In this document: piece by piece, positions 1 to 49,689 of the stretch | Position numbering within the stretch: the stretch's first letter is position 1 | How the letters are laid out: each line of letters begins with the position of its first letter | DNA from: Candidatus Yanofskybacteria bacterium | Lineage (GTDB): Bacteria > Patescibacteriota > Minisyncoccia > 2-02-FULL-40-12 > GWA2-44-9 | DNA: 49,689 nt | Assembly (NCBI GenBank): GCA_903830625.1 | Contig: CAIKUK010000009.1 | Coordinates: forward strand, 1-49,689 | Direction: 5' to 3' | Notes under the pieces: model-generated | Told to the model about the DNA's origin: nothing | Databases searched by the model: none | The model's input: the letters and a program-made list of their open reading frames with translations, nothing else | Made by a program: the position numbers and the translations under genes

Positions 1-58
1 AGTTAATCAAATGCTTTAAAATCTAACATATGTTAGATTTTAAAGCATTTGATTAACT
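1..58. repeat. Perfect 58-bp palindrome at window start
   Basis: 1-29 AGTTAATCAAATGCTTTAAAATCTAACAT is the exact reverse complement of 30-58. Confidence 0.9.
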
Positions 59-77
59 CTGCTCCGAGCAGACCGCG

Positions 78-110
78 CCCGCCTGAATGCTTCAGGCAGT
101 CGGGCGGGTT
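78..110. repeat. REP-like GC-rich hairpin
   Basis: CCCGCCTGAATGCTTCAGGCAGTCGGGCGGG downstream of ctpA. Confidence 0.5.
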
Positions 111-149
111 TCGAAGGGGTCCGGCGGACGAGGAACGACTAAACGGGTA

Positions 150-1385
150 TTACTTCAGAGTATCCAGCGCTTTTTGCAACTGAGGATCAACCGAGAGGTC
201 ACCGAAGATAATATTTTTCTTTTGATCGTCAGTGAGTTCAACTTTAATATCTGGTTCAATGCCTTTGAGCTGGATGTTAATGCCGGCCGGTGTAAACCAC
301 TGAGCCACTGTTACTTTTAATGAAGCGCCGGCATCTAGATTTACCAATTCCTGAACCACGCCTTTGCCGAAGGTCTTCTCGCCGATTAATTTCAAATGTA
401 AATCGTCATGGAGCGCGCCGGCTAAAATTTCCGAAGCTGAAGCCGATCCCCCGTTGACCAAAATAACCGTTTTGTATTTGGCTAGAATAGCATTGCCGTC
501 GGAGGTAAATTGGTTCTTAGTGCCGTCGCCAAAAACTTCGCTGACCACCGGTTGGCCTTTTTCAACAAAATATCCGGCGAGGTTAATGGCGGAATCAAGC
601 AGACCACCCGGATTATTGCGCAAATCAAGAATTATGCCGTCCGCCTTCGGGTTTGATTTTTCTATTTCATCAACGGCTTTTTTAAACTGACTATTAATGT
701 TTTCGTTAAATTCATAGGCCTGAATATAAGCAAAATTCTTGCCGTTCTGGTTTATCATTTTCCAAACAACGGTTGGCACCTTGATGGTTTCTCGGGTAAT
801 AATGATATCGCGAATTTTATTTTCGCTCCCTGAGGAGATGGTGATAGTAACCTTCGTGCCGACTTTGCCTCGGATAATGCTCACTGCTTCTTCAGCCGCA
901 AGGCCTTGAGTCGAAGTGCCGTTTATTTTTAAAATCTTATCGCCCGCCAAAATCCCCGCCCGCGCGGCCGGTGTGTTAGGCAACGGCGCGACGACTGTTA
1001 AAACATTATTTTTAACGCCTATTTCCATACCCACTCCGCCAAAAGCGCCGGAAATTTCTTGCGCGAATTGCTGGGCTTTAACCGGTTCAAAGAAAACCGT
1101 GTATGGGTCGCCGATGGAATTGACCATGCCTTCAACTGCCCCGTAGACCATCTTTTGGACATCCAATTTAGATTTGTCGACATATTTGGCCGAGAGATCG
1201 TTCCAGACTTTCCAGAAAATAGAGAAATCAATATTTTGAACTTTGCCCGTGTCCTGATTGACTAACTGCTGAATGGCGGCGGCCGTGGGCGCATTTTTAT
1301 TCGTATACAAAACTCCGCCCCCAAAACCAAGAGCCAAACAGATGATTATTACCAGTGGCAGCGATAATTTTTTAATCATGTTCAT
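150..1385 (-). CDS. ctpA: Carboxyl-terminal processing protease, S41A family
   Basis: N-terminal TM, PDZ (GVGMEI...PAARAGILAGD), DLRNNPGG, SASASEI, GEKTFGKG motifs. Confidence 0.95.
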   Translation of the reverse strand: MNMIKKLSLPLVIIICLALGFGGGVLYTNKNAPTAAAIQQLVNQDTGKVQNIDFSIFWKVWNDLSAKYVDKSKLDVQKMVYGAVEGMVNSIGDPYTVFFEPVKAQQFAQEISGAFGGVGMEIGVKNNVLTVVAPLPNTPAARAGILAGDKILKINGTSTQGLAAEEAVSIIRGKVGTKVTITISSGSENKIRDIIITRETIKVPTVVWKMINQNGKNFAYIQAYEFNENINSQFKKAVDEIEKSNPKADGIILDLRNNPGGLLDSAINLAGYFVEKGQPVVSEVFGDGTKNQFTSDGNAILAKYKTVILVNGGSASASEILAGALHDDLHLKLIGEKTFGKGVVQELVNLDAGASLKVTVAQWFTPAGINIQLKGIEPDIKVELTDDQKKNIIFGDLSVDPQLQKALDTLK

Positions 1386-1417
1386 TTAAACGTATGACAT
1401 TTTATTTACCCTCTCAC

Positions 1418-2224
1418 TCATGGGTGAGTGTAAGGGCGGATGCCGTTTTTGTAGAAATAACGAATAGCATCGATGATATGCTGTTGAGTTCGACGATTAA
1501 AAATAGCGTCGAGAGCATCAAGCGCGCCGTGCGACTCCCGACGATGATAGTGATACATTTTCGATTCTGGGAAAAATACCACTTGGTATCCATTCTCCCA
1601 GAAGTGGCGCGGCCAGTCAACATCACTCATATATAAATAAAAATGTTCATCCATATATCCGACAGTCTCTATGGCTTTTCTGGAAACCATCAAGGCCGAA
1701 CCCATCAGCCAGTCAACCGGCAGAATTTGGGTCAAATCTTTATCTTTCAGTAAAAATCTATTCAAGATATTTTTTACGAACGGCAGTTTACCCAAAAATG
1801 TTCGGCGGTAAACAATCGTGAATGGCGTATAAAACCGGAAGCATGATTGCTGATTAGAACCATCCATATTCAATAACTGCGGGCCGAGCAGACCGGTTTC
1901 GGGGTGCTTTTTTATATAGACGTATAGTTTTTCAAGGCTTTCGGGTAATGGAATAATATCAGTGTTCATAATGAACATGGCGTCGCCTTTGGCCGCTTTA
2001 AGCCCATGATTAACACCTTTGGTGTAGCCGATATTTTCTTTGAAAGGTAGATAATGAATGTTTGAAAATTCTTCAGTAGCGACAAAGGTCGTGTCGGCAT
2101 CAGTAGCCACGTCAACGACAATTATTTCATGGGAGAATGAATCTGAAATAACACGCTGAAGAGATTTCAAGCACAATCGGAGAAGCGGAGCATTCTTATA
2201 ATTTACAACGACTATGGAAAGCAT
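1418..2224 (-). CDS. GT2 family glycosyltransferase (WbbL-like)
   Basis: MLSIVVVNYK start, IIVVD, ENIGYTKGVN, MNTD, VDWLMGSAL, YMSDVDW; start trimmed to 2224. Confidence 0.9.
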   Translation of the reverse strand: MLSIVVVNYKNAPLLRLCLKSLQRVISDSFSHEIIVVDVATDADTTFVATEEFSNIHYLPFKENIGYTKGVNHGLKAAKGDAMFIMNTDIIPLPESLEKLYVYIKKHPETGLLGPQLLNMDGSNQQSCFRFYTPFTIVYRRTFLGKLPFVKNILNRFLLKDKDLTQILPVDWLMGSALMVSRKAIETVGYMDEHFYLYMSDVDWPRHFWENGYQVVFFPESKMYHYHRRESHGALDALDAIFNRRTQQHIIDAIRYFYKNGIRPYTHP

Positions 2225-2225
2225 T

Positions 2226-3251
2226 TTATTTAATAATATCTTGGAATAATTGTTTAATACCGGCCAATGTGCCGCCTTTGGGAACCAGGATATAAGCGCC
2301 ATTATCTTTGCTTTCAACCACTAGATTGTCGGTAGAAATAACACTTTTTTTGATTTGGTCGAATTTGACCTGATTGGCCAGACTAATATATTCACTGATA
2401 TTCCAAACTCCGACGTCAGTTTTAACATCGTTTCTTATTAAAGCTAAGACCGAAAAACTCTTTAAGGGGTCGCCCAAGAAATTTAGTTTGAGCAGTTTGT
2501 CTTTAATGGCAAAGATGATTTGTTGCTGGCGTCGAGAGCGGTCAAAGTCGCTTGAAGAATATCGGGAACGGGCGTAATAAAGCGCGGTTTGGCCGTCGAG
2601 ATGGTTCACGCCGGCTGGCAAAGAGAATTCGAAACCCCATTGCCCCGATTCCTTAAATGGTGCCGCCAAAGTGACATCGATACCGCCGAGCGCATCAACA
2701 ATTCCTTTGAATGATGAAAAATCAAAAACAACGACGTTATCTATATAGGTGCCAGAGATTTGAGATATTTTGTCTTTAATAAATTGTAAATAATTACCAC
2801 TGTGATAATAACCGTATTCGTAAGCGGAATTTATTTTGTCTTTGGTATTATCGTGGATAGTGACCCACAGATCTCGAGGAATAGAAACGAGCGAAGATTT
2901 TTTGGTGGTCTTATCAAAACTGAACACTTGAATTGAATCGGTCAGCAATGGCCCGCCAATATCCGCACTAGGGTCATCCGCCCCGCGAATACCAAGAATT
3001 AAAATATTGAGGCGGTTAGGGTCTTTGTCGGGCATGGCGTAATCGGGATCTGGTGTCGCAACGGGCAGCAAATGAGCATCATCGTGAGCGACAAACGGAT
3101 TTAAAATTTCGATTTGATGGGTGATGGCGCCAAGATAATATAATCCCAAGGCGATAATCGCGAGCATAATAAAATACCGCAGACGATAGAGGCGACTTCT
3201 TTTTGGCTGGGTTGCGTTCTGGTTTTCCGATGATGTATCAATAGGTTCCAT
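2226..3251 (-). CDS. LCP (LytR-CpsA-Psr) family glycopolymer transferase
   Basis: TM anchor, NILILG, TDSI, SIPRDLWV, KINSAY, YARSR, DFDRSRRQQ. Confidence 0.93.
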   Translation of the reverse strand: MEPIDTSSENQNATQPKRSRLYRLRYFIMLAIIALGLYYLGAITHQIEILNPFVAHDDAHLLPVATPDPDYAMPDKDPNRLNILILGIRGADDPSADIGGPLLTDSIQVFSFDKTTKKSSLVSIPRDLWVTIHDNTKDKINSAYEYGYYHSGNYLQFIKDKISQISGTYIDNVVVFDFSSFKGIVDALGGIDVTLAAPFKESGQWGFEFSLPAGVNHLDGQTALYYARSRYSSSDFDRSRRQQQIIFAIKDKLLKLNFLGDPLKSFSVLALIRNDVKTDVGVWNISEYISLANQVKFDQIKKSVISTDNLVVESKDNGAYILVPKGGTLAGIKQLFQDIIK

Positions 3252-4315
3252 TATAAAAAATAAGAATGAATTTCAGCTGGACTGGCTTGAGCATGCTTCA
3301 TGATTTCTCGGCGCTTTTGAAGCATTCGGGGAATACCCCTGAAGAACCGTGGAATTTCCTTTAGCACTCCCGGTTCAAATAAGACGGCGTAACCAAGAAC
3401 TTCTATTTCACGCCAAATAATGAAGGGTAAATCCTTGAAGATATTGATTATATAATCATTTTTGATTCTTGTCCAGCGGGAATTGCGCCATTCTAGACGC
3501 CTTTTTTGGATAGGAATCTGCTGTCTTATCCCCACTCGACCGATATACCGGAACCAGGAACCCTTGGTGTGGCCCTTAGTGGTGCCTCGGTCATGCCAAG
3601 CAATGACATTGGGAATGAACATTTGTTTCCAGCCAGCTAAATGAATACGCCAAGCGACATCTAGGTCTTCGCCGTACCAGAACAAGTCATGGTCAGCGAT
3701 TTCTCCGAAGACACGGATACTTTCCAGAGCTTCTTTTCTGAATATCGGCACCGCGCCCTCCACGCCGAATATTTCACGGGCTGAACCGAATTGCACTCGG
3801 TCTGGTTCGCCGTGACCGATATTTTTTATTCGACGAGAGCGGTCTATTTTAAATCCGCAAGTATCTATTACCCCGCCAATTTTCAATTTAAAATTTTCAA
3901 TTTCCAAATCCTGAACATTGAATTGGTATATTTTCCCCTGGATTGCTCCCAATTTTAAATCATTGTCCATGGCCCGAACCGTATTTAAAATAAAATCTTT
4001 TTCCAGAATCACATCCACCGACAGAACCACGACATATTTTCCTTCGGACTGATTTAAAAGTTCTTCCTGTCCGATCCACATACCAAAGTTTAATTTTGAT
4101 TCAACAAAATTAAACTTTGCAAATCCTGAATTTAAAATTTTAAATTTAAAATTACTGATAATACTTTTTGTATTATCAGTGGAGCCGTTATCCAGAATAT
4201 TGATTTCAATATTCTCATGCGGATACGATTGCGCCAGAATGGATTCTAAACAGCGGCGGATATATTTTTCGCCGTTAAGAACGACCAAGTTAATGGAAAC
4301 GATGGAATTAGCCAT
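3251..4315 (-). CDS. GT2 family glycosyltransferase
   Basis: SINLVVLNGEKYIRRCLESI, LDNGSTD, YGEDLDVAWR; start trimmed to MANSIV. Confidence 0.9.
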   Translation of the reverse strand: MANSIVSINLVVLNGEKYIRRCLESILAQSYPHENIEINILDNGSTDNTKSIISNFKFKILNSGFAKFNFVESKLNFGMWIGQEELLNQSEGKYVVVLSVDVILEKDFILNTVRAMDNDLKLGAIQGKIYQFNVQDLEIENFKLKIGGVIDTCGFKIDRSRRIKNIGHGEPDRVQFGSAREIFGVEGAVPIFRKEALESIRVFGEIADHDLFWYGEDLDVAWRIHLAGWKQMFIPNVIAWHDRGTTKGHTKGSWFRYIGRVGIRQQIPIQKRRLEWRNSRWTRIKNDYIINIFKDLPFIIWREIEVLGYAVLFEPGVLKEIPRFFRGIPRMLQKRREIMKHAQASPAEIHSYFL

Positions 4316-5876
4316 GGACGTGCGGACGAGTCGCCACGATGGCCAGGGTCGCGACACAAAGAAGCAAAGCCCGTTCGTCAAAGATAGCCACGTCGGTCAT
4401 TAAGTAAACCAAAACCCAGGGCAACGTAATTAATAGTCCGCCAAAATAAGCCTGATATATCGGCTCCGAGGATTTTACGAATCGGTCATATGTTCGTTTC
4501 AGCACCAGCCATAAGAACCAAATAAAAGCCAACAATGCCGGCAGACCCATCTCCGCCGCCACTTGCAGATAAATATTATGCGCCGATGAACCAGCTTTGC
4601 TTAATTGAATATTCTGGCCGAGAACAACGGGGAAATTCCCGATGCCGATACCGACCAGCGGATTATGTTTGATTGAAACCAGGCTCTTATTCCAAATTTC
4701 CAGGCGTTGCTTAATAGACGTTTCGTTAAAATCCAGAATTGATCTTAATCGTTGTTCCATCAACAACGAGTTGCCCTTCGAGACCAAAAATTGAGGTGAA
4801 GCCAAAATAGGATAAGCCACGGCGAACAATAAGAAGAAAATAACCAGATAATAGGATAGATAATTAAAAATATTGATATGTGCCCGGCCAGCTTTGGTAT
4901 GACGCATGTAAACAAGCGCCAAAATAACCCAGAACACCATGGCCACCCCGCCGGCCCAGATACCTCGGGTACCCGAGAGAATAAGCATTAAAAAGATAAG
5001 CGGAATCCAAAGCACAGCTATTTTCCCGCGAGTAAACAACATGTCACGCATCTTGGCCGCTTGGCCGAGCGGCTTGATTAGCGTCCAGGCAAAGAATGCG
5101 GGCAGACCGAGCAATAAGAAAATTGGGAAGGAATGAGAATCCGGGAAAAGCGAAAATACCCGAAGCGAGAGCTGGTCTCCGAAATACGCGAACCAGGTGT
5201 TGCCGACGTGAGTGGCAATATACGACCACATCGTGCCGAATTCGCGCATCTGAATCCCCTCGCCCCAGACTCTCATGAACTGATAAATATCCATGAAATA
5301 AGTGGCCACCACTTGGGCTACGCCGACTAGTACCACGATAATGACGGGAATAGTAATGTTTTTAATGAGCCGTTTAATAAAGGCTTCGCTTCTGGCCGGA
5401 AAAGAAATGACAATACCGATAAGACCGGCATTGAAGAAATAAATAATCCGTTTCAGGCCTTCAATCTTGTCTGGCGCATACAATAAAGACAACAAACTAA
5501 GCCAGAACAAAACTTTAAGGATAGTTGACCAAGGGAATTCTTTAACCACCAGCCAAGGTTTTCTGAGAAATAGAATTAATGCCGTACCGACGTAATGCCA
5601 TGTTTCCCAAGTAAAAATCCACTTTAAAAATAAAATTATCGCCAGAATCCGCCATTGGTTTAAATTGTCATAATTTGCTGTCAGTGGAATGGCGATGAAA
5701 AGAGGAATGGAACGGACGAAAAATATCAGCCCGTCTTCCACGGAAGCGAACAGGAAATATAACACTAATAGACCCGTTTCATATAAAACGAGTTCGCGAG
5801 GAAGTTTACCGACTAAAATCAGTCCAACGAAGACCAGATGAAAAATAAAAAGCGGATTCAGTAATTTCTTAATCAT
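4308..5876 (-). CDS. O-antigen ligase/polymerase (Wzy_C/WaaL-like) membrane protein
   Basis: Multi-TM; LSGTRG, RLEIW, PLVGIGIGNF, AHNIYLQVAAEMG. Confidence 0.88.
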   Translation of the reverse strand: MIKKLLNPLFIFHLVFVGLILVGKLPRELVLYETGLLVLYFLFASVEDGLIFFVRSIPLFIAIPLTANYDNLNQWRILAIILFLKWIFTWETWHYVGTALILFLRKPWLVVKEFPWSTILKVLFWLSLLSLLYAPDKIEGLKRIIYFFNAGLIGIVISFPARSEAFIKRLIKNITIPVIIVVLVGVAQVVATYFMDIYQFMRVWGEGIQMREFGTMWSYIATHVGNTWFAYFGDQLSLRVFSLFPDSHSFPIFLLLGLPAFFAWTLIKPLGQAAKMRDMLFTRGKIAVLWIPLIFLMLILSGTRGIWAGGVAMVFWVILALVYMRHTKAGRAHINIFNYLSYYLVIFFLLFAVAYPILASPQFLVSKGNSLLMEQRLRSILDFNETSIKQRLEIWNKSLVSIKHNPLVGIGIGNFPVVLGQNIQLSKAGSSAHNIYLQVAAEMGLPALLAFIWFLWLVLKRTYDRFVKSSEPIYQAYFGGLLITLPWVLVYLMTDVAIFDERALLLCVATLAIVATRPHVHG

Positions 5877-7869
5877 GATGGATCGTGGATTTAATCATTT
5901 CCATAAATCTGCCAGTGTGAGCCGACCAAGTGTAACGACGAATGATTTCAGGCGCGTGTTCTTTTATTTTCTCACGGAGCGACGAATTTGTCATGGCTTC
6001 GCGGAGAATATCTGCGGTCGCATCAACCGAATCGGGATTGGCCACATAGAAAGCGTACTCGCCGAATATTTCCCGGCTTAGCGCATTATCGGCCACCACC
6101 GGCACGCTTCCCTGGGCCAAACCTTCAAGCGGAGGCAACCCGAAAGCTTCCCGCGACGAGACGTAGATGATAGCTAAAGCATGGCTGTAGAGCTGAATTA
6201 ATTCTTCATGACTGACGCGTTCATACCACGTCACCCGCCCTGCTCCCAATCGGAAATTAATCTCTTGGCGAAGCTGTCTGATTTTTGGCGGATTGTATTT
6301 ATCCGGTCCAACGACGATGAATTTTAAACCAGGAAAGTCGGGCGCAAGCTTCTCAAAGGCCCGCAATGCTTCTTCCAGATGGCGCCGTGGAAAAGCCTGG
6401 CCAACGAATAAAAGATACCGGCCATGGTGATTCTCTCCGGCCGGTTGCGGCGTATCAACGCCCAATGGATTTACAAAAATACGTTTGGGTTCAATATCAA
6501 ATAATTTCGCCAGTTCTTTCTTTGATGTGGCCGAGATAGCCATTATTTTGTTTGCCCGCCAGGTGGCCCAGGTGGCAAAAACCCGATAGGCCAAACGATG
6601 TTCGAGCCGCTGCTGTTTGGAACGCATCTCATAATAAATATCTTCGGTCAGCATGACCACGGAACGGCCGAAGAAAATAATCGGCAGCATGTAGTTCGGA
6701 AAGAACATCACGTCCAGCCGTTCAAACCAGAGCTGTATCGGCAGAAGGACAAAATAATAAGCGACGAATGATTTGTGCCGGAAAGGCTGGTCAATAATTT
6801 TTTTGCGGAAGATAGGATTATCCAAAAAAGGCAAATCGGGGATTTTTTCTTTAAAATAAAGATGGAATTCGAAATCCTGTTTCAGCTCGGGCCGAGCGGC
6901 GATATTTTCCAGAAGTTTGGTGATAATCTTTCCCACACCCCAAATCTCGTCTTCAATTTGTTCGCACTCAATGCCGACTTTGATTTTTTTAGAGATATAA
7001 CCCATTCTCTCCTGATAAAAATCAATCACACCGGCCATAATCGCCCGCGATTCGGCGGGATGAATGTTGGCCATTAATTTAAAAAATTGTTTGGCAAAAA
7101 TAAAAATACTCCAGAAGATAGTCAGGACTTTAAATAATAGCGGCGCATTTTTGAAATTAAAATAAAGCGCGTTACGGTAGTGATAACGCAAAAGCAACGG
7201 CGAACCCAGCTTGCCGGTGGTGCTGGAAACAGCATGATGGATTATCGGTTCGCTGAGAAATTCTACCGGCACATTTTCTTGGCGGGCTTTTTCGGCGTAA
7301 TCGGCGTCTTCAAAATATAAGAAATATTTTTTATCCAGCCCGCCCAATTTGACATAAGCCTCTTTGGAAATAACCAATCCTCCGCCAACTGGATACAAAT
7401 TTTCTTCATCCCCGCTCACCTTTTCATAAACATGTTCCAGGGTCGGTTTGAGCCAGTCAATTCGGCCGGCATAGGCCGTTCGGCCACCCTCATTCAGGGG
7501 CAGGCCAACGATACCCTTTTTGGGGCCTAAATTGGCTTTAAGACGAGCGATAAAGTCCGATTCAACCCAAGTGTCGTTATTAATCAAAACGGCCCAATCT
7601 GCTTGCCCTGAGCTTGCCGAATGGGCCTCGTTTTTGAAGGCTTGGGCTAAAGTTGGATTATTGCCTCCGGCAAAGCCTAAATTAGCCCCATTTCTGATGA
7701 TTTTAATGGGCTTATTAGTACAATAATCCTGAAGCTGTTGAACGTCTTCGGAACCATTATCAGCCACTATAATAGAGAAATCGGAGTCGGTTTGATTTTG
7801 GAGTGATTCTAAGAGTTTAATAGTGCTTTCCGCACCATTGTAATTTAGAGTAACGAGAGTGATTTTCAC
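5869..7869 (-). CDS. Bifunctional GT2-GT4 glycosyltransferase fusion
   Basis: N-terminal GT2 (DNGS, NLGFAGGNN, INND, YFEDAD); C-terminal GT4 (EAFGLPPLEGLAQG). Confidence 0.88.
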   Translation of the reverse strand: MKITLVTLNYNGAESTIKLLESLQNQTDSDFSIIVADNGSEDVQQLQDYCTNKPIKIIRNGANLGFAGGNNPTLAQAFKNEAHSASSGQADWAVLINNDTWVESDFIARLKANLGPKKGIVGLPLNEGGRTAYAGRIDWLKPTLEHVYEKVSGDEENLYPVGGGLVISKEAYVKLGGLDKKYFLYFEDADYAEKARQENVPVEFLSEPIIHHAVSSTTGKLGSPLLLRYHYRNALYFNFKNAPLLFKVLTIFWSIFIFAKQFFKLMANIHPAESRAIMAGVIDFYQERMGYISKKIKVGIECEQIEDEIWGVGKIITKLLENIAARPELKQDFEFHLYFKEKIPDLPFLDNPIFRKKIIDQPFRHKSFVAYYFVLLPIQLWFERLDVMFFPNYMLPIIFFGRSVVMLTEDIYYEMRSKQQRLEHRLAYRVFATWATWRANKIMAISATSKKELAKLFDIEPKRIFVNPLGVDTPQPAGENHHGRYLLFVGQAFPRRHLEEALRAFEKLAPDFPGLKFIVVGPDKYNPPKIRQLRQEINFRLGAGRVTWYERVSHEELIQLYSHALAIIYVSSREAFGLPPLEGLAQGSVPVVADNALSREIFGEYAFYVANPDSVDATADILREAMTNSSLREKIKEHAPEIIRRYTWSAHTGRFMEMIKSTIHHD
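7601..7626. repeat. REP-like palindrome inserted in-frame in GT2 domain
   Basis: GCCCTGAGCTTGCCGAATGGGC encodes AHSASSGQA just before the DWAVLINND motif. Confidence 0.6.
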
Positions 7870-7893
7870 TACGATATTCTAGCAAAAATCGGC

Positions 7894-9486
7894 CTAACCT
7901 TCAATAACTCCGAGTTTAACCAGACGTGAGAGAATAGCTCCGTTTTTACGGCCAAAAACTTTGGCCAGCTTGGCAATGCTCCGGTCTTGAGAAAACCTTC
8001 TGATTAACTCCTCATCCTGTTCTTCGTCCCAAGGCCGATACGCATTTGGGTGTGTTTCTCGGATAGTGTCATATCCTGAACCGACTTTAACCGGCTTGGT
8101 TTCTTGTTGATTTAATATGGAATCAACCTGGCCGTCGCAGGCCAATATAAAATTATCCTGTCTTTTTTGAATTTCTTTTTTGGATAAATCTGCAAATTCT
8201 TTTTGAGCCGTGCTAGAAGCCAATTGGAATTCTTTTTCCTTATCAATCACGTCCGGATGGACTTGGAAAGCTTTTTGATTCCAGCCGATGAGATGCACAC
8301 CGGATAATCGGCGAACGCGGGACAAGGCCACATAGCCCTGGCCGTATTCAAAGACTTCACTTAAATCCATCACCGCTTCGTCCAAGCTCATACCCTGGCT
8401 CTTGTGCACTGTGATCGCCCACGCCAAACGCAATGGGAATTGGGTGATACTGGCTTTATGTTCTCCACCTTCTTCAATCGCCCAATCCATCGGCTCGGCG
8501 GTGATGAGTTGGCCGGCGCGAGTGCGAATCATGGGGTAGTTGTCATCTTCGCGAAAACCTTCCACCACACCTAGCGTGCCATTCACGAATCCGGCCCGCG
8601 GATTATTCTTGGTGAACATCACTGATGCGCCAATTTTTAAATTTAAAAATTCCGGAGACAAACAGCCTTTGGCTAGCGTCACCACCAATTTTGCCGGGCC
8701 GTAAGAACGCATTTTGAATTCTCTTGATTCGCCCGGCAATTGTGAAAGCATGTCTTTGTTCACCAAGTCCACATCCACATTGTGAGAAAAAAGTTTGGGC
8801 GCGTCGTGGGGCACTTTATCATAAGTTGTGCGCCGGCTTTCAATATGCTCAACGTGTTTCATGCCAAAAGTATTATCGCGGATAGCCGACAACACACCCA
8901 GATAATCTTTGTCGTCTTGGCGGTGCTGTTCGGTCAGATAACAAGTCGCCGGATGGGCTCTGGTCCAAGCGGAAGAATCATAAGCAAAGCGCGCTTCCGG
9001 TTCATCAAGTAAAACAATTTGGTCAGGGTCGTCTTCGTTTTTGCGTCTGATAATCGGCGGTAGCTGAAAAAAGTCGCCCACTAAAACAACCTGCAAACCG
9101 CCGAAAGGTTCATAGTTTTGGCGGGCTTCACGGCAAACGGCTTCCACCATCGCCAGCGTCGCCGGCGCCAGCATAGACACTTCATCAATAATTAAAACTT
9201 TGGTCCCGCGCATTCTTTTTCCTATATGTTTACTAGACGCAATATGGCGAATGTCTCCGATATCTAAGCTGGTGTGAATACCAATCCCGCTCCAAGAATG
9301 AATGGTCATGCCACCGATATGCGTCGCGGCAATGCCGGTGGAAGCAGTGATGGCTGGTTCAATGCCATGGGTACGCAAATACTGCACGTACTCGTTGACG
9401 ATGTAGCTCTTGCCTGAGCCCGGTTCTCCGGTCAAAAAAACATTCGCCCCGGTCTTTAAAATTGTCAGCGCTTCGTTCTGTGTCAT
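7894..9486 (-). CDS. PIF1/RecD-like SF1B DNA helicase with C-terminal HTH-like tail
   Basis: GEPGSGKS, DEVSM, GDFFQLPP, QFPLRLAWAITVHKSQG, YVALSR. Confidence 0.9.
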   Translation of the reverse strand: MTQNEALTILKTGANVFLTGEPGSGKSYIVNEYVQYLRTHGIEPAITASTGIAATHIGGMTIHSWSGIGIHTSLDIGDIRHIASSKHIGKRMRGTKVLIIDEVSMLAPATLAMVEAVCREARQNYEPFGGLQVVLVGDFFQLPPIIRRKNEDDPDQIVLLDEPEARFAYDSSAWTRAHPATCYLTEQHRQDDKDYLGVLSAIRDNTFGMKHVEHIESRRTTYDKVPHDAPKLFSHNVDVDLVNKDMLSQLPGESREFKMRSYGPAKLVVTLAKGCLSPEFLNLKIGASVMFTKNNPRAGFVNGTLGVVEGFREDDNYPMIRTRAGQLITAEPMDWAIEEGGEHKASITQFPLRLAWAITVHKSQGMSLDEAVMDLSEVFEYGQGYVALSRVRRLSGVHLIGWNQKAFQVHPDVIDKEKEFQLASSTAQKEFADLSKKEIQKRQDNFILACDGQVDSILNQQETKPVKVGSGYDTIRETHPNAYRPWDEEQDEELIRRFSQDRSIAKLAKVFGRKNGAILSRLVKLGVIEG

Positions 9487-9612
9487 TTTGGGATTGTATT
9501 AACGGGTTGATTATACAATTCCAAAAAGTCTTTGGCTAATCAAAAAAGAAAAACGGGGGTCGTCGCAGAAGCTCGCGCTTCTTTGAACAAATCCCCCGTC
9601 ATGGGCCGCCGG

Positions 9613-10074
9613 CTACTCCACGTAGTCCCGGCTCGGGTCGGCGTGAATCTTCACCATCGCTTCGATACAGAGCGCCTGGTATGCTGCGGCGACACAGTTG
9701 GCGATCATCTCATCAAAGTATGACTGGACCCCCGACACGCCCACAGGAATGCCGTTGAAATTGACGCCACCGGCGTGCTTTGTGTCGCCCACCATTAATC
9801 GGTGTGGTTCCAATTGCGCGACATGGCGACTACTGAGACCGCTGCGCCCAGCAAGACAAGCCTTGTGGAGAGCCAGCCTGTGGTAATCATGTTCCCATTT
9901 TCCCTCATCCCCCAAAGACTTCTGGCCCAGAATATTGCCCTCCAGAGGGTCGAGGATCACGATTGCCAGATCGCCGCGCTTGACGACCCCATCTGTGACC
10001 AACTTCTCAATCATCGGCAGAACCATCAGGATTGCACGTTGAGCCATATCCGGTGCCAAAAGAACGCTTACCAT
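9613..10074 (-). CDS. Hypothetical protein, possibly GlcG/HbpS-like heme-binding fold
   Basis: SD GGAGG before ATG; GGVNFNGIPVGVSG...D resembles GlcG C-terminus; downstream hairpin plus T-tract. Confidence 0.55.
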   Translation of the reverse strand: MVSVLLAPDMAQRAILMVLPMIEKLVTDGVVKRGDLAIVILDPLEGNILGQKSLGDEGKWEHDYHRLALHKACLAGRSGLSSRHVAQLEPHRLMVGDTKHAGGVNFNGIPVGVSGVQSYFDEMIANCVAAAYQALCIEAMVKIHADPSRDYVE

Positions 10075-10129
10075 CCGTCACCTCCAGTAGTCATTATTCT
10101 ACATTATTTGCGAAAAAAGTAAAGCCGAA

Positions 10130-10744
10130 TTATTTCTTCGGCTGTTCGTGAAGAGCGAGGATTTTTATTTCCACCGGGTCTACTTTGCGTAATTTTCGGA
10201 TAACGTCTTTCGGAGCGATAGCGAAATGTTTTATCTCGTCCAGTTTGTCGTCTATATCCCATAAATCGCCTTCGTGGCCTATCCAGTCTTTCCCGAATGA
10301 ATTAAGATTTAAAGTCTTGGAATAACTGCGCATGGTTTTATTTCCGCTTTCAAGAAAATATTCATTAAAATATGACATCGCCAGTTCACGGATGTTTTTG
10401 TATATCGGGTCGCGGTAGCGCAAAATAGCATGATTGCCTTTTGAAAGCGCGCCCCAAAGACCTTTCATTTTGAATGGCGCAATCACGTGGTCTTTATCCT
10501 CATCGGTCGTGGCCAGATGCATCAGCAAGGGCTGATGGCCGTGAAGCGACAAAATATACGCGCCCAGTATTGCCGCTTCAATACAATGGGCGCTTTTGGC
10601 CCGAAGGACCATCACCGGCGACTTACACTTGTCTACGCCGTCTTTTTCAAAATTGATGGGAATCTTATTTAAAAAATCCTGCACTTTGGCAGGCGTATTC
10701 AACCGCTTCATCATCGCCAGTTCTTTTTTGGTGAACGCCAGCAT
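10130..10744 (-). CDS. Conserved protein with transglutaminase-like Cys/His motifs
   Basis: AHCIEAA, DHVIAPF, WGALSK, LRYRDPIY. Confidence 0.65.
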   Translation of the reverse strand: MLAFTKKELAMMKRLNTPAKVQDFLNKIPINFEKDGVDKCKSPVMVLRAKSAHCIEAAILGAYILSLHGHQPLLMHLATTDEDKDHVIAPFKMKGLWGALSKGNHAILRYRDPIYKNIRELAMSYFNEYFLESGNKTMRSYSKTLNLNSFGKDWIGHEGDLWDIDDKLDEIKHFAIAPKDVIRKLRKVDPVEIKILALHEQPKK

Positions 10745-10748
10745 TTAT

Positions 10749-11324
10749 TTATCGCTTAAATAATTCCTCAGTCAGTTCAGTAACGCCGATTTTCTTTTCG
10801 GCGGAATATGGAATGACTTTATATTTACCAACTGTTTTTTGAATACTCTGCATCTGTTTGACGTATTCGGATTTTTTAATCTTATCCACTTTATTGGCCA
10901 CAATCAAGATATTTTTATTTCGTTCTTCCAGCCCGCGCAAGATTTCTTTGTCGTTGGCGGTCAGGCCGATTTCGGCGTCAATAATCAAAAGCACCAATTT
11001 CTGCTGATAATGCGAGTTGAACAGATACCAAAAAATTATCTTCTTGAGTTTGTCCCGTCCACCTTCATCGGCTTTAGCGTAACCATAGCCAGGCAAATCC
11101 ACGAGATAAAAAGATTTGTTGATTAAAAATAAATTGACTTCCTGGGTCCGTCCGGGAAACGAGCTGGTTCGGGCCAAATCTTTTTGCTTGGTCAGAGAAT
11201 TGATAATGCTGGACTTGCCCACATTGGAACGCCCAATCAGAGCGATATGGTCTTTGCCGTCATCCAGAGCTTCATCGTCTCCGATAACGCCCTTCACAAA
11301 TTTTGCCGATGTTATTGTTGGCAT
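10749..11324 (-). CDS. engB: Ribosome biogenesis GTPase YihA/YsxC
   Basis: GRSNVGKSS, PGRT, DLPGYGYA, NKVD; start MPTITSAKF. Confidence 0.95.
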   Translation of the reverse strand: MPTITSAKFVKGVIGDDEALDDGKDHIALIGRSNVGKSSIINSLTKQKDLARTSSFPGRTQEVNLFLINKSFYLVDLPGYGYAKADEGGRDKLKKIIFWYLFNSHYQQKLVLLIIDAEIGLTANDKEILRGLEERNKNILIVANKVDKIKKSEYVKQMQSIQKTVGKYKVIPYSAEKKIGVTELTEELFKR

Positions 11325-11460
11325 CCCGCACATAACAGCCATCAGTTGCTGTAACGCAGTACAATTTAACTTTGCTGATGCGTTTAGCTTCCAGAATGGT
11401 CTGTCTTGTTAATTATACTTATTCCCGCAACACGTACTGCATATGGCTGTTATGTGCGGG
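11325..11460. mobile_element. 136-bp MITE-like element, copy 1, abutting engB ATG
   Basis: 18-bp perfect TIR CCCGCACATAACAGCCAT/ATGGCTGTTATGTGCGGG; near-identical copy at 39814-39949. Confidence 0.85.
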
Positions 11461-11492
11461 AAAAAAGTGGGGGTCGCGTTGGCGCGACCCCC
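11461..11492 (-). terminator. Intrinsic terminator of upstream orphan gene
   Basis: Minus strand GGGGTCGCG-CCAA-CGCGACCCC followed by ACTTTTTT. Confidence 0.7.
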
Positions 11493-11512
11493 AGAACTTG
11501 GCGGTGGAACCG

Positions 11513-11797
11513 TCAGGACATCGAGGCGGGAGAATTCCTGGAAAGACTACAGCCTTCGTTTTCCTCGCACCCGTCCTCGAATGTGCAGGTTGGCGCGGAC
11601 TTGTCTCCGCCGTAGTAGCGACACCTCACGCCCAGTCGAGTCATTCTCGCCTGAATTGAGGTTACCGTATCGGCGGTAGGTACTCTGCCCCTTTCTCGAC
11701 TCCCATTCGTTTCCACGTCCTCAAGCACCACGTTGCCGTACCGGACTTGGAACGAATTGAGGTCGCGCTGAACCTGCCTTGCAAGTGAACCCGCCAT
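11513..11797 (-). CDS. Hypothetical protein (orphan cassette)
   Basis: TTGACA-N17-TATTGT promoter (11885-11857), SD GGAGG, ATG 11797, terminator. Confidence 0.6.
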   Translation of the reverse strand: MAGSLARQVQRDLNSFQVRYGNVVLEDVETNGSRERGRVPTADTVTSIQARMTRLGVRCRYYGGDKSAPTCTFEDGCEENEGCSLSRNSPASMS

Positions 11798-11954
11798 GAG
11801 ACCCTCCACTCTACACCACACCGCCCCGTTTGAATGATTAAGAGCTGGGAAACCTAACAATAGCCCTAAAACGGACTCTTGTCAAAGCAGATATAAACCT
11901 TTAAAAACGATAAGGCCCGCGAGGGTTGGGCCTTATCGGCGAACTCTTCGCGGG

Positions 11955-12605
11955 CTAGTTCTGACGGTTTCTGAGGTCAGCGAGGGTCTCGGCGGCAAGG
12001 CGGGCCACATCCTCGTGTTCGGGATCGGACAACAACACCAGGATGTGCTTGTGGTCTTCGGCAATCTTGTGCGCCGCGTCAGCGGGCATCTTGCCTTGGT
12101 ACAGAATTTCGAGAATTGTCGACATCCTGACAAGATCGTCGTCACGGATGCCTCTCACTGTACCCTTTGCCGCGGCTTCGAGCTTGGATGAAAGAACCTC
12201 GTGGAACGGCTTCTTGTCGTCCTTCTTGGCGACTTCGAGCACAAGCCCTTCGACTTTCGCCGGATCGAGCCTGCTTCCGTCCGGCGGGAAGAATACAATA
12301 GTCTCGTTGCTGATCACGCTCTCGATACAGATCCGATTCGAGCCGCTTTTGGAGCCGCGGCCGATTTCGGAAATGGACGTGAACCCTACCGTCAGAGAAA
12401 GCCCGTAATCGAGATGGTCAGCCTTGACCCAGCGTATTGGTGGGTAGCCCTCTCCTTTGGCAAACCAGGTGAAACGGACCTGCAGCTCCTCACCATCAAC
12501 GGTAACCTGCGCAATCTCACCTCGGAATATGTACCTTTCGATCTCGTTCTGAATCTCCACCTGGCCACCCACATAGGGCGTCAATACTTCTGTTGTTAAT
12601 CGCAT
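11955..12605 (-). CDS. Hypothetical protein (orphan cassette)
   Basis: 216-aa ORF, SD AAGGAGG, upstream promoter, downstream hairpins. Confidence 0.75.
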   Translation of the reverse strand: MRLTTEVLTPYVGGQVEIQNEIERYIFRGEIAQVTVDGEELQVRFTWFAKGEGYPPIRWVKADHLDYGLSLTVGFTSISEIGRGSKSGSNRICIESVISNETIVFFPPDGSRLDPAKVEGLVLEVAKKDDKKPFHEVLSSKLEAAAKGTVRGIRDDDLVRMSTILEILYQGKMPADAAHKIAEDHKHILVLLSDPEHEDVARLAAETLADLRNRQN

Positions 12606-12623
12606 ACTGCCTCCTTATGTGAA

Positions 12624-12652
12624 ACAATACCACCGAAAGGTGGTATTGTCAA
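12624..12652 (-). promoter_or_regulatory. Sigma70 promoter overlapped by an 11-bp inverted repeat
   Basis: TTGACA-N17-TATTGT on minus strand; ACAATACCACC-GAAA-GGTGGTATTGT. Confidence 0.65.
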
Positions 12653-12667
12653 TTACTAATTTTGTTT

Positions 12668-13030
12668 TTATTTTTGAACCATTCGGCGGTAACCGGCGAA
12701 GAGAGGGAGAAGAAAAGTCAGGATGTAATACAAATAGACGTCTAGTTTATAATAGCCATCTACAGGGTGGAGAGCTTTGACCAGGAAGAAATAATCAAAC
12801 ACTATTGCAATCAACGTCCAGATAACGGCCAAAGATAGATAATATTGCCACGTGTCGCCTTTTACCTTTTTAAACAAAACCCAAAGCGTGATGATTATCC
12901 CAATCGGCATAATCACCCAACCAATCATATTTTGCGGAACAACCGCAAAAAGAATAAAGCCCAACACATAACCAATCAGCCAAAGCCCCAATCCCCAGCC
13001 CACCCCGTCTTTAATAAGTTGTTTATTCAT
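12668..13030 (-). CDS. Small 4-TM membrane protein
   Basis: Four hydrophobic segments, clean ORF. Confidence 0.75.
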   Translation of the reverse strand: MNKQLIKDGVGWGLGLWLIGYVLGFILFAVVPQNMIGWVIMPIGIIITLWVLFKKVKGDTWQYYLSLAVIWTLIAIVFDYFFLVKALHPVDGYYKLDVYLYYILTFLLPLFAGYRRMVQK

Positions 13031-13041
13031 GTGTTTGTTAA

Positions 13042-13302
13042 TTAAAACTGTATAACATAAATCCCTTTTTCTTCTATTTCTTTTTTCTGGCCATACATAT
13101 CCAGCTCAAATTTATGAACGTAGCTTACGGCCTTTTCTATTTTACGGCCAGTGTAATCTTTTGTTGACGGGTCCCACTCTTCCAAAACAAGAGTGTCACC
13201 CTCCTTAACCTCAAAATCAGCCAATCGTATTTCAAACTTTTTCTTGCCCGACTCAAGCAGTTCAAATGAATCCGGCCAAATTTTCTTCTTAATTATTGCC
13301 AT
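13042..13302 (-). CDS. DUF3850/ASCH (PUA-like) domain protein
   Basis: KIWP..FE...SGKKKFEIR..DFEVKEGDTLVLEEWD...YTGR. Confidence 0.8.
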   Translation of the reverse strand: MAIIKKKIWPDSFELLESGKKKFEIRLADFEVKEGDTLVLEEWDPSTKDYTGRKIEKAVSYVHKFELDMYGQKKEIEEKGIYVIQF

Positions 13303-13471
13303 ATACTTATTATATTATTTATAGAATTTTTTGACTAGATTTTAGACCACACTACCTCTTAGTCGCTGATTGACAACATCACTAAAATATGGGAGTATTT
13401 AGATCTAGTTCAGTTGGCAGGTCAAGGTCATACTGATTGAGACCAATAGCCAATTCATAAGGAGAAGTGCC

Positions 13472-13633
13472 ATGCCCGATACCCCCCAGTCCCAAGCAAG
13501 CAAACAAGCCGATGCGAAAGCCGCTCAGGACACAGCCACGGCCGCCGGAAGCGTGGCCAAGGCCGACCAGATCAAGGCCACCGAGACGAAGGACGCTGCC
13601 GACGAGGCTCGGGAGAAGGCCGGCAAGGGCTAA
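13472..13633 (+). CDS. 53-aa Ala/Lys/Asp-rich small protein (not in ORF track)
   Basis: SD AAGGAG; MPDTPQSQASKQADAKAAQDTATAAGSVAKADQIKATETKDAADEAREKAGKG; downstream hairpin. Confidence 0.6.
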   Translation: MPDTPQSQASKQADAKAAQDTATAAGSVAKADQIKATETKDAADEAREKAGKG

Positions 13634-13699
13634 GGAGCGGTCGTCATCAACTTTTCGCCTACAGAATCCTGTGATTCTGTAGGCGAGTTATTTTTTAAA

Positions 13700-13975
13700 C
13701 TAAGTTACCTCTATTACTTTTTGGCGAGATTCGCGGCCGGATTTAATTTTAATCCTTCCCGCCGATATATTTAAATGTTTGGCCAAGGCCTGAATAACTG
13801 CCTGATTCGCCCGGCCGTCCACGGCCGGCTCCTTGACCCAGATTCTATAAAAATCCAACTGTGTCTCGGCGCCAGACGGATCCTTCTTCTCTACAACAAA
13901 ATTAAACCCTTCCTGTTTCACCTGCTCCACCAATTCCCGCTTAGCCCCCGGCCTGACTTTAACCAAGATTTTCAT
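13700..13975 (-). CDS. DUF167/YggU family protein
   Basis: VKVRPGAK, EPAVDGRAN, SGRESRQK. Confidence 0.85.
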   Translation of the reverse strand: MKILVKVRPGAKRELVEQVKQEGFNFVVEKKDPSGAETQLDFYRIWVKEPAVDGRANQAVIQALAKHLNISAGRIKIKSGRESRQKVIEVT

Positions 13976-14017
13976 TGCATTTATTGCCCGTGATGGGTCG
14001 GGAAAAGTGTAATTTTG

Positions 14018-14308
14018 TTAACTCCTCTTGAAAGGTTGCTGATTAATACTCTCTAATAATTCCAAAGTCGCTTTTACGGAAGGATTGCTGGTATTCATAA
14101 GAATTAACCTCGCATCATATTTCTTTAATAATGGACTCAGAAATTCATCTCCCCACGAAGGCGAGAATGTAATAACTCCATCGAAATCTAATTCGAGATT
14201 CTCATTTTCTTCTAACACTGCGAGTTGAGGTTGGAAAGCCGCAAAAGCTTCACGACCATTTTGTCGAGAGATAAGGGTTGTGCCGAATTTTTTTAATTCT
14301 ATTCTCAT
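14018..14308 (-). CDS. STAS-like (DUF4325) protein
   Basis: LISRQNG, LDFDGV...SPSWGDEF. Confidence 0.8.
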   Translation of the reverse strand: MRIELKKFGTTLISRQNGREAFAAFQPQLAVLEENENLELDFDGVITFSPSWGDEFLSPLLKKYDARLILMNTSNPSVKATLELLESINQQPFKRS

Positions 14309-14312
14309 ATTT

Positions 14313-15038
14313 TTAAAATGTTATTAATGCTAGACATCCCCGAAAAGGTTCGTCTGAAGATTTTATATCCAATATATCACTGTCTTTAGTTAGTATTAAT
14401 TCTGCGACGCCTGTTTGGAACAGCAACCCAATAGGATTTTCGGCCACGATTTTACGCACGAATTTAAGCCCATTGCCACGACTCTCTGGAGATCGACCGG
14501 ATATGATTTCAGTAAATGCAACCTCCAAGGCTCGTTCATCTGTATTTAGATCTGGTTTTACTCTTTTTAATGTCGCCAAAATACCAAGTCCTCTATCTGC
14601 CAACACTATATTTCTTTTGTGAATATCATAAGCAAAAAATATTCCAGGAATATCGGGCCAATTCCCCAAATTATGATCGAAGGAATTATTTCCTATTTCT
14701 CCAGCTACGGCAACAAGTAGAGAAAATATAGGGGACAATTCTTTTACTCCCGCAAGAAGATCTTGCATTTGAGTTAACTTTGTCTGAAATGTAGCGCTAT
14801 TAGAGCAATAAAATTTTGAGGGTATTTCGGGTGTATCTCTTGAAACCCAGTCCTTAGCTAAGCCAAAAAGATCATTTAAGAAGAGCTCTATCTGAGACCT
14901 AGCATACAAACGATAACCTGCATCCGATGTTTTAACCGGACTCAATTTTCCACTCTTATCCCAGCGCCGAAGAGTATCTATTGAAACTCCTAGTATTTCG
15001 GAAGCTTCACCAATTGTAATCAGTTCTTGTTCGGGCAT
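14313..15038 (-). CDS. MerR-type HTH fused to HATPase-like domain
   Basis: ITIGEASEILGVSIDTLRRWD; EIGNNSFDH, DRGLGI, RGNGL. Confidence 0.8.
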   Translation of the reverse strand: MPEQELITIGEASEILGVSIDTLRRWDKSGKLSPVKTSDAGYRLYARSQIELFLNDLFGLAKDWVSRDTPEIPSKFYCSNSATFQTKLTQMQDLLAGVKELSPIFSLLVAVAGEIGNNSFDHNLGNWPDIPGIFFAYDIHKRNIVLADRGLGILATLKRVKPDLNTDERALEVAFTEIISGRSPESRGNGLKFVRKIVAENPIGLLFQTGVAELILTKDSDILDIKSSDEPFRGCLALITF

Positions 15039-15059
15039 AACAAGCCAATAATAGCACAC

Positions 15060-15100
15060 TTTAAAACCCTATGCAAACTTTTTAAAACCCTATGCAAAAC
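15060..15100. promoter_or_regulatory. Tandem direct repeat upstream of the HTH gene (candidate operator)
   Basis: TTTAAAACCCTATGCAAA occurs twice. Confidence 0.5.
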
Positions 15101-15140
15101 TCGTAAATACGCTGATTTTTCAATAGTTAACATATGTTAA

Positions 15141-15209
15141 CTATACCTTCCCAACCCTCTCCACCAACTCCCGTTTAGCCCCCGGCCTGACTTTAACCAA
15201 GATTTTCAT
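15141..15209 (-). pseudogene. Truncated duplicate 5' end of DUF167 gene
   Basis: MKILVKVRPGAKRELVE then diverges; 15159-15210 matches 13925-13976 at 50/52 nt. Confidence 0.8.
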
Positions 15210-16951
15210 TAACCCAATTTAAGTTTAGAAGAAAATCTATCATATACAGTAGCGTTTACTTCCCTAGTTGATTGCATTAAGCTTCGAAATTCTTTCATAG
15301 TATCTAAGGATAAATCCTTATCCAATGTTCCATCCTTAAGACCCTTTAATAGATAGGAAGAAAATGCGATTGAAGAATTAACGATAGGAAGCCAGTATCC
15401 TATAGTTTTATCAAACGTCAATTTTTTACTAAACTGTAATCTAAATAAATTTGGAATTTTTTTACCTAATATAATTTCAGAACAAGAAGCTATAGCAGAG
15501 GTAAGCAAAATAACGGAGCCTCTGTTTTTAAGGAAACCAAACTGTTCTTCTTCTGTTTCTGTTAACTGGCCCACCTTTGATTTATGCGAAAGTTCGAGTT
15601 TCTTTTTCTCCACAGCCTTAAGAAGCGAATACGCCACAAAAATATGGGCGGCGGTTGTGTGGGTTGAAAAGTATTTCATATATAAATCGTCTTCGGTCCA
15701 AATTTTTGTTTTTCGGTGGTATGCCGTATATGGATCACCATGAAATGCTGCTAAAGCTTGAGAAGCAACTATCGAAGGCAATGCATTTTTCTTTCGTTTT
15801 ATTAATTCCTCAGTTCCGCCTCTTCTTCGGAGATACTTCAGATCAGAAACCTTAAGGAATTCGGTTTCTAACCGCTTCTGTGTTTTGTCGTTACTTTTGT
15901 GGTCTGGCGCTATTGTTTTATTTTGGCTATTATTAAATTTTACAATGCCCAATATAGTATCCCTGCTCGAACTTTCAATAAATCGTACCTGAACCGCTGC
16001 TTTTTTATTTGGGCGTTTAGTTAGATTGCCGACAGCTCCCGTTGTCTGTGCCCCATTTACGATTGATATGCCGCTTATTGTTAAACTGTCTGGTTTTTGT
16101 TCAATTATTTTATCAACAAGAATAGTTATACCATTATTATAAATCCAGAATTTATTAGCATCAGTTTCTGCTGTTTGCCTAATATTATTGTTAATATTCT
16201 CGTCGCGGTCTCTACTTCCAAGATAATCGCGGATATTGGCAGAAAATAACCTTTGTCCGTATTTTTTAAAAATGCTATGCAGCCAAGTTAATGATATCGA
16301 TGTTACGAAGGCTTTCCAATCGGGTCCTTTCACACTAAAGCCGCCATCAATAGGAAGTCGCAACGTGTCTTTAATAAGTATTGGTGTTGATATAGCTTCA
16401 TACCATTCCTCTAGTATTTTTTGATCAATTTCCTCAGCAATGATTTTAACAGAATCAATTTTTAGAACCGACTTAATATGTGCTTGGGTTGATCGCTCGA
16501 CTACTTTTAATTCTCTCTTAACATTATCGGATCCGTTAAGATTGTGTACGTACCAGATGTAAATAGTTTTAATTTCTCCATCAAGTAAGGATCTTTGTAG
16601 TTCCTTTGCGTGTGGCTTTAATCTTTCAGGGAAATCTAAACCATTAGGATCTTCGAAAAGCCATGCCATTGCTGTGTTTAAATCACTTGCCTTGTTCGCT
16701 TTTGCTTCTTTCCTGTGTTTAGTTGAAATAGAGATATAAGATTGGATAATAACTGCAATTTCTTGCTCTTGGTCTAGATAAATAATATCAGCTTTTTTAT
16801 CGTCTCCACCATCTACTACCGAGTTGACGCCGATTTGTGATATATCTTCAATCCCTAACTTTAGCTGCAGAGCAAATAATCCTAAGCCAGCAGATCCAAA
16901 TATCTTAAGGTCATCTCTACTTTTAAAAGTATCTAGGGCTGCATTCGACAT
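15209..16951 (-). CDS. AIPR family protein (RM-associated)
   Basis: DDKKAD, LFSANIRDYLG, FWIYNNGITI, SIVNGAQTT, NNSQN. Confidence 0.88.
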   Translation of the reverse strand: MSNAALDTFKSRDDLKIFGSAGLGLFALQLKLGIEDISQIGVNSVVDGGDDKKADIIYLDQEQEIAVIIQSYISISTKHRKEAKANKASDLNTAMAWLFEDPNGLDFPERLKPHAKELQRSLLDGEIKTIYIWYVHNLNGSDNVKRELKVVERSTQAHIKSVLKIDSVKIIAEEIDQKILEEWYEAISTPILIKDTLRLPIDGGFSVKGPDWKAFVTSISLTWLHSIFKKYGQRLFSANIRDYLGSRDRDENINNNIRQTAETDANKFWIYNNGITILVDKIIEQKPDSLTISGISIVNGAQTTGAVGNLTKRPNKKAAVQVRFIESSSRDTILGIVKFNNSQNKTIAPDHKSNDKTQKRLETEFLKVSDLKYLRRRGGTEELIKRKKNALPSIVASQALAAFHGDPYTAYHRKTKIWTEDDLYMKYFSTHTTAAHIFVAYSLLKAVEKKKLELSHKSKVGQLTETEEEQFGFLKNRGSVILLTSAIASCSEIILGKKIPNLFRLQFSKKLTFDKTIGYWLPIVNSSIAFSSYLLKGLKDGTLDKDLSLDTMKEFRSLMQSTREVNATVYDRFSSKLKLG

Positions 16952-16956
16952 AATTA

Positions 16957-17364
16957 TTAGGGGATAATATCATGTTCCCAAATTCTCAAAACGGTCCAGT
17001 TTTTATTTCTCAAATAGCAAGACACATTTTTATCACGTCTACGGTTTTTCTCTATCTTGTTTCTCCAAAAATCATTTTTTAATTGATGTTTCCATCTGGG
17101 GTACTGCCATCCGTGCCAAAAATCACTATCTAAAAATACACATACTTTTTGTTTTATAAAAACAATATCTGGCGTGCCTCTTAAACTTTTCATGTGGGTC
17201 TTAAAACTTACCCCCGTTCGTTTTAATTCAGAAATGAAAAAATTTTCAAAATTTGTATTCTTTGATCTAATTTTTGACATCAGCCGAGACCTTGATTCCC
17301 GAGATAATCTATCGTCAGTCCTATTCTTATTAAAATTGCGACCTAGGTAATTTCTTATGCGCAT
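16957..17364 (-). CDS. vsr: Very short patch repair endonuclease
   Basis: RSRLMSKIRSKNT, GTPDIVF, DSDFWHG, W..KIEKNRRRD, LRIWEH. Confidence 0.92.
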   Translation of the reverse strand: MRIRNYLGRNFNKNRTDDRLSRESRSRLMSKIRSKNTNFENFFISELKRTGVSFKTHMKSLRGTPDIVFIKQKVCVFLDSDFWHGWQYPRWKHQLKNDFWRNKIEKNRRRDKNVSCYLRNKNWTVLRIWEHDIIP

Positions 17365-17367
17365 AAG

Positions 17368-18000
17368 CTAATCGACACCCCAAAGTTCAACCCAACGGTC
17401 GTAAACCTTAAAATTATCCACTCCCCTTTCCCAATTTATTTCAATCTTTAATACTTGCTTATCTTTAGCTAATAATACTAGAGCCTCTTTTGTAATTTCA
17501 ACACCTCTCGGATTTGTCCCTTGTTTTGGAAGCCGAATATATTTTTTTCTTCCTATTTTTTTAAAAACTCTGAGTTGACTCTCTTTGGGGAAATAATATA
17601 AATAACCAATTCCTCCCCAAAATATCTGCGCATATATCATATCTACGGCTGGTTGATATTTTTTCTTGAATTCAAGTGCTTTACGCCGGTCTACTGTCCA
17701 AATAAGCTTAAAGCTGGTTGGTTTTTTGCTGGTTGCTGTTTTGATTGAGATAGGATTACTAAATAATAAAACGTCTATTTCCGATCCTGTTATAGGAATG
17801 CCTATCTCCACATTTTCCTCTCCAAATCTATACATTAAAAGAGCAATGATAATTCTTTCTCTGGCGGAACCAATCTCCATGCCTAATTTGCCCGCTCGCG
17901 AGTTTTCAAGTTCTGCCAACTGAAAAAGATGAGGCATTTTACCCTTTATTTTCGCAATTATATCTTTGTCCGAGAAAAGCTGTACTAGGTAATCAGACAT
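17368..18000 (-). CDS. ThaI-family type II restriction endonuclease
   Basis: SRAGKLGMEIGSARERIIIALL, D...ISIK catalytic pattern, GTNPRGVE; lies between MTase and vsr. Confidence 0.8.
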   Translation of the reverse strand: MSDYLVQLFSDKDIIAKIKGKMPHLFQLAELENSRAGKLGMEIGSARERIIIALLMYRFGEENVEIGIPITGSEIDVLLFSNPISIKTATSKKPTSFKLIWTVDRRKALEFKKKYQPAVDMIYAQIFWGGIGYLYYFPKESQLRVFKKIGRKKYIRLPKQGTNPRGVEITKEALVLLAKDKQVLKIEINWERGVDNFKVYDRWVELWGVD

Positions 18001-18003
18001 TAC

Positions 18004-18975
18004 CTACACACTATACCTATCTAGGTATTTTTGTACAGCAGTTGCTACGTGCCAGGCCATCACTGGTGGCACGGCATTCCCAATCTGACGATAAGCAGCT
18101 GATGTTGATGGTAGGAAGATAAAATTGTCCGGAAATGACTGAATTCGAGCCGCTTCCCTAGCTGATAGTCTTCTCCCGCTCCAATGATACTCAATATTGC
18201 CATGATGTTCAGCTCTCATGGTGGGACCGATTTTGTCTGGAGACACTGTTGTGTTGCCCTGCGACCCTTTAAACAGTTTAGCTCTAGACCAGAAATGATT
18301 AGAGACTTCACCGCTTTTTTTATTTTCTAGGTCACCGATTGCTTGTCCTAACGTAACCCAATTAGTCTTATCCAGTATCGGTTTGGGGTGCTCAAATTTG
18401 GGAAGCCCCAATTTTTTATTAGTCCCGACTATGATAACTCTCTCTCTAGACTGAGGAACACCGTAATTAGCCGCTAAATATAGATTTGTGGAAATTTCGT
18501 AACCCAATTCCGCAAAATCGTTTTCGATCTTTTTGATGGCTTCACCATTATTCATACTCAACAATCCCTTAACGTTTTCCGCAATAAAAACCTTCGGTTC
18601 CAACCTTCGTACGACTTCAACCATAGACTTATACAAAAGACCCCTTTTGCCCTGAAAACCTTGTCTTTTGCCGGCAAGACTAAAGTCTTGGCAAGGGAAT
18701 CCTCCTAAGACTATATCCACTTTTTGTGGTAATGGATCCTCGAATAATCCTGGTTTACTACCGCTTAGTATAATATTGATATCTTCACAGACTATTGGAT
18801 GTTCGAAATATTTTGAATATGTTCTAGCGGCACTAGGATCTATTTCATTGGCCCAAATTAAATTAAAATTATTTTTTTTATATTTTTTACCTAAAAAATT
18901 AAAATCTCCTTTAAACCCAAGGTCTAAACCTCCACATCCGGCAAATAGAGAAACGACTGAATATTTCATTGTCAT
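18004..18975 (-). CDS. dcm: DNA (cytosine-5)-methyltransferase
   Basis: LFAGCGG, GGFPCQDFS, ENVKG, YGVPQSRER, RRLSAREAARIQSFP, QIGNAVPP. Confidence 0.95.
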   Translation of the reverse strand: MTMKYSVVSLFAGCGGLDLGFKGDFNFLGKKYKKNNFNLIWANEIDPSAARTYSKYFEHPIVCEDINIILSGSKPGLFEDPLPQKVDIVLGGFPCQDFSLAGKRQGFQGKRGLLYKSMVEVVRRLEPKVFIAENVKGLLSMNNGEAIKKIENDFAELGYEISTNLYLAANYGVPQSRERVIIVGTNKKLGLPKFEHPKPILDKTNWVTLGQAIGDLENKKSGEVSNHFWSRAKLFKGSQGNTTVSPDKIGPTMRAEHHGNIEYHWSGRRLSAREAARIQSFPDNFIFLPSTSAAYRQIGNAVPPVMAWHVATAVQKYLDRYSV

Positions 18976-19004
18976 AATTTTAGTCCCATTAATACTAAAT
19001 GACA

Positions 19005-19037
19005 AGAATAAAAGAGCCCTCAGGGCTCTTTTATTCT
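19005..19037. terminator. 16-bp-arm inverted repeat (bidirectional terminator or operator)
   Basis: AGAATAAAAGAGCCCT-C-AGGGCTCTTTTATTCT between DUF3892 gene and MTase. Confidence 0.65.
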
Positions 19038-19311
19038 AAATCTCCTCTAAAGAAAGCAAATTATCATTCCAATACCCATCAGCATAGGTTCGTAGATAAG
19101 GAGTTTTTCCCGGGTCATTTCTCACGACAGCTACTTCTGCACGCTTTCTGTTTTGGGGATCGATAACATAAAAAGTGTCTATGCGAGTATCTATTCTTCT
19201 AATCGCATCTTCTCTGGTTAATATCCACCCCGCTCCGCCAACATGAGTGATATGCTCATGTGAACTAAAACGATTCGGTTTTCTGATTCCAGTTATTTTT
19301 ACGTCTGCCAT
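19036..19311 (-). CDS. DUF3892 domain protein
   Basis: HEHITHV, TREDAIRRI, YLRTYADG..NDNLLSL. Confidence 0.8.
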   Translation of the reverse strand: MADVKITGIRKPNRFSSHEHITHVGGAGWILTREDAIRRIDTRIDTFYVIDPQNRKRAEVAVVRNDPGKTPYLRTYADGYWNDNLLSLEEI

Positions 19312-19444
19312 TTTATTGAATCTTGAATATTTTTATTTATCCCTCGACCGATTTAAAATCCGTTTAGGTTGCTCTAAATATAGCAACCATGTTTTAACCG
19401 TCAAGAGTGTCAAGTGGATAATTGACGTAAGCACAAAAGAGCGA

Positions 19445-19655
19445 CGCCCAAGCCATTTGAAAGACTCCCCGCAGGCCTTTCAGCTATTCCAGTAAGGCGA
19501 TAGCCGGCCAGATGCCATTGAGGTTCCCAGTTTGAGTCATCAAACTGTTGGACCGAAATAGCATTGGCGTAGATTGGTGCTGGGTGAAAGGCTGAGGGAT
19601 AGGCGCGAATCTTCGCTGGAAAGATGAGACGCCGGTCTTTCAAATGGTTTGGGCG
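19445..19655 (+). ncRNA. Candidate structured ncRNA (or MITE), ~210 nt, unknown class
   Basis: 21-bp closing stem with one G-U on plus strand; nested helices GCCTTTCA/TGAAAGGC, CAGTTTGA/TCAAACTG, GCTAT/ATAGC, GGCG/CGCC. Confidence 0.5.
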
Positions 19656-19660
19656 GAGCT

Positions 19661-20119
19661 TTATCCCAAACGCCGAACGGCGAAAATCGCCGTGATATAC
19701 GCCGTGAAGAAAAACAACAGACCTGTGAAACAGGGCGTGAGCAATGGGAAGACACCGGGAGCACAACTGATGGAAACGGTATTGGCGCCGAAGAGTTTAT
19801 AATATTCAATAAATTCATAGGCCACGACCGAACCGGCAAAGAAGACGCAAAACAATAAAAAGTTACGGAGATAGCGCTGACGCGTGTAGCCGGGCTTGAG
19901 CCAATTAGAGAAAGACCAGACCGTCGCAAAAATGAAAGCCATTGACCCCCAGAAACAGGGCGTCAAGAAAGGATTAGAAATAACGCAGTCCTTAAAACGA
20001 AAGACCGTGCCATAAACCATTTTAAAATTATCAAATTGCCCCAAAAGCTTAGACCAAGCAAAAATAGTCCCGCCGACCAGTATCAAAGACTGTCCCAAAA
20101 GAAGAGTTTTTATTTTCAT
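19661..20119 (-). CDS. Membrane protein with paired Cys motifs (redox/VKOR-like?)
   Basis: 4 TMs; internally repeated C-x6-LTPCFxG motifs. Confidence 0.65.
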   Translation of the reverse strand: MKIKTLLLGQSLILVGGTIFAWSKLLGQFDNFKMVYGTVFRFKDCVISNPFLTPCFWGSMAFIFATVWSFSNWLKPGYTRQRYLRNFLLFCVFFAGSVVAYEFIEYYKLFGANTVSISCAPGVFPLLTPCFTGLLFFFTAYITAIFAVRRLG

Positions 20120-20136
20120 AGATATGTGGATAACTA

Positions 20137-20231
20137 TTGACTTCCTGTACCCTTTCGTTATATACTGTATCTAATCATCAACGGAAAAGATAACCCTATA
20201 AGGTTTCGTCCTTATGGGGCCTTTTCTTTTT
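20137..20231 (+). ncRNA. Candidate small antisense RNA overlapping NYN gene 3' end
   Basis: TTGACT-N18-TATACT, then hairpin 20184-20226 followed by T-tract. Confidence 0.4.
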
Positions 20232-20711
20232 ATACTCCAGTTTATCTTTTAGTTCGTTCATAAATCGCAAATATGGCCTGCAGATTTTGAATTTTAACAA
20301 AGCCGAAAATTTATCCTTATTAGGAACAATAATAACTTGCAGTTTTTCGGATTCAATCAAGTATTTGGCTAAGCAATAAAAGTCTCCGTCACCGGTTACA
20401 ATAATGGCTTTATTATAATTTTTATATTCAACCATTGTTTGTAATACCAACTCTGCATCACAATTACCCTTGGTCGTCCCATCTTTGTATTTCAAGGTCG
20501 GTTTAAAAATACAAATGAATCCGGCCTCCTGAAGCGACGCGTAAAGATCGCTATTACCTTCTACGAAACCTATAAAAAGAAAAGCTTTGGATACACCGTA
20601 TTTATCCGAAAGATATCGATAAAAACGCCTAAAATCCAAAATCCAACCGAGATCTCGAATGCTTAGATTTAAATTCTGGCTATCTATAAACGCGTAGTTG
20701 TTCTTATCCAT
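20196..20711 (-). CDS. NYN (LabA/PIN-like) domain protein
   Basis: YAFIDSQNL, KGNCDAEL, VTGDGDF. Confidence 0.88.
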   Translation of the reverse strand: MDKNNYAFIDSQNLNLSIRDLGWILDFRRFYRYLSDKYGVSKAFLFIGFVEGNSDLYASLQEAGFICIFKPTLKYKDGTTKGNCDAELVLQTMVEYKNYNKAIIVTGDGDFYCLAKYLIESEKLQVIIVPNKDKFSALLKFKICRPYLRFMNELKDKLEYKKKRPHKDETL

Positions 20712-20742
20712 TCTCGTTTTTATTATCCCACGTTCTGATGTT

Positions 20743-21825
20743 TTAGCCAATCAATTGTACAATCGCCTCTTTGAACTTGTCGGCGCTGAAATGGGAAGCA
20801 TGAGATTTGATAAATTCGGGATTGTAATTGGTGTAATTTTCATTCAAACGGCGGACGGCATCGGCGAGAGCTTCGGGAATGGGGTCGTCAAAGAATTCTC
20901 CTGTTTTGTTTTCAATAATAGTTTCCAAGGCGCCGCCTTTGCGGAGAGCGACGACCGGCTTGCCAAAAGACATGGCTTCAATCGGAGTCAGCCCAAAATC
21001 TTCTTCCTGAGGCATGATAAAGGCCCGGCAGGCGTGGTAATACTCCGCCAGCATGGAATCATCCTGCTCGCCAAGAAAGATGATGTTCTTGCCCGCCAGA
21101 CGCTTTAACCTTTCTTTATCCGGCCCGTCGCCAATAATTACCAGCGGATATTCCAGTTTATTAAAAGCCTCAATGGCAATATCAATGTTTTTGTATTTAT
21201 ATAATCGTGAGACTATGAGGTAAAAATTAGTCTCCATTACAAGTTCGAGCTTTGGGTTTAAGGTTCCGCCTAATTTTTTAACGGGAGGATAAATTATAAT
21301 GGAGTCTCTTCGGTAATACTTCTTAATCCTACTTTGGACAGCTTTTGATATCGCGACATATTGATCGACGCGATCGGCGGCGGCTCTGTCCCAGAGACGC
21401 AATAAATGCTGATATGTGAGCGCAGGCCAGGACAAGGCATTATCGCGGACATAATCGGCGTGTCTGTCCCAGAGAGAACGCGACGGGCTGTAGCAATAAC
21501 AAATATGTTTGGTGGAGGGTTTTAAAACCAGCCCTTTGGAAAACGAAACCGAAGAGGATAAAACTTTATCAAATTCCGACAAGTCAAAAGATTCAATGGC
21601 CGTCGGCATCAGCCAGCCGAAAAGCGGATAGAGTTTAGTAATAAAAGGAATCTTCTGCAAAAAGCTGGCCCGAATATCGGCCGATGGCAACCATTGCCGA
21701 ACAAATGGCTCATCATAAAAAAGCGTGTAGATGGGCGCCTGCGGAAAGATTTCGTGCAACTCAATCAAGACTCTTTCCGCTCCGCTTATATTTTTCAGCC
21801 AATCGTGGACGAGTGCTAATTTCAT
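20743..21825 (-). CDS. GT4 family glycosyltransferase
   Basis: VHDWL..GAERV, EEDFGLTPIEAMSFGKPV. Confidence 0.92.
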   Translation of the reverse strand: MKLALVHDWLKNISGAERVLIELHEIFPQAPIYTLFYDEPFVRQWLPSADIRASFLQKIPFITKLYPLFGWLMPTAIESFDLSEFDKVLSSSVSFSKGLVLKPSTKHICYCYSPSRSLWDRHADYVRDNALSWPALTYQHLLRLWDRAAADRVDQYVAISKAVQSRIKKYYRRDSIIIYPPVKKLGGTLNPKLELVMETNFYLIVSRLYKYKNIDIAIEAFNKLEYPLVIIGDGPDKERLKRLAGKNIIFLGEQDDSMLAEYYHACRAFIMPQEEDFGLTPIEAMSFGKPVVALRKGGALETIIENKTGEFFDDPIPEALADAVRRLNENYTNYNPEFIKSHASHFSADKFKEAIVQLIG

Positions 21826-22013
21826 AGAAATACGTTTAGGGCCACTTCCGCCTCATTGCCTCCGCCAACCATTCCAATTCCCCTGCGAGGAATTGTCACT
21901 GCGTTCTCGGTCCGGATTTTGTCAAGATATTCGCTTCGCTCAATCGTTGACAATCCATGCAATCCGGATTCGAAAGCTTGTCGGAAGGCAATGAGGCGTT
22001 CGTTATTAATCAT
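21822..22013 (-). CDS. Hypothetical small protein
   Basis: 63-aa ORF with ATGA overlap to GT4. Confidence 0.4.
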   Translation of the reverse strand: MINNERLIAFRQAFESGLHGLSTIERSEYLDKIRTENAVTIPRRGIGMVGGGNEAEVALNVFL

Positions 22014-22094
22014 ATATTTCTATCATTTCTTGGTCTTTTTCGCGATATTGACTTCGTGGTTGTTTAATGTTAAATTATTGATAAGGAGGAAACC

Positions 22095-22334
22095 ATGCCT
22101 GACAAGAGGGATATCGTGCAAGAAATAACAGACACGATAATTAGATTCGATCTGAGTAATCGTATACCCGGGAAGATGCCGACACGGCTACCGAAGTGCC
22201 CCCATTGCGAGGCTCACTTGCAAGGGGTCGATTCGGTCGAGGTGGCAGGAACCAGAAAGGGCTCCGTAATCTGCAGCAAGTTGTTCCACTGGTGCCAGTA
22301 TTGTCACACGCTTCTGGGTATCACGAATTTCTAG
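22095..22334 (+). CDS. Small zinc-ribbon protein (orphan cassette)
   Basis: SD AAGGAGG, CPHC...CQYC, promoter TTGACT upstream, hairpin downstream. Confidence 0.65.
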   Translation: MPDKRDIVQEITDTIIRFDLSNRIPGKMPTRLPKCPHCEAHLQGVDSVEVAGTRKGSVICSKLFHWCQYCHTLLGITNF

Positions 22335-22436
22335 CCCAGGAGAGCAGACGGCTGAGCCCGCGACCGACGCGGGCTTTTGTTTTTTAGACTTGCTTTATTT
22401 TTATTTTTGTGGCAATATATGGCCGGAGGTGAGCTG

Positions 22437-22766
22437 ATGCCTGTGAAGTTCCTAGCAACCAACAAGGAAAGGAACTCCGATCTTTTTAACCAGATGGAAT
22501 TAAACATCCTTCTTGTCCTGGAACATAACACTCCCCAAGGACTTGTTTTCAACAAGGAGAAAGGGATTGATGAGTTCTCGGAAGCTTTGAATCAGAGGGA
22601 TGTTTTCCGCGCCCAAACCCTGGCTCGCCTGACCAGACTAGGCCTGATCAGTGTTGAAAAGACAGGATCTGAAGACACTCGGTTTAGGCTACATGCGAAC
22701 GGTATTGCAGTTCTTGAGCTCTACCGAGCCATCCAGAAGATCATCAACGTCTCGAAAAGAGTCTGA
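22437..22766 (+). CDS. Winged-helix-like hypothetical protein
   Basis: SD GGAGGTG; TLARLTRLGLI...FRLHANG resembles a wHTH wing. Confidence 0.6.
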   Translation: MPVKFLATNKERNSDLFNQMELNILLVLEHNTPQGLVFNKEKGIDEFSEALNQRDVFRAQTLARLTRLGLISVEKTGSEDTRFRLHANGIAVLELYRAIQKIINVSKRV

Positions 22767-22823
22767 CCCGCCCGTGTCTTCCTGTGGCCCCACCGGGAAA
22801 AGTACTACCTATAAGGAGGCACA

Positions 22824-23108
22824 TTGAAAATCATCCGAAAATACAGAACGTTGTGGCTCGTTGTTGTCCTGTGGGCTTTCGCCAGATACGGATGGCACGC
22901 CAACGGCCATTCTCAAGTCCTCATCTGGGTTGTCGGCGTACCATTGGCCCTTTTCTATCTTCAGGCCCATCGGTGCCGGCACTGGGATTGCGGGAGTTGG
23001 AATACCACCACCGGATGGGACAAGAGCAGGATAATTTCGGAGAAGATTCGCCAGTGTCACGACTGCGGGTACCCGGAATCCATCAAGAGGGGCCGCCTGT
23101 TGCGGTAA
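22824..23108 (+). CDS. Hypothetical membrane protein with Cys pairs
   Basis: SD AAGGAGG, TTG start, 2 TMs, CRHWDC...CHDC. Confidence 0.55.
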   Translation: MKIIRKYRTLWLVVVLWAFARYGWHANGHSQVLIWVVGVPLALFYLQAHRCRHWDCGSWNTTTGWDKSRIISEKIRQCHDCGYPESIKRGRLLR

Positions 23109-23231
23109 CTCGCCTCGATATGTGGAAAGGTCTCGACTCTGAGTCGGGACCTCCATATCGAGGCCTTTTTGTTTTATTTGACTAAACCCTATTTTGTATG
23201 CTATATTACAAACACACACAAGGAGGAAAGT

Positions 23232-23585
23232 TTGAATTTGAAGAAGAGAATTCTAGCAGCGGACGATGACCCCAGTGTTCAAAGACTTATCGAACGCATT
23301 CTCAAAAGTTTCGGGTATGCGGTCGAAGTCGTGAGTAGTGGTGAGGCCGCCTTGGTGGAGTTTCGAAAAGACGGTTTCAGTCTCGTTCTCACGGACCTTC
23401 AAATGGGGAAGAATGCAATGAACGGGATTGAATTGGCGGAGAAGATTAAAGAAATAAACCCCGCCATGCCAGTCGTTCTTTTCGCAGGTACTCTGCCTCA
23501 AGTCCAACCCGTCTGCATCGATTGGATGATTGGGAAACCAGCAAGACCGAAAGTCTTTGCTCGGTTGGCGGAGTTCATCAAATAG
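23232..23585 (+). CDS. Single-domain response regulator (CheY-like receiver)
   Basis: ILAADDD, LTDLQM, MNGIEL, KP; SD AGGAGG, TTG start. Confidence 0.85.
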   Translation: MNLKKRILAADDDPSVQRLIERILKSFGYAVEVVSSGEAALVEFRKDGFSLVLTDLQMGKNAMNGIELAEKIKEINPAMPVVLFAGTLPQVQPVCIDWMIGKPARPKVFARLAEFIK

Positions 23586-23642
23586 CAGCCCGCAGGAGTG
23601 GCGCGACCTGTCAAAGGTTCGTCCACTCCGCGGGCCTTTGTT

Positions 23643-24644
23643 TTACCTTTTCGCCATCACGTTTTTTTTGTAGGTGTTGAGGTTTTCTAGAACAATGCCC
23701 GTGCCTCTTGCCACGCAAAACAACGGGTCATCGGCGACACGCGCCGGCACGCCTGTAATCCTAGTGATGAGAGTGTCGATATGTTTGAGCAAAGCGCCAC
23801 CCCCGGAAATAATAATGCCTTTATCCATAATGTCGGAACAGAGTTCGGGAGGCGTGACTTCCAGCACTGATTTTATAATTTGAATAATTTCGTGAAGTTG
23901 TTCGGTCAAAGCTTCGGTTATTTCATTGGAACTCACTTCGATAGTTTTGGGATAACCTGATGTTAAGTCCCGGCCTTTGATGCTGATTTTTTCTTCGGTC
24001 GGCATTTTAATGGCACAGCCGATATTTATTTTTATCAGTTCGGCTGTTCGTTCGCCAATAGCCAGGCCGTGCTTCTTTTTAATATATTCCACGATAGCTT
24101 TATCCAGTTTATTCCCGCCAATACGCACCGATTCGGAACTGACGATGCCGCCTAAAGAAATAACAGCCAGTTCGGTGGTTCCTCCGCCGATATTCAAGAT
24201 CATATTACCCGAAGGACTGTTAATAGGAATTTTGGCGCCGATAGCAGCCAAGACCGGCTCTTTAACCAGATAAACTTCTTTAGCGCCGGCCCGCAGACCG
24301 GCTTCCATAACCGCTCGGCGTTCAGTGGAAGTGATGCCCGCCGGTACGGAGATTAAAACTTCGGGTTTAAAGAATCTCAAAATACCGCCGGATTTTTTTA
24401 TAAAATAACGGAGCATCGCGCCAGTGACCCGATAATCGGCAATGGCGCCGTCCACCAGAGGTTGAGAAACAATAATGCTTTCCGGCGCTCGGCCGATCAT
24501 CTCTTTAGCTTCAGAGCCGACCGCCAGGATTTTATTATCCAAAACCGAAATGGCCACCACCGAGGGTTCATTGATAACAATCCCCTTTTGGGGCAAAAAG
24601 ACGACCGTGTTTGTAGTACCCAAATCAATACCTATGCTTCTCAT
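23643..24644 (-). CDS. mreB: Rod shape-determining protein MreB/Mbl
   Basis: IGIDLGTTNT, NEPSVVA, EPVLAAIGA, IGGGTTE, SGGGALL; start MRSIGID. Confidence 0.95.
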   Translation of the reverse strand: MRSIGIDLGTTNTVVFLPQKGIVINEPSVVAISVLDNKILAVGSEAKEMIGRAPESIIVSQPLVDGAIADYRVTGAMLRYFIKKSGGILRFFKPEVLISVPAGITSTERRAVMEAGLRAGAKEVYLVKEPVLAAIGAKIPINSPSGNMILNIGGGTTELAVISLGGIVSSESVRIGGNKLDKAIVEYIKKKHGLAIGERTAELIKINIGCAIKMPTEEKISIKGRDLTSGYPKTIEVSSNEITEALTEQLHEIIQIIKSVLEVTPPELCSDIMDKGIIISGGGALLKHIDTLITRITGVPARVADDPLFCVARGTGIVLENLNTYKKNVMAKR

Positions 24645-24647
24645 AGT

Positions 24648-24803
24648 ATAACTTGCTGACCGCTCTGCTGTGCCTCCTGGCACTTAAGCAGGCTCTTGAT
24701 TGATTCCTTCGTTAAAATCTCCGCTTCTCCTTTCGCCATATGTCTATATGGCTCAGTCGAATGCTCGATTTTGCCTCGGACTCAGTCAAGTCAGCTGCGT
24801 TAT
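24648..24803. mobile_element. ~156-bp palindromic element at mreB start, flanked by duplicated CATAGT
   Basis: Imperfect TIR ATAAC..GCTGAC/GTCAGC..GTTAT; CATAGT (minus ACTATG) at 24642-24647 and 24804-24809. Confidence 0.6.
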
Positions 24804-24877
24804 CATAGTTTATTTATGATTGGATATCAATGATTGATATCCTGGCCAAAGTGCTTAAAATATTGTACTATCGCCCC

Positions 24878-25726
24878 ATGACTAGAACCACTCGGAGGAT
24901 TCTTTTTTACTGCGCCATATTACTCTTTATTGGCATAAGTTACATAGTTTTGGTTTACGCCCAAGGCTATCAATACAGCTTCAGCCAGGGTAAATTTATC
25001 CGAAGCGGAGCTTTGTATCTGAATGTCAATACTTCGGCTAATGTCTTAATCAACGGCAAACTTAAAACTTCCACTTCGCTTCTGGGAAATTCAGCCAGCG
25101 TGGGCGGACTTTTACCCGGTACTTATACGGTCAGCGTTCAAAAAGATGGCTGGTCGGTCTGGCAAAAAAAGTTTACAATCGTGGCCGGCTTCGTGGAAGA
25201 TTTTAATCATGTCATGCTCTTGCCTCAAACCGGCCAAGATAAAGAAAACGTCAGAAAAGAAATCCATGATTTGCTCTATCCAGTTATCGCTTCGGCGTCA
25301 GCCAGGCCCTCACCTTCACACAGTCCTTCACTGACACCCAAAACAAAACCTACCCCCAAACCTTCACCGACACCTTCTCCAACGCCTGATATATCCAACC
25401 CGTACTTTATTGAAAATAGTTCTCTTTATGTAAATATTCCTGAACCGGCTGTCAAATTGGCCGATAATATTACGATTGCATCATTATCAGATGATAATCA
25501 AAAACTGGCCTGGTTCAGTGGCGGCCAGCTCTGGGTTTATTGGCTTAAAGACACTAATTACCAGCCCGTCCATCACGCCGGCGACGTCGCCTTAATCGCT
25601 CATTTCAATAATCCCATCAAAGCTATCCACTGGTTCCGCGACAATGACTATATCGCTTTAGATGCCTTCGGCCTCAAAGTCGTGGAGATAGATACCCGTC
25701 CCGGATTGAATATTATTAATTTCTAA
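24878..25726 (+). CDS. PEGA domain membrane-anchored protein
   Basis: TM, YAQGYQY, ANVLING, LLPGTYTVSVQKDGWSVWQK, Pro/Thr linker. Confidence 0.8.
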   Translation: MTRTTRRILFYCAILLFIGISYIVLVYAQGYQYSFSQGKFIRSGALYLNVNTSANVLINGKLKTSTSLLGNSASVGGLLPGTYTVSVQKDGWSVWQKKFTIVAGFVEDFNHVMLLPQTGQDKENVRKEIHDLLYPVIASASARPSPSHSPSLTPKTKPTPKPSPTPSPTPDISNPYFIENSSLYVNIPEPAVKLADNITIASLSDDNQKLAWFSGGQLWVYWLKDTNYQPVHHAGDVALIAHFNNPIKAIHWFRDNDYIALDAFGLKVVEIDTRPGLNIINF

Positions 25727-25767
25727 AAACAAGGAGGCCAGGCGCAGAAGTTCTACGCCTGGCCCTG

Positions 25768-25965
25768 TTACGAATCGAGACCACGTGGATTGTTCGTCGT
25801 GGCCATTCGGAGGATGGCAGCCTGCATGGCATCTCCGGGCCTTCGATGTTCCTGCCGGTATTCTTCCGGAGCAGCGTGTCCGCATCCTTTGCAGTCCCAG
25901 CCATCAAAAACTGGGTCTCCCTTACCGCATCCCGGACAGGAAAATCGAGCCAACTCTTCAGACAT
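25768..25965 (-). CDS. Small zinc-finger hypothetical protein
   Basis: SD GGGAGGG, CPGC...CKGC. Confidence 0.55.
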   Translation of the reverse strand: MSEELARFSCPGCGKGDPVFDGWDCKGCGHAAPEEYRQEHRRPGDAMQAAILRMATTNNPRGLDS

Positions 25966-26106
25966 GATCCCTCCCATCAGTGCAGAAAGAGATGACACAC
26001 AACCCAATGAGCTAAATCCATAGTAGTCTTTATAAAAAATTAAAGAAGGCACTGGTTGTGCATATCGCCAGTGGCGACGCACAACCAGTGCCTTGATTCT
26101 CGGCTC

Positions 26107-26298
26107 TCACCCCTGAAAGGCTTCGCGGATTCTCCGCAGATTGGCCGGTTCCTTCTTCCCGTTGCCGTTGGCGACATTGGGGGTTATAGCCGGCTCCGGC
26201 TCTGATGGTTCTTCTTCTTCGCCGGAGATGATGATACAACCGCAATTGACACAGAACTTCCCCCAATCACCTTCCTTGTGACAAACCTGACACTTCAT
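26107..26298 (-). CDS. Small zinc-ribbon hypothetical protein
   Basis: SD AAGGAG, CQVC...FCVNCG. Confidence 0.6.
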   Translation of the reverse strand: MKCQVCHKEGDWGKFCVNCGCIIISGEEEEPSEPEPAITPNVANGNGKKEPANLRRIREAFQG

Positions 26299-26313
26299 GG
26301 AAGTGACTCCTTT

Positions 26314-26853
26314 TTAACGCTTGTTCCACTGTGGCGCTTTTCTGGCCTTCTTTAAGCCGTACTTGCGGCGTTCTTTGGCGCGGGAATCGCGAGTGAGAAA
26401 ACCGGATTTCTTGAGCTTCTTGCGGAAGTTGGCATCAAACAATTCCAGGGCGCGGGAAATACCGTGTTTAATGGCGCCGGCTTGGCCGGCGATACCGCCG
26501 CCGTGAACCATGACCGTGGCCTTGAATCGGTTGATGGATTTAAGTTTGCGGAGCGGAGATTCCACAATGTGTTGCAAATTAACATCACTGAAGTAGTCGG
26601 TATAACTTTTTTGATTGACCATAATGATGGCTTTCTCTTCACTGGCGACGTCGGTTGATTTTTTAGTAAAAAGACGGACACGAGCAATGGCTTCTTTACG
26701 TCGGCCGACAGTTTCAAAATATTTCTCCGGGCCCTTTTCTTCGGCCTCAATCACTTCTTCCGGTGCGGAAACAACCACCTCTTCGTCGAGGATTGGGACG
26801 ACTGCTTTTGCTTTCTTGGGTTTAATTGTTTTTACCGCTTTCTTGATAGGCAT
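26314..26853 (-). CDS. rpsI: 30S ribosomal protein S9 (N-terminally extended)
   Basis: [45 protein letters not shown]. Confidence 0.97.
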
Positions 26854-26856
26854 ATA

Positions 26857-26924
26857 TTTAGGGTGTTAGGTCTTTAGGGTTCTAGGAGCTAGGTTCCTGA
26901 ATTCCTAGACACCTAGTTTCCTGA
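26857..26924. repeat. 8-nt-period TAGG/CCTA repeat element, copy 1
   Basis: Shares TTAGGTCTTTAGG..TCTAGG...TTCCTGA with 27760-27819 and 29399-29451. Confidence 0.75.
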
Positions 26925-26925
26925 T

Positions 26926-27267
26926 TTACTGAAATTTCAAATTCTTGATTATTTTGTCGCGAGTTTTGTTATCGGGCAACATCCGGTAAACCATGTGGCG
27001 GAAAACTTCCTGCGGATTCTTGGCCCATTCTTCGCCCAAATTGCGGGCGCGAATACCGCTGTGATAACCGGAATAATGGTAATAGGTTTTCTGTTCCAGT
27101 TTTTTCCCCGTGAACTTGGCCGATTTTAAATTGGAAATGACGACTTCCACGTTAGCCAGTTTTTCCGGAGCATAAGACGCCAGATGTTTGCCGCGCAAAA
27201 CCTCCGCGACTTTAGTGGCGATGCGTCCCAGAGATTGATTAGTAGCGTCAATTGGATAGGTAGTCAT
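26926..27267 (-). CDS. rplM: 50S ribosomal protein L13 (short)
   Basis: IDA...LGRIAT, LRGKH, TGKK, YYHYSGY, MLP. Confidence 0.95.
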   Translation of the reverse strand: MTTYPIDATNQSLGRIATKVAEVLRGKHLASYAPEKLANVEVVISNLKSAKFTGKKLEQKTYYHYSGYHSGIRARNLGEEWAKNPQEVFRHMVYRMLPDNKTRDKIIKNLKFQ

Positions 27268-27377
27268 CCCGTTAGAAATGTAGCAAACCGTCCACCGTAT
27301 TGTGGTGGTGGCAGGTTATATTTATTTTTAAATTATTGATTTTCATAATTATACCCGTAGGGTTCATTTCTAACGGG
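27268..27377. mobile_element. 110-bp MITE-like element at rplQ/rplM junction
   Basis: 13-bp perfect TIR CCCGTTAGAAATG/CATTTCTAACGGG flanked by AT on both sides. Confidence 0.8.
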
Positions 27378-27756
27378 ATTTGGCTGGAGTGGTTGTTGGG
27401 GTGGCCTTTAAACCAGTTAATTCGATTATGGCCATTTCGGCGCCGTCGCTTTGGCGCTGGCCCAAACGGATAATCCTGGTATAGCCCCCCTTGCGGTCGG
27501 CATTGACTTTAACCACTTCGCTCATCAGTTTTTTAACGGCTGTCTCACCGACATGGCCCAGCAATTCCCGGCGGGCATTCAAATTATCACGCTTGGCGAG
27601 GGTAATCAACTTATCAATAACCGGAGCCAATGACTTAGCTTTAGCTTGGGTGGTCTTAATATGACCGTGGCTGATCAAAGCCGTCACCAGCGATTTGTAC
27701 ATCGCGGTTCGGACTTTGCGGTCTAGGCCGAATTTTCGTTGATTGCCTCGTTTCAT
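27370..27756 (-). CDS. rplQ: 50S ribosomal protein L17
   Basis: IKTTQAKAK, LITLAK, RKGGYTRI, RQSDGAEMA. Confidence 0.97.
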   Translation of the reverse strand: MKRGNQRKFGLDRKVRTAMYKSLVTALISHGHIKTTQAKAKSLAPVIDKLITLAKRDNLNARRELLGHVGETAVKKLMSEVVKVNADRKGGYTRIIRLGQRQSDGAEMAIIELTGLKATPTTTPAKSR

Positions 27757-27759
27757 AAC

Positions 27760-27819
27760 TTTAGGGTTTTAGGTCTTTAGGATTCTAGGGACTAGATTCC
27801 TGACTTCCTAGATTCCTGA
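27760..27819. repeat. 8-nt-period TAGG/CCTA repeat element, copy 2
   Basis: Matches copies 1 and 3; supplies last codons and stop of rpoA. Confidence 0.75.
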
Positions 27820-28548
27820 TTTATTTTTTTTCTTGGCTTTGGGTTCTTTTTTAACCGGCGCTTCCGGAACGGCTACTTCATGCACGACGTTAAAATGGTT
27901 GATTAAAATCTCGGCGGCGCTCTTCATGGCCATTTCTGGTTCAATTGAACCGTCGGTTTCCACTTCCATGGTCACTTTGTTGAAGTCGATGCGCTGGCCG
28001 ACACGAACATCTTCAATCTTGAAGTTTACCAAACGCACCGGCGAAAAGATGGCATCAATAGCAATGACGCCGATAGCCAGTTTTTCTTTCTGGCGCTGTT
28101 CAACCGGGACATAGCCGATTCCTTTTTCCACATCCAGTTCTAAAGCAAATTCTGTTTTCTTATCGGTCAGCGTAGCAATGTGCTGTTCCGGATTGATGAC
28201 TTCGATGTCGGCGTTGGTTTTAATGTCGGCGGCGGTCACTTCTTTTTCACCTTTGACTTCGATGTTTAATTTAACCGGTCCGTCAACATAAAGTCGGAAT
28301 TTAATCTTCTTAATGTTCATAATGAGCTCGATGACATCTTCTTGAATGCCGGCGATACTGGAAAATTCATGATCCACACCCTTGATTTTGATGGAAGTGA
28401 TAGCCGCGCCTTCAAGCGAGGACAACAGGACACGGCGAAGCGGATTCGCAATCGTGGCGCCATAGCCCGGCATGAGCGGACTGATTTCAAAGGTGGCTCG
28501 GTTGCCATTCTTCGCTATTACTTTGATTTGTTCGGGTGTCTGTATCAT
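27808..28548 (-). CDS. rpoA: RNA polymerase alpha subunit, lacking alpha-CTD
   Basis: PLMPGYGATIANPLRRVLLSSL, HEFSSI.GIQEDV, DAIFSPV, ETDGSI; ends ~20 aa after the NTD. Confidence 0.95.
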   Translation of the reverse strand: MIQTPEQIKVIAKNGNRATFEISPLMPGYGATIANPLRRVLLSSLEGAAITSIKIKGVDHEFSSIAGIQEDVIELIMNIKKIKFRLYVDGPVKLNIEVKGEKEVTAADIKTNADIEVINPEQHIATLTDKKTEFALELDVEKGIGYVPVEQRQKEKLAIGVIAIDAIFSPVRLVNFKIEDVRVGQRIDFNKVTMEVETDGSIEPEMAMKSAAEILINHFNVVHEVAVPEAPVKKEPKAKKKNKSGI

Positions 28549-28600
28549 TTGTTTGTGTGTAATGCGGGTTAATAATCCCCAACATGCCACATGTTAATGG

Positions 28601-28760
28601 AAACCTATATCAACCAAGCCCTTTCGCTTAAAAACAAACTGACTTCGGCTGCAAACAACTCAATACTTCTCGAAATATAACCAATATTTCTCGGCGCATT
28701 TCGTTGTTTTCGCTCGAACTCATTTTGTTTCAGCATGAAAAGCATGGTTGGTATAGGTTT
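28601..28760. mobile_element. 160-bp palindromic element between rpsD and rpoA
   Basis: TIR AAACCTATATCAACCA/TGGTTGGTATAGGTTT abutting the rpsD stop. Confidence 0.6.
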
Positions 28761-29395
28761 TATCTTGAATAATACTCAATGATGGCTTGCAAATCGCTGT
28801 GGCCGATACCGCTTTCATCGGCAGTGGCCATGCCTTTAACTTTAGCCGTCACGTTTTCTTTATTTAACTCCAGCCAGCTCGGCGCTTCATATTTGGGCAG
28901 CCACTGCGGGACAAGATTCGTGAAATAAGCGCTTTTCTTGCTGCCTTCGCGCACCGAAATGACATCACCAATCTTCACTTGATAGGAAGGAATACTGACC
29001 TTGCGTCCATTCACCAAAACGTGGCCGTGATTGACAAGCTGTCGGGCTTGGTCGCGGGATTGAGCCAGACCCATGCGATAAGCCGTGTTATCAAGCCGAT
29101 GTTCCAGAGAATTAATAATCAAAGAATAAGCGTCTTTACGGGAAGCCGAAGCGCTTTTGACGTAGCTCTTAAACTGCTTTTCAAGCATGCGGTAAATATT
29201 GCGAACCTTTTGTTTGGTCTTTAATTGCTGGCCAAATTCAGAAAGCTTGCGAACCGGCTTGTGGCCTTGGATTCCCGGCGGATAAGGCTTCTTAGTGATG
29301 GCTGTTTTGCCAAGTTGGGAACGCAAACCCTTGATGCCGAGTTTTTCGCCAATGCGTCGTTCAATTCTTTCTTTTGGTCCGGTATAACGTGCCAT
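28760..29395 (-). CDS. rpsD: 30S ribosomal protein S4
   Basis: MARYTGP, YPPG, LEHRLDN, ARQLVNHGH, IIEYYSR. Confidence 0.97.
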   Translation of the reverse strand: MARYTGPKERIERRIGEKLGIKGLRSQLGKTAITKKPYPPGIQGHKPVRKLSEFGQQLKTKQKVRNIYRMLEKQFKSYVKSASASRKDAYSLIINSLEHRLDNTAYRMGLAQSRDQARQLVNHGHVLVNGRKVSIPSYQVKIGDVISVREGSKKSAYFTNLVPQWLPKYEAPSWLELNKENVTAKVKGMATADESGIGHSDLQAIIEYYSR

Positions 29396-29398
29396 TTG

Positions 29399-29451
29399 TT
29401 TAGTGTGTTAGGTCTTTAGGATTCTAGGTTCCTAGACTCCTAGATTCCTGA
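29399..29451. repeat. 8-nt-period TAGG/CCTA repeat element, copy 3
   Basis: Matches copies 1 and 2; immediately upstream of rpsD ATG. Confidence 0.75.
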
Positions 29452-29455
29452 TTGT

Positions 29456-29911
29456 TTAGACTCGTCTTGGTTTGGGCCGGCGCACGCCGTTATGGGCAAT
29501 CGGCGTCGCATCCATAATAGAAAGGACGTTCAAACCGGTACTGGCCAAACCGCGAATCGCCGATTCACGGCCCGGACCGACGCCTTTAATCACAATCTTG
29601 ATGTTGGTCAGGTTGAATTTCTTGGTCTTTTCAAAGCAATCTTTGGCCACCATGTTCGCGGCATACGGCGTGGATTTTTTGCTGCCTTTGAACCCAAGCA
29701 AACCGGCCGAGGAGAAAGCAATAATCTGGCCGGCGGAATCGGCAATGGAAATCAAGGTGTTGTTGTACGAAACGTTGACTGTCGCCACGCCGTTAATAAC
29801 CTGCTTTTTGGAAGAGGCTTTCTTTGGCGCTTCAGCCTGTGTTGGCGTTTCAACAACCGTCGGTTCGACGGTGGCTTCGGCAGTCGGAGTTGTGGCGGCA
29901 CGTTTACCCAT
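29456..29911 (-). CDS. rpsK: 30S ribosomal protein S11
   Basis: SYNNT, GFKGSKKSTPYAA, GPGRESA, TPIAHNGVR. Confidence 0.97.
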   Translation of the reverse strand: MGKRAATTPTAEATVEPTVVETPTQAEAPKKASSKKQVINGVATVNVSYNNTLISIADSAGQIIAFSSAGLLGFKGSKKSTPYAANMVAKDCFEKTKKFNLTNIKIVIKGVGPGRESAIRGLASTGLNVLSIMDATPIAHNGVRRPKPRRV

Positions 29912-29919
29912 GATTAAGT

Positions 29920-30306
29920 TTAAGTTTTTTCACTTGAAGCTTTGCGGCCCGAACCCATCGTTTTGCGGACATTGCCTCGCAAAGTGCGGGAATTGGTCTT
30001 AGTGCGGCCGTGAATCGGCAGACGGCGAGCGTGACGATTACCACGCCAAGTGCCGATTTCTTTCAAGCGTTTGATGTTCTGGCTGACTTCTTTGCGAAGA
30101 TCGCCTTCCACACGATAACCTTTTTCAATAATTTTTGTGATTTTGTTTAATTCTTCGGCGGTTAAATCTTTGGCTCGCTTATTCAAATCAATATCAGCCG
30201 AACGGAGGATTACAACGCTCGCACTATGTCCAATACCATATAAGTACGGCAGGGCGTACTCGATTTTCTTATTATCCGGAATGTTTATACCTAGTATACG
30301 TGGCAT
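29920..30306 (-). CDS. rpsM: 30S ribosomal protein S13
   Basis: MPRILGINIP, YGIG, VEGDLR, RLP..RTKTNSRT. Confidence 0.97.
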   Translation of the reverse strand: MPRILGINIPDNKKIEYALPYLYGIGHSASVVILRSADIDLNKRAKDLTAEELNKITKIIEKGYRVEGDLRKEVSQNIKRLKEIGTWRGNRHARRLPIHGRTKTNSRTLRGNVRKTMGSGRKASSEKT

Positions 30307-30327
30307 GCGACAATTGCCCGCGAACAT

Positions 30328-30411
30328 AGTGAGTGGTTACAATTTCGCACCTGCCTAAGTTTTCCTTCGGAAAATTTTGGCGGGTAACTATTTGTTACCA
30401 ATCGCTTCACT
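30328..30411. repeat. Nested palindromic (REP-like) element between rpmJ and rpsM
   Basis: Inner hairpin CCTGCCTAAGTTTTCC-TTC-GGAAAATTTTGGCGGG; imperfect outer arms. Confidence 0.55.
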
Positions 30412-30424
30412 CTTGGACAAATAC

Positions 30425-30538
30425 TTATCCTTGTCTTTGTTTATGCTTTGGATTCTTGCAGATGCAATAAAGCCGGCCTTTGCGGCGGACTAATTTACAG
30501 CTATTGCACATAACTTTTACAGAAGCTCTGACTTTCAT
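30425..30538 (-). CDS. rpmJ: 50S ribosomal protein L36 (not in ORF track)
   Basis: Manual translation [37 protein letters not shown]. Confidence 0.96.
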
Positions 30539-30539
30539 A

Positions 30540-30758
30540 TTAGTAACGATAGACAATCCGGCCACGGGTTCCATCCGGGGAAAGTTCCACCGCGACGCGA
30601 TCGCCTATCATAACCTTAATATAATGGAGACGCATTTTGCCGGCCAAGTACACCAGTACTTCCCGGCCATCTTCCAGCTTTACCTTGAACTTGGTATCCG
30701 GAAGCGCCTCTATTATCTGGGCATTTAATTTTTCTTTCGGCTGTGTGGTCAAATACAA
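30540..30758 (-). CDS. infA: Translation initiation factor IF-1 (exact start uncertain)
   Basis: [30 protein letters not shown]...RGRIVYR. Confidence 0.95.
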
Positions 30759-30853
30759 TTACTGAAAAAAAGACGTCCACCAAGGTGGGCATCGGAGAAA
30801 CTCCAGCGCCACTTAGTAATCGTGGTCAGTTCAGTGTTTATATACTATCAAAT

Positions 30854-32740
30854 CTAATAGGATACGTCAACTTGGACCTTATCCTTATTATTTGGGATAG
30901 ACCTGACCCAAAATGGGGACAAATTAACATTGGCCGAAGTAATGCCGGAAATTGAGCCTAGATAAGCCCTCATATCGGCGTCATTCTTGCCCAATAGGTC
31001 GGTAATAATCTTTTGTTGGTCCACTTTGGAATAGCCGGGACCGGTCACATGAACCGTAAAGGATAGGCCGTTTTTGGCTTCATCCCAACGAGGATTGGTG
31101 TAGGTTATGGTTAATTTGTCCAGCAAAACGGTTTTACTTTTTTGAGTATCCACATATTGACTAATCAGAGTGTAAAGGTCGGATTCTTTAAAACCGATGG
31201 TTTTGAGTGAGCCAGCTAGATTAACCTTGAAAGTGCTGGCGGTCGCGTCGGCGGGACTGGTTGAGCTGGGACTGCCGATAACCACCTGACTGTCGTTTAT
31301 GATTTTCAAACCATTGATTTGGGTTTTAAGTTCATCTTGAATGTTAGCGGTAAGCAAAGTCGTCAAAGTTTGTTTGGCCGTATTTAAATCAGATTCCGTT
31401 ACCACGGTGGACTGACCGCTGGTGCCATTAAGGATGGGCGCGGTCGATTGGCCGTAAACTTTTTGATATTTTTCCGTATTCCCCTGTTCTTTAAAAGCCG
31501 GAATAGTAAACAAACCCACCGGGACGTTATATTCCGAACCGGCTTTATCGGCGATAACTTGAACATCCTTACTGCCTGGCACCAGTTTGCCGCTAACAGT
31601 TTTGCCGGCCGGTACCACAATCGAAGTCAAAGTGTGAAAAATATGGTGGTCGGCTGATTCGAAACGCGTGGTCGTTACCAGGGGCTGATCCGTTGTCAGT
31701 TCGTTATAAACCGTAATCGTGCCTCGGGCTTTTTGAGCGACATCCACATGACCCGTGGCGATAAAGTCCTGAGAAACGGTTTTTTGAATATTGAAGAGTT
31801 GGCCCGGTACCGCCATACCCGTTAAACTAACGGCCGAAGTATTATCCGAAGCGAACACGGTCAGACTGAAATCCAGCGGCTGGCTGGCTGGCTTAATTGT
31901 CACTTGGGCTTTCCCGGTCGTAATAAAAACAACCGTGCCCAAAATAATGACCGCCACACAAGCCATGGCAATCAGACCGATGCGATGGGAAGAACGCCTA
32001 GGACGGTCAAATCCGTTGGAAACAAGTTTTGGTTTAAAATTTGATAACGAACGTCTGGTTCGGCTAAACCAGCCCATCGCTTTCGGCGCCAAGTTTGTCT
32101 CCGTTGGAATAGCCCGAGAACCCCAGACACTTTTTATTTCCTGCAAGGCGCGATGTTCAAGAGGTTCATCAGAGAAGTCGCTTTGTCTGATTTCCACCGG
32201 AATAGTTTTTTCACGTCCGCCGTAAACTTTCACGTTGCGCTGGTTTTCAGTTCCAGGCACAAAGATGTCATCCAAGCGTCGGCCATTGGGAGAATCATCA
32301 TCTTCTAAATCATCGCTGGTTTCTTCTTTAACTTGTGCTGTTGATGTTGAAATTGAATCTTCACTCGTGGCTGGCTCGGAATAAAAGTCTTCGATCTGGT
32401 TGACCACGCTGATTGAGCCTGAATCGGCCGGGACCAGTCGAGACGAGCTTGTTTGCCGGCTAACAGATTTCTTGGGGGCCGACGAACGGGCCAGAAGAAC
32501 ATCAAATTTATATTTTTTAGCCAAATCGTTCAGTTCCGGACTGGAACAAAGAAAAGAAACCGATTTTCCGAGACTCTTAGATTCGTCTTTGAGAGAAGCA
32601 AAATGCTCTTCTCTCTTGAAAGCCCGGGCGCTTTTGGGCAGTACGAAAATCACTTCTTCGGCCGAGGTGGATTTGAAGAGGTCTAAAATCTCTTCAAACG
32701 AATCATCCTTGAGAACATTGATAATCTTTGTGGAAGACAC
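30854..32740 (-). CDS. Membrane-anchored protein with baseplate J-like extracellular region
   Basis: N-terminal cytoplasmic domain, TM, AQKARGTITVYN, VIADKAGSEYN, LSPFWV. Confidence 0.7.
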   Translation of the reverse strand: MSSTKIINVLKDDSFEEILDLFKSTSAEEVIFVLPKSARAFKREEHFASLKDESKSLGKSVSFLCSSPELNDLAKKYKFDVLLARSSAPKKSVSRQTSSSRLVPADSGSISVVNQIEDFYSEPATSEDSISTSTAQVKEETSDDLEDDDSPNGRRLDDIFVPGTENQRNVKVYGGREKTIPVEIRQSDFSDEPLEHRALQEIKSVWGSRAIPTETNLAPKAMGWFSRTRRSLSNFKPKLVSNGFDRPRRSSHRIGLIAMACVAVIILGTVVFITTGKAQVTIKPASQPLDFSLTVFASDNTSAVSLTGMAVPGQLFNIQKTVSQDFIATGHVDVAQKARGTITVYNELTTDQPLVTTTRFESADHHIFHTLTSIVVPAGKTVSGKLVPGSKDVQVIADKAGSEYNVPVGLFTIPAFKEQGNTEKYQKVYGQSTAPILNGTSGQSTVVTESDLNTAKQTLTTLLTANIQDELKTQINGLKIINDSQVVIGSPSSTSPADATASTFKVNLAGSLKTIGFKESDLYTLISQYVDTQKSKTVLLDKLTITYTNPRWDEAKNGLSFTVHVTGPGYSKVDQQKIITDLLGKNDADMRAYLGSISGITSANVNLSPFWVRSIPNNKDKVQVDVSY

Positions 32741-33057
32741 CGGGTAGTAGAACTTCGAGTTGCCGCAACAAGATTATGGCTTGAAGAGGTAATCGCGAAG
32801 CCTTCGTTTTAATAATCGTGAACCTTGATTTGTTTTTAAATACCTTTCTCTACGCTTAGCGTCATTTGCATGAAGACAGGCTTCGCAGTAAACAATACTC
32901 CATGATTCGCCATTTTTAGTAGACTTGTTGCGGCCTTGATTATGTTCCAACAATCGCCTCTTCAGATTTTCTGTATATCCTATGTATAATTCCTTATTTT
33001 TATTTTCTAGCACGTAGACGTAATGGAACATAACCCTCTCGAAGTTTCACTACCCGG
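32740..33057. mobile_element. 318-bp TIR element carrying a GIY-YIG nuclease, inserted in a start codon
   Basis: TIR CCGGGTAGTAGAACTTCGAG/CTCGAAGTTTCACTACCCGG (18/20); ACA duplicated at 32737-39 and 33058-60. Confidence 0.8.
32774..33031 (-). CDS. GIY-YIG nuclease (UPF0213/SLX1-like)
   Basis: YVYVL...LYIGYT.NLKRRL.EHN.G, YCEA, A.RRERYLK. Confidence 0.92.
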   Translation of the reverse strand: MFHYVYVLENKNKELYIGYTENLKRRLLEHNQGRNKSTKNGESWSIVYCEACLHANDAKRRERYLKTNQGSRLLKRRLRDYLFKP

Positions 33058-33243
33058 ACATGTATAAATTAATATACCAAATTGTTGCCTACAAGTATAG
33101 CCTATGTTATACAAGTTATGAGGAGGTACCTATCAAGAGACCAGGACCCTGTAGGGGCCAGCAAGGCCATTGAGGTCGCCCGGGCGACAACCAATCGAAG
33201 GTATCGCCGGTTCAAGTTCTGGAACTGAGAAAAGGGAGCAGTT

Positions 33244-33525
33244 ATGCCGAAAGAACGTTGTGATATTGTCAGGCACGGACACCGGAAATACAACATCCGG
33301 CAGACGAGACCAGCGAACCACAGAGTTGATCAACCTGCTCCTTCCCTCGGTAAAGTCATTTTAGTCAGGGACGCGAGGGACATGACCATCCGATTCAAGA
33401 TCCAGTTCGACAAAACGTGCACCGTCGCCGATGATCCAGCCTGGCAGACAAGGGCCACAGAGGCGGTACTTCGAGAAATCGGATTCAGGTTCAAGGACTT
33501 CAAGCCGGTTTCGTGGAGACCCTAG
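33244..33525 (+). CDS. Hypothetical protein
   Basis: SD GGGAG, 93-aa ORF convergent with dus. Confidence 0.45.
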   Translation: MPKERCDIVRHGHRKYNIRQTRPANHRVDQPAPSLGKVILVRDARDMTIRFKIQFDKTCTVADDPAWQTRATEAVLREIGFRFKDFKPVSWRP

Positions 33526-34561
33526 ACGCCAGAGACTCAAGTTTTTCGAGAGTCTCTGGCGCTGTTTTTATTTTCATTAACTTGTTACGAATTTCTTTAG
33601 CACCTTCAAAATCATTGATATATATCTTTATGAACCTTTTCATAACATCAAAGTTTTTGCCCGCACCCCAAAGCTCCACAAAGTTTTGAATATGTTTTTT
33701 GAGTAAGTTTATACGTTCTTCTCGTGTATGTACTTCAGATGGATTAACCCCCACACTCAGTTGGTTGCTGGCTTTGCCATCTGAAGATTCAATCAACTGA
33801 GTGTGGGGGTGAAAAAACCAAGGATTTTGAAATATCCCCCGGCCGACCATAATGCCGTCCAAATCATATTGCTTAGCTTTTTCTATGCCTTCAGTGTAAC
33901 TCATCACATCCCCATTACCGACAACAATAATGCCGGCTGCGTGGCAAAGTCGCGCGGCTTTGCCAATCTCATCCCAATGAGCGGGCGCTTTTGATGCTTC
34001 TTTCATTGTCCGGCCGTGAACAATAATGGCATCCGGTTTGGCTTCAATGATTTTTGATACCCATTCTTCGGTAACAATTGTGTTGTAGCCGATACGGGTT
34101 TTTATTGAAACCGGCAAATTGCCTGCTCCACGTTTGGTTTCAATGATTATTTGTTGAGCTAATTCGGGATTATTAATTAAAGCGGCCCCGGAATTCTGTT
34201 TTAGAATTTTTCTTTCGGGACAACCCATATTGATATCGATACCATCAAAACCTAATTCCGCAATAAGTTTGGCGCATTCATAAAAATGTTCGGGCACGCT
34301 TCCGAATATTTGCGCCACAATCGGCCGTTCGTTTTCTTTAAATGATAAATGAGGCAATAGTTTAGCTTTGCCCGCCATAGCTTTAGCGTCGGCGGGGCCA
34401 GCTTTCATTACATAATTCAAACCATCCGCCGACACAAATTCAGTATACAAAACATCTGGCTTGCCACAATCGCAAACGATCTGCCTAAACGCCATATCGG
34501 TCACATCCGACATCGGCGCCAGGACGAAGAAGGGTTTTTTAAGTTGTTTCCAGAAATTCAT
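33500..34561 (-). CDS. dusB: tRNA-dihydrouridine synthase (with two palindromic inserts)
   Basis: LAPMSDVTD, TEFVS, DINMGCP, SIKTRIG, VHGRT, GNGDV, MVGRG. Confidence 0.9.
   Translation of the reverse strand: MNFWKQLKKPFFVLAPMSDVTDMAFRQIVCDCGKPDVLYTEFVSADGLNYVMKAGPADAKAMAGKAKLLPHLSFKENERPIVAQIFGSVPEHFYECAKLIAELGFDGIDINMGCPERKILKQNSGAALINNPELAQQIIIETKRGAGNLPVSIKTRIGYNTIVTEEWVSKIIEAKPDAIIVHGRTMKEASKAPAHWDEIGKAARLCHAAGIIVVGNGDVMSYTEGIEKAKQYDLDGIMVGRGIFQNPWFFHPHTQLIESSDGKASNQLSVGVNPSEVHTREERINLLKKHIQNFVELWGAGKNFDVMKRFIKIYINDFEGAKEIRNKLMKIKTAPETLEKLESLASRVSTKPA
33747..33810. repeat. 64-bp in-frame palindromic element in dus
   Basis: 17-bp perfect IR ACCCCCACACTCAGTTG/CAACTGAGTGTGGGGGT; encodes HPHTQL...LSVGV. 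Confidence 0.85.
34371..34396. repeat. REP-like hairpin in-frame in dus
   Basis: CCCGCCATAGCTTTAGCGTCGGCGGG; encodes PADAKAMAG. Confidence 0.65.
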
Positions 34562-34576
34562 ATTTATAATTATAAC

Positions 34577-34614
34577 AAAAAGAAAAGGAGCGGCAGCCAG
34601 AAGGCGTACCGCTC
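34577..34614 (-). terminator. Intrinsic terminator of the ncRNA
   Basis: GAGCGG...CCGCTC hairpin followed by CTTTTCTTTTT on minus strand. Confidence 0.7.
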
Positions 34615-34909
34615 AGTATCGAAGGTGTCTGTGCAAGCTCATTTCCTTATCGGGGCCTGCCGGAGGGAATCTCTCCCTTCCGTGTTTAGGCTTATCGGTT
34701 GTTGGAACAACCGATAGTTTCCCTTGGTTTCAGCCGGTGCCCCGACATCCATCCAAGGTACTTAGGTGCCTAGCTGCTCGACCGAAGGCCGAGTCCGCTT
34801 GGTCCTACAACCCCAGCCCGAAAGCTGGTTTAGCCTCTTCCCTCATACGTGGGGCTCCATCCCACTTCCGGGGAATCGCCATTGCTTTCTTCACCAGACA
34901 ACCTCGACG
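34577..34909 (-). ncRNA. Stand-alone structured RNA resembling 23S rRNA domain I core
   Basis: Own promoter and terminator, 5'/3' closing helix, ordered motifs AGAAAGCAA.GCGATTCCC, GGGAAGAG..AAACC, GGGGTTGTAGGAC, CCTAAGTAC, TGAAA, CTAAACAC. Confidence 0.75.
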
Positions 34910-34915
34910 AGAAGT

Positions 34916-34943
34916 ATAGTACCAGACGCAATGTCTATGTCAA
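34916..34943 (-). promoter_or_regulatory. Sigma70 promoter of the ncRNA
   Basis: TTGACA-N16-TACTAT with TGn extended -10. Confidence 0.7.
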
Positions 34944-34947
34944 ATGG

Positions 34948-36783
34948 TTATTCAACTGTGGCTCGGATACGGCGGTTGCCTCCGGAGACGGATTCTTCTT
35001 TAGTGATAGTGATATGGCCGATCTCGCCGGTATGGGTCACATGGGGACCGGCGCAAATCTCGCGGGAGAACCAATTATTATCTTCGCCGACCGTATAGAC
35101 TTTGACTCTCGGCGGATACTTAGCCTTAAAGATACCCGCGGCGCCGGAATCCAAAGCTTCCTGTAAATCCACTTCTTTAAATGTCACCGGCAAATCTTTT
35201 TTCACGATTTCGTTAGCCATATCCTCGGCCTGTTTCAATTCTTCGGGAGTAATTTTTCTGGGAAAATTAAAATCAAATCTCAACCGCTCTACCGTAATAT
35301 CAGCTCCGGCTTGAGCCAATTCCTGGCCTAAGACTTTCCGCAGGGCCGCATCCAGAAGATGAGTCGCCGTATGCAAACGAGTTTTCTTTTTCATTTCTTC
35401 TCTTCTCTCAACTGATAAGTCGGCTTCTTTTACCCCCACACCAAACGAACGATTGCCTTCGGCGCTCCCGACTTCGTTTGTTATGGTGTGGGGGTGAATG
35501 CCATGCCCGCCGAATTTCTTTTCCACGCCGGCGCGAGAAATATTTTTATGAATTTCCATTTCTTTATTAAATCCTTCCTCATCAAATTCATATAGATGAT
35601 TCTCTGCTATTTCTTTAATAACTTCTGGTGGGAATCCATAACTTTGATATAAATCAAAGGCATCCTTGCCTGAAATTTTTTGCCCCACTACAAATGGCTT
35701 TACACTTTGTCCTGGCACCAGTTCTTGAGCCTTGAGGCCAGGATATTTTTTATAGAATTCCTCAAGTCCTTTATCAAGTGTCAGGAGAAACTTAGTAACT
35801 TCTTTGGTAAATTCATTAATTATTGACTGTTGGTTATCTATTAATTCAGAATGACTCTTCCCGTATTCGATAATAATTTTTTGCATGAAATCGGCTATAA
35901 CACTGGTTGGTATTTGGATATTTTTCGAATGGACAAGAAGGCGTCTTATTAATTTTCTTAGTATATAACCCCTCTCCTTATTTGATGGTTGTACCCCATC
36001 AGCAATTAAAAAAACGGAAGCCCTTAGATGGTCGGCTATTATTCTGCCACTTTTTAATTCATCGGGCGCTCCTGCAAATAAAGCAAACGAGAAAACATTA
36101 CTAAACAGGTCAGTTTCAAAAATATTGCTTTTATTCTGAACAACCATCGCCAAGCGTTCCAGGCCCATGCCGGTATCAATGCCTTTTATGGCCAGTGGTT
36201 TCAGTTGTTTGTCGGCGCTTTGATAGTACTCATTAAAAACGATATTCCAAACCTCAAGGTCGTTTACATAAATTTCAGTCGTCGGACCACAAGGACCTTC
36301 CTCCCCGGTCGGTCCCCAAAAATTATCCTCTCGGCCAGCTCTTTTTATTTTCAATGCCGGATCAATCGATTGCCATATCTTTTCCGATTCTTCATCCGCT
36401 GGCACTCCTTCTTCGCCTTGAAAAACCGAAACGTAATCAATGGTCAGACCCATTTCTTTGGTAATGAATTCGTGGGCATATTCAATGGCTTCCTTTTTCC
36501 AATAATCTCCGAACGAGAAATTACCGAGCATTTCAAAGAAAGTCAGGTGTGAATCATCTCCCACCTCGTCAATATCCGAAGTGCGCAAACATTTTTGAAT
36601 AGAAACGACATTTTTGTCCGGCGCTTCGGCCGGGTTTATATAATATGGCTTGAATTGTTGCATGCCGGCCGTTGTAAACAAAACCGACGGGTCGGTCGGC
36701 AACAACGACGAAGACGGCACCACGGCGTGCCCTTTTGATTCAAAAAATTTAATAAACCTCTCCCGTATTTCCTTCTGAGTCAT
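34948..36783 (-). CDS. alaS: Alanine--tRNA ligase (short form, no C-Ala domain)
   Basis: FTTAGMQQFK, HLTFFEMLGNFSFGDY, GPCGP, DTGMGLER, HTATHL, CAGPH. Confidence 0.97.
   Translation of the reverse strand: MTQKEIRERFIKFFESKGHAVVPSSSLLPTDPSVLFTTAGMQQFKPYYINPAEAPDKNVVSIQKCLRTSDIDEVGDDSHLTFFEMLGNFSFGDYWKKEAIEYAHEFITKEMGLTIDYVSVFQGEEGVPADEESEKIWQSIDPALKIKRAGREDNFWGPTGEEGPCGPTTEIYVNDLEVWNIVFNEYYQSADKQLKPLAIKGIDTGMGLERLAMVVQNKSNIFETDLFSNVFSFALFAGAPDELKSGRIIADHLRASVFLIADGVQPSNKERGYILRKLIRRLLVHSKNIQIPTSVIADFMQKIIIEYGKSHSELIDNQQSIINEFTKEVTKFLLTLDKGLEEFYKKYPGLKAQELVPGQSVKPFVVGQKISGKDAFDLYQSYGFPPEVIKEIAENHLYEFDEEGFNKEMEIHKNISRAGVEKKFGGHGIHPHTITNEVGSAEGNRSFGVGVKEADLSVERREEMKKKTRLHTATHLLDAALRKVLGQELAQAGADITVERLRFDFNFPRKITPEELKQAEDMANEIVKKDLPVTFKEVDLQEALDSGAAGIFKAKYPPRVKVYTVGEDNNWFSREICAGPHVTHTGEIGHITITKEESVSGGNRRIRATVE
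35432..35495. repeat. 64-bp in-frame palindromic element in alaS
   Basis: 12-bp perfect IR ACCCCCACACCA/TGGTGTGGGGGT; encodes HPHTIT...FGVGV; same ends and length as the dus element. Confidence 0.85.
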
Positions 36784-36822
36784 TACTGTTTAAATATACC
36801 AGTAAACACGCCTATATTCAAT

Positions 36823-39813
36823 CTAGCTCATCGTCCGACGCAACGCGCAGTATTCACAATCCTTATCGTCGCAGAAACGGTTCCAGAATTTGAGATTTAA
36901 GATTTCATCGGCCGTTTCTTTAATGACCTCGGTCAATTCTTCCACTTCTTCAGGCAAAATGATAAACGATTCTTTTTTATATTTTCCTTTTTCGTCAGGC
37001 TCAATGAAATCAATATCGCCCGAAACCATGATGTATTTACGGCCATCTTCATATTTATTCAGAAGTAAATTATAGAACATCAGCTGGCGTTTAATATCGC
37101 CGTTGGAACTCTTGGTTGAACCTTCTATCTCGCCTCGGGTTTTCGGTTTTGAAGTTTTGTAATCCACCACATTCACTTCTTTGCCAGAGCCGAGCATTTC
37201 TATCTTATCTATTTTGCCGGTAATCCTAATATCCCCGACGCTTCGGTCGGGGCGGGCCGGCGCAAGCATAATTCCTCGGAGTTCCAATTCAGTTATCGTT
37301 TTTGTCCGCCAAGAGCCGTGATAATTATCGAAGTAGCCAGCCAAGGTTTTATTTCCTTTTTCCAGCAGTTCGTCATATTCTTTTTTACTTAATGGCTGGC
37401 GTTTTAAATAAGTCTCAAATCTAGACAAAAGAAACTTTTTATCCGCTTTGCCGGTTCGATAAGAATCAAAGAAATCTTTGAGCGTGTAATGCACGGCCGT
37501 GCCGTACATCTGATGCTTGGTTTTCGCCTGCGGAATACGGAGCAGATTGGTATAAAAATATTTCCACGGACAATCCAGATAATTATTCAGAGCGGTGACG
37601 GAAAGGCCGTTACGTTTGAACAGGTCGCCGATAAAAGCTTTACTTTTCAGATCAATACCTTTTTGGATCCGCGGAGCAAAAATTATCTCTTTCTTTTTGG
37701 CAAAATTCTTTTCAATCAACTCGGTGTCTTTGGTGGCAATCAGTTCGGGTTTTATTTCCGTGATGAATTGGCAAGGCAACTGGTCTTGCCCGCTTAAACT
37801 TTCTTTGGCATAAGAAATAGACGCGCCTTTCTTGGCTCTGGTCAGGGCCACGTAGAATAACCGCCGTTCATCATCTTCTGTCGCGCCTTTGTCCAGAATC
37901 CGGCCAGTCAGCGAAAATACCCTCGCCGGTAAGACTAAATGGTTCGGCCGGCGTTTATTGCCCCAATGGCCGTCATAAGCGTTGATAATATAGACGTATT
38001 CAAATTCCTGGCCTTTGGAACGATGTGCGGTCATGAGCCGGATTTGCCCTGCGGATGAGCTGATGCTTTTCTTTAATAATAGATTGTGGGTTTTGAGCGT
38101 AGCCAGATATTGCAGGAATTCCGGCAAGCCGTTCGTCGGATGGACTTCCACCAAATTTTTAATTTCATCAAACAAGCCGTTTAATTTATCCAGCTTCTCC
38201 ATGGTCTGGCCCTTCATGATGTATTTCAAAAATCCCGATTCGGTAATTATCTTTTCAAAAAGTTCCGGCAAAGAAATATTATGCGCCAGCGTGGCCCAGC
38301 CGGCCAGAATTTTATAAAAATTCAAAAAGGCTTCCGGATTTTCCACACCCGCTTTTTTAAGCCGGGTTTTTGATTTTATTATTTCATAAGCCGAAATCTT
38401 TTCTTTATGCGCGGATTCTATAATTTTAAACACGTCCAGCATTTCAAATCCTAAAAAATCAATATTCAGCGCTTCAAGCAGTTTCTGTTCGGAACCGAAA
38501 GTCTGCACTGTTTCCAGAATAAGCAAAACTTTTCTGATATCATAATCCGATAACAAGTCCTGGTCGGATTCAATGGCGAACGGCAGACCGGCTTTTTCAA
38601 ACATGGCCGCCACCGGCGCGGCATCGCGATTATCACGATACAAAACGGCAATTTCTTGAGGTTCAGTGCCGGCTTTTATTTTACTTTTAATATCTTCGGC
38701 TAGGAAAAAATATTCCGCCTCCGGTTTTGAGAATTCATACACGCCTATTTTTTCTTTAGGATGCACCACGTTGGCGCTTAAGGGCTTCTCGCCGGCCAGC
38801 AAGCTATGGGCCGCATCCAGGATTGGCTGGGTAGAACGATAATTCTCTTCCAGAACAATCAGTTTAGCCGACGGATACAATTTTTTAAAATATAAGAAAT
38901 TTTCCAGCGAAGCGCCTTGGAAACGGAAGATGGCTTGCTTCTCATCGCCAACCACAAAGATATTCGGATTGTCGTGATAATTGGCCAGCAGTTCCAGAAT
39001 TTTGTTTTGGGCGTTATTGGTATCTTGATGTTCGTCCACCAAAAAATACTGATACTGTTCTTGAATCTGGAGCAAAAGATTTTCATTCGCGGAAAGTTCG
39101 CGCAGCGTTTCCATAATCATGTCGCTGTAATCATAAAGCTTGGCGGACATCAGTTTGACTTGATACCATTCGTAAATTTTAGCCAGTTCGGCATTTTTGG
39201 CGATTTGTTTTTGCAGTTTTTGATAGTCGCCTTTCATTTTGCCCTTGTGAGCTCCTTTTTCATGATACAAATCATCAATCGCTTCAAAGCTTTTTAATTC
39301 AGCCGTAATAATCTTATGAAACTGCTCGGGCGAAACGCCTTCGCGTTTTAAATCATTCAAACACGCCAAAATCGGGCGGACATAAAACATCGGGTCGCCA
39401 AACGGTCTTAATTCTTTGAGCGGCAAAGTGCCAATCGCCTCCTCTATTAAATTAACCTGATCTACTTCGGTGATATTGTTCGCGCCGATAATGCGTGGAA
39501 ATTCTCCAGGATTGGATTTGATGATTTCGTTACAGAATCCATGAAAAGTATTGATGGCCACCGAATAAGCCGGCGTACCGATCATCTCAGCCAGCCGGCT
39601 GCGCATGGAAGCCACGCCCGATTCGGTAAAGGTCAGCGCTAAAATATTGCCCGGATTGATTTGAGTTTTTTGAAGAATGTTGGCGATGCGCAGAGTTAAG
39701 ATTTGGGTCTTGCCCGTGCCTGGCCCAGCCACCACCATAACCGGCCCTTCGATAGCATCGACGGCCTCGCGCTGGGCCTTATTGAGTTGTTTATAGGCTT
39801 CCTTGAATTCCAT
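36823..39813 (-). CDS. UvrD/PcrA-like SF1A helicase with C-terminal PD-(D/E)XK nuclease and Cys cluster
   Basis: AGPGTGKT, VDEHQD, VGDEKQAIFRF, NYRS, TAHRSKGQEF, YVALTRA, GKIDK..VDYKT, CDDKDCEYC. Confidence 0.92.
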   Translation of the reverse strand: MEFKEAYKQLNKAQREAVDAIEGPVMVVAGPGTGKTQILTLRIANILQKTQINPGNILALTFTESGVASMRSRLAEMIGTPAYSVAINTFHGFCNEIIKSNPGEFPRIIGANNITEVDQVNLIEEAIGTLPLKELRPFGDPMFYVRPILACLNDLKREGVSPEQFHKIITAELKSFEAIDDLYHEKGAHKGKMKGDYQKLQKQIAKNAELAKIYEWYQVKLMSAKLYDYSDMIMETLRELSANENLLLQIQEQYQYFLVDEHQDTNNAQNKILELLANYHDNPNIFVVGDEKQAIFRFQGASLENFLYFKKLYPSAKLIVLEENYRSTQPILDAAHSLLAGEKPLSANVVHPKEKIGVYEFSKPEAEYFFLAEDIKSKIKAGTEPQEIAVLYRDNRDAAPVAAMFEKAGLPFAIESDQDLLSDYDIRKVLLILETVQTFGSEQKLLEALNIDFLGFEMLDVFKIIESAHKEKISAYEIIKSKTRLKKAGVENPEAFLNFYKILAGWATLAHNISLPELFEKIITESGFLKYIMKGQTMEKLDKLNGLFDEIKNLVEVHPTNGLPEFLQYLATLKTHNLLLKKSISSSAGQIRLMTAHRSKGQEFEYVYIINAYDGHWGNKRRPNHLVLPARVFSLTGRILDKGATEDDERRLFYVALTRAKKGASISYAKESLSGQDQLPCQFITEIKPELIATKDTELIEKNFAKKKEIIFAPRIQKGIDLKSKAFIGDLFKRNGLSVTALNNYLDCPWKYFYTNLLRIPQAKTKHQMYGTAVHYTLKDFFDSYRTGKADKKFLLSRFETYLKRQPLSKKEYDELLEKGNKTLAGYFDNYHGSWRTKTITELELRGIMLAPARPDRSVGDIRITGKIDKIEMLGSGKEVNVVDYKTSKPKTRGEIEGSTKSSNGDIKRQLMFYNLLLNKYEDGRKYIMVSGDIDFIEPDEKGKYKKESFIILPEEVEELTEVIKETADEILNLKFWNRFCDDKDCEYCALRRTMS
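37233..37252. repeat. REP-like hairpin in-frame in the helicase-nuclease gene
   Basis: CCCCGAC-GCTTCG-GTCGGGG; same arms as 45739-45758. Confidence 0.65.
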
Positions 39814-39949
39814 CCCGCACATAACAGCCATCAGTTGCTGTAACGCAGTACAATTCAACTTTGTTGATGCGTTCAGCTTCTAGAATGGTCTGCTTTGTTA
39901 ATGACTTTTCGTCCCGCAACATGTACTGCCTATGGCTGTTATGTGCGGG
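39814..39949. mobile_element. 136-bp MITE-like element, copy 2, with 7-bp target duplication containing the start codon
   Basis: Same 18-bp TIR as copy 1; ATTCCAT at 39807-39813 and 39950-39956. Confidence 0.88.
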
Positions 39950-40031
39950 ATTCCATGTTCAGAGTATATCATTTTTATAAATTGACAGGATGGTTTTATA
40001 TTCATACAATCTCCCGAGGAGGGTGGGTAGT

Positions 40032-40316
40032 ATGATTATTGAGAACATTGACGTTGAAGAAATGGTGCGTCAGACGGGTATCGCGGCTGTTACGATTGAA
40101 TATGCTCTCCGAGAAGCAGAGGCCCAGCCCGGCTCAATGGAAGCAGAAAGAGAGGCCGTCTGTCGGTTCGAGCGAGAAGCGCCGGAATTGAGGGTGGCGC
40201 TCATTCTGTATCGCAGAGAGAGGATGGGCAGTCCACTGGAATACGCAATCATCCGACAGATTGCAAGCAGATTCTTCCAGAAGCCCCCAGACCGTGATCC
40301 CGGCGTCGGCAGCTGA
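40032..40316 (+). CDS. Hypothetical protein (orphan cassette)
   Basis: TTGACA-N17-TACAAT (39982-40010), purine-rich SD region, downstream hairpin. Confidence 0.6.
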   Translation: MIIENIDVEEMVRQTGIAAVTIEYALREAEAQPGSMEAEREAVCRFEREAPELRVALILYRRERMGSPLEYAIIRQIASRFFQKPPDRDPGVGS

Positions 40317-40415
40317 AACACGCACCCCGAGCATGCGCAAGATCGCATTGCCTCCGGGTGCGATTTTGTTTCAAAAAAGAATTGGCCGCCTAGTGATGGC
40401 GGCCCAAGGGAGATC

Positions 40416-40706
40416 TCACTTAAAGGTTGCGGCGAGACTTCCCCAAATATCAGTACCTGGCTTCATGATCTCCTCGGCTTCGGCTTCAGTTTTGCCGTGG
40501 CAGTCCATGAGGTGCGCCTTGGTCATGCCTGTCTTGATGTACTCAGCATGACATTCAGGACAGAGACCGTCACAGCACTCTCCAGAATGCATGGCGGCGG
40601 GAACCTCAATCAGGTATTTCTTTTCCAACTCTGGACCAGGATGACGACGAAGAATCGGCCCATGGCAACTGCATCCACAGATGTGTCCACAAAGAACAAG
40701 ACTCAT
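40416..40706 (-). CDS. Cys/His-rich hypothetical protein (orphan cassette)
   Basis: TTGACA-N17-TATATT (40753-40725), SD GAGGAGG, CGCSCH, CC..CPEC, HLMDCH. Confidence 0.65.
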   Translation of the reverse strand: MSLVLCGHICGCSCHGPILRRHPGPELEKKYLIEVPAAMHSGECCDGLCPECHAEYIKTGMTKAHLMDCHGKTEAEAEEIMKPGTDIWGSLAATFK

Positions 40707-40776
40707 ATTAGCCTCCTCATCAAGAATATACGAATAGTTAGCAAAACTGTCAAATCTATGATAAAATCTAACCCAT

Positions 40777-41748
40777 ATGTTAATTGATGACATCACAATC
40801 AGGGTTATGGCCGGCAATGGCGGCAACGGCACGGTCGCTTTTAACAAGAACAAGATGTCTTTGGGTCCGACCGGCGCCACGGGCGGAGCCGGCGGCCAAA
40901 TCTACATAGAAGGGGTCTCCGACCTTGGCGCTTTATTGCGTTTGCGTCACAGCAAGGTTTTTAAAGCCGAAGATGGCAAAATGGGCGGCCGTCAGTACAA
41001 TGACGGTCCAACTGGCGCTGATTTAACGATTCAAGTCCCCGTGGGCACAGTGGTCCATAATTTAGATACCAAAATAGACAAAGAAGTAACCAAAATAGGC
41101 GAAAAATTTATGGTCGCCCGAGGCGGACGGGGCGGGAAAGGTAATTTCCATTTTCGTTCTTCCACTAACACCAGCCCTAAAGAATTTCAAAAAGGCGAAG
41201 ACGGAGAAAAGTATACTATCCGTTTAGAATTAAAACTTATTGCCGATGTCGGTTTGATTGGTCTGCCCAATGCCGGCAAGTCATCGCTTTTAAACGAACT
41301 GACGCGAGCCAAGAGTAAAGTCGCCAATTACGCTTTCACCACTCTGGAACCGAACCTCGGTGTTTATTATGATTTAATCTTGGCAGACGTACCGGGAATT
41401 ATTGAGGGCGCATCCGCTGGCAAGGGTTTGGGTGTTAAGTTTCTCCGACACGTTGAACGCACTAATACCCTTTTCCATTTGTTATCCGCCGAATCAAAAG
41501 ACCCGATTGTTGATTATAATATAATCCGCAATGAGCTCGGTGCCTATAATCCAGCTCTGCTTGAGAAAAAGGAATATCTTTTTATTTCCAAATCAGACAT
41601 GGTTTCATTGGCGGAATTAAAAAAGATAATTACTAAACTAAAAAAGAAGAACTCTACCGTGGTCCCGCTTTCTATTCATGATTCGGACAGTCTAGAACGA
41701 GTCAAGAAAATTCTTAACATTATCGGCGACAAAAAAGTGACTCACTAA
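40777..41748 (+). CDS. obgE: GTPase Obg/CgtA (no OCT domain)
   Basis: AGNGGNG, GGRGGKGN, LELKLIADVGLIGLPNAGKSS, YAFTTLEPNLG, DVPG. Confidence 0.96.
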   Translation: MLIDDITIRVMAGNGGNGTVAFNKNKMSLGPTGATGGAGGQIYIEGVSDLGALLRLRHSKVFKAEDGKMGGRQYNDGPTGADLTIQVPVGTVVHNLDTKIDKEVTKIGEKFMVARGGRGGKGNFHFRSSTNTSPKEFQKGEDGEKYTIRLELKLIADVGLIGLPNAGKSSLLNELTRAKSKVANYAFTTLEPNLGVYYDLILADVPGIIEGASAGKGLGVKFLRHVERTNTLFHLLSAESKDPIVDYNIIRNELGAYNPALLEKKEYLFISKSDMVSLAELKKIITKLKKKNSTVVPLSIHDSDSLERVKKILNIIGDKKVTH

Positions 41749-41774
41749 AGCCACTTTTTACATACCTCGGTTTT

Positions 41775-42227
41775 CTACTTTCGCTCTTCAAGTGTATTGA
41801 GGATTTTGAGAATGAGGTCATTTTGATTTTCCAAATGCTGGAGAATGGTTTCTATTTCTTCTTCGGCTTGAACATTAACTTCAAAATCAGCCTCCGCCCG
41901 GGCTTCGGCGTGTTTGCCCTGAAGATTCTGGCCGACCATGATTAACGGCAAGAGCATCAGCTGAATCATGTTGGAAATGAAAAGCCAAAGCACAAAGGCC
42001 GGGAAAGGATCAAACCGCATTTCAGCCGGACCCGACACATTCCATAATAACCAACCCAGAGTCCACACAAACACAATCAGGAAAAATCCCATTGTCCCAA
42101 TAGTTTCGGTCACGGTCAGAGCAACACGTTCAAGAACCGAAAGTCTTTCCCAGTGTTCAATATTGACATTACGGACCGGACGGCGTTTTTCCCGAAGTTG
42201 ATTAACGGATAACGGGGCGTGAATCAT
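41775..42227 (-). CDS. DUF1003 membrane protein
   Basis: FDPFPAF, PLIMVGQN, RAEADFEVN. Confidence 0.85.
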   Translation of the reverse strand: MIHAPLSVNQLREKRRPVRNVNIEHWERLSVLERVALTVTETIGTMGFFLIVFVWTLGWLLWNVSGPAEMRFDPFPAFVLWLFISNMIQLMLLPLIMVGQNLQGKHAEARAEADFEVNVQAEEEIETILQHLENQNDLILKILNTLEERK

Positions 42228-42274
42228 TGTTTAACGATACCACATTCATTTAAATATGCTATCCACTGAAAAAA

Positions 42275-42670
42275 TTATCGTTTTAATAAACCAAAGAGAG
42301 CGCCGCCAAAAACATCGGCGACAAGATCGCCAAGGGTATCAGTTAAATTACCGCCATAAATGTAATAGCGGAGAAGCTCGTGGGACACTAGAGGCGGCTG
42401 TGAAGTTGAATATTCCATGATTTCCCAAAAGAAACCGACCAACACCCCTAAGGCCATAAATATAATTACCCGCTGAAATTTATCAAATCCTTTAAATTTT
42501 TCGGACCATAAATTACTAAAGAACCAGGCGATAATAATTCCGCCTGATATGTGAAATACTTTGTCTAAATGCGGAAAGGAATCATAGATATTAAAAAAAG
42601 TAAAAACAAACGCGCCTAAAAAGATTACTGCCAGACCAATAATGAAAGGTGTAAGAGCTTTGCGGGTCAT
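42275..42670 (-). CDS. Membrane protein (VanZ/DUF2238-like)
   Basis: DKVFH, FWEIMEY, DTLGDLVAD. Confidence 0.7.
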   Translation of the reverse strand: MTRKALTPFIIGLAVIFLGAFVFTFFNIYDSFPHLDKVFHISGGIIIAWFFSNLWSEKFKGFDKFQRVIIFMALGVLVGFFWEIMEYSTSQPPLVSHELLRYYIYGGNLTDTLGDLVADVFGGALFGLLKR

Positions 42671-42686
42671 CGGTGTTTAAGTATAT

Positions 42687-42723
42687 CAAAACAGACCAAA
42701 ATTTCAAATTTTGGTCTGTTTTG
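42687..42723. terminator. Inverted repeat terminator downstream of the anti-sigma gene
   Basis: CAAAACAGACCAAAATTT-C-AAATTTTGGTCTGTTTTG. Confidence 0.65.
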
Positions 42724-42738
42724 AGGAGTATTAATTTT

Positions 42739-43461
42739 TTAATCTTCTGAGACTTCCCTGCATCGATCTTTAATATGATCGACCATAGGCGATGGCGGAC
42801 GATTATGTTTGGGCCGGTTTTGAATAGTATCTAAAATATCGTTACAGAATTTGGCACGGTCTTCAGGCTGGGCTTTGGGAGGGTTGATTTGGTCAAGAAC
42901 TGTCTCCGTTTCATTCTGAAAATCTTTATTTAACTCATCAATTCGAACCTGTGATTTGTCAGGAACAGGTCTGTCGGAAACAGAAGTATCAGAAGCAACT
43001 GGCGGGTCGCCATGATTTGCCTCTAATTCGGCGACTTCTTCCAGACGGCGGTGAGCAAAAGCTTGGTGAAGCTCAACTTGTTGCACCGGCGAACTTAATC
43101 CCAAACGGACTTGTTCGCTTAGGCGTTTAAAATTATAAAGCGGATGAGTGGCCGGAACATTATTGGCATCAGCGAACACGGCCATGCCGCTGGTCATAGA
43201 GAACACAGCCACGATGGCGATAGTGGCATATTTCCAAGAATTAGAACGGCTCGCCCGTCCCGATTCCGCCTTGTCGGAATCGAGGATCCTCGATTTGGCA
43301 TCAGAATGAGCATTCTGGCCAAATCGGGACTGTTGAGCCAGATTAACAAATCTCGTTCGCGCTGATTTTAAGAACGCTGGGTCGGGTTTAGTAAATTCAC
43401 GAAGACTTTTCTTGAATCGCCAAATAGCTAATTGTTCTTTAATAAAATCAATTATTTTCAT
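42739..43461 (-). CDS. Putative anti-sigma factor (DUF5667)
   Basis: TM followed by PLYNFKRLSEQVRL...RRLEE; coupled to ECF sigma. Confidence 0.75.
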   Translation of the reverse strand: MKIIDFIKEQLAIWRFKKSLREFTKPDPAFLKSARTRFVNLAQQSRFGQNAHSDAKSRILDSDKAESGRASRSNSWKYATIAIVAVFSMTSGMAVFADANNVPATHPLYNFKRLSEQVRLGLSSPVQQVELHQAFAHRRLEEVAELEANHGDPPVASDTSVSDRPVPDKSQVRIDELNKDFQNETETVLDQINPPKAQPEDRAKFCNDILDTIQNRPKHNRPPSPMVDHIKDRCREVSED

Positions 43462-43991
43462 TTTAGATAAGGGATGAGCTTTTTGCGCAACCGATGAATC
43501 GCCACCCGCAAAGCTGATTCTGTTTTACCCGTGATTTGGGCGATATCTGTGTATGGCATATCGGTGACAAAATGCATTTGAAATAATTCCTGTTCTTCCG
43601 CCGGAAAACTTTCAACTATACTCATGATTTCGCGAACTTTAGCGCTTTCATCCGACTTCACCAGTTCCTCGTTTATATTATTGCCTTCATCAGGCAAGTC
43701 GGCAAGATAAGACGGTTTTTTGTGGCGGAAATAATCAATGGCCGAATTGCGCGCGATTTGCCAAATCCAGGCCGTAAAATCCCCGCTTTTTCTATCAAAT
43801 TGATCTATACTTTTTATGACTTTCAAAAAAACTTCTTGGGTCAAATCTTGGGCTGTCTCCTTGTGCCGGATTCGGGCCATAAAAAAGGCGTAGATGGGCT
43901 TGGAAAAGTGATCAAATATCTTCTCTGCCGAGCCGGAATCACCTTTTTGTAGAGCCTCTGCCAGAACATTAAATTGGTCTTTAATAGCCAT
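43458..43991 (-). CDS. ECF RNA polymerase sigma factor
   Basis: AQDLTQEVFLK, FTAWIWQIARN..IDYFR, region 4 IAQITGK...RVAIHR. Confidence 0.93.
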   Translation of the reverse strand: MAIKDQFNVLAEALQKGDSGSAEKIFDHFSKPIYAFFMARIRHKETAQDLTQEVFLKVIKSIDQFDRKSGDFTAWIWQIARNSAIDYFRHKKPSYLADLPDEGNNINEELVKSDESAKVREIMSIVESFPAEEQELFQMHFVTDMPYTDIAQITGKTESALRVAIHRLRKKLIPYLK

Positions 43992-44070
43992 AGGATATAC
44001 GTATAAGCTGGACTCATTGTTTCTGTGTGTGTTCTATTTATAATAGCCTATTTCCTTAATTTTTCAAGCT

Positions 44071-44110
44071 TAAAAACCAAAACAGCCCGAATGGGCTGTT
44101 TTGGTTTTTT
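44071..44110 (-). terminator. Terminator downstream of tRNA-His
   Basis: AAAAACCAAAACAGCCC-GAAT-GGGCTGTTTTGGTTTTT. Confidence 0.7.
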
Positions 44111-44111
44111 C

Positions 44112-44187
44112 TGGGGGGATTAGAGAGAGTTGAACTCTCGCCCGCAGTTCCACAAACTGCTGTGCTAACCGTTACACCATAATCCCC
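44112..44187 (-). tRNA. tRNA-His (GUG)
   Basis: G-1:C73 8-bp acceptor, GCAGT-TTGTGGA-ACTGC anticodon arm, GAGAG-TTCAACT-CTCTC T arm, CCA end. Confidence 0.93.
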
Positions 44188-44669
44188 ATAAATTTTTTCA
44201 TTTCTTCCTTATCTTTGTGTATCAACCGATGACAATTATAACACAACCAAACTAGATTTTCAATGTTATTATTTTTTCGATTTTGATTGATATGATGAAC
44301 TGTTAGAAGGCGTAGATCAATAATGCCACAACGCTTACAAATTTGTGAACCTTTACTGCAAAGCATTATTTTACGATATATATTCTCGCCACCTTTCCAA
44401 TTGGGGTGAGCCGGACCTGAATACATAACTGAATTTCTCCACAGTGTCTGGCAAGATTTATCACAGAAATAATTACCACTTTTTGAGTGATCTAAATGTT
44501 TTGGCATTCTCCAGACATCCTTTCCGCATGTAGTACAAACAACGTACTTTCCTCGTCGACGAGCTTGAGCAGAACAAGTGTTAGAGCAGTATTTTCCATC
44601 ACCACGTTTCAGGTGAGATGGTTTTACATAGAATTCTTTCTTGCAAATACCACAAAAAACTAGGGGCAT
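44172..44669 (-). CDS. HNH endonuclease with N-terminal Zn-finger repeats
   Basis: CxxC...YCS..C repeats, HPNWKGG, CKRC...VHHI..N..NN..ENL..LC..CH. Confidence 0.88.
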   Translation of the reverse strand: MPLVFCGICKKEFYVKPSHLKRGDGKYCSNTCSAQARRRGKYVVCTTCGKDVWRMPKHLDHSKSGNYFCDKSCQTLWRNSVMYSGPAHPNWKGGENIYRKIMLCSKGSQICKRCGIIDLRLLTVHHINQNRKNNNIENLVWLCYNCHRLIHKDKEEMKKFMGIMV

Positions 44670-44770
44670 GCTCTAATTGTATCATTAATTTTAGACGTAA
44701 ACACACCAATCTGTGGATACCACAGAACTGATTCCATACGTCCATGTTTTTACCATTAAAAACTTAATAC

Positions 44771-45610
44771 TTATGGCTGGAGAATATCTTCAGTCCGGCC
44801 GTTGATAGAGATAACAACGTTATTTACACCGGAAAATTGTTTGAGGGTGTTTGTGATTTGAGACCGGATAGCTTGGACACGGCAAGAACCGCCGACTTGA
44901 AATTCCAATGTCTCGTCAAAATCGGCGTAAATCGTATCGCCGGTTCGACGCACTGAATTTATCTGCACACCATCGGGAATAATTGTAGTTGCACCAGCGG
45001 CTTTTTCAGAAGCGGTCGGGCCTTTTAATAATTCATATAGACTGACGTAGGCCACTTCCGAAGTTTTGGTAATCTGACGCGAATACAAACTAACCACACT
45101 GCAGTCGTTGCCGACCGGCGTTTGAATAAAAGCCACTTTAACACTTGCCGTAGCCACAGAATTTAATTTTATTGGAACTGAAGCATATCCTTCAAATGAG
45201 CCATCTCCTTTTGGTGCATAGCTAAACGCCTCTATTTTTAAATCGGAACCCGCTCCGACTGGGATTGGAATTTTGACGCTGTAATTTCCAAAAAGCCCCA
45301 TCTCTTTGGCATCAGAAAATACGTGGGCCGTGGCCACTACTTTGCCGGCCATATCTTTTATTTGAACCGTGAACTGGTTTTCAAACACTCGGGCTTGGCC
45401 AGAAACGGTTATGGGTGAATCAACTGATTGGTTGGCTTTGGGTGAAGTAATGGTTATGTTCTGAACCGGGGTCGGACTCGCAGAAACTGTAACCGAAGCA
45501 GTCGGAGTTAATTCATCCCCAGATTTTGTAATGGAAATAAACCACCAAAGACCCAAACCGAGCAAGATGACAACCAATATCGATAAAATGAGGTTTTTAT
45601 TCATAGCCAT
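44771..45610 (-). CDS. Gmad2 Ig-like + GerMN domain surface protein
   Basis: TM, VSGQARVFENQF, LLKGPT, GGSCRV.AIRSQI..TLKQF, ISINGR. Confidence 0.85.
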   Translation of the reverse strand: MAMNKNLILSILVVILLGLGLWWFISITKSGDELTPTASVTVSASPTPVQNITITSPKANQSVDSPITVSGQARVFENQFTVQIKDMAGKVVATAHVFSDAKEMGLFGNYSVKIPIPVGAGSDLKIEAFSYAPKGDGSFEGYASVPIKLNSVATASVKVAFIQTPVGNDCSVVSLYSRQITKTSEVAYVSLYELLKGPTASEKAAGATTIIPDGVQINSVRRTGDTIYADFDETLEFQVGGSCRVQAIRSQITNTLKQFSGVNNVVISINGRTEDILQP

Positions 45611-45703
45611 ATAATACCTCTTTTGTAATGATTGTACAGGCAGATACAAGGCTATAATCTTTACGTTTCGGCCTTTTTAATGTAGAATTTAATGAGCTGC
45701 GAT

Positions 45704-45718
45704 GCCCTCGTAGCTCAA
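45704..45718 (+). pseudogene. 5' remnant of a tRNA gene interrupted by REP-like hairpins
   Basis: GCCCTCGTAGCTCAA followed directly by palindromes. Confidence 0.5.
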
Positions 45719-45758
45719 AGCCGACGCTGCGGTCGGCTCCCCGACAGAATCGTCGGGG
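45719..45758. repeat. Two tandem REP-like hairpins
   Basis: AGCCGAC-GCTGCG-GTCGGCT and CCCCGAC-AGAATC-GTCGGGG. Confidence 0.7.
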
Positions 45759-45775
45759 CGGAAAAATTAGATAAT

Positions 45776-45847
45776 CCGCCCGTAGTTCAATGGATAGAAC
45801 TGGAGATTTCTAAACTCCAAATGTAGGTCCGATTCCTACCGGGCGGA
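45776..45847 (+). tRNA. tRNA-Arg (UCU), atypical
   Basis: CCGCCCG/CGGGCGG acceptor, loop TTTCTAA, T-loop TCCGATT, no encoded CCA. Confidence 0.8.
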
Positions 45848-45864
45848 CAAGGTTAGTAAAATTT

Positions 45865-45938
45865 CGGGCCGGAGTATGCCGGTAGTACGCCTGATTTGGG
45901 ATCAGGTAGACCGAGTTCGATTCTCGGCGGCCCGACCA
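45865..45938 (+). tRNA. tRNA-Pro (UGG)
   Basis: CGGGCCG/CGGCCCG acceptor, CCTGA-TTTGGGA-TCAGG, GTTCGATTC, ACCA end. Confidence 0.9.
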
Positions 45939-46095
45939 TCCAAAACTGAACGATTTTTCCGCCGCCGTCGAATTTCGTATTTCGCTTTGCGAAATACGCC
46001 GCCCACCCTTTACTAAAAATAAATAATGTAGTATCATTATATTAGTGCCAAAGAAAAGTCATACTCCAATATAATAATACTACCATAAATAAATT

Positions 46096-46323
46096 ATGTC
46101 AAAACAAGATTATTCACTATCAAAAAATCTTAAAAAGCTACGAAAGCAAAAAGGGCTTTCACAAGATCGGCTCGCTAAACTCGCTGATGTTGCCAACAAC
46201 ACGATTATTAAAATTGAACAGGGCGAGAATATAAACCCAACGCTTGATACATTAAAGAAAATTACGAAAGCCCTTGATGTTGGTTTAGATGAATTAAGCG
46301 GTTATCAATTACGGGGTAAATAA
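46096..46323 (+). CDS. XRE-family HTH regulator
   Basis: LKKLRKQKGLSQDRLA...IIKIEQG...NPTLDTL. Confidence 0.92.
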   Translation: MSKQDYSLSKNLKKLRKQKGLSQDRLAKLADVANNTIIKIEQGENINPTLDTLKKITKALDVGLDELSGYQLRGK

Positions 46324-46353
46324 AAGTCTAACTAATTAATTAATAAAAAAATT

Positions 46354-47379
46354 ATGATCACAGTTAAAAACGAGGGAATAATTTTAGAAAAAACAAATCT
46401 GGAATTCGAAAATAAGGGTGTTTTAAACCCGGCCTGCATCCAGGTGGATGGCATTACCCACATGTTCTATCGGGCAATTAACCATAATGATATTTCTTCC
46501 ATAGGTTACTGCCAGCTGAAAGATAATAAAGTTGTAAAAAGACTTAAGGAGCCGGTTCTCTTTCCAGAATATGATTACGAGAAAAAGGGTGTAGAAGATC
46601 CCAGAATTACTCTTTTAGAGGGAACATACTATCTTTTCTACACCGCCTATGACGGTAAAAACGCTCTTATTTCCTACGCCACAAGCAAAGATCTTATCCA
46701 TTTCGCCAAACAGGGCATTATCTCGCCGAAAATCTCTTACGCTGAAGCCGAGGATATTTTTCGCAAGTCAAAAGTCAGAGAAAGATATACTATGTTTGAG
46801 ATGTTTTACAAAGAGAGAGAGGGGAAAGACATGTTGTTATTTGAAAAAGATGCTTCTCTCTTTCCCCAAAAATTCAATCATAAATTTGCTCTTCTCCACC
46901 GTATTCTGCCCGGAATCCAAATTGTTTACTTTAACAATTTCTCAGAACTTACTGAAGACCGCTGGCGCGATTATCTCAAGAATTTAGGTGATTTTATTGT
47001 GCTTGATCCTCTCTTTTGGTTTGAAAACCGTAACATTGGCGGCGGTTGTCCCCCGATTGAAACAAAAGACGGATGGCTTATTATCTATCATGCGGTGGAG
47101 GATACCCCTTTTGGAAAAATCTATCATGTCTCCGCTGCCCTGCTTGATCTCAAAAATCCCCTAAAAGTTTTGGGGAGATTAAAAGAACCTCTGTTTTCCC
47201 CAAAGGCTTCTTGGGAAAAAAGTGGTGTTACAAATAATGTTGTCTTTCCTACCGGAGCAGTCGTAAGAGATAAAAGACTTTATATTTATTATGGGGCTGC
47301 CGACAAATTAATCGCCGCAAAATCTGTTAACCTCACAGAACTGTTGACTGAACTCAAAGAAAGCCCCCTAAAAGTATGA
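46354..47379 (+). CDS. GH130/PH1107-like glycosidase or phosphorylase (5-blade propeller)
   Basis: VLNPA, YRA, GVEDPRI, KDASLFP, LHR, IGGGCPPI, YH, NVVFPTG, YYGAAD. Confidence 0.88.
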   Translation: MITVKNEGIILEKTNLEFENKGVLNPACIQVDGITHMFYRAINHNDISSIGYCQLKDNKVVKRLKEPVLFPEYDYEKKGVEDPRITLLEGTYYLFYTAYDGKNALISYATSKDLIHFAKQGIISPKISYAEAEDIFRKSKVRERYTMFEMFYKEREGKDMLLFEKDASLFPQKFNHKFALLHRILPGIQIVYFNNFSELTEDRWRDYLKNLGDFIVLDPLFWFENRNIGGGCPPIETKDGWLIIYHAVEDTPFGKIYHVSAALLDLKNPLKVLGRLKEPLFSPKASWEKSGVTNNVVFPTGAVVRDKRLYIYYGAADKLIAAKSVNLTELLTELKESPLKV

Positions 47380-49592
47380 GCGCCAACCAGCGGGATAAAT
47401 CTTGGATCGTCTATCTGGCTACCTTCCCGCCACGACAGTGCGGTATAGCTACCTTTACCGAGGATCTTACCAATGCTATTGATCAAATGTTTGGACCGTC
47501 GGTTAAGTCAAAGATTGTCGCGATGAATCTTACTGAAGTAAGTCATTTCCCATATCCTGACAAAGTAATTCTCCAGATAAGCCAACCTCGTGAAGAGGAT
47601 TATATTAACGCTGCCAACAAGCTCAACCAGCTCAAAGAGGTAAAGCTTGTCAATATTCAACATGAATTTGGTATCTTCGGAGGAGAATATGGTTCGCATC
47701 TGCTTCTATTTCTGAAAAAACTTCAAAAACCGGTTGTTATCACATTTCACACCGTTCTTCCCGCCCCAGATGAAAGAATGCGCAACACCGTTCAAGCTAT
47801 AATGAAATATTCGAAAGGAATAGTCGTCATGACTCACTCTTCAAAGGAAATTCTCGAGAAGGATTATGGATTAAATCCTGATCGAATTCAAGTTATTCCT
47901 CATGGAATCCATCATGTTCCCTATAGAACCAGTAAAAACGCCAAATCTGCCCTCGGTTTTTCTGGCAGACTAATTCTTTCAACCTTTGGGTTTCTTAGTC
48001 CCGGTAAAGGGGTTGAGTATGTAATTGAGGCAATGCCTTCGGTAGTAGAAAAATTTCCTAATGTTCAATTTCTTATTGCTGGCGTTACTCATCCTACTGT
48101 TTTGGAGCAGGAAGGCGAAACTTACCGTAATTTTCTTACTAAAAAAGTGCATCAACTTGATTTAAGCAACTATGTTTCTTTTTATAACACCTACCTTAGT
48201 CTAAACGACCTCCTCGGCTTTTTAGAGGCTACCGATGTCTACCTTTCCACCTCCTTAAATCCAAACCAAACTGTCTCCGGCACTTTATCTTACGCCCTTG
48301 GCAGTGGTCGTCCGGTAATATCCACAGCCTTTGCCCAAGCCAAACAAGACATCACGAATGAGGTCGGCATATTAATTGACTTCAAAAATCCCCGGGCTTT
48401 CACCGATGCCATCATTAAATTATTGGGAAGTGATGAGTTGCGTCTACGGATGGGTAAAAACGCTTATTTCCGCACAAGACACATGACCTGGGAAAATGTT
48501 GCCCTTTCCTACCTGAAATATTTCTCGCAATTTGTACCGGAGCTAATCCGAGAGCAAAGAAAACTTCCACCTATAAAGCTTACACATCTGGCTAAATTAA
48601 CTGACGATTTTGGCATTATTCAGTTTGCCAATCTTACCGAACCGGATCTTTCTTCTGGATACACCTTAGACGATAATGCCCGAGCCTTAATCGTTGCCAC
48701 TCTCCATTATAAAAAATTTAGGATTCACTCTTCATTAAAACTCGCCTCCATATACCTAAACTTTCTTTCTGGGGTAGCCAAACCCGATGGTCATTTCGAT
48801 AACTATATCAATTCAAACCGCGCTATTGACGAACAGAAAAATCGCCAGGAAAACCTAGAAGATGCCAACGCTAGGGCCCTATATGCCATAGCACTTGTTT
48901 CAACTACCAAACAAATCCCCAAACGTCTAAGACGTCAAGCCCATTTTCTCTTTGAACAGAGTTTCCGGAAAAATATTGCTTTCTCCTCGCCTCGTGCTAT
49001 CGCTTTTTACATTAAGGCTCTCTATTGTTTGCTTTCGAAATGGAAAGAACCCAAGACTCTCGCTGCCTTAAGGCTCCACTGTGAACAACTCGTGACTCTG
49101 TATGAGAAGAGTCACTCGCCTGAATGGGAGTGGTTTGAGCATTATTTAACATATTCAAATGCCATCCTACCAGAAGCGCTCCTCCTCGGATATAAAATAA
49201 CCGGCGAGAGAAGATATCTCGAAGTGGCTGAAAAAACCCTAAACTTCCTAATTAAACACACCTATAAGGATAGTATGTACATTCCTATCGGCCAAAGCGG
49301 CTGGTTTCCTAAGGAAGGGACAAGACAGCATTTTGACCAACAGCCCGAGGATACCACTGCCACCGTAGAAGCCCTCAATGTAATGTTTCAGGTAACAAAC
49401 AGGAAGCATTACAAGGAATTAGTTAACATCGCATTTAACTGGTTCTTGGGGGATAATATTCTTGGGCAGGTTGTATATGATCGAACCACTGGAGGATCCT
49501 ATGATGGGGTTGGGGGAAAATTTATTAATCTAAATCAGGGTGCCGAGTCTACAATTTCTTATCTTTTGGCTCGTCTTTCTTTTGAGAGCTAG
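47376..49592 (+). CDS. GT4 glycosyltransferase fused to an alpha/alpha-toroid domain
   Basis: PPRQCGIATF, QHEFGIFGG, IPHG, SGTLSYA; C-terminal GYTLDDNARAL, FDQQP, NLNQGAEST. Confidence 0.9.
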   Translation: MSANQRDKSWIVYLATFPPRQCGIATFTEDLTNAIDQMFGPSVKSKIVAMNLTEVSHFPYPDKVILQISQPREEDYINAANKLNQLKEVKLVNIQHEFGIFGGEYGSHLLLFLKKLQKPVVITFHTVLPAPDERMRNTVQAIMKYSKGIVVMTHSSKEILEKDYGLNPDRIQVIPHGIHHVPYRTSKNAKSALGFSGRLILSTFGFLSPGKGVEYVIEAMPSVVEKFPNVQFLIAGVTHPTVLEQEGETYRNFLTKKVHQLDLSNYVSFYNTYLSLNDLLGFLEATDVYLSTSLNPNQTVSGTLSYALGSGRPVISTAFAQAKQDITNEVGILIDFKNPRAFTDAIIKLLGSDELRLRMGKNAYFRTRHMTWENVALSYLKYFSQFVPELIREQRKLPPIKLTHLAKLTDDFGIIQFANLTEPDLSSGYTLDDNARALIVATLHYKKFRIHSSLKLASIYLNFLSGVAKPDGHFDNYINSNRAIDEQKNRQENLEDANARALYAIALVSTTKQIPKRLRRQAHFLFEQSFRKNIAFSSPRAIAFYIKALYCLLSKWKEPKTLAALRLHCEQLVTLYEKSHSPEWEWFEHYLTYSNAILPEALLLGYKITGERRYLEVAEKTLNFLIKHTYKDSMYIPIGQSGWFPKEGTRQHFDQQPEDTTATVEALNVMFQVTNRKHYKELVNIAFNWFLGDNILGQVVYDRTTGGSYDGVGGKFINLNQGAESTISYLLARLSFES

Positions 49593-49689
49593 ATCCAGCG
49601 CTCCCTGCTCCCCGATCGGGTCGAGGACAAGTTTTGCGGGGAATGGGCGGCGCGCCAGCTTTGCTGGCACAAAATTCGACGGCGGCGGA

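Follow-up and report, generated by a model that had tools for sequence, protein, structure and literature searches.

The stretch of DNA considered here (the window; 49,689 nucleotides of contig CAIKUK010000009.1 from Candidatus Yanofskybacteria bacterium) contains five inverted-repeat elements located at the start codons of five genes, all encoded on the - strand, and the elements were found where the first-pass annotation had placed them. An A-type MITE-like element of 136 bp (11325–11460, - strand), with inverted-repeat ends CCCGCACATAACAGCCAT and a perfect 19-nt inverted repeat, lies flush upstream of an engB-like GTPase gene, the start codon of which (CAT on the + strand, 11322–11324) immediately adjoins it. 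No flanking duplicate was found at this element, and its other end is adjoined by an intrinsic-terminator-like hairpin of the upstream gene; the orthologous site in a sister genome (G004) is empty and consists of the terminator, a 13-nt spacer and ATG. Upstream of mreB there is a B-type repeat, a long imperfect hairpin of 156 bp (24648–24803, - strand), flanked by CATAGT at 24642–24647 and 24804–24809 (ACTATG on the gene strand), with the mreB ATG at 24642–24644 (- strand), 3 nt from the element. G004 shares the insertion at mreB.

A C-type MITE-like element of 110 bp (27268–27377, - strand; ends CCCGTTAGAAATG) is located between the genes of ribosomal proteins L17 and L13 (rplM), flush with the rplM start codon (CAT, 27265–27267), and the L17 stop codon TAG (27370–27372) falls within it. 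Among four genomes of the genus, this site is occupied in the genome of the window (G000) and in G004 and empty in G002 and G005, as it is in contigs of run X2, a related metagenome population. The fourth, D-type element is long (318 bp; 32740–33057, - strand), has 20-nt inverted-repeat ends CCGGGTAGTAGAACTTCGAG and is flanked by ACA at 32737–32739 and 33058–33060; the GTG start (32738–32740) of a 627-aa ORF is made up of the terminal G of this element and TG. The element is absent from an X2 contig, in which 32735 is joined to 33057 with 321 bases skipped, and the ortholog of the 627-aa ORF in G004 has an ATG start and just a 17-nt left-end footprint of the element. The D element had been taken for a non-coding hairpin, which is incorrect: its sole ORF (32774–33031, - strand), overlooked earlier and the key to the system, encodes a putative GIY-YIG nuclease of 85 aa. 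Pfam confirmed the gene names proposed previously except one, as the 627-aa ORF downstream of the D element, called baseplate-J-like, had no Pfam match.

The fifth element, again A-type and of 136 bp (39814–39949, - strand), is flush with the ATG of a UvrD-like helicase-nuclease gene and is flanked by the 7-nt repeat ATTCCAT at 39807–39813 and 39950–39956. In an X2 contig lacking it, 39806 is joined to 39950, 143 bases being skipped and 7 letters fitting either side, and at the same start codon in G004 there is a different element, a 69-bp C-type one. Six nucleotides before the upstream copy of the UvrD-like ATG there is a -10-like hexamer, TATACT (39963–39968, - strand), the signature of a leaderless gene. 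Flanking repeats containing the start codon occur at four of the five elements and not at engB, and the AT duplicate reported for rplM should rather be taken as the outermost pair of its inverted repeat.

These elements were initially regarded as unrelated. Judging from the similarity of their ends and contents, A (engB and UvrD-like), C (rplM) and D rather form one superfamily of inverted-repeat elements: termini of the CCCG...CGGG form are common to A and C, and long members with a GIY-YIG ORF are known with A-, C- and D-type ends. The long members measure 278–318 bp, and their sole ORF corresponds to a nuclease of about 85 aa (UPF0213/SLX1-like); the short ORF-less members (about 70–140 bp) are MITE-like derivatives. 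The sizes are 134–136 bp for A, 69–122 bp for C and about 156 bp for B, with a conserved ORF in none of them, and the arms are perfect (13–20 nt) in A and C and imperfect in B. B (mreB) is a separate repeat outside this superfamily. Of 25 other genomes from the same family, 14 have copies of it, in one orientation, in which 0–5 nt separate the 3' end CAGCAAGTTAT from an ATG; indels shift the reading frame between the copies, and no nuclease-bearing long partner was found in the material searched. A1, A2/C, B and D have different interiors, and the same element precedes unrelated genes. One subfamily has an asymmetric conserved interior with a CCACC...GGTGG hairpin and a TATAAT-like box, the latter not being conserved across a 28-copy alignment. 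Relatives contain up to 146 TCTAACGGG ends per genome versus 3–8 for controls. Another inverted-repeat family of the window, the 66-nt elements of the CCCCCACAC type, is situated in-frame inside ORFs and not at starts.

The location at start codons was studied with an inventory of CCCG-type elements (ends CCCGTTAGA or CCCGCACATAA, at most one mismatch), in which an element was counted as being at a start if it abuts an ATG with which an ORF of 60 aa or more begins. The convergence on start codons proposed for the window was borne out in the whole 598-kb genome, where 15 of the 18 CCCG-ended elements abut such an ATG (binomial tail 9e-32, the null being 528 gene starts per 97,075 gene-free bases), and in G004 the proportion is 34/44 (1e-66). 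The random intergenic null puts about 0.6% of elements at a start codon, and a motif-plus-survivorship null, which requires a TGAA, TGGA or TGAG repeat and tolerates every gene-free site, gives 8–9%; the pattern is thus far beyond chance. Almost all elements of at least 100 bp (43/45) are at starts, and so are all 24 copies of a 104–110-bp subfamily in G004 (BLAST identity 69–91% to the window copy). Shorter elements with the same ends are at starts in 6/17 cases and elsewhere in 11/17. A T precedes CCCG in 49/49 start-adjacent copies, and in all 198 comparable copy pairs (those with internal similarity) both copies face the same way with respect to their genes. As an internal control, 29 other inverted repeats of G000 with arms of at least 14 nt were considered, none of which is flush with a start codon. 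Ortholog alignments begin at residue 1 in 22/27 cases, and the position aligned with this start is also an ATG in the second genome. Across the order, an ATG follows 204 of the 708 TCTAACGGG ends, but this count is weak by itself, as the AT could be part of the repeat.

In G000, 6/15 start-adjacent copies lie between direct repeats that open with ATG and measure 5 nt or more; in G004 this is the case for 11/34. The duplicated words (ATGAA, ATGGA, ATGAG, ATGGAAT, TGT) begin at or just inside the start codon, and their length is not fixed (3–7 nt); such variation is unusual for one transposase. Empty orthologous sites with one copy of the repeat were found in eight G004/G000 pairs, so that the empty sites predicted for sister genomes do exist, both there and in the X2 metagenome contigs. 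It may be concluded that all five elements of the window arose by insertion of small transposon-like elements bearing terminal inverted repeats, and that they are not conserved leaders. Several insertions are old and shared, namely those at rplM, mreB and two other sites, which occur in genomes whose flanks are just 76–84% identical. No duplicate was found in 3/15 (G000) and 12/34 (G004) start-adjacent copies; in these, the element directly follows the stop codon of the upstream gene and a T, and the spacer, 0–17 nt long in empty orthologs, is missing. Therefore, a second event or another mode of joining is needed for such copies.

The ORF of the D element matches Pfam PF01541 with E 2.5e-15 (57 bits at a curated cut-off of 22.6), and only GIY-YIG and the overlapping T5orf172 were found in it by Pfam, so the nuclease is a bare catalytic domain without a DNA-binding domain. 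The core motifs of this superfamily are named by the Tyr of 'GIY', the Tyr and Gly of 'YIG', Arg, His and Glu; residues Y6, Y16, G18, R26, H30 and E62 are invariant across seven paralogs. Its nearest solved structures are those of UPF0213 proteins, 1zg2 (E 8e-21) and 1ywl (1.7e-15), followed by SLX1 (2.6e-5), and from these matches the 85-aa protein is assigned to the GIY-YIG superfamily as a putative nuclease of the UPF0213/YhbQ type. Homologs, searched for between 46 and 149 aa in length, have 76–130 aa, and the ORF is under purifying selection (median dN/dS 0.19 for 38 pairs).

The gene is widespread, being present in 124 of 151 genomes sampled from the class. Five of the eight GIY-YIG ORFs in G000 lie within inverted-repeat elements with five end types, including A, C and D; three have no inverted repeats, and two of these are between tRNA genes. 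At 30 GIY-YIG loci, flanking inverted repeats, mostly (A)TCCCGTTAGAGAT, were found in 24 and a host start at the junction in 16, one of which was rebuilt as GTG by a G-ended variant. The ORF ends 4 nt beyond the element in 10/14 long members of the C type, the stop being TGA over ATGA or GTGA in nine and TAA over GTAA in one, and an upstream ATG is in frame with the nuclease ORF in 3/6. The conserved C-terminus of the nuclease (...FLSLTG) is encoded by the right inverted repeat. This stop-start overlap is limited to C-type long elements: in the D and CCCCCACAC-type long elements the nuclease stop is about 20–40 nt before the element end, and an internal TAA is found in the long A-type copy of G000. 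Five genomes without a GIY-YIG gene have 0–3 TCTAACGGG ends (controls 1–3) and five with at least 10 such genes have 55–79 (controls 2–10), in a contrast of hand-picked extremes between related, non-independent genomes. No rve, DDE_Tnp_1, DDE_3, Y1_Tnp or TnpB match was obtained in G000, while control genomes do have matches.

On the basis of these data, we consider it rather probable that this transposon-like family integrates into the first bases of ORFs, borrows the initiation signals of the host and hands the ribosomes back. Autonomous members (about 280–320 bp) would consist of two inverted-repeat ends around the lone ORF of about 85 aa and would integrate inside the first bases of a host ORF, always co-oriented with it, with duplication of 4–7 nt. 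Since the element has the form N-CCCG...CGGG-N', its own last base (A, or G in variants) together with the duplicated TG rebuilds ATG or GTG. In the long C-type members, the nuclease ORF would be driven by the upstream copy of the host start region, read through the right inverted repeat and stop at a TGA that shares bases with the host ATG (ATGA), or, at one GTG-start locus, at TAA (GTAA); because of this overlap, terminating ribosomes could re-initiate on the host gene. Host genes may be translated by coupling or across the folded hairpin, and each gene would gain, as a fold prediction, a structured 5' leader. The GIY-YIG protein is a candidate mobility enzyme, and ends that form hairpins or cruciforms would be suitable substrates for a structure-specific nuclease. 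We know of no GIY-YIG transposase. The choice of start codons was probably made at integration and reinforced by selection for this expression arrangement, not only by the loss of other insertions. If one enzyme moves both size classes, selection after insertion must contribute, given the distribution of the short elements (6/17 at starts).

Between the two explanations offered originally, mobilisation aimed at initiation sites is favoured over the survivorship of harmless insertions. The latter, with little site preference and with harmless or loss-lethal copies persisting at starts of a tiny, deletion-prone genome, agrees with a small and dense genome (598 kb, 84% in called ORFs), with short elements off starts (11/17) and with the old insertions common to genomes with 76–84% identical flanks. 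We nevertheless find it improbable as the only cause, as about 97 kb of gene-free DNA is free to use, and the 29 other long inverted repeats there are never flush with a start. Besides, starts make up only 8–9% of tolerated sites even when the target words are required, against the 15/18 and 34/44 observed; all 24 copies of the G004 subfamily are at starts; and the harmlessness of a near-palindrome does not account for the 198/198 orientation. The in-frame position of a different inverted-repeat family of the window inside ORFs also favours targeted mobilisation. A selected function, in which ORF-less elements are portable 5' cassettes (a promoter, leader or mRNA-stabilising or regulatory hairpin) kept by a host lineage largely without Shine-Dalgarno sequences, seems to us doubtful. 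Shine-Dalgarno-like words precede just 34 of 396 genes genome-wide (TAnnnT starting at -12 is found in 56/396), the orientation of ORF-less copies is strict, some insertions are kept at orthologous sites, the interior of one subfamily is conserved, and the A and U of the start codon are base-paired in the predicted stems (z scores -5.5 to -6.3). Yet the interiors differ between the families, the TATAAT-like box is not conserved over 28 copies, presence varies among close relatives at housekeeping genes, no Rfam family matches, and flanking duplications together with nuclease-bearing long forms indicate selfish spread.

The GIY-YIG gene could also be cargo or a homing endonuclease riding in hairpins moved by some other host or trans-acting enzyme. 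The catalytic-domain-only protein, the three genes of G000 without inverted repeats and the B family without a nuclease-bearing member in the material searched are compatible with this, which we still hold to be quite improbable: the long elements have no room for anything else, five transposase families were not found in G000, repeat counts track gene presence in the five-versus-five comparison, and the right inverted repeat encodes a conserved C-terminus. Immobile, vertically inherited leader RNAs or attenuators of housekeeping genes would fit the position upstream of genes and the stable predicted folds, but this explanation is hardly credible, being contradicted by empty orthologous sites and flanking duplications, by the presence of the same element before unrelated genes and by the lack of an Rfam match. 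A known structured RNA leader was rejected on the same ground: no Rfam covariance model matched the elements, the only gathering-score matches in the window were three tRNAs, and region 24600–27420 gave nothing at E up to 1.

Correia elements duplicate TA and are not known to be flush with ATG. The elements studied here are short and non-coding, with terminal inverted repeats, dispersed copies and target-site duplications with empty sites, and in these respects they resemble bacterial MITEs such as Correia/NEMIS of Neisseria (PMC10969869), which, according to that review, often occupy positions immediately upstream of genes, are transcribed together with them as hairpins and are able to influence expression; the terms 'start codon' and 'GIY-YIG' do not occur in the review. 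Unlike Correia/NEMIS, our elements join inside the start codon in a fixed orientation, and their partner encodes a GIY-YIG nuclease and not a DDE transposase. Rickettsia palindromic elements (RPEs) are selfish palindromes inside protein-coding genes, and to our knowledge they have no autonomous partner. The 66-nt family of the window is similar to them in being in-frame inside ORFs, whereas the five elements are untranslated in the host protein, sit at the start codon and restore it. The general likeness to RPEs, as presented in PMC10969869, is that of palindromes colonising housekeeping genes of a reduced genome without lethality.

PATEs, the palindromic elements derived from IS200/IS605, have a Y1 (HUH) transposase or TnpB as partner, and their hairpins are subterminal, with neither inverted-repeat ends nor duplication. 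Such a derivation was rejected, as G000 has no Y1_Tnp or TnpB match and the elements have terminal inverted repeats and duplications. Free-standing GIY-YIG homing genes include I-TevI and the Seg and Mob genes of T-even phages; their enzymes have a sequence-reading DNA-binding domain joined to the catalytic one and are not known to leave inverted repeats or duplicated targets behind, and the genes spread into a single cognate site through repair copying. They have in common with our elements a small GIY-YIG gene between or at the edge of conserved genes and recurrent occupation of the same site, but here a bare 85-aa catalytic domain lies within inverted repeats and duplications and has many ORF-less derivatives. 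A homing endonuclease gene was rejected because of the absence of a joined DNA-binding domain, the repeats and duplications, and the dozens of different host genes. For UPF0213/YhbQ-type proteins and the structure-specific nuclease SLX1, the best solved-structure matches, we know of no role in mobile elements. In the same lineage (Patescibacteria/CPR), proteins of this family are encoded by ORFs in non-intron insertions of rRNA genes and not at start codons of protein genes (PMC11270868); the terms 'inverted repeat' and 'palindrom' do not occur in that paper.

In the literature searched, no description of a start-codon element family was found. In our opinion, it is of interest that in a bacterium with a tiny genome and in its relatives dozens of small mobile hairpins sit on the start codons of ordinary genes.

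The window is a complete contig of 49.7 kb from a genome of 598 kb in 24 contigs (G000), and nearly all genes between positions 150 and 40,000 lie on its - strand. The five inverted-repeat elements which the first-pass annotation had placed at start codons were all recovered where it had put them. An A-type element at 11325-11460, with a perfect 19-nt inverted repeat, is flush with the ATG of an EngB-like GTPase, and a second copy at 39814-39949, 90% identical to the first, is flush with the ATG of a UvrD-like helicase-nuclease and has ATTCCAT on both sides. Two copies of CATAGT enclose the B-type element (24648-24803), which is separated from the downstream mreB ATG by 3 nt. Between L17 and L13, the C-type element (27268-27377) is flush with the L13 ATG and contains the L17 stop codon, and the D-type element (32740-33057), with ACA flanks, gives the G of the GTG start of a 627-aa ORF. 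Pfam bore out the names given to four of the target genes; the 627-aa ORF, named 'baseplate-J-like', is without a Pfam match. Automated ORF calls run engB, mreB and the UvrD-like gene into the elements (10749-11342, 23643-24683 and 36823-39858), placing, for example, MAVMCG ahead of the true M.

The D element, previously taken for a bare hairpin, carries an 85-aa ORF with a GIY-YIG nuclease domain (57 bits against PF01541 of Pfam, cut-off 22.6). Eight such ORFs were found in G000, and five of them are situated within inverted-repeat elements, 278-318 bp long, no two of which share an end type. Because these end types include A (CCCGCACATAA), C (CCCGTTAGAG) and D, the supposedly unrelated A, C and D families are short and long members of one superfamily, the long forms bearing the nuclease. 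The terminal CCCG...CGGG is common to A and C, and the interior of one A subfamily is that of C. The columns Y, Y, G, R, H and E are invariant in the seven intact G000 paralogs, and among solved structures the closest are two UPF0213 proteins, 1zg2 and 1ywl, ahead of the structure-specific nuclease SLX1. Purifying selection acts on the nuclease ORFs, whose median dN/dS is 0.19 in 38 pairs drawn from 11 ORFs, with dS near saturation.

Public homologs, from Patescibacteria/Parcubacteria-group bacteria, are titled only 'GIY-YIG nuclease family protein' or 'putative endonuclease'. Sampling across the class showed a small GIY-YIG gene in 124 of 151 genomes, a single genome having as many as 18 matches. 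Inverted repeats, for the most part the same (A)TCCCGTTAGAGAT, flank 24 of the best 30 nuclease loci, and at 16 of the 30 the junction coincides with the start of an ORF of 60 aa or more. Five class genomes with at least 10 GIY-YIG matches contain 56, 79, 55, 64 and 74 TCTAACGGG ends (reversed-pattern controls 5, 7, 3, 10 and 2) versus 3, 3, 1, 1 and 0 (controls 2, 1, 2, 3 and 2) in five genomes with no match, the extremes having been picked by choice and related genomes not being independent. No match to the rve, DDE_Tnp_1, DDE_3, Y1_Tnp or TnpB families was found in G000, and named control genomes do match.

Two GIY-YIG ORFs of G000, on contig C21 (26541-26771 and 27215-27460), lie between tRNA genes and have no detectable inverted repeats. 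In two other genomes, GIY-YIG elements with ends GCCCCTCACTTG... (L078 in G049:C2 and L081 in G158:C96) are located within the apparent 5' parts of tRNA genes, flanked by the 5-nt repeats GATTA and CGGTA, respectively; such elements would be another target class, of a sister family.

The position of the elements was compared with chance by searching for paired CCCGTTAGA or CCCGCACATAA ends with at most one mismatch, 50-400 bp apart. In G000, 15 of the 18 elements obtained run straight into an ATG that begins an ORF of 60 aa or more, and in G004, a sister genome of the same genus (704 kb, searched whole), 34 of 44 are at starts. The start-codon observation is confirmed and generalised by these data. 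A crude gene call put 528 genes and 97 kb of gene-free DNA in G000, against 639 and 105 kb in G004, so that about 0.5-0.6% of random gene-free positions would abut a start. This gene-free null, which the first-pass annotation had recommended, leaves a strong excess in both genomes (binomial tails 9e-32 and 1e-66). When a TGAA, TGGA or TGAG word was required and all gene-free sites were tolerated, start codons made up 8-9% of sites, and the tails were 1e-13 and 3e-27. An order-wide pattern count, with ATG directly after 204 of 708 ends, is weak alone since AT may be part of the inverted repeat, hence the reliance on ORF-checked counts. The element-adjacent ATGs are, judging by orthologs, real starts, because 22 of the 27 G004 genes with a G000 match align from their first residue, where the ortholog also has an ATG.

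Two readings of this excess had been left side by side, a mobilisation aimed at initiation sites and the mere survival of harmless insertions, and the former is favoured over pure survivorship by the nulls, by an internal control and by orientation. As to the control, G000 contains 45 inverted repeats whose arms measure 14 nt or more and are separated by 30 nt or more; 15 of the 16 which are CCCG-type or GIY-YIG are at starts, and none of the remaining 29 is flush with a start, two having a candidate start within 6 nt. When start-adjacent copies were turned to the gene strand, stripped of their inverted repeats and compared by their interiors, all 198 similar pairs had the same direction and 0 the opposite one, one cluster comprising 28 copies. 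Survivorship may keep a part in the explanation: in G000 and G004 together, only 6 of 17 elements shorter than 100 bp are at starts versus 43 of 45 longer ones, and therefore selection after insertion, or subfamily-specific enzymes, must contribute.

Movement of the elements is recorded in duplications and in empty sites, whose presence in relatives had been predicted. Direct repeats of at least 5 nt beginning with ATG flank 6 of 15 start-adjacent copies in G000 and 11 of 34 in G004. Eight comparisons between these genomes gave an empty ortholog with a single copy of the repeat and an upstream flank aligning to that of the occupied allele, as in caatgtcccatATGAAT[element]ATGAATACC versus caatggcccatATGAACTCT. 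At the L17/L13 junction, G000 and G004 have the element, and two further genomes of the genus, G002 and G005, have an empty site. Three empty sites were found in X2, a run of metagenome contigs from a related population (90-95% alike). At the UvrD-like site, 39806 is joined to 39950, with 143 bases absent and 7 letters fitting either side; at the D site, 32735 is joined to 33057, with 321 bases absent; and the bridge from the L13 start to L17 has 28 different letters where the element would be. Because the shorter side of the X2 pieces measures only 30-63 letters, they are supporting evidence, not proof. What stands at the UvrD-like start codon varies: an A-type element in G000, a C-type one of 69 bp in G004, and no element in X2. 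On contig C9 of G004, upstream of the gene orthologous to the 627-aa ORF, a 17-nt remnant of the left end of D lies between two copies of CTATATGTC and looks like a deletion footprint.

The base ahead of CCCG is T in 49 of 49 start-adjacent copies and T or C in the few others, and it always pairs with the base after CGGG; therefore, the element is best written N-CCCG...CGGG-N'. Under this reading, the duplicated host bases are TGAA, TGGA or TGAG (TGGAA at the UvrD-like gene), and the last A of the element rebuilds the host ATG. A G-ended variant in another genome (L053) makes the host start GTG, the upstream copy being still ATG, and the window's D element likewise yields GTG. In 10 of 15 (G000) and 29 of 34 (G004) target genes, codon 2 has purines at its first two positions, versus about 32-38% of called genes, and the length of the flanking repeat is variable among copies.

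In a second junction class (3 of 15 and 12 of 34 copies in G000 and G004), the element directly follows an upstream stop codon plus T (TAAT or TAGT), with no duplicate. Empty orthologs, known from four G004/G000 pairs and the L17/L13 junction, have the same TAAT or TAGT and then a spacer of 0-17 nt which is absent from the occupied allele. The engB copy is of a similar kind: a terminator, a 13-nt spacer and ATG in G004, and a terminator, the element and ATG in G000. Simple insertion does not explain this class, which could have originated by later deletion of a now harmful upstream ATG or by a second mode of joining.

The nuclease ORF of long C-type elements crosses the right inverted repeat (...FLSLTG) in 10 of 14 cases and stops 4 nt beyond the element; nine of these stops are TGA codons that overlap the host start (ATGA or GTGA) and one is TAA (GTAA). 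Stop-start overlaps are associated with translational coupling, and the C-type arrangement resembles them. The upstream ATG copy is in frame with the nuclease ORF in three of the six elements that retain one. A long C-type element would thus capture the host initiation region for its own nuclease ORF, and ribosomes would be handed back to the host gene via the stop overlapping its first bases. It is a coherent parasitic design, but one confined to the C type: the nuclease ORFs of D and of the CCCCCACAC-type element stop about 20-40 nt short of the element end.

Other explanations of how the elements live at starts were considered together. Coupling cannot account for the ORF-less MITE-like members, since the frame of their upstream ATG ends, as judged by eye, after about 5-30 codons, far from the host ATG. 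A promoter within the MITE has in its favour a TATAAT-like box, found in one subfamily only and unconserved in the alignment of 28 copies, and is rejected as a general explanation. A leaderless transcription start was considered as the sole target. Shine-Dalgarno-like words precede only 34 of 396 called genes in G000 and 42 of 494 in G004, and TAnnnT, a mark of leaderless genes when located at -12, shows a sharp peak starting there (56 of 396 and 71 of 494 genes), so that many genes of both genomes look leaderless. The mark is present at several target genes, such as the UvrD-like gene, and stands at the right distance in about eight duplication-type sites (by eye) versus 14% of all genes. Many other targets, however, lie within operons, among them the sites behind an upstream stop codon, and the transcription-start model alone does not fit. 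Predicted RNA folds of the elements are long stems (z -5.5 to -6.3 on the gene strand) which would pair the A and U of the start codon.

Copies of family B occur in 14 of 25 other genomes from the same taxonomic family. Of 12 loci read, including that of the window, eight have an ATG (ORF of at least 60 aa) 0-5 nt from the 3' end CAGCAAGTTAT, and a ninth, on a cut contig, has one at 0 nt; the orientation is single in all. Compensatory changes between copies were found in the central hairpin. A conserved small ORF was rejected, as the frame differs between copies, and the B terminus occurs in 0 of the best 30 nuclease loci.

Several other repeats were noticed. Palindromic insertions of 66 nt with ends ACCCCCACAC...GTGTGGGGGT occur twice in - strand genes of the window (33747-33810 and 35432-35495); they are in-frame inside dihydrouridine-synthase-like and alanyl-tRNA-synthetase-like ORFs and add 22 residues each (HPHT...GVGV), as Rickettsia palindromic elements likewise do. 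The same end type bounds a GIY-YIG element at G000 C24:46795-47092, and related CCCCTCAC-type copies at C8:5614 and C14:53526 are also within open frames. Perfect gapless palindromes with the common core GCTTTAAAATCTAACAT|ATGTTAGATTTTAAAGC and variable outer arms were found at window 1-58 and, in G000, at C17:5485-5542, C8:42963-43014, C21:1-52, C14:50505-50570, C10:26266-26327, C12:35091-35138 and C23:44244-44285; several are at contig ends, so the assembly broke there. A 221-nt repeat at 19440-19660, with a 26-nt closing stem, has a second copy at G000 C14:42054-42274 (86% identical), in which one internal hairpin is swapped for a different one. Having no Rfam match in a scan of 19300-19800 bar one at chance level, it may represent a structured RNA not yet described, or a further mobile element. 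A 160-bp inverted repeat (28601-28760; 19-nt arms, 89% complementary), single-copy in G000, separates the S4 stop from rpoA; it is not at a start codon, since about 50 nt lie between its end and the likely rpoA ATG downstream.

In description the elements agree with MITEs, and they do not qualify as homing endonuclease genes, IS200/IS605-derived palindromes or Rfam leaders; at the gathering score, Rfam gave 3 tRNAs only in the window, and an E-value scan of 24600-27420 gave nothing. To our knowledge, start codons are absent from the target choices of mobile DNA. A full-text literature search, covering few subscription journals, gave no paper on GIY-YIG inverted-repeat elements or start-codon-seeking MITEs, and none combining Patescibacteria, 'leaderless' and 'Shine-Dalgarno'. 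In the available portion of a 2024 MITE review (PMC10969869), 'start codon' and 'GIY-YIG' do not occur. The accessible part of a 2024 study of CPR rRNA genes (PMC11270868) describes GIY-YIG ORFs in non-intron insertions, unlike homing, and there 'inverted repeat' and 'palindrom' do not occur.

Taken together, these data make it most likely that the elements are a novel, very small kind of transposable element, found widely in Patescibacteria and with MITE offspring. A fuller proposal, to which we give not quite an even chance, is that they form a previously undescribed class of prokaryotic transposable elements, whose sole protein would be an SLX1-like GIY-YIG nuclease of about 85 residues. 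They would integrate in one orientation into host start codons, rebuild the codon by their terminal base, express the nuclease from the captured host initiation region and return ribosomes via a TGA (once TAA) overlapping the host ORF start. Together with MITE offspring and sister families (in-frame in ORFs, in tRNA and rRNA genes), they would be a major, hitherto overlooked influence on the genomes of Patescibacteria. Should the GIY-YIG protein move the elements, it would be a new enzyme class for bacterial transposition, and an autonomous unit of about 300 bp would be among the smallest known.

The elements may explain many unexplained 'GIY-YIG nuclease family protein' genes of Patescibacteria, and misplacement of starts by gene callers is expected for dozens of genes per genome of such kind. 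The findings also bear on translation initiation in lineages where Shine-Dalgarno sites are scarce and leaderless genes numerous. The arrangement suggests how a parasite can occupy essential genes, such as those of MreB, L13, EngB and the UvrD-like helicase, and not kill them: the host gene would survive because its start codon is restored, and the long forms would also couple its translation to their own.

Follow-up and report, generated by a model that had tools for sequence, protein, structure and literature searches.

A 318-base inverted-repeat element with a lone GIY-YIG nuclease gene at a host start codon, and its family in Patescibacteria

The element and the gene start it occupies

In the window analysed here, a 49,689-nucleotide stretch of contig C9 from a 598-kb Candidatus Yanofskybacteria genome (G000), the start of a gene for a 628-aa protein is interrupted by an element of 318 bases (32740-33057) that consists of two inverted ends and a single gene for an 85-aa GIY-YIG nuclease. 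The features of the locus are as follows (coordinates, strand, description, source).

30854-32740, minus: host gene, 628 aa, now starting at GTG 32738-32740 (ORF list)
32737-32739, no strand: downstream copy of the target-site duplication, which gives the TG of the GTG start (sequence reading)
32740-32759, minus: inverted end on the 3' side of the sense strand, the GTAGAA arm, plus-strand reading CCGGGTAGTAGAACTTCGAG (inverted-repeat and 20-mer search)
32774-33031, minus: gene for the 85-aa GIY-YIG nuclease of UPF0213/YhbQ-Slx1 type (ORF and profile match)
32924-32949, minus: two pairing stretches within the nuclease ORF (inverted repeats and minimum-energy RNA fold)
33034-33040, minus: Shine-Dalgarno-like GAGAGGG, 2 nt (TT) ahead of the nuclease ATG (sequence reading)
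33038-33057, minus: inverted end on the 5' side of the sense strand, the GTGAAA arm CCGGGTAGTGAAACTTCGAG (inverted-repeat and 20-mer search)
33050-33061, minus: original host start codon (33059-33061), now opening a three-codon mini-ORF, ATG TCC GGG TAG (sequence reading)
33058-33060, no strand: upstream copy of the target-site duplication, ACA on plus and TGT on minus (sequence reading)
33071-33076, minus: TATATT, an extended -10-like hexamer (TG-N before it), lying 9 nt upstream of the original ATG (sequence reading)

The two arms are 20 nt long, complementary at 18 of 20 positions (90%) and 278 nt apart; with up to three mismatches allowed, the terminal 20-mer occurs nowhere else in the window and finds 0 matches in 100 shuffles. 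The nuclease ORF fills the interior, leaving 14 nt and 6 nt free at its two sides, and no second ORF from the window's ORF list fits inside. The flanks read ...gaagACA/CCGGG...CCCGG/ACAtgtat (slashes at the element boundaries), a direct 3-bp duplication. Repeat and ORF analysis thereby confirms what the initial annotation had read from the letters: 20-bp TIRs (18/20) tightly around the nuclease ORF and a 3-bp flanking duplication, TGT on the minus strand. The GTGAAA-type arm lies on the 5' side in all copies of this class (class A) in relatives. The Shine-Dalgarno-like motif recurs as GAGAGGA in the orthologue of G002, and the minimum-energy fold of the element RNA (-100.2 kcal/mol, z -5.7) pairs GGUUAUGUUCCA, which contains the nuclease start codon and neighbours that motif, with codons of the ORF: 32940-32949 pairs with the start region 33024-33033 (inverted repeat I9), and 32924-32934 with the 3' untranslated stretch 32762-32772 (inverted repeat I3), both pairings being present in the fold.

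The host protein matches no Pfam or NCBIfam family; its orthologues in G002-G005 are 71-80% identical. On paper, taking out the element and one ACA gives ATG TCT TCC ACA, and the restoration that had been claimed is matched by real empty alleles in the same genus, ...ATG TCT TCG ACG in G003 and ...ATG TCT TCT ACG in G005; because these alleles show it, ATG 33059-33061 is the ancestral start. In the filled allele the mini-ORF from that ATG stops within the inverted end, and the host ORF starts at a replacement GTG, as had also been proposed, whose G is the complement of the element's outermost base (the first of the GTAGAA arm) and whose TG comes from the duplication. The orthologous site is filled in G000, G001 and G002 and empty in the sister species G003 and G005, while G004 retains a 17-nt end remnant and a 7-bp repeat. 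Among sequencing runs, the only one that contains the stretch, probably its source, has no empty-site variant, but it is stored as contigs, in which rare empty or excised forms would not show; three further runs cover only short parts of it. In a groundwater run two short contigs fuse the host start directly to the promoter and look like the empty allele of a relative, and on a short contig from another run 33 nt separate the two arms; we take both as weak hints.

The extended -10 at 33071-33076 is probably the host-gene promoter and, by read-through, that of the nuclease as well. It lies in a block, GGTATATTAAT, kept in four of the five genomes compared, G003 having GCTATAATAT instead; G001 has TTGTATATTAAT. 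A simple -35/-10 scan did not call this promoter. Genome-wide, -10-like hexamers peak 6 nt ahead of start codons, a pattern that suggests leaderless mRNAs to be common in this genome. The neighbouring 93-aa ORF (33244-33525) matches no Pfam family.

The nuclease itself matches the Pfam GIY-YIG profile PF01541 over residues 3-71 (E 2.5e-15, 57 bits, cut-off 22.6). Catalysis in GIY-YIG enzymes uses the tyrosines of GIY and YIG, an arginine, a histidine and a glutamate; among 25 element-borne proteins Y6, Y16, G18, H30 and E62 are invariant and R26 is at least 90% conserved, and we take Y6, Y16, R26, H30 and E62 to be the canonical residues. The AlphaFold2 model (pLDDT 89; E3-9, E15-20, H23-31, E45-52, H55-65, H68-83) has the beta-beta-alpha-beta-alpha order of the GIY-YIG fold. 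Searched with phmmer, the PDB returned only 1zg2 (E 1.7e-5) and 1ywl (E 1.4e-4); Foldseek ranked the GIY-YIG domains of these two UPF0213 proteins first, then Slx1 6seh_A (TM 0.69, rmsd 2.1 Å) and At-HIGLE, with I-TevI reaching only E 0.54. The group I intron endonuclease model TIGR01453 (NCBIfam) scores 23.1 bits, below its cut-off of 56.05, and a separate DNA-binding domain as in homing endonucleases is absent, the 85 residues making up a catalytic domain only. By sequence and modelled fold, then, the nuclease is nearest to the structure-specific UPF0213 and Slx1 nucleases, not to UvrC or I-TevI. It is under purifying selection (dN/dS 0.12 against the G002 orthologue) and looks active, and it may be structure-specific. 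It probably forms a homodimer: the model scores 0.76 against 0.00 for the best of three controls, a mark that among solved structures 20 of 30 homodimers and 1 of 23 monomers attain, with contacts agreeing at least 96% between runs and pLDDT of at least 79, though the score may echo the solved Slx1 homodimer. Among phage records, similarity was weak and partial (11 matches, none above 41% identity) and concerned annotated Rhizobium phage GIY-YIG genes and one unannotated record, which does not bear on carriage by phages.

End classes, nuclease clades and other enzymes

The element belongs to a family. G000 encodes eight GIY-YIG paralogues, and a paralogue and inverted-end search finds five of them tightly enclosed, each by its own class of inverted ends:

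C9, 32740-33057: enclosed GIY-YIG paralogue (the copy described above)
C15, 39990-40282: enclosed GIY-YIG paralogue
C21, 7044-7323: enclosed GIY-YIG paralogue
C23, 21689-21978: enclosed GIY-YIG paralogue
C24, 46795-47092: enclosed GIY-YIG paralogue

Every gene-bearing class is single-copy in G000, and gene-less copies are known there for four of the end classes. Of 41 related genomes, 37 have such GIY-YIG genes, with 145 matches in all, 8 of them interrupted by a stop codon. At the loci fetched from relatives, 30 of 38 matches are enclosed by inverted repeats (flanking inverted-repeat score of at least 10), a state seen in 2 of 200 random windows, including one that coincided with a genuine element; ends are absent around the remaining 8 of 38, as around 3 of 8 in G000. 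Across GTDB species genomes a single-protein query gave 28 of 64 loci enclosed against 0 of 150 random windows, in many Patescibacteria lineages. A large family of nuclease-only elements is thus spread through the ultra-small Patescibacteria. Both TIRs with and TIRs without GIY-YIG cargo are found in the genome and its relatives, the orthologues at the C9 locus carry TIRs, and there are many further TIR copies.

End class follows the nuclease tree. Among 68 proteins, class C forms one clade (support 97/88) and class F another (99/96), and A-type ends occupy 18 of the 20 rows of one 98/94 clade (seven row labels having been corrected); class labels change 14 times on the tree against 33.9 in shuffles, none of the 200 going as low. 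The presence of gene-less copies tracks the nuclease in turn: the A-type end motif has 13, 16, 9 and 16 copies in four genus members with an A-clade nuclease, and 3 and 0 in two without, while for C-type termini the median is 16 across the 13 genomes in which a C-clade nuclease occurs and 0.5 across the 28 others (Mann-Whitney p 1.3e-4, among kin genomes that are not independent). One proposed partnership falls away: the initial annotation had paired the C9 copy with the empty TIR elements of the window, and those at 11324-11461, 27266-27379, 33747-33810 and 39812-39951 belong to other end classes, pairing with the paralogues on C15, C21 and C24, while gene-less relatives of the C9 copy lie on other contigs. 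Compensatory changes in both arms (7 of 24 pairs between paralogues, and also between orthologues) indicate that pairing of the ends matters.

No transposase of the eight Pfam families searched accompanies these elements in G000, in line with what had been claimed for the C9 copy, whose only ORF is the nuclease gene: PF01609, PF00665, PF01797, PF13358, PF00872, PF01548, PF07282 and PF13359 have 0 matches there. That the TIRs might be those of a known IS family accordingly finds no support in an IS transposase, as judged by transposase profiles alone. Among the 41 genomes PF01609 occurs in 3, PF00665 in 9 and PF01797 in 19, the last with 0 matches in G000, G001, G002 and G004, which hold 9-16 class-A ends each. 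Against Rfam 15 the window gave three tRNAs at gathering score and no family for the hairpins, and 20 element loci gave three sub-threshold chance matches only. A group I or II intron was set aside on small size and the lack of a ribozyme match; an integron cassette was rejected because the gene lies within a single hairpin, and CRISPR or terminator hairpins because position is wrong and duplications would stay unexplained.

These data bear on whether the nuclease is the mobiliser or a passenger. The ends could be ordinary MITEs moved by a conventional transposase elsewhere or since lost, whose loops gave free-standing GIY-YIG homing genes a safe site to settle. As this would predict, the A-type elements with a gene and the long ones without have about 20 terminal bases in common and no more; C-type gene-less copies are numerous in some genomes with no C-clade nuclease detected (G040 17, G023 13 and G001 10 termini); transposases are sporadic in relatives; and a conventional IS may be missing from an assembly fragmented into 24 contigs. 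Yet at least five independent captures would be needed in G000, with nuclease clade matching end class each time, and the ORFs fill the interiors to within a few bases. In class C, moreover, the 3' inverted end encodes the protein's C-terminus and the stop codon overlaps the host ATG, so that gene and ends are one unit. With none of the eight transposase families in G000, and a protein of 85 residues that lacks the DNA-binding domain of homing endonucleases, we regard a passenger origin as quite improbable.

Gene-start placement, movement and persistence

Insertion at a start codon is the rule for the whole family and not a peculiarity of the C9 copy. In G000, 24 of 39 elements lie on gene starts (chance about 3), and in the sister genome G004 all 20 of 20 do. 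A strict test, requiring the longest-ORF start within -8 to +6 of the reconstructed empty site, finds 14 of 39, where the null means are 1.5 and 5.0, and it undercounts, because removing class B and C ends also takes the AT of ATG; we therefore prefer the test on the present sequence. Insertions fall within a base or two of the gene's first base, and the element's last one to five bases together with duplicated target bases rebuild the start codon, as G+TG here and AT+G in other classes; in two cases it is a tRNA 5' end that is rebuilt. Relative to the host gene, one orientation is kept by 9 of 9 long A-type gene-less copies, all of which adjoin a start codon, and by 18 of 20 C copies. Some hairpins sit inside coding regions, among them a 64-bp class-D hairpin that lengthens Dus by about 19 residues, and one lies at position 10 of a tRNA gene.

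Exact first-base placement in a fixed orientation is what would be expected if element RNA were joined to the 5' ends of leaderless host transcripts, reverse-transcribed and recombined into the genome; leaderless-type promoters are common, the junctions of classes B and C are precise downstream and variable upstream, and G000 has one reverse transcriptase gene (RVT_1, C8:23502-24116). We nevertheless hold RNA-mediated spread to be highly improbable. Class A duplications are 4 bp at 10 of 19 copies (3 bp at the C9 copy), and the clean 4-bp duplications, among them CCGA and TTTG away from gene starts, indicate that DNA was cut in a staggered way; insertions in coding regions and at tRNA position 10 do not fit joining to 5' ends, and the nuclease would be left without a role despite its co-variation with the ends. 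In classes B and C the duplications are of 2-5 bp, their length being ambiguous because the ends match the target, and among the young C copies of G004 clean duplications are seen in only three of eight.

That the elements move is supported by the filled, empty and remnant alleles, by a second, different locus for the A-type gene-bearing element in G004, by the 3-4 bp duplications and by a recent burst: eight gene-less C copies of G004 are 91-97% identical and lie at eight different loci. Most A-type copies in G000 are old. Six of nine long A-type gene-less copies are orthologous insertions shared with the sister species, 80-90% identical over their full length, so that, with gene-bearing classes single-copy, there is no sign of recent movement of the C9 copy. 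Three species have its site filled, and the element has diverged little among them; the family overall occupies many sites. Nuclease dS is 0.56 against 1.9 and 2.3 in flanking genes, that is, 3-4 times lower; no co-conversion signal is seen because the host gene's first 300 nt are saturated (pS 0.70).

Such persistence could mean that the pair has been domesticated, like some REP/RAYT pairs, with the hairpins as fixed 5'-leader structures that the nuclease processes or maintains and with movement rare or extinct; cutting hairpin or cruciform DNA, or trimming leaders, are examples of such a role. The fixed copies lend themselves to this reading: their stems are kept by compensatory changes, the outer 12 nt of their ends are nearly invariant, the genes beside them are saturated at synonymous sites (pS 0.69 and 0.72), and all nine long copies share one orientation beside a start codon; purifying selection on the nuclease, its low dS and the single copy of each class per genome agree. 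A host-serving role is, however, unlikely in our judgement. The alleles and second locus, the burst in G004, a range of 0 to 106 termini among close relatives (106 in a 0.7-Mb genome), a nuclease phylogeny discordant with host taxonomy, with near-identical nucleases in different bacterial families, and the hairpins within coding regions are marks of selfish spread, not of host function; nor do we know of any GIY-YIG RNase.

Proposed mechanism and relation to known systems

The C9 feature is best read as an autonomous member of a selfish DNA element family of very small size (about 280-320 bp) with the nuclease as mobiliser, a reading that we consider reasonably probable; that the nuclease moves the elements is, on the comparative data, likely to a similar degree. 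The initial annotation's central idea, a selfish TIR element mobilised by its nuclease with gene-less dependants, is supported in comparison by the enclosed architecture at 30 of 38 loci, the tracking of the tree by TIR class and of the nuclease by gene-less copies, the alleles and the absence of all eight transposase families; its catalytic part stands as inference.

Each unit comprises two inverted ends of 14-22 bp, able to pair as one long hairpin, and a single gene for a protein of 85-95 aa between them; each nuclease clade has its own end sequence, and gene-less elements of 60-140 bp with the same ends would depend on the nuclease. The nuclease, probably as a homodimer, would recognise the ends that belong to its class, most likely when folded into a hairpin or cruciform, cut the element free or copy it and make a staggered target cut, whereupon host repair would fill the 3-4 bp duplication. 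With its start codon or tRNA 5' end rebuilt from the element's terminal bases and the duplicated ones, the host gene survives. For the C9 copy, transcription of the element would start at the host promoter, the three-codon ORF of the old ATG would end in the inverted end, the nuclease would use its own ribosome-binding site, and the host gene would restart at GTG, 34 nt past the nuclease stop.

To our knowledge GIY-YIG enzymes hydrolyse DNA, with neither covalent intermediates nor strand transfer, and integration therefore needs host repair or ligation, a step for which the mobiliser reading does not account. Nor does the 85-aa catalytic domain come with a separate DNA-binding domain that would account for end-specific recognition.

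Transposable elements are classed by enzyme chemistry as DDE, HUH, serine, tyrosine and Cas1, and we know of no class that uses a stand-alone GIY-YIG nuclease. The literature searched yielded no description of this element family, no mobile-element class with such a nuclease and no link of UPF0213 proteins to repeats. It is possible, if in our estimate a little short of probable, that these make up a novel class of prokaryotic mobile element, one whose sole protein, a GIY-YIG nuclease of 85 aa and Slx1/YhbQ type, acts as the "transposase" on hairpin or cruciform ends, and which homes to the first bases of genes (leaderless starts, tRNA 5' ends), perhaps via promoter-opened DNA, rebuilding the 5' end. 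Were that so, the widespread UPF0213/YhbQ proteins would gain an ancestral role and many lineage-specific gene insertions in Patescibacteria an explanation. Should the nuclease indeed move these elements, few known autonomous ones would be smaller (they measure about 300 bp), they would illustrate how a nuclease that hydrolyses DNA can, together with host repair, take the place of a transposase, and the UPF0213/YhbQ family would acquire a testable function. Nothing at the DNA level obviously explains the targeting rule of near-obligate first-base placement with a rebuilt start codon or tRNA end; how a DNA element locates gene starts, and how leaderless genes bear a 5' hairpin of 60-320 nt, become testable questions. 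Abundant as they are in Patescibacteria, the elements also break up assemblies and lead to wrong gene calls (false N-terminal extensions, GTG/TTG starts), so that recognising them matters for annotating this large bacterial branch.

Like IS elements and MITEs, the family has TIRs, short duplications, autonomous and non-autonomous copies with common ends, filled and empty alleles, and bursts. Its only protein, by contrast, is an 85-aa nuclease domain, with no DDE or other known transposase (0/8 families), its arms co-vary in a way that suggests a folded substrate, and IS elements are much larger than the roughly 300 bp of a whole autonomous element here. Free-standing GIY-YIG homing endonuclease genes include those of I-TevI and the phage T4 Seg proteins, and in fungal mitochondria one GIY-YIG ORF takes the place of the end of atp6 and so keeps the host gene whole. 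Our elements would share with them a selfish GIY-YIG nuclease gene spread by DNA cutting and an mRNA tightly structured around its start; they differ in lacking a DNA-binding domain, in a fold nearer Slx1/UPF0213 than I-TevI, in having many target sites rather than one long site, and in their inverted ends, duplications and gene-less derivatives. UPF0213/YhbQ and Slx1 provide the best sequence and fold matches (1zg2, 1ywl, 6seh, 4xlg), the same conserved residues and the predicted dimer, and these inverted ends would form a substrate of the kind cut by Slx1, branched and hairpin-like DNA; Slx1, however, is a repair enzyme with a RING domain and an Slx4 partner, whereas the gene here sits in a mobile hairpin.

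Folded single-strand hairpins are the substrates of IS200/IS605 and of integron attC sites, which resemble our elements in imperfect hairpins with conserved mismatches as recognition features and in orientation-specific insertion, but are handled by HUH enzymes or tyrosine recombinases with no duplication, against a GIY-YIG nuclease and 3-4 bp duplications here. Rickettsia palindromic elements are short palindromes that can lie in frame within protein-coding genes, as the class-D hairpin does in Dus; we know of no nuclease gene that accompanies them, and most copies of the present family lie at gene starts, not within genes. A further parallel is REP/REPIN-RAYT (Bertels and Rainey), hairpin repeats with a single-copy HUH tyrosine transposase. 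The two systems differ in enzyme (a Y1/HUH transposase there, a GIY-YIG hydrolytic nuclease here) and in placement, with 3-4 bp duplications, start codons and a gene inside a single hairpin here against extragenic 3' regions there. They share populations of short hairpin repeats with one cognate, usually single-copy and repeat-flanked small nuclease gene per class, many long-persistent, vertically inherited copies, and conserved arm pairing.

An element of inverted ends and a single nuclease gene

Two inverted arms of 20 nt (32740-32759 and 33038-33057, 90% complementary) enclose a single minus-strand ORF of 85 aa (32774-33031) that matches the Pfam GIY-YIG family with an E value of 2.5e-15, an arrangement already described in the initial annotation as 20-bp TIRs, identical at 18 of 20 positions, around an 85-aa GIY-YIG ORF. 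The arm 20-mer has no further occurrence in the window (0 in 100 shuffles). A 3-bp direct repeat, ACA on the plus strand and TGT on the minus, flanks the element on both sides, as the same annotation had it, and the outermost element base is the G of the GTG that opens the 628-aa host ORF (30854-32740, minus). Taking out the element with one repeat copy leaves ATG TCT TCC ACA, so that both the restored start and its GTG replacement can be read in the sequence; empty-site alleles, whose search in relatives had been suggested, are present at the orthologous start in two same-genus genomes, as ATG TCT TCT ACG (G005) and ATG TCT TCG ACG (G003).

The genome (598 kb, 24 contigs, the window being its contig C9) holds eight GIY-YIG matches, two of them with an internal stop, and five of the eight are tightly enclosed by inverted ends of their own, which define classes A to E. 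Gene-less copies of 58-150 bp, which keep the ends of a class without the nuclease ORF, occur in classes A-D and bring the elements compiled in this genome to 39. Class A accounts for 19 (one gene-bearing, nine long at 133-139 bp and nine short at 58-75 bp), and all its copies have GTAGTGAAA as one arm and GTAGTAGAA as the other, whose pairing yields an invariant G.T plus A.C tandem at positions 10-11.

Elements with a GIY-YIG gene in the genome
C9 32740-33057 (window), class A, ends CCGGGTAGT...
C15 39990-40282, class B, ends ATCCCGCACATAA...
C21 7044-7323, class C, ends TCCCGTTAGAGCCA
C24 46795-47092, class D, ends TACCCCCACAC...
C23 21689-21978, class E, ends TCCCGC.CTTGAAG...

Gene-less copies at start codons in the window
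11324-11461, class B, start codon of a 191-codon minus-strand gene, ATG rebuilt
39812-39951, class B, start codon of a 996-codon minus-strand gene, ATG rebuilt
27266-27379, class C, start codon of a 113-codon minus-strand gene, ATG rebuilt

In these three copies the rebuilt ATG takes its A or AT from the element's terminus, and their cognate GIY-YIG genes lie on C15 (broken by TAA) and C21. The proposal that the empty TIR elements of the window are partners of the nuclease-bearing one did not hold: they belong to classes B, C and D, and class-A gene-less copies are absent from the window. The class-D copy is a 64-bp hairpin (ACCCCCACACTCAGTTG...) in frame within dus (dihydrouridine synthase; 33747-33810), to which it contributes about 19 residues (HTQLIESSDGKASNQLSVG) missing from the orthologues in G003, G004 and G005, where dus has lineage-specific short insertions of its own elsewhere in the gene. 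Between dus and the host-gene promoter lie about 400 bp (33100-33500) with no counterpart in these three sister genomes, in which dus ends some 25-35 nt before the promoter; GC content there, at 0.51-0.54, exceeds the contig's 0.44, and a 93-aa plus-strand ORF (33244-33525) with a strong ribosome-binding site has no Pfam family. A separate family of perfect palindromes (...TGCTTTAAAATCTAACATATGT plus complement, arms up to 37 nt) includes window positions 1-58 and recurs at the ends or in the interiors of C8, C10, C12, C14, C16, C17, C21 and C23; at several contig ends these palindromes probably break the assembly.

The conserved extended -10 of the host gene, at which a simple scan makes no call, ends 9 nt upstream of the old ATG. 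Read from the sequence, that ATG now opens ATG TCC GGG TAG, GAGAGGG stands upstream of the nuclease ATG, and the nuclease stop lies 34 nt from the host GTG. In class C the 3' arm itself codes for the nuclease C-terminus (...LTG), and the stop codon TGA and the host ATG overlap as ATGA; several copies also have the old host ATG in the reading frame of the nuclease ORF. The element RNA is predicted to fold at -100.2 kcal/mol (z -5.7) with its arms paired, the nuclease start region pairing with codons ~28-31 and the 3' tail with a stretch of the ORF; Rfam holds no family for the hairpins. An RNA-mediated route of movement, to which the one reverse-transcriptase (RVT_1) gene of this genome might lend itself, is very improbable. 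That gene (C8:23502-24116, E 4.7e-25) lies in an open frame of 335 aa and is, we would guess, part of a diversity-generating retroelement.

Placement at gene starts

In 24 of the 39 elements an outward ORF of 100 codons or more begins at a start codon lying within -2 to +3 nt of an end, compared with a mean of 3.2 and a maximum of 8 in 200 trials of random placement; confining placement to non-coding DNA, as delimited by our own crude gene calls, gives 2.4 and again a maximum of 8. All 20 class-C copies fetched from the same-genus genome G004 end in ...GGGAT|G, from which the frame stays open as far as the fetched flank reaches (~20 codons), and 18 share one orientation relative to the gene; selection against intragenic insertions cannot yield such uniform placement. 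By a rough estimate, only about one in five of the ATGR words at the edge of coding sequence or beyond it is a start codon. To rebuild the start, classes B and C join their own AT (or A) to the flank, while class A either duplicates a whole ATG or joins its terminal G to TG to give GTG, as at the window locus, C12 28697 and C15 17382.

Among gene-bearing elements of relatives, 18 of 29 are followed by a co-oriented ORF of at least 73 codons beginning at -1 to +4 of the 3' end, or 19 of 29 if L002, with an ORF at offset 0, is counted. Two further elements overlap the 5' ends of tRNA genes, tRNA-Ala at L032 by 4 nt and tRNA-Glu at L034 by 2 nt, and at the former the element-terminal GGGGC rebuilds the acceptor stem. 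The L032 element (G014, 1411-1881), gene-bearing and class-D-like, sits between tRNA-Ile(GAT) and tRNA-Ala(TGC), a pair typical of rRNA spacers.

By our crude gene calls, a Shine-Dalgarno 4-mer at -17 to -4 precedes only 46 of 529 genes of the window's genome and -10-like hexamers peak sharply 6 nt upstream of start codons (38 genes), which together suggest widespread leaderless translation in this organism. A -10-like hexamer also lies 2-14 nt before the element edge in 10 of the 24 host genes (null mean 2.5, maximum 8), seven of the ten being class-A hosts; many targets may therefore be leaderless genes in which the ATG is the transcription start.

Relatives, inheritance and movement

Homologues of the nuclease are found in 37 of 41 related genomes of the same genus, family and order (145 matches, of which 8 contain a stop, and no more than 14 in any one genome), and the search suggested earlier for other TIR copies, with and without GIY-YIG cargo, returned many in this genome and its relatives. 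Flanking inverted repeats score at least 10 at 30 of 38 distinct matches in the fetched loci, with element lengths of 277-321 bp, whereas 2 of 200 random 250-bp windows reach that score, one of them a real element; across GTDB species genomes the figures are 28 of 64 loci versus 0 of 150 random windows. MAGs with class-A ends, arm asymmetry included, carry the labels Yanofsky-, Harrison-, Doudna- and Saccharibacteria. Flavobacteriaceae homologues and most of those from Verrucomicrobia have no such ends. Within Verrucomicrobia, locus L082 of a Prosthecobacter MAG has a GIY-YIG homologue between 31-bp inverted repeats (score 28), and because of this case the architecture may not be restricted to Patescibacteria.

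For a tree we combined 27 of the 29 enclosed loci, leaving aside two whose ORFs are truncated, with 46 of the 64 GTDB loci, chosen by us, of which an ORF-length filter removed five, leaving 68 proteins. Classes C (97/88) and F (99/96) each form a single clade, and class-A ends fill a 98/94 clade comprising 13 rows labelled by script, five assigned to A by inspection of their ends and two without detected ends. End-class labels change 14 times on the tree as opposed to 33.9 in shuffles, none of 200 shuffles being as low. Near-identical nucleases in different bacterial families point to horizontal spread. Gene-less copies tend to accompany the nuclease of their class: the class-A arm motif counts 13 in the window's genome and 16, 9 and 16 in G001, G002 and G004, all of which have an A-clade nuclease (at least 76% identity), against 3 in G003 and 0 in G005, which do not (reversed-pattern controls, 0-1). 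Termini of the form ATCCCGTTAGA number 16 at the median where a C-clade nuclease is present (13 genomes) and 0.5 where it is absent (28 genomes; p 1.3e-4, related genomes not being independent), with G040 (17), G023 (13) and G001 (10) as exceptions among the latter. The initial annotation saw no transposase in the element, and the eight transposase families covered by the search number 0 in the window's genome, whose 24-contig assembly is fragmented. That the nuclease is a passenger gene inside ordinary MITEs appears improbable.

At the orthologous site the window's genome, G001 and G002 have the element (87-88% protein identity), and G003 and G005 lack it. In G004 a remnant of 17 nt of one arm stands between 7-bp repeat copies with the ATG restored, and an A-type gene-bearing copy, its own ATG altered to ATA, occupies another gene start. 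Duplications of 4 bp accompany ten class-A copies (e.g., GATG, TCAT, TATG, CCGA, TTTG, CATA, TACA, TGGA, TCCA and AATG). Because 8 of the 20 fetched class-C gene-less copies in G004 are 91-97% identical at different loci, we read them as a recent burst.

Of the nine long class-A gene-less copies, six are shared with sister species as orthologous insertions and are 80-90% identical over their full length, with compensatory changes at positions 13 and 16 of the arms and within an inner stem; among class-A paralogues, 7 of 24 pairs have compensatory arm changes. Purifying selection acts on the nuclease (dN 0.067, dS 0.56, ratio 0.12), and synonymous change is saturated in the flanking genes (pS 0.69 in the host gene and 0.72 in dus, versus 0.40 in the nuclease), with no sign of co-conversion over the host gene's first 300 nt. 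Either strong selection keeps the hairpins where they are, one possible reason being that the host gene requires a compact stem to separate its promoter from its start, or the hairpins are younger than the species and insert anew at the same sites. A domesticated REP/RAYT-like system is an unlikely account of the family.

The nuclease and its proposed role

Sequence relatives of solved structure are confined to the UPF0213 proteins BH0048 (1zg2, E 1.7e-5) and EF2693 (1ywl), which are also the best fold matches of the AlphaFold2 model (pLDDT 89, pTM 0.75), followed by the Slx1 nuclease domain (6seh_A; TM 0.69, rmsd 2.1 Å, 27% identity) and At-HIGLE; the match to I-TevI is weak (E 0.54). Slx1 and At-HIGLE are enzymes for branched DNA. 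Y6, Y16, G18, T20, H30, T38, E50, R61, E62 and K66 are invariant in 25 element-borne homologues, and R26 is kept in at least 90% of them. A two-copy model scores 0.76, while the best of three controls scores 0.00; among solved structures, 20 of 30 homodimers and 1 of 23 monomers attain that mark. The model has contact agreement between runs of at least 96% and pLDDT of at least 79; the predicted homodimer score may have been aided by an existing solved Slx1 homodimer.

We favour, with moderate confidence, a DNA element driven by its own nuclease: a dimeric, structure-specific GIY-YIG enzyme would cleave the hairpin or cruciform of the element's own ends at its base and would also open the target with a staggered cut, and host repair would complete integration. 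Full-text searches, with most subscription journals outside their coverage, returned no published description of such elements, which does not equate to absence from print, and PMC12455944 lists a GIY-YIG protein among transferred genes. If the nuclease has the role proposed here, this kind of element would be categorically new.

Follow-up and report, generated by a model that had tools for sequence, protein, structure and literature searches.

Palindromic insertions in alaS and dus of a Candidatus Yanofskybacteria bacterium and a small GIY-YIG cassette with the same ends

The palindromic inserts of dus and alaS

Two genes for tRNA-related enzymes in an ultra-small Candidatus Yanofskybacteria bacterium each carry a 64-bp palindrome inside the reading frame, which raises the question of what these segments are and how they reached their places. 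The window, that is, the whole stretch of DNA analysed (49,689 nucleotides, contig CAIKUK010000009.1 of assembly GCA_903830625.1), holds the two genes and their elements as follows.

33500..34561, minus strand: dus, tRNA dihydrouridine synthase, 353 aa (ORF; Pfam PF01207, E 2.9e-58)
33747..33810: 64-bp miniature element in dus, core 33748-33809 (62 nt), by pattern match and fold
34948..36783, minus strand: alaS, alanyl-tRNA synthetase, 611 aa (Pfam PF01411 and PF07973)
35432..35495: 64-bp miniature element in alaS, core 35433-35494 (62 nt), by pattern match and fold

The two elements have the same termini (ACCCCCACAC and GTGTGGGGGT) and differing interiors; 10 nt of the arms are identical between the copies, and at least 17 bp are paired within each of them. 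With up to one mismatch allowed, the element 10-mer occurs six times in the window versus 1.36 times expected, and six matches were reached in none of 100 shuffles. In the mRNA sense the two copies fold into hairpins of -36.9 and -35.9 kcal/mol (z -6.8 and -5.7), and on the plus strand into hairpins of -41.5 and -41.3 kcal/mol (z -7.2 and -8.1). Translated from the minus strand, the dus element encodes HPHTQLIESSDGKASNQLSVGV (Dus residues 251-272) and the alaS element encodes HPHTITNEVGSAEGNRSFGVGV (AlaRS residues 430-451), both of the form HPHT-x14-(S/G)VGV, stop-free and with the frame kept. The initial annotation, which had described in-frame 64-bp palindromes in both genes, is thus borne out in coordinates, ends, differing interiors and common peptide. 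Its insert length stands for the element itself, which is 64 bp, but the net insertion by comparison with orthologues is 66 nt (22 codons).

The AlaRS insert (the protein has a single match in its own genome, G000) is flanked by KKFGGHGI and KE..TRLHTATH and lies immediately before the editing-domain helix, a placement proposed earlier that both the orthologue alignment and the AlphaFold model confirm. In the AlphaFold predictions, made from alignments of 9-10 sequences only and with mean pLDDT of 70 and 76, the AlaRS insert 430-451 falls within a segment of pLDDT <50 (414-457) that sits between helix 402-420 and helix 458-485, the latter bearing the HTATH motif of the editing domain, and the Dus insert 251-272 is modelled with low confidence as a beta-hairpin located between barrel and C-terminal helices. 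According to these models, both inserts occupy inter-domain linkers of low predicted confidence, where such a loop may be tolerated.

The reading as insertions presupposes that orthologues do not contain the same segment independently of the DNA palindrome. The insert segment is absent from 9/9 AlaRS and 9/9 Dus orthologues examined, and the reading survives this comparison. Moreover, in a related metagenome contig from a different study (~89% identity) the alaS site is exactly 66 nt shorter; the joint 35448>35480 from the metagenome comparison probably derives from another copy with the same arms. No Rfam family was found at either element when the whole window was searched at the gathering threshold, and the spacer between dus and alaS gave no Rfam match at E up to 1. 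The dus-alaS spacer of another genome (G005) has no homology to that of the window.

A GIY-YIG cassette with the same arms

The two copies noticed first are both present, and further copies of 64, 30, 135 and 296 bp lie on other contigs of the genome (598 kb). The third 64-bp copy is located on the start codon of dnaE. The four 30-bp palindromes, at four places in the genome, are loop-less and perfect (ACCCCCACACTCATG/CATGAGTGTGGGGGT). The 296-bp copy (G000:C24:46796-47091) has the same 13-nt ends as the miniatures, and its arms enclose exactly one ORF of 84 aa encoding a GIY-YIG protein, with the ATG right behind the 5' arm and the TAA right ahead of the 3' arm; the full cassette is thus a unit of ~295 bp with terminal inverted repeats ACCCCCACACYCA.... 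The interior of the single 135-bp copy matches the nuclease ORF at 23/28 positions in the same orientation, a score equalled in 1/500 shuffles. Full-length, 135-bp, 64-bp and 30-bp copies of one genome have their arms in common.

The cassette ORF matches Pfam GIY-YIG PF01541 (E 1e-16) over residues 1-71 of 84. The motif tyrosines Y5 and Y16 are invariant in 6 cassette proteins, likewise R26, E29, H30, N31, E50, R61, E62 and N64. The closest solved structure is 1zg2 (UPF0213 protein, E 3.5e-5), and the NCBIfam matches, to group I intron endonuclease and UvrC models, were all below threshold. Small GIY-YIG genes are bracketed by inverted repeats at 24/30 loci within the order and at 68/78 loci among GTDB species. 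To our knowledge, GIY-YIG enzymes are not known as transposases.

Two further arm lineages occur in the same genome, one comprising a cassette and six ~140-bp copies and the other a cassette and two ~125-bp copies. Members of other lineages are also found in the window.

32740..33057, minus strand: second GIY-YIG cassette of another arm lineage, arms CCGGGTAGTAGAACTTCGAG / CTCGAAGTTTCACTACCCGG, 85-aa ORF at 32774-33031
11323..11462: 140-bp miniature of a third arm lineage (ATCCCGCACATAA...), without an ORF
39812..39951: another ATCCCGCACATAA-lineage miniature of 140 bp, located where the 1011-aa ORF 36823-39858 has its 5' end

The second cassette adjoins dus directly downstream and has the same architecture as the 296-bp cassette. 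The gene-carrying form of the ATCCCGCACATAA lineage is located at G000:C15:39990-40282. The last two bases of the element at 39812..39951 supply the A and T of a boundary-spanning in-frame ATG (M-E-F-K...).

Flanking repeats, reading phase and distribution

What recurs between direct repeats is the 62-nt core CCCCC...GGGGG, and 4-bp direct repeats adjoin this type of core family-wide. Perfect repeats were found at 17/45 copies versus ~2 expected (0/2000 shuffles), which was replicated on full cassettes with 16/48 versus 2.5 expected (0/2000 shuffles). The 30-bp palindromes are flanked in the same manner, for example by TTGA, CTCA, TTAA or TTTA, so that elements of every size look like the same type of insertion. 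Apparently, the 62-nt core moves together with a 4-bp flank, as a unit of 66 nt. At the window copies the flanks are imperfect: TTAA (33744-33747) and TGAA (33810-33813) in dus agree at 3/4 positions, and TTTA (35429-35432) and TGAA (35495-35498) in alaS at 2/4. Many imperfect flanks have the palindromic form TTNA-core-TNAA, with TGAA recurrent at one end, and this is unexplained by a simple duplication model. In dus, a 66-nt unit of core plus TGAA, without duplication, fits the empty site derived from orthologues with zero mismatches; dnaE begins with ATGAAR... in relatives, and its filled alleles read ATGAA-core-TGAA. A single target rule was given up, as some copies disagree with a 4-bp duplication and some with a carried-over TGAA.

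With 4 bp added to the 62-nt core, the total of 66 nt preserves the frame. The core length is 2 mod 3 in 15/16 copies located in ORFs of 150 aa or more, whereas the non-coding copies spread over the three classes as 6/7/8, with 6/21 in the frame-keeping class. Furthermore, the phase xPHT is used by 12/16 gene-internal copies, although stop-free readings are similarly frequent in the three phases (42, 40 and 36 of 74). The phase used encodes a stop-free, mostly polar 22-residue peptide, the ends of which (HPHT and VGV) are dictated by the DNA arms. We interpret the bias of gene-internal copies in length and phase as the outcome of a selection filter. This bears on the idea that the inserts are lost in the course of expression, by intron-like excision or translational bypassing, and are absent from the protein. 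We consider it very improbable: the one point in its favour is a strong hairpin at the insert, but both inserts are stop-free and frame-keeping, the preference for the frame-keeping class would be needless if the segment were removed, and no Rfam family is present at these sites of the window.

In relatives, copies were found in a D-Ala-D-Ala-ligase-like ATP-grasp protein of one genus and a glycosyltransferase-like protein of another (both named by eye); the two copies differ at 2/71 nt, and the alignment of the two proteins is confined to the insert. Near-identical copies therefore reside in unrelated genes of different genomes, and empty sites are found in orthologues. The order includes 6 genomes with a CCCCACAC-armed cassette, and miniatures are present in 5/6 of these versus 18/99 other genomes, counts that are not phylogenetically independent; in those 18 genomes no cassette with matching arms was detected. 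The copy number of the 20-80-nt class is low (1-3 per genome), and identical 28-bp palindromes exist in genomes of several families. The census relied on pattern scans and scripts, so that diverged copies are under-counted. In a MAFFT alignment of the elements, gaps fell within the 5' arm and the stems were out of register, and for three copies of equal length the register disagreement came from a 1-nt bulge.

Considering this distribution, the palindrome itself might be the primary unit, with the GIY-YIG gene as a cargo or homing gene that landed in its centre and the 64-bp copies not derived from the cassette but spread by another activity such as host replication or repair or some other enzyme. 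The loop-less 30-bp palindromes at four places, the identical 28-bp palindromes in several families, the exact fit of the ORF between the arms and the 18 genomes with miniatures and no detected matching cassette are consistent with such an origin. However, the 30-bp palindromes have 4-bp direct repeats like those of cassettes and miniatures, a remnant of the ORF is retained in the 135-bp copy, in each of three independent arm lineages a cassette is accompanied by miniatures of its own, and no Y1 (IS200/IS605-type) transposase or TnpB was found in the genome. We therefore regard this order of events as unlikely.

Stems are kept across copies while the interiors differ, and certain intergenic copies recur in the same setting, upstream of homologous genes in three genomes and between rnpA-yidD and dnaA in two, or directly 3' of stop codons in a terminator-like manner. 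Since these positions seem conserved, such copies may have been inherited vertically or may have a function. An interpretation of GTGTGGGGG as a DnaA box, considered by eye because two copies adjoin dnaA, was dropped, the resemblance being weak and partial. Together with the high stability of the hairpins (z -5.7 to -8.1), the preserved stems and recurrent positions could suggest that the host has recruited them, as an RNase III or attenuation site, a protein-binding site or a useful peptide loop, and that selection keeps them in alaS and dus. But the segment is missing in 18/18 orthologues examined and in the ~89%-identical relative, the host genes are unrelated, the direct-repeat flanks and the nuclease-bearing full-length form indicate insertion, and the HPHT and VGV ends of the peptide are set by the DNA arms, which makes a host function improbable in our opinion. 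The miniatures are best seen as selfish DNA under a selection filter rather than as functional parts of the host.

Comparison with known elements and possible origin

The proposed resemblance to Rickettsia palindromic elements (RPEs) holds for the behaviour: the elements are palindromic, in-frame and located in unrelated conserved proteins (dus, alaS and dnaE, with two more in relatives). As portrayed in the sections of PMC10969869 on RPEs, these are likewise in-frame palindromic repeats in unrelated conserved protein genes that add a fold-compatible peptide; they are ~150 bp long and form ten families, and no partner enzyme is named there. The elements here differ in being 59-71 nt long, in having few copies, in belonging to another phylum and in sharing their arms with a nuclease cassette, and the likeness, drawn by analogy, is one of behaviour. 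Bacterial MITEs, as outlined in the same source, have in common with our elements the terminal inverted repeats, the lack of an ORF, flanking direct repeats and the existence of a longer partner that has the same ends. Here, the direct repeats are seen across the family, with only 3/4 and 2/4 agreement at the two window copies; evidence of mobility was also found, and the partner's enzyme would mobilise the miniatures. The partner encodes no DDE, serine, tyrosine or HUH transposase, and the ~295-bp unit has an 84-aa GIY-YIG protein only.

The closest published system is that of Ssn and its NTS repeats (Chenal et al. 2025, Nat Commun, PMC11893778). The main text of that paper describes a single-domain GIY-YIG protein of ~85-95 aa, the gene of which lies between inverted hairpin-forming repeats that are found elsewhere in the genome too, and its authors state that NTS-ssnA-NTS resembles an insertion sequence; here, a protein of 84 aa, inverted arms of ~20 bp and solo copies elsewhere are similar. 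The differences are that the arms found here (CCCCCACAC...) show no match to the NTS motif given in the main text (PMC11893778), and that a single arm is not a self-folding hairpin, the two arms pairing across the gene, unlike the Ssn/SRM repeats. SRM hairpin repeats (NTS-like motif CGTCATTCCCGCG...) were not found flanking the gene, where the arms read ACCCCCACACYCA.... Other arm lineages (ATCCCG..., some CGTC-tagged) look nearer to the NTS-like motif by eye. Only 2% of NTS are said to lie inside genes, and the main text describes no target duplications, variable-loop miniatures or in-frame insertions and does not mention Patescibacteria (PMC11893778). In the literature searched, which comprised main texts outside subscription journals, we found no description of bacterial GIY-YIG cassettes that combine inverted repeats with target duplications, nor of in-frame palindromic elements in Patescibacteria.

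REP-RAYT and IS200/IS605 elements, and REPs with a CGTC tag, are also comparable, having hairpin repeats and a small nuclease between inverted copies that is thought to act on single-stranded DNA. As far as we know, REP/IS200-type insertion produces no target duplication. In contrast, 4-bp repeats are enriched here, and the Y1_Tnp (PF01797) and TnpB (PF07282) domains were matched nowhere in the 598-kb genome (rated completeness 100%), while the control searches gave matches in 6 and 8 of 14 genomes. An explanation of the IS200/IS605 type was rejected because neither Y1 transposase nor TnpB was found.

Taken as a whole, we think it likely that the 64-bp palindromes are non-autonomous, gene-less, MITE-like miniatures of the ~295-bp GIY-YIG cassette. 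The nuclease of the cassette may be related to the Ssn enzymes, which are hairpin-specific and act on ssDNA; it would recognise the folded arms and mobilise the miniatures in trans, with 4 bp duplicated upon integration. Insertion of a full cassette, with its stop codon, would cut AlaRS short, so that the copy in alaS must have been a miniature when it arrived, and in alaS and dus the frame-keeping, stop-free loop would be tolerated in linkers. Going further, and only tentatively, for the evidence leaves us more doubtful than convinced, we propose that the ~295-bp cassette represents a new minimal class of autonomous transposon, whose sole 84-aa GIY-YIG protein would recognise the element's own folded arms, much as hairpins in single-stranded DNA are recognised by Ssn enzymes, and would drive insertion with a 4-bp duplication, and whose miniatures would have evolved a translatable phase (xPHT...VGV, core 2 mod 3), so that they could colonise essential genes (alaS, dnaE) and start codons in the gene-dense genomes of Patescibacteria and move between genera.

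If the link between nuclease and miniatures is true, a nuclease of 84 residues and its two 20-bp arms would form about the smallest self-contained bacterial mobile unit known, and the Ssn-type nucleases, biochemically characterised and biologically unexplained, would obtain a concrete role in moving hairpin elements. Pairs of arms and nuclease are also candidates for programmable tools acting on ssDNA. In Patescibacteria, gene calls and protein alignments are inflated and distorted by such inserts. Under the same premise, selfish DNA would survive in genomes of ~0.6 Mb that are nearly free of intergenic DNA by being translatable and landing in linkers and start codons, and essential proteins would be remodelled by it, for example AlaRS and the N-terminus of DnaE.

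Elements within dus and alaS

Two palindromic elements are located inside adjacent genes of the window:

33747-33810, 64 bp: miniature in dus, inside the minus-strand ORF 33500-34561
35432-35495, 64 bp: miniature in alaS, inside the minus-strand ORF 34948-36783

The initial annotation had described two 64-bp copies with common ends, differing interiors and in-frame reading, which was confirmed at both positions: the copies share the ends ACCCCCACAC and GTGTGGGGGT, their interiors are unlike, and the dus and alaS elements encode in frame the peptides HPHTQLIESSDGKASNQLSVGV and HPHTITNEVGSAEGNRSFGVGV. The ORFs were identified as Dus (Pfam PF01207, E 2.9e-58) and AlaRS (Pfam PF01411 and PF07973), and a protein search of the source genome (G000) gave only one match for alaS. 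The exact 10-mer arm occurs four times on the two strands of the window, always in these two elements; with at most one mismatch there are six matches against 1.36 expected, a number reached in 0 of 100 shuffles. Moreover, a long hairpin is predicted for each copy, both in the mRNA sense (-36.9 and -35.9 kcal/mol; z -6.8 and -5.7) and on the plus strand (-41.5 and -41.3 kcal/mol; z -7.2 and -8.1).

AlaRS was aligned with that of nine relatives, five from its own genus and the others from its family or order, and 22 residues are absent from all nine; the closest one (69% identity) reads KKFGGHGI-KEGDL, compared with KKFGGHGI-(22 residues)-KEADL in the window. The segment in Dus is also missing from 9/9 orthologues, so the segments stand as insertions, as first proposed. 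In the DNA, alaS and dus have each gained 66 nt net. In addition, another study's metagenome contig, with about 89% identity across 437 nt, runs from position 35400 to 35498 through 31 other nucleotides, so that its alaS site is shorter by exactly 66 nt. The 64-bp in-frame elements in alaS and dus are real, and judging from the open frames they would be translated into protein. In the AlphaFold models, built on alignments of only 9-10 sequences (mean pLDDT 70 and 76), the AlaRS insert (430-451) lies within a segment of pLDDT below 50 (414-457) and is flanked by helix 402-420 and helix 458-485; the latter bears the HTATH editing-domain motif, and the model thus agrees with the earlier placement of the insert ahead of the editing domain. 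The Dus insert (251-272) is predicted as a low-confidence beta-hairpin leading from the barrel end to the C-terminal helical domain. In the Dus of genome G002, this loop holds additional residues that are fewer and unrelated. Separately, the Dus of G004 (locus L031) has a different 22-residue insert ahead of the GFDGIDIN motif, and the match to the AlaRS of G002 is split in three, residue 188 being followed by about 75 additional nt; both segments are possible further in-frame elements.

The 386-bp spacer between alaS and dus (34562-34947, minus strand) is predicted to form a multi-branched fold on the gene strand (-145 kcal/mol, z -4.1), ending in a hairpin and U-run about 15 nt ahead of the dus start codon. 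Even with E relaxed to 1, Rfam gave no match in the spacer; tRNA and tmRNA are absent from it, and the RNase P RNA sits elsewhere (G000:C24:10357-10777). Indels of an approximately 90%-identical relative in sequencing run X3 are clustered at 34841-34868 of the spacer, a 42-nt spacer core recurs in G007 between its dus and alaS matches, and only 16-19 nt separate these matches in G003 and G004. We regard the spacer as a candidate small RNA or leader, not assigned to any family. Furthermore, the contig opens with a perfect 58-bp palindrome (positions 1-58), and contig C21 begins with a comparable fold-back (G000:C21:1-50); contig-end assembly artefacts probably account for both.

Gene-carrying cassettes and miniatures

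A scan of the source genome for CCCCCACAC-N20-70-GTGTGGGGG found nothing beyond the two window copies, and listing all half-sites gave the further ones:

G000:C23:40941-41004: third 64-bp copy, with one arm mismatch
G000 contigs C3, C17, C21 and C10: four 30-bp near-perfect palindromes, ACCCCCACACTCATG-CATGAGTGTGGGGGT
G000:C24:46622-46756: 135-bp copy
G000:C24:46796-47091: 296-bp copy, gene-carrying

The arms of the 296-bp copy, ACCCCCACACTCACAAGGTTT and AAACCTTGTGAGTGTGGGGGT, exactly enclose a single ORF of 84 aa, whose ATG directly follows the 5' arm and whose TAA lies just ahead of the 3' arm. Its product matches the GIY-YIG family (PF01541, E 1e-16, 61.4 bits), and among solved structures it is closest to the UPF0213 protein 1zg2 (E 3.5e-5). 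The interior of the 135-bp copy contains a 23/28 match to this ORF in the same orientation (local score 29, against 18.4 +/- 2.5 for shuffles, 1/500 of which scored as high).

Other arm lineages are also present. The source genome has eight small GIY-YIG genes. Around five of them, inverted repeats of roughly 20 bp closely enclose the gene; these units span 286-318 bp, and each has different arms. The ATCCCGCACATAA lineage comprises one cassette and six ORF-less copies of about 140 bp, and the ATCCCGTTAGAG lineage one cassette and two ORF-less copies of about 125 bp. In the window are:

32740-33057: bracketed GIY-YIG cassette with an 85-aa gene and 20-bp inverted repeats, directly downstream of dus
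11323-11462 and 39812-39951: 140-bp miniatures of the ATCCCGCACATAA lineage

GIY-YIG matches adjoin dus matches in G001, G002 and G009 as well. The miniature at 39812-39951 sits at the 5' end of a 1011-aa ORF, where an in-frame ATG (M-E-F-K...) spans the boundary, its A and T being the last two bases of the element; ATGGA is present on the opposite side too.

Nuclease relatives were found in 94/105 genomes of the order, at up to 14 places per genome, and 24 of the 30 best loci have bracketing inverted repeats (score at least 12; spans 271-326 bp). Among GTDB species genomes, 68 of the 78 evaluable loci from the best 80 of 283 relatives are bracketed likewise, and the record titles name many Patescibacteria lineages and some Omnitrophota, Planctomycetota and Syntrophales-type genomes. 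Identity among six cassette proteins whose arms are of the CCCCCACAC type is 60-70%, and invariant in them are the GIY-YIG tyrosines Y5 and Y16 together with R26, E29, H30, N31, E50, R61, E62 and N64. The cassette-plus-miniature pattern is general.

Hairpins with CCCCACAC arms and a 20-80-nt interior occur in 1-3 copies in 23/105 genomes of the order (reversed-pattern control: one genome) and in 17/400 other genomes of a phylum sample (control: none). Full-length cassettes with exact arms are found in five genomes of the order, to which the nuclease-locus survey added that of G070; a sixth pattern match, in G085, looks by eye like chance. Miniatures are also present in 5/6 cassette-bearing genomes versus 18/99 of the remainder, and the hypergeometric p of about 0.002 (hand arithmetic) overstates the support because the genomes are related. 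The 28-bp palindrome CCCCCACACCAAAATTTTGGTGTGGGGG is unchanged across different families of the phylum (L114, L115, L120), with 29-bp variants at L116 and L118. Among loci L052 (G059:C4), L039 (G063) and L043 (G067), one copy ends by eye at the start of a tRNA-like sequence (GTGTGGGG/GCGTAGCTCAG), and two lie between rnpA-yidD and dnaA, a likely origin region.

Mobility, insertion sites and survival inside genes

Two copies of one element, differing at 2 of 71 nt, occur in two different proteins of two genera, an ATP-grasp D-Ala-D-Ala-ligase-like and a glycosyltransferase-like protein (named by eye), which align over the insert only. The third 64-bp copy lies immediately 3' of the dnaE ATG, in frame (M-NPPTHTSENSQSPDSRLMSVGV-NFIHLH), and a copy at this start codon is found in two genera, in G000 and G070 (L044). 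The dnaE of relatives begins ATGAAR TTY, compared with ATGAA-core-TGAA in the filled alleles, and TGAA is therefore duplicated. The element end makes G-GTG-AA downstream, a GTG start that could restore the original N-terminus. In G003, instead of the start-codon copy, there is a short CCCCCACAC palindrome some 45 nt 5' of the dnaE start.

With the core defined as CCCCC...GGGGG, the flanks of 45 distinct copies, ranging in size from 28 to 316 bp, were compared: perfect 4-bp direct repeats abut the core in 17, and at least three positions match in 25; flank shuffling gave 1.96 perfect cases expected, and 0/2000 shuffles reached 17. Among 48 full cassettes from the GTDB scan, 16 are perfect against 2.5 expected (0/2000 shuffles as many), and the zero scores of 4-C arms look like register artefacts. 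The window copies have imperfect flanks, TTAA-core-TGAA in dus and TTTA-core-TGAA in alaS. Since the orthologue-derived empty sites of both genes have TTAA, target duplication requires that dus changed once and alaS twice afterwards; if the core and TGAA entered together as a 66-nt unit without duplication, dus needs no change and alaS one. Many imperfect flanks have the palindromic form TTNA-core-TNAA, and TGAA recurs at one end; simple duplication would not account for these features. Under either model, the 64-bp palindrome keeps the frame because 62 + 4 = 66.

Reading frames were compared for 37 distinct miniatures whose ends are exact and whose flanks are long enough; in 16 of them, an ORF of 150 aa or more runs through the element. 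Core length is 2 mod 3 in 15 of these 16; non-coding copies are distributed 6/7/8 across the three length classes. The phase xPHT...VG(V/A) is used by 12/16 gene-internal copies. Over all copies the three phases are about equally stop-free (42, 40 and 36 of 74 readings), so stop codons alone do not account for the phase bias, which is likely caused by peptide tolerance or lineage effects.

Relation to known systems and putative mobilisation

IS200/IS605 and REP-RAYT are excluded for G000, because neither a Y1 transposase nor TnpB was found in it. Going by the available text, the published system that comes nearest is that of the Ssn proteins, a family with a single GIY-YIG domain and about 94 aa (cd10448) whose members bind and cut single-stranded DNA adjoining NTS/SRM hairpins; these hairpins flank the ssn genes, an architecture that the authors call identical to insertion sequences (PMC11893778). 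The arms described here do not match the NTS motif quoted there, the available account holds no target duplications, miniatures or in-frame insertions, and a term search of its main text gave no mention of Patescibacteria. Closest in behaviour are the Rickettsia palindromic elements (RPEs) of about 150 bp, which as here are in-frame palindromic inserts in conserved genes, and for which the available account names no partner enzyme (PMC10969869); the RPE analogy drawn at the outset therefore holds as a description of behaviour. Our literature searches found no description of bacterial cassettes that combine a GIY-YIG gene, inverted repeats and target duplications.

We consider it fairly probable that the window inserts are miniature, non-autonomous derivatives of the GIY-YIG hairpin cassette. 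We infer mobilisation by the cassette nuclease, as well as the exact integration chemistry of the element. A full cassette, ending in a stop codon, would truncate the single-copy AlaRS, so the alaS copy must have arrived as a miniature, which would argue for mobilisation in trans.

Follow-up and report, generated by a model that had tools for sequence, protein, structure and literature searches.

The closest described relative of the RNA reported here is domain I of the 23S rRNA (Rfam RF02541): its six helices occur there in identical order, joined by the same junction strands, and a covariance model of the RNA (R1, described below) matches real 23S at up to about 95 bits. Other known systems resemble it in part. 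Split rRNA genes, as found in organelles and in IVS-processed 23S, provide a piece of the LSU as a separate molecule, and the main gene lacks that piece. The leaders of ribosomal protein (r-protein) operons likewise display rRNA features outside the ribosome, presumably bound by a ribosome-binding protein, but each is a short cis-acting element within the 5' UTR of the operon under its control, and the likeness to rRNA is usually convergent. 6S RNA and CsrB/RsmZ are abundant and stable decoys that imitate a nucleic-acid ligand and thereby sequester a protein.

The element analysed here lies in a stretch of 49,689 nucleotides from a Candidatus Yanofskybacteria genome (hereafter, the window), and it departs from each of these systems. 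In contrast to 23S rRNA, it has a gene of its own between alaS and dus and measures ~290 nt instead of ~2900; it lacks the H16-H20 arm, the H11 loop and the other domains; a terminal helix and 3' hairpins have been added; and it scores below any Rfam LSU threshold. Unlike the carriers of split rRNAs, three relatives with a mini-domain-I RNA have complete 23S genes. Unlike the r-protein leaders, it consists of a 200-nt homologous subdomain with its own terminator and no adjacent r-protein gene. The decoys act by the mechanism that we favour, but they have no sequence or structural relation to the element, no Rfam match links them to it, and the ligand imitated here would be an rRNA subdomain. 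A search of the full-text literature, with supplementary files outside its reach, returned no description of a free-standing rRNA-domain paralogue in bacteria. We are confident that the element is a free-standing gene for a structured ncRNA descended from the core of 23S domain I. The complete reading, in which this 23S-derived gene acts as a trans mimic titrating a protein, is the best explanation that we can offer, and we give it a probability of roughly 0.45.

The minus strand of the alaS-dus spacer encodes a structured RNA whose ends pair, preceded by a promoter and followed by a terminator. In the order of transcription, the features are:

34948 to 36783, minus strand: alaS, the upstream neighbour (Pfam tRNA-synt_2c, E=1.7e-117)
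34916 to 34943, minus strand: promoter, with -35 TTGACA at 34943-34938 and -10 TACTAT at 34921-34916
34577 to 34908, minus strand: predicted primary transcript of ~330 nt, from promoter, fold and alignment, with contigs of RNA libraries inside it
34895 to 34908, minus strand: 5' strand of P1, a new terminal helix that is no part of 23S (14 pairs, 5 covarying)
34876 to 34894, minus strand: purine-rich single strand GUGAAGAAAGCAAUGGCGA, with invariant columns, aligning with the strand before H11 of real 23S
34838 to 34875, minus strand: H11-like stem, UUCCC 34875-34871 with GGGAA 34842-34838
34688 to 34836, minus strand: H14-like long-range helix, AGGC 34836-34833 with GCCU 34691-34688
34808 to 34832, minus strand: H13-like hairpin (9 pairs, 3-4 covarying)
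34763 to 34807, minus strand: H16-like stem with a short capping hairpin that stands for the whole H16-H20 arm of 23S
34722 to 34758, minus strand: H21-like hairpin (7 pairs, 6 covarying)
34693 to 34716, minus strand: H22-like hairpin (5 model pairs, 3-4 covarying; 10 bp in the window)
34633 to 34682, minus strand: two 3' hairpins without a 23S counterpart, A (34682-34661) and B (34660-34633)
34618 to 34631, minus strand: 3' strand of P1, pairing with 34908-34895
34577 to 34614, minus strand: intrinsic terminator, a G+C-rich hairpin (34614-34588) and a U-run (34586-34577), from the fold
33500 to 34561, minus strand: dus, the downstream neighbour (Pfam Dus, E=2.9e-58)

The unit fits closely between its neighbours: it begins 4 nt past the alaS stop codon (34950-34948, minus strand) and finishes 16 nt ahead of the dus ATG (34561, minus strand). 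A preliminary description of this DNA had proposed a TTGACA-N16-TGnTACTAT promoter, paired RNA ends, an intrinsic terminator and the lack of any credible ORF, and all of these withstood the analysis. The promoter motif is present on the minus strand with a spacer of 16 nt and a TG at 34924-34923, which places the predicted start near 34908. Such sites are not above chance when taken alone (1 in 1.5 kb, against 1.8 +/- 1.3 in shuffled sequences); a TTGAC(A/G/C) and TAnnnT pair stands at the same distance ahead of the first helix in all four homologues, window included. The ends of the RNA core (P1 to P1, 34618-34908 on the minus strand, ~290 nt) pair as GUCGAGGUUGUCUG (34908-34895) with CAGACACCUUCGAU (34631-34618), and of these 14 pairs 5 are altered on both sides across four sequences, with 96% of cells paired. 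The terminator hairpin was missed by a simple terminator scan and found by the fold, and a hairpin with a U-run follows P1 in 4/4 homologues. No ORF of at least 40 aa occurs on the minus strand within 34562-34947, and the two plus-strand ORFs that overlap the region are antisense to the RNA. A 339-nt stretch folds with an MFE of -143.7 kcal/mol (z = -4.8), and none of 100 shuffles folded equally well.

The RNA belongs to no family described in Rfam, as had been supposed. At the gathering score, Rfam 15 finds only three tRNAs in the whole window and nothing on the element; at E<=10 on 34450-35050 it returns four noise matches of 11-16 bits, none of them to LSU; and the gathering score of RF02541 (50 bits) is not reached. 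No Rfam model of tmRNA, 6S, SRP or RNase P RNA matches the element. RNase P RNA, suggested by the size, the pairing of the ends and a promoter of the element's own, was rejected since the RNase P RNA of this genome is encoded on contig C24 (108 bits). The element is flanked by alaS and dus and by no other 23S domain. Neither does it occupy the 5' UTR of a regulated r-protein operon: its neighbours are other genes, and the nearest r-protein genes, those of S13 and S4, lie several kb off, beyond dus and an ORF of 628 aa. The genome of the window (598 kb in 24 contigs, marker-gene completeness 100%, 16S present) contains no LSU match by Rfam and no trace of one by BLAST with the 23S of relatives.

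Homologues of the element are few and diverged. BLAST against 60 relatives gave just two matches, of 42 nt each and neither in an rRNA gene, and a strict sequence pattern added a third homologue, so that the window type comprises the genome of the window, G007, G018 and G069. Every homologue has a -35/-10 pair, a terminal helix about 7 nt further on, the same ordered motifs, and a terminator hairpin with its U-run; this geometry of promoter, P1 and terminator is kept in 4/4 window-type RNAs. All four share a neighbourhood running from alaS through dus to a 620-aa ORF, but their immediate neighbours differ. The gene downstream of the RNA is dus in two genomes, an NYN gene in one (G007, where it lies between the RNA and dus) and an IS200-like transposase gene in one (G069, likewise before dus). 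In G018, two small ORFs lie between alaS and the RNA, and the terminator ends about 20 nt before the dus ATG. The remaining neighbours of window-type RNAs are small membrane ORFs.

The window type is rare and patchy, occurring in 4/105 genomes of the order and in 1/6 of the genus. In the other five genomes of the window's genus, dus is present and the element was not found: alaS and dus abut with no spacer in G003 and G004, a gap of 390 nt without an R1 match separates them in G005, and an NYN gene occupies the site of the element in G001 and G002. At the corresponding place before dus, G001 has a different and smaller promoter-hairpin-terminator unit.

The RNA is under purifying selection and is not decaying, as the preliminary description had argued. 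First, identity among the four window-type genomes is 25-43% at four-fold degenerate sites in alaS and dus, near the random level, whereas the RNA reaches 54-72% and contains long invariant blocks. Second, pairing is maintained through sequence change in every helix of the element. In the full-length alignment of four RNAs, 94.8% of cells are paired and 24/62 pairs have changed on both sides (shuffles 0/500; 43-47% paired when the partner is slid by one column), and in the core alignment of eight stand-alone RNAs the figures are 95.5% and 22/37 pairs (shuffles 0/500; 48-51% when slid), counts that come from few sequences, with alignment A3 fitted to the model, and kin sequences may outdo shuffles even without structure. 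An rRNA pseudogene would show no constraint on sequence or on pairing, and this is not what was found.

The origin of the RNA was traced with R1, a covariance model of 207 positions and 37 pairs built from the core of the four window-type RNAs only, whose E-values are approximate because its calibration was shortened. Across the 105 genomes of the order, R1 scores the four window-type RNAs at 172-195 bits, and its scores for genuine 23S genes are 15 and 62 bits; two further matches, in G019 and G037, are weak and short. In the class sample, 36/151 genomes match at E<=1e-4. Of the 29 loci examined there besides the window's (the matches of 6 further genomes were left out), 28 are true 23S by Rfam, where the LSU match starts at model position 1, and the exception, L046 in G234, is not a 23S gene by Rfam. 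The class-level matches to real 23S domain I in other families extend over the full length of the model at 52-82 bits. In the phylum sample, 21/151 genomes match at E<=1e-6, with a top score of 93.6 bits, and the best 5 new matches, to which the check was confined (12 others were left out), are all 23S by conserved 23S motifs on both flanks. Seventy-five unrelated metagenome contigs, taken from the listed matches of a motif scan, gave 74 R1 matches of 40-95 bits, and the full-length ones measure about 250-310 nt, the size expected for real 23S. The 80 loci examined among the listed matches of the metagenome motif scan are nearly all ordinary 23S of other bacteria; the rest are chance matches in coding DNA, and no new stand-alone member was among them. 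Closer to home the signal is fainter. With filters off, the best R1 match in the 23S of the window's family and of G105 is domain I, at 12-23 bits, and BLAST of the element against the 23S of relatives gives only weak collinear matches.

Since a model made from four RNAs picks up domain I of real 23S with 40-95 bits, the element is a trimmed paralogue of its H11-H14/H16/H21-H22 core. The matches across order, class, phylum and metagenomes identify its six helices, with their junction strands, as the counterparts of H11, H13, H14, H16, H21 and H22. The order of 23S-like motifs reported earlier is thereby borne out computationally, as is the replacement of roughly the H18-H20 segment by a short hairpin: the H16-H20 arm is reduced to one, and the match to R1 is 172-213 nt long in the stand-alone type compared with about 250-310 nt in real 23S. 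Along with this arm, the RNA has lost all of 23S that lies 5' of H11 or 3' of H14. The molecule is instead closed by new parts, namely the 14-bp terminal helix and two 3' hairpins, and the conserved loop of 23S H11 has been swapped for a lineage-specific hairpin (about 34866-34848, read from the sequences). The purine-rich strand GUGAAGAAAGCAAUGGCGA falls within R1 model positions 1-20, which align to 23S. The H14-like helix encloses the equivalents of H13, H16, H21 and H22, and a conserved GCAC(A/G)G follows hairpins A and B and leads to P1.

Two details of the earlier structural proposal did not survive. The AGGC/GCCU pairing of H14 had been listed as a pairing kept with changed sequence; it is an ordinary 23S variant, and because many genuine 23S genes carry the same form it is not special to the window RNA. 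Among the eight stand-alone RNAs, GC and CG forms of H14 are divided 4:4. The pseudoknot proposed from TCGGGGC and GCCCCGA (UCGGGGC at 34745-34739 with GCCCCGA at 34656-34650) was rejected for lack of conservation: it exists in the window sequence only, and homologues have short or unrelated loops there. By our estimate, one complementary 7-mer per ~290 nt is expected by chance.

Further stand-alone RNAs of this kind exist in other CPR lineages. A search for the exact shortened-arm pattern in one genome per species (185,579 species) matched 7 stretches: three known window-type sequences, a Paenibacillus 23S with an NN scaffold gap, and the loci L017 (G105), L021 (G106) and L022 (G107). The last three are free-standing LSU fragments of CPR lineages, followed by a terminator and then by protein genes, with Rfam LSU scores of 94-223 bits over model positions of about 37-483; L017 and L021 have a common gene order, tgt ... 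RNA ... uvrB. The R1 match in G234, L046, is preceded by a TTGACA/TATATT promoter and closed by a helix of its own, matches nothing in Rfam, and is of a type found in 1/12 genomes of its family. R1 scores these four RNAs at 59-70 bits. They resemble the window RNA in being free-standing, bounded by a terminator and shortened in the H16-H20 arm, which is trimmed in all 8 stand-alone RNAs. They differ from it in their loci and in their type of H14 pairing, and L017, L021 and L022 also differ in reaching an Rfam LSU score and in retaining H5-H10 and the H11 loop. Together with the window type they make up a small, patchy class of four subtypes (window type, G234, G105/G106 and G107), in which the rRNA core is all that is common. 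Descent of all these RNAs from a single ancestor is weakly supported by sequence: in a tree of 151 core columns, the 8 stand-alone RNAs are set apart from 29 real 23S by one bipartition (SH-like 0.71), which has one diagnostic column and comes from an alignment fitted to R1. A pattern scan of viral contigs for mini-domain-I RNAs gave no match.

Relatives of the element are present in RNA libraries. Four assembled runs were compared, as contigs and not as raw reads, with positions 34300-35200 (901 nt). In three metatranscriptome runs, from three studies, one contig each lies wholly inside the element at about 93-97% identity:

34631 to 34883: RNA contig of run X4, 252 nt (7 mismatches, 3 gaps)
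34637 to 34834: RNA contig of run X10, 200 nt (11 mismatches, 2 gaps)
34680 to 34840: RNA contig of run X5, 170 nt (6 mismatches, 1 gap)

These contigs include parts of the element that are not rRNA, so they represent relatives of the element and not 23S. Those of X4 and X10 end at most 6 nt apart (34631 and 34637), near the 3' strand of P1 and without loose ends, and a DNA contig from X2 (34470-34667) continues across this point; this is a weak hint. The flanks of the element are not covered at matching identity in X4, X5 or X10, an absence of cover that is no evidence in itself, and the short pieces found on dus (34485-34524) are less than 90% identical, have loose ends and come from other organisms. 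Contigs reveal neither the ends nor the strand nor the level of a transcript, and RNA libraries can hold DNA. That the RNA is a transcription unit of its own, as had been proposed, is supported by the geometry of promoter, P1 and terminator kept in 4/4 homologues and by the changing gene downstream.

What such an RNA might do is suggested by the ribosome. PMC13372681 (2026) locates bL28 and bL35, together with the H13 and H21 tips, at the E-site pocket of the E. coli 50S, and PMC9935924 describes contacts of H11 with H37 and of H21 with H51 in the course of assembly, with bL9 and bL28 binding late. Given these descriptions of the pocket and of the assembly contacts, the retention of an RNA-only domain I core leads us to favour, tentatively, a trans-acting structural mimic of this part of the 50S that titrates a protein of the same RNA surface. 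In this scheme the RNA would imitate, in trans, the H11-H22 part of the 50S and would titrate, by binding it, a protein whose usual target is this surface. Candidates are the late-binding r-proteins bL28 and bL35, and an assembly or quality-control factor; the titration might tune ribosome biogenesis or protect the ribosome. A decoy for ribosomal proteins, assembly factors or ribotoxins had been named in the preliminary description purely as an example. It is conceivable, though somewhat doubtful, that mini-domain-I RNAs adopt the fold of their counterpart in the 50S and assemble into an abundant RNP of their own with the proteins that dock there.

Several observations weigh against such a mimic. 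The arms deleted from the RNA are just those with the primary r-protein sites, bound by the early assembly proteins; H18-H20 binds uL4 and uL24. The tips of the H13- and H21-like hairpins vary freely among homologues, which speaks against recognition of the tips by a partner. Genes for bL28 and bL35 occur in RNA-bearing genomes and in a genome without the RNA, so there is no correlation; the bL28 of G000 is divergent but present. The Rfam LSU model misses the window RNA even at E<=10. The RNA is also clearly dispensable, given its occurrence in 4/105 genomes of the order and 1/6 of the genus and the adjacency of alaS and dus in two congeners.

If the titrating mimic is correct, several consequences follow. 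It would represent a trans-acting imitation of rRNA in ultra-small cells, which would buffer or gate late ribosome assembly or shield the ribosome from a factor or a toxin. A bacterial RNA homologous to an rRNA domain, and copied from it, would then serve in regulation, a case of which we found no description in the full-text literature. The duplication of an rRNA subdomain, its trimming and its maintenance as a gene of its own would be a route to ncRNA likewise undescribed for bacteria in that literature. CPR bacteria have reduced ribosomes and few assembly factors. The element provides a naturally minimised version of the domain-I core and a handle on ribosome biogenesis in these bacteria. 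In practical terms, rRNA-like matches in MAGs are not all fragments or misassemblies.

A reading without any ribosomal partner is an unlikely competitor: the domain-I core would have been kept for its robust folding, and the function, perhaps in another RNP, as a sensor or in catalysis, would reside in P1, the H11 hairpin, the 3' hairpins and the purine-rich strand. The tips that touch proteins in the ribosome vary, the arms with the primary r-protein sites are gone, and, within the window type, the new peripheral elements are conserved, GCAC(A/G)G and hairpin B among them. However, the 23S junction strands are the most conserved positions, and the peripheral additions differ wholly among the four subtypes, which have the rRNA core alone in common.

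We consider it improbable that the RNA is a cis-acting leader or attenuator, i.e., that it supplies a promoter for dus and the genes downstream and controls them by read-through of the terminator, perhaps by binding Dus or another RNA-modifying enzyme. The short distance from terminator to dus ATG (16 nt in the window, about 20 nt in G018) and the smaller unit before dus in G001 would fit such a role. Yet the RNA is fully conserved where an NYN gene (G007) or an IS200-like transposase gene (G069) intervenes before dus, the other subtypes precede unrelated genes (a distant uvrB for L017 and L021, an uncharacterised ORF in G234), and two congeners have alaS and dus without a spacer. The known substrate of Dus is tRNA, which the RNA does not resemble.

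It is highly unlikely that the RNA is a part of the ribosome supplied in trans, built into the 50S either as a split piece or as a domain-I module, extra or alternative. This idea draws on the 24 contigs of the window genome, which lack a 23S and leave its own domain I beyond inspection, and on the unusually divergent or expanded domain I of the 23S in carrier lineages, where R1 scores 12-23 bits or nothing. Most genomes of the family, however, have a divergent 23S and no RNA, and the ends of the RNA pair with each other and offer no strands to the rest of the 23S. A piece of a split rRNA, which the preliminary description had named as the reading to adopt if the 23S of the genome lacked this region, is rejected for the relatives in which it can be tested. 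G007 (a window-type genome), G105 and G234 have an LSU match over model positions 1-2925 beside the stand-alone RNA, and the whole of H11-H22 is present in the 23S sequences of G007 and G105 on reading; G018, G069, G106, G107 and the window genome have assemblies without a full-length 23S.

There is scarcely any likelihood that the RNA is a neutral relic, left over from a duplicated or transferred 23S gene and transcribed by chance: the patchy distribution with repeated loss and the intrinsic structure of rRNA-like sequence would fit one, but the RNA keeps its invariant blocks where adjacent neutral sites are saturated, 24/62 of its pairs have changed with compensation, the new closing helix, promoter and terminator are conserved in 4/4 homologues, and the same arm has been trimmed in all 8 stand-alone RNAs.

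In the lineages that carry mini-domain-I RNAs (stand-alone RNAs with a trimmed 23S rRNA domain I), domain I of the 23S rRNA is itself divergent or expanded (L006-L008, L024 and L212, from the family of the window genome, f1, and from G105 and G234, which have other subtypes of the RNA); the G105 23S contains an insertion of about 150 nt within helix H13. R1, the covariance model built from the core of the four window-type RNAs, gave 12-23 bits or no match on the 23S of these lineages (family f1, G105, G234), and 40-95 bits where the 23S came from a different CPR family or from an unrelated bacterium. The mini-domain-I RNA looks more canonical than domain I of its host's own 23S. No part of a 23S was found across the 24 contigs of the window genome, despite 100% marker completeness. 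Its 16S lies on another contig:

G000:C8:6966-9170, 16S rRNA gene, 2205 nt

Since this gene spans 2205 nt for a model of 1533 positions, it includes about 670 nt of inserted sequence.

The gap between alaS and dus, where the element (the window-type mini-domain-I RNA) resides, is a hot spot for insertions. It has received an IS200-like transposase in G069 and an NYN-domain gene (PF01936) in G007, G001 and G002, three genomes that belong to two genera. Next to the NYN gene, G007 has the element and G001 has another, smaller RNA unit, but G002, a congener of the window genome like G001, has no RNA unit there (L037).

L198 5633-6184 (G007), NYN-domain gene in the gap; also in L040 (G001) and L037 (G002)
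L040 (G001) about 1607-1800, minus strand, promoter-hairpin-terminator unit ahead of dus, in a congener without the element

The G001 unit has a promoter (TTGACC-17-TATAAT), a region of about 95 nt whose ends pair as CATAGCC/GGCTATG, and a terminator immediately preceding the dus ATG. Its architecture is that of the element at one third of the size, and the R1 search found no match to it; the unit may have arisen by collapse of the element or be an unrelated sRNA.

On the other side of dus lie a small protein gene and a long ORF, and the window's only Rfam matches at the gathering score are three tRNA genes:

32774-33031, minus strand, small GIY-YIG protein gene (85 aa), just downstream of dus
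30854-32740, minus strand, ORF of 628 aa, downstream of dus
44115-44186, minus strand, tRNA gene
45776-45847, plus strand, tRNA gene
45865-45935, plus strand, tRNA gene

The 628-aa ORF has no Pfam match and is conserved at this position beyond dus in each of the four genomes with a window-type RNA.

Another small free-standing rRNA-like piece may be present in G020, 68 kb away from the 23S of that genome and with no ribosomal protein gene seen adjoining it:

L011 (G020:C1:461989-462074), isolated LSU match of 86 nt, model positions 2128-2213, 51 bits

A Paenibacillus 23S record (L018 2442-2615) matched the shortened-arm pattern because NN fills the position of the H16-H20 arm; it was rejected, the NN being a scaffold gap and not biology. 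In G041, long AT-rich direct repeats interrupt a genuine 23S gene or lie on either side of it (L032 1350-1950): the same stretch of about 45 nt stands both before and after a domain-I/II segment, which suggests intervening sequences.
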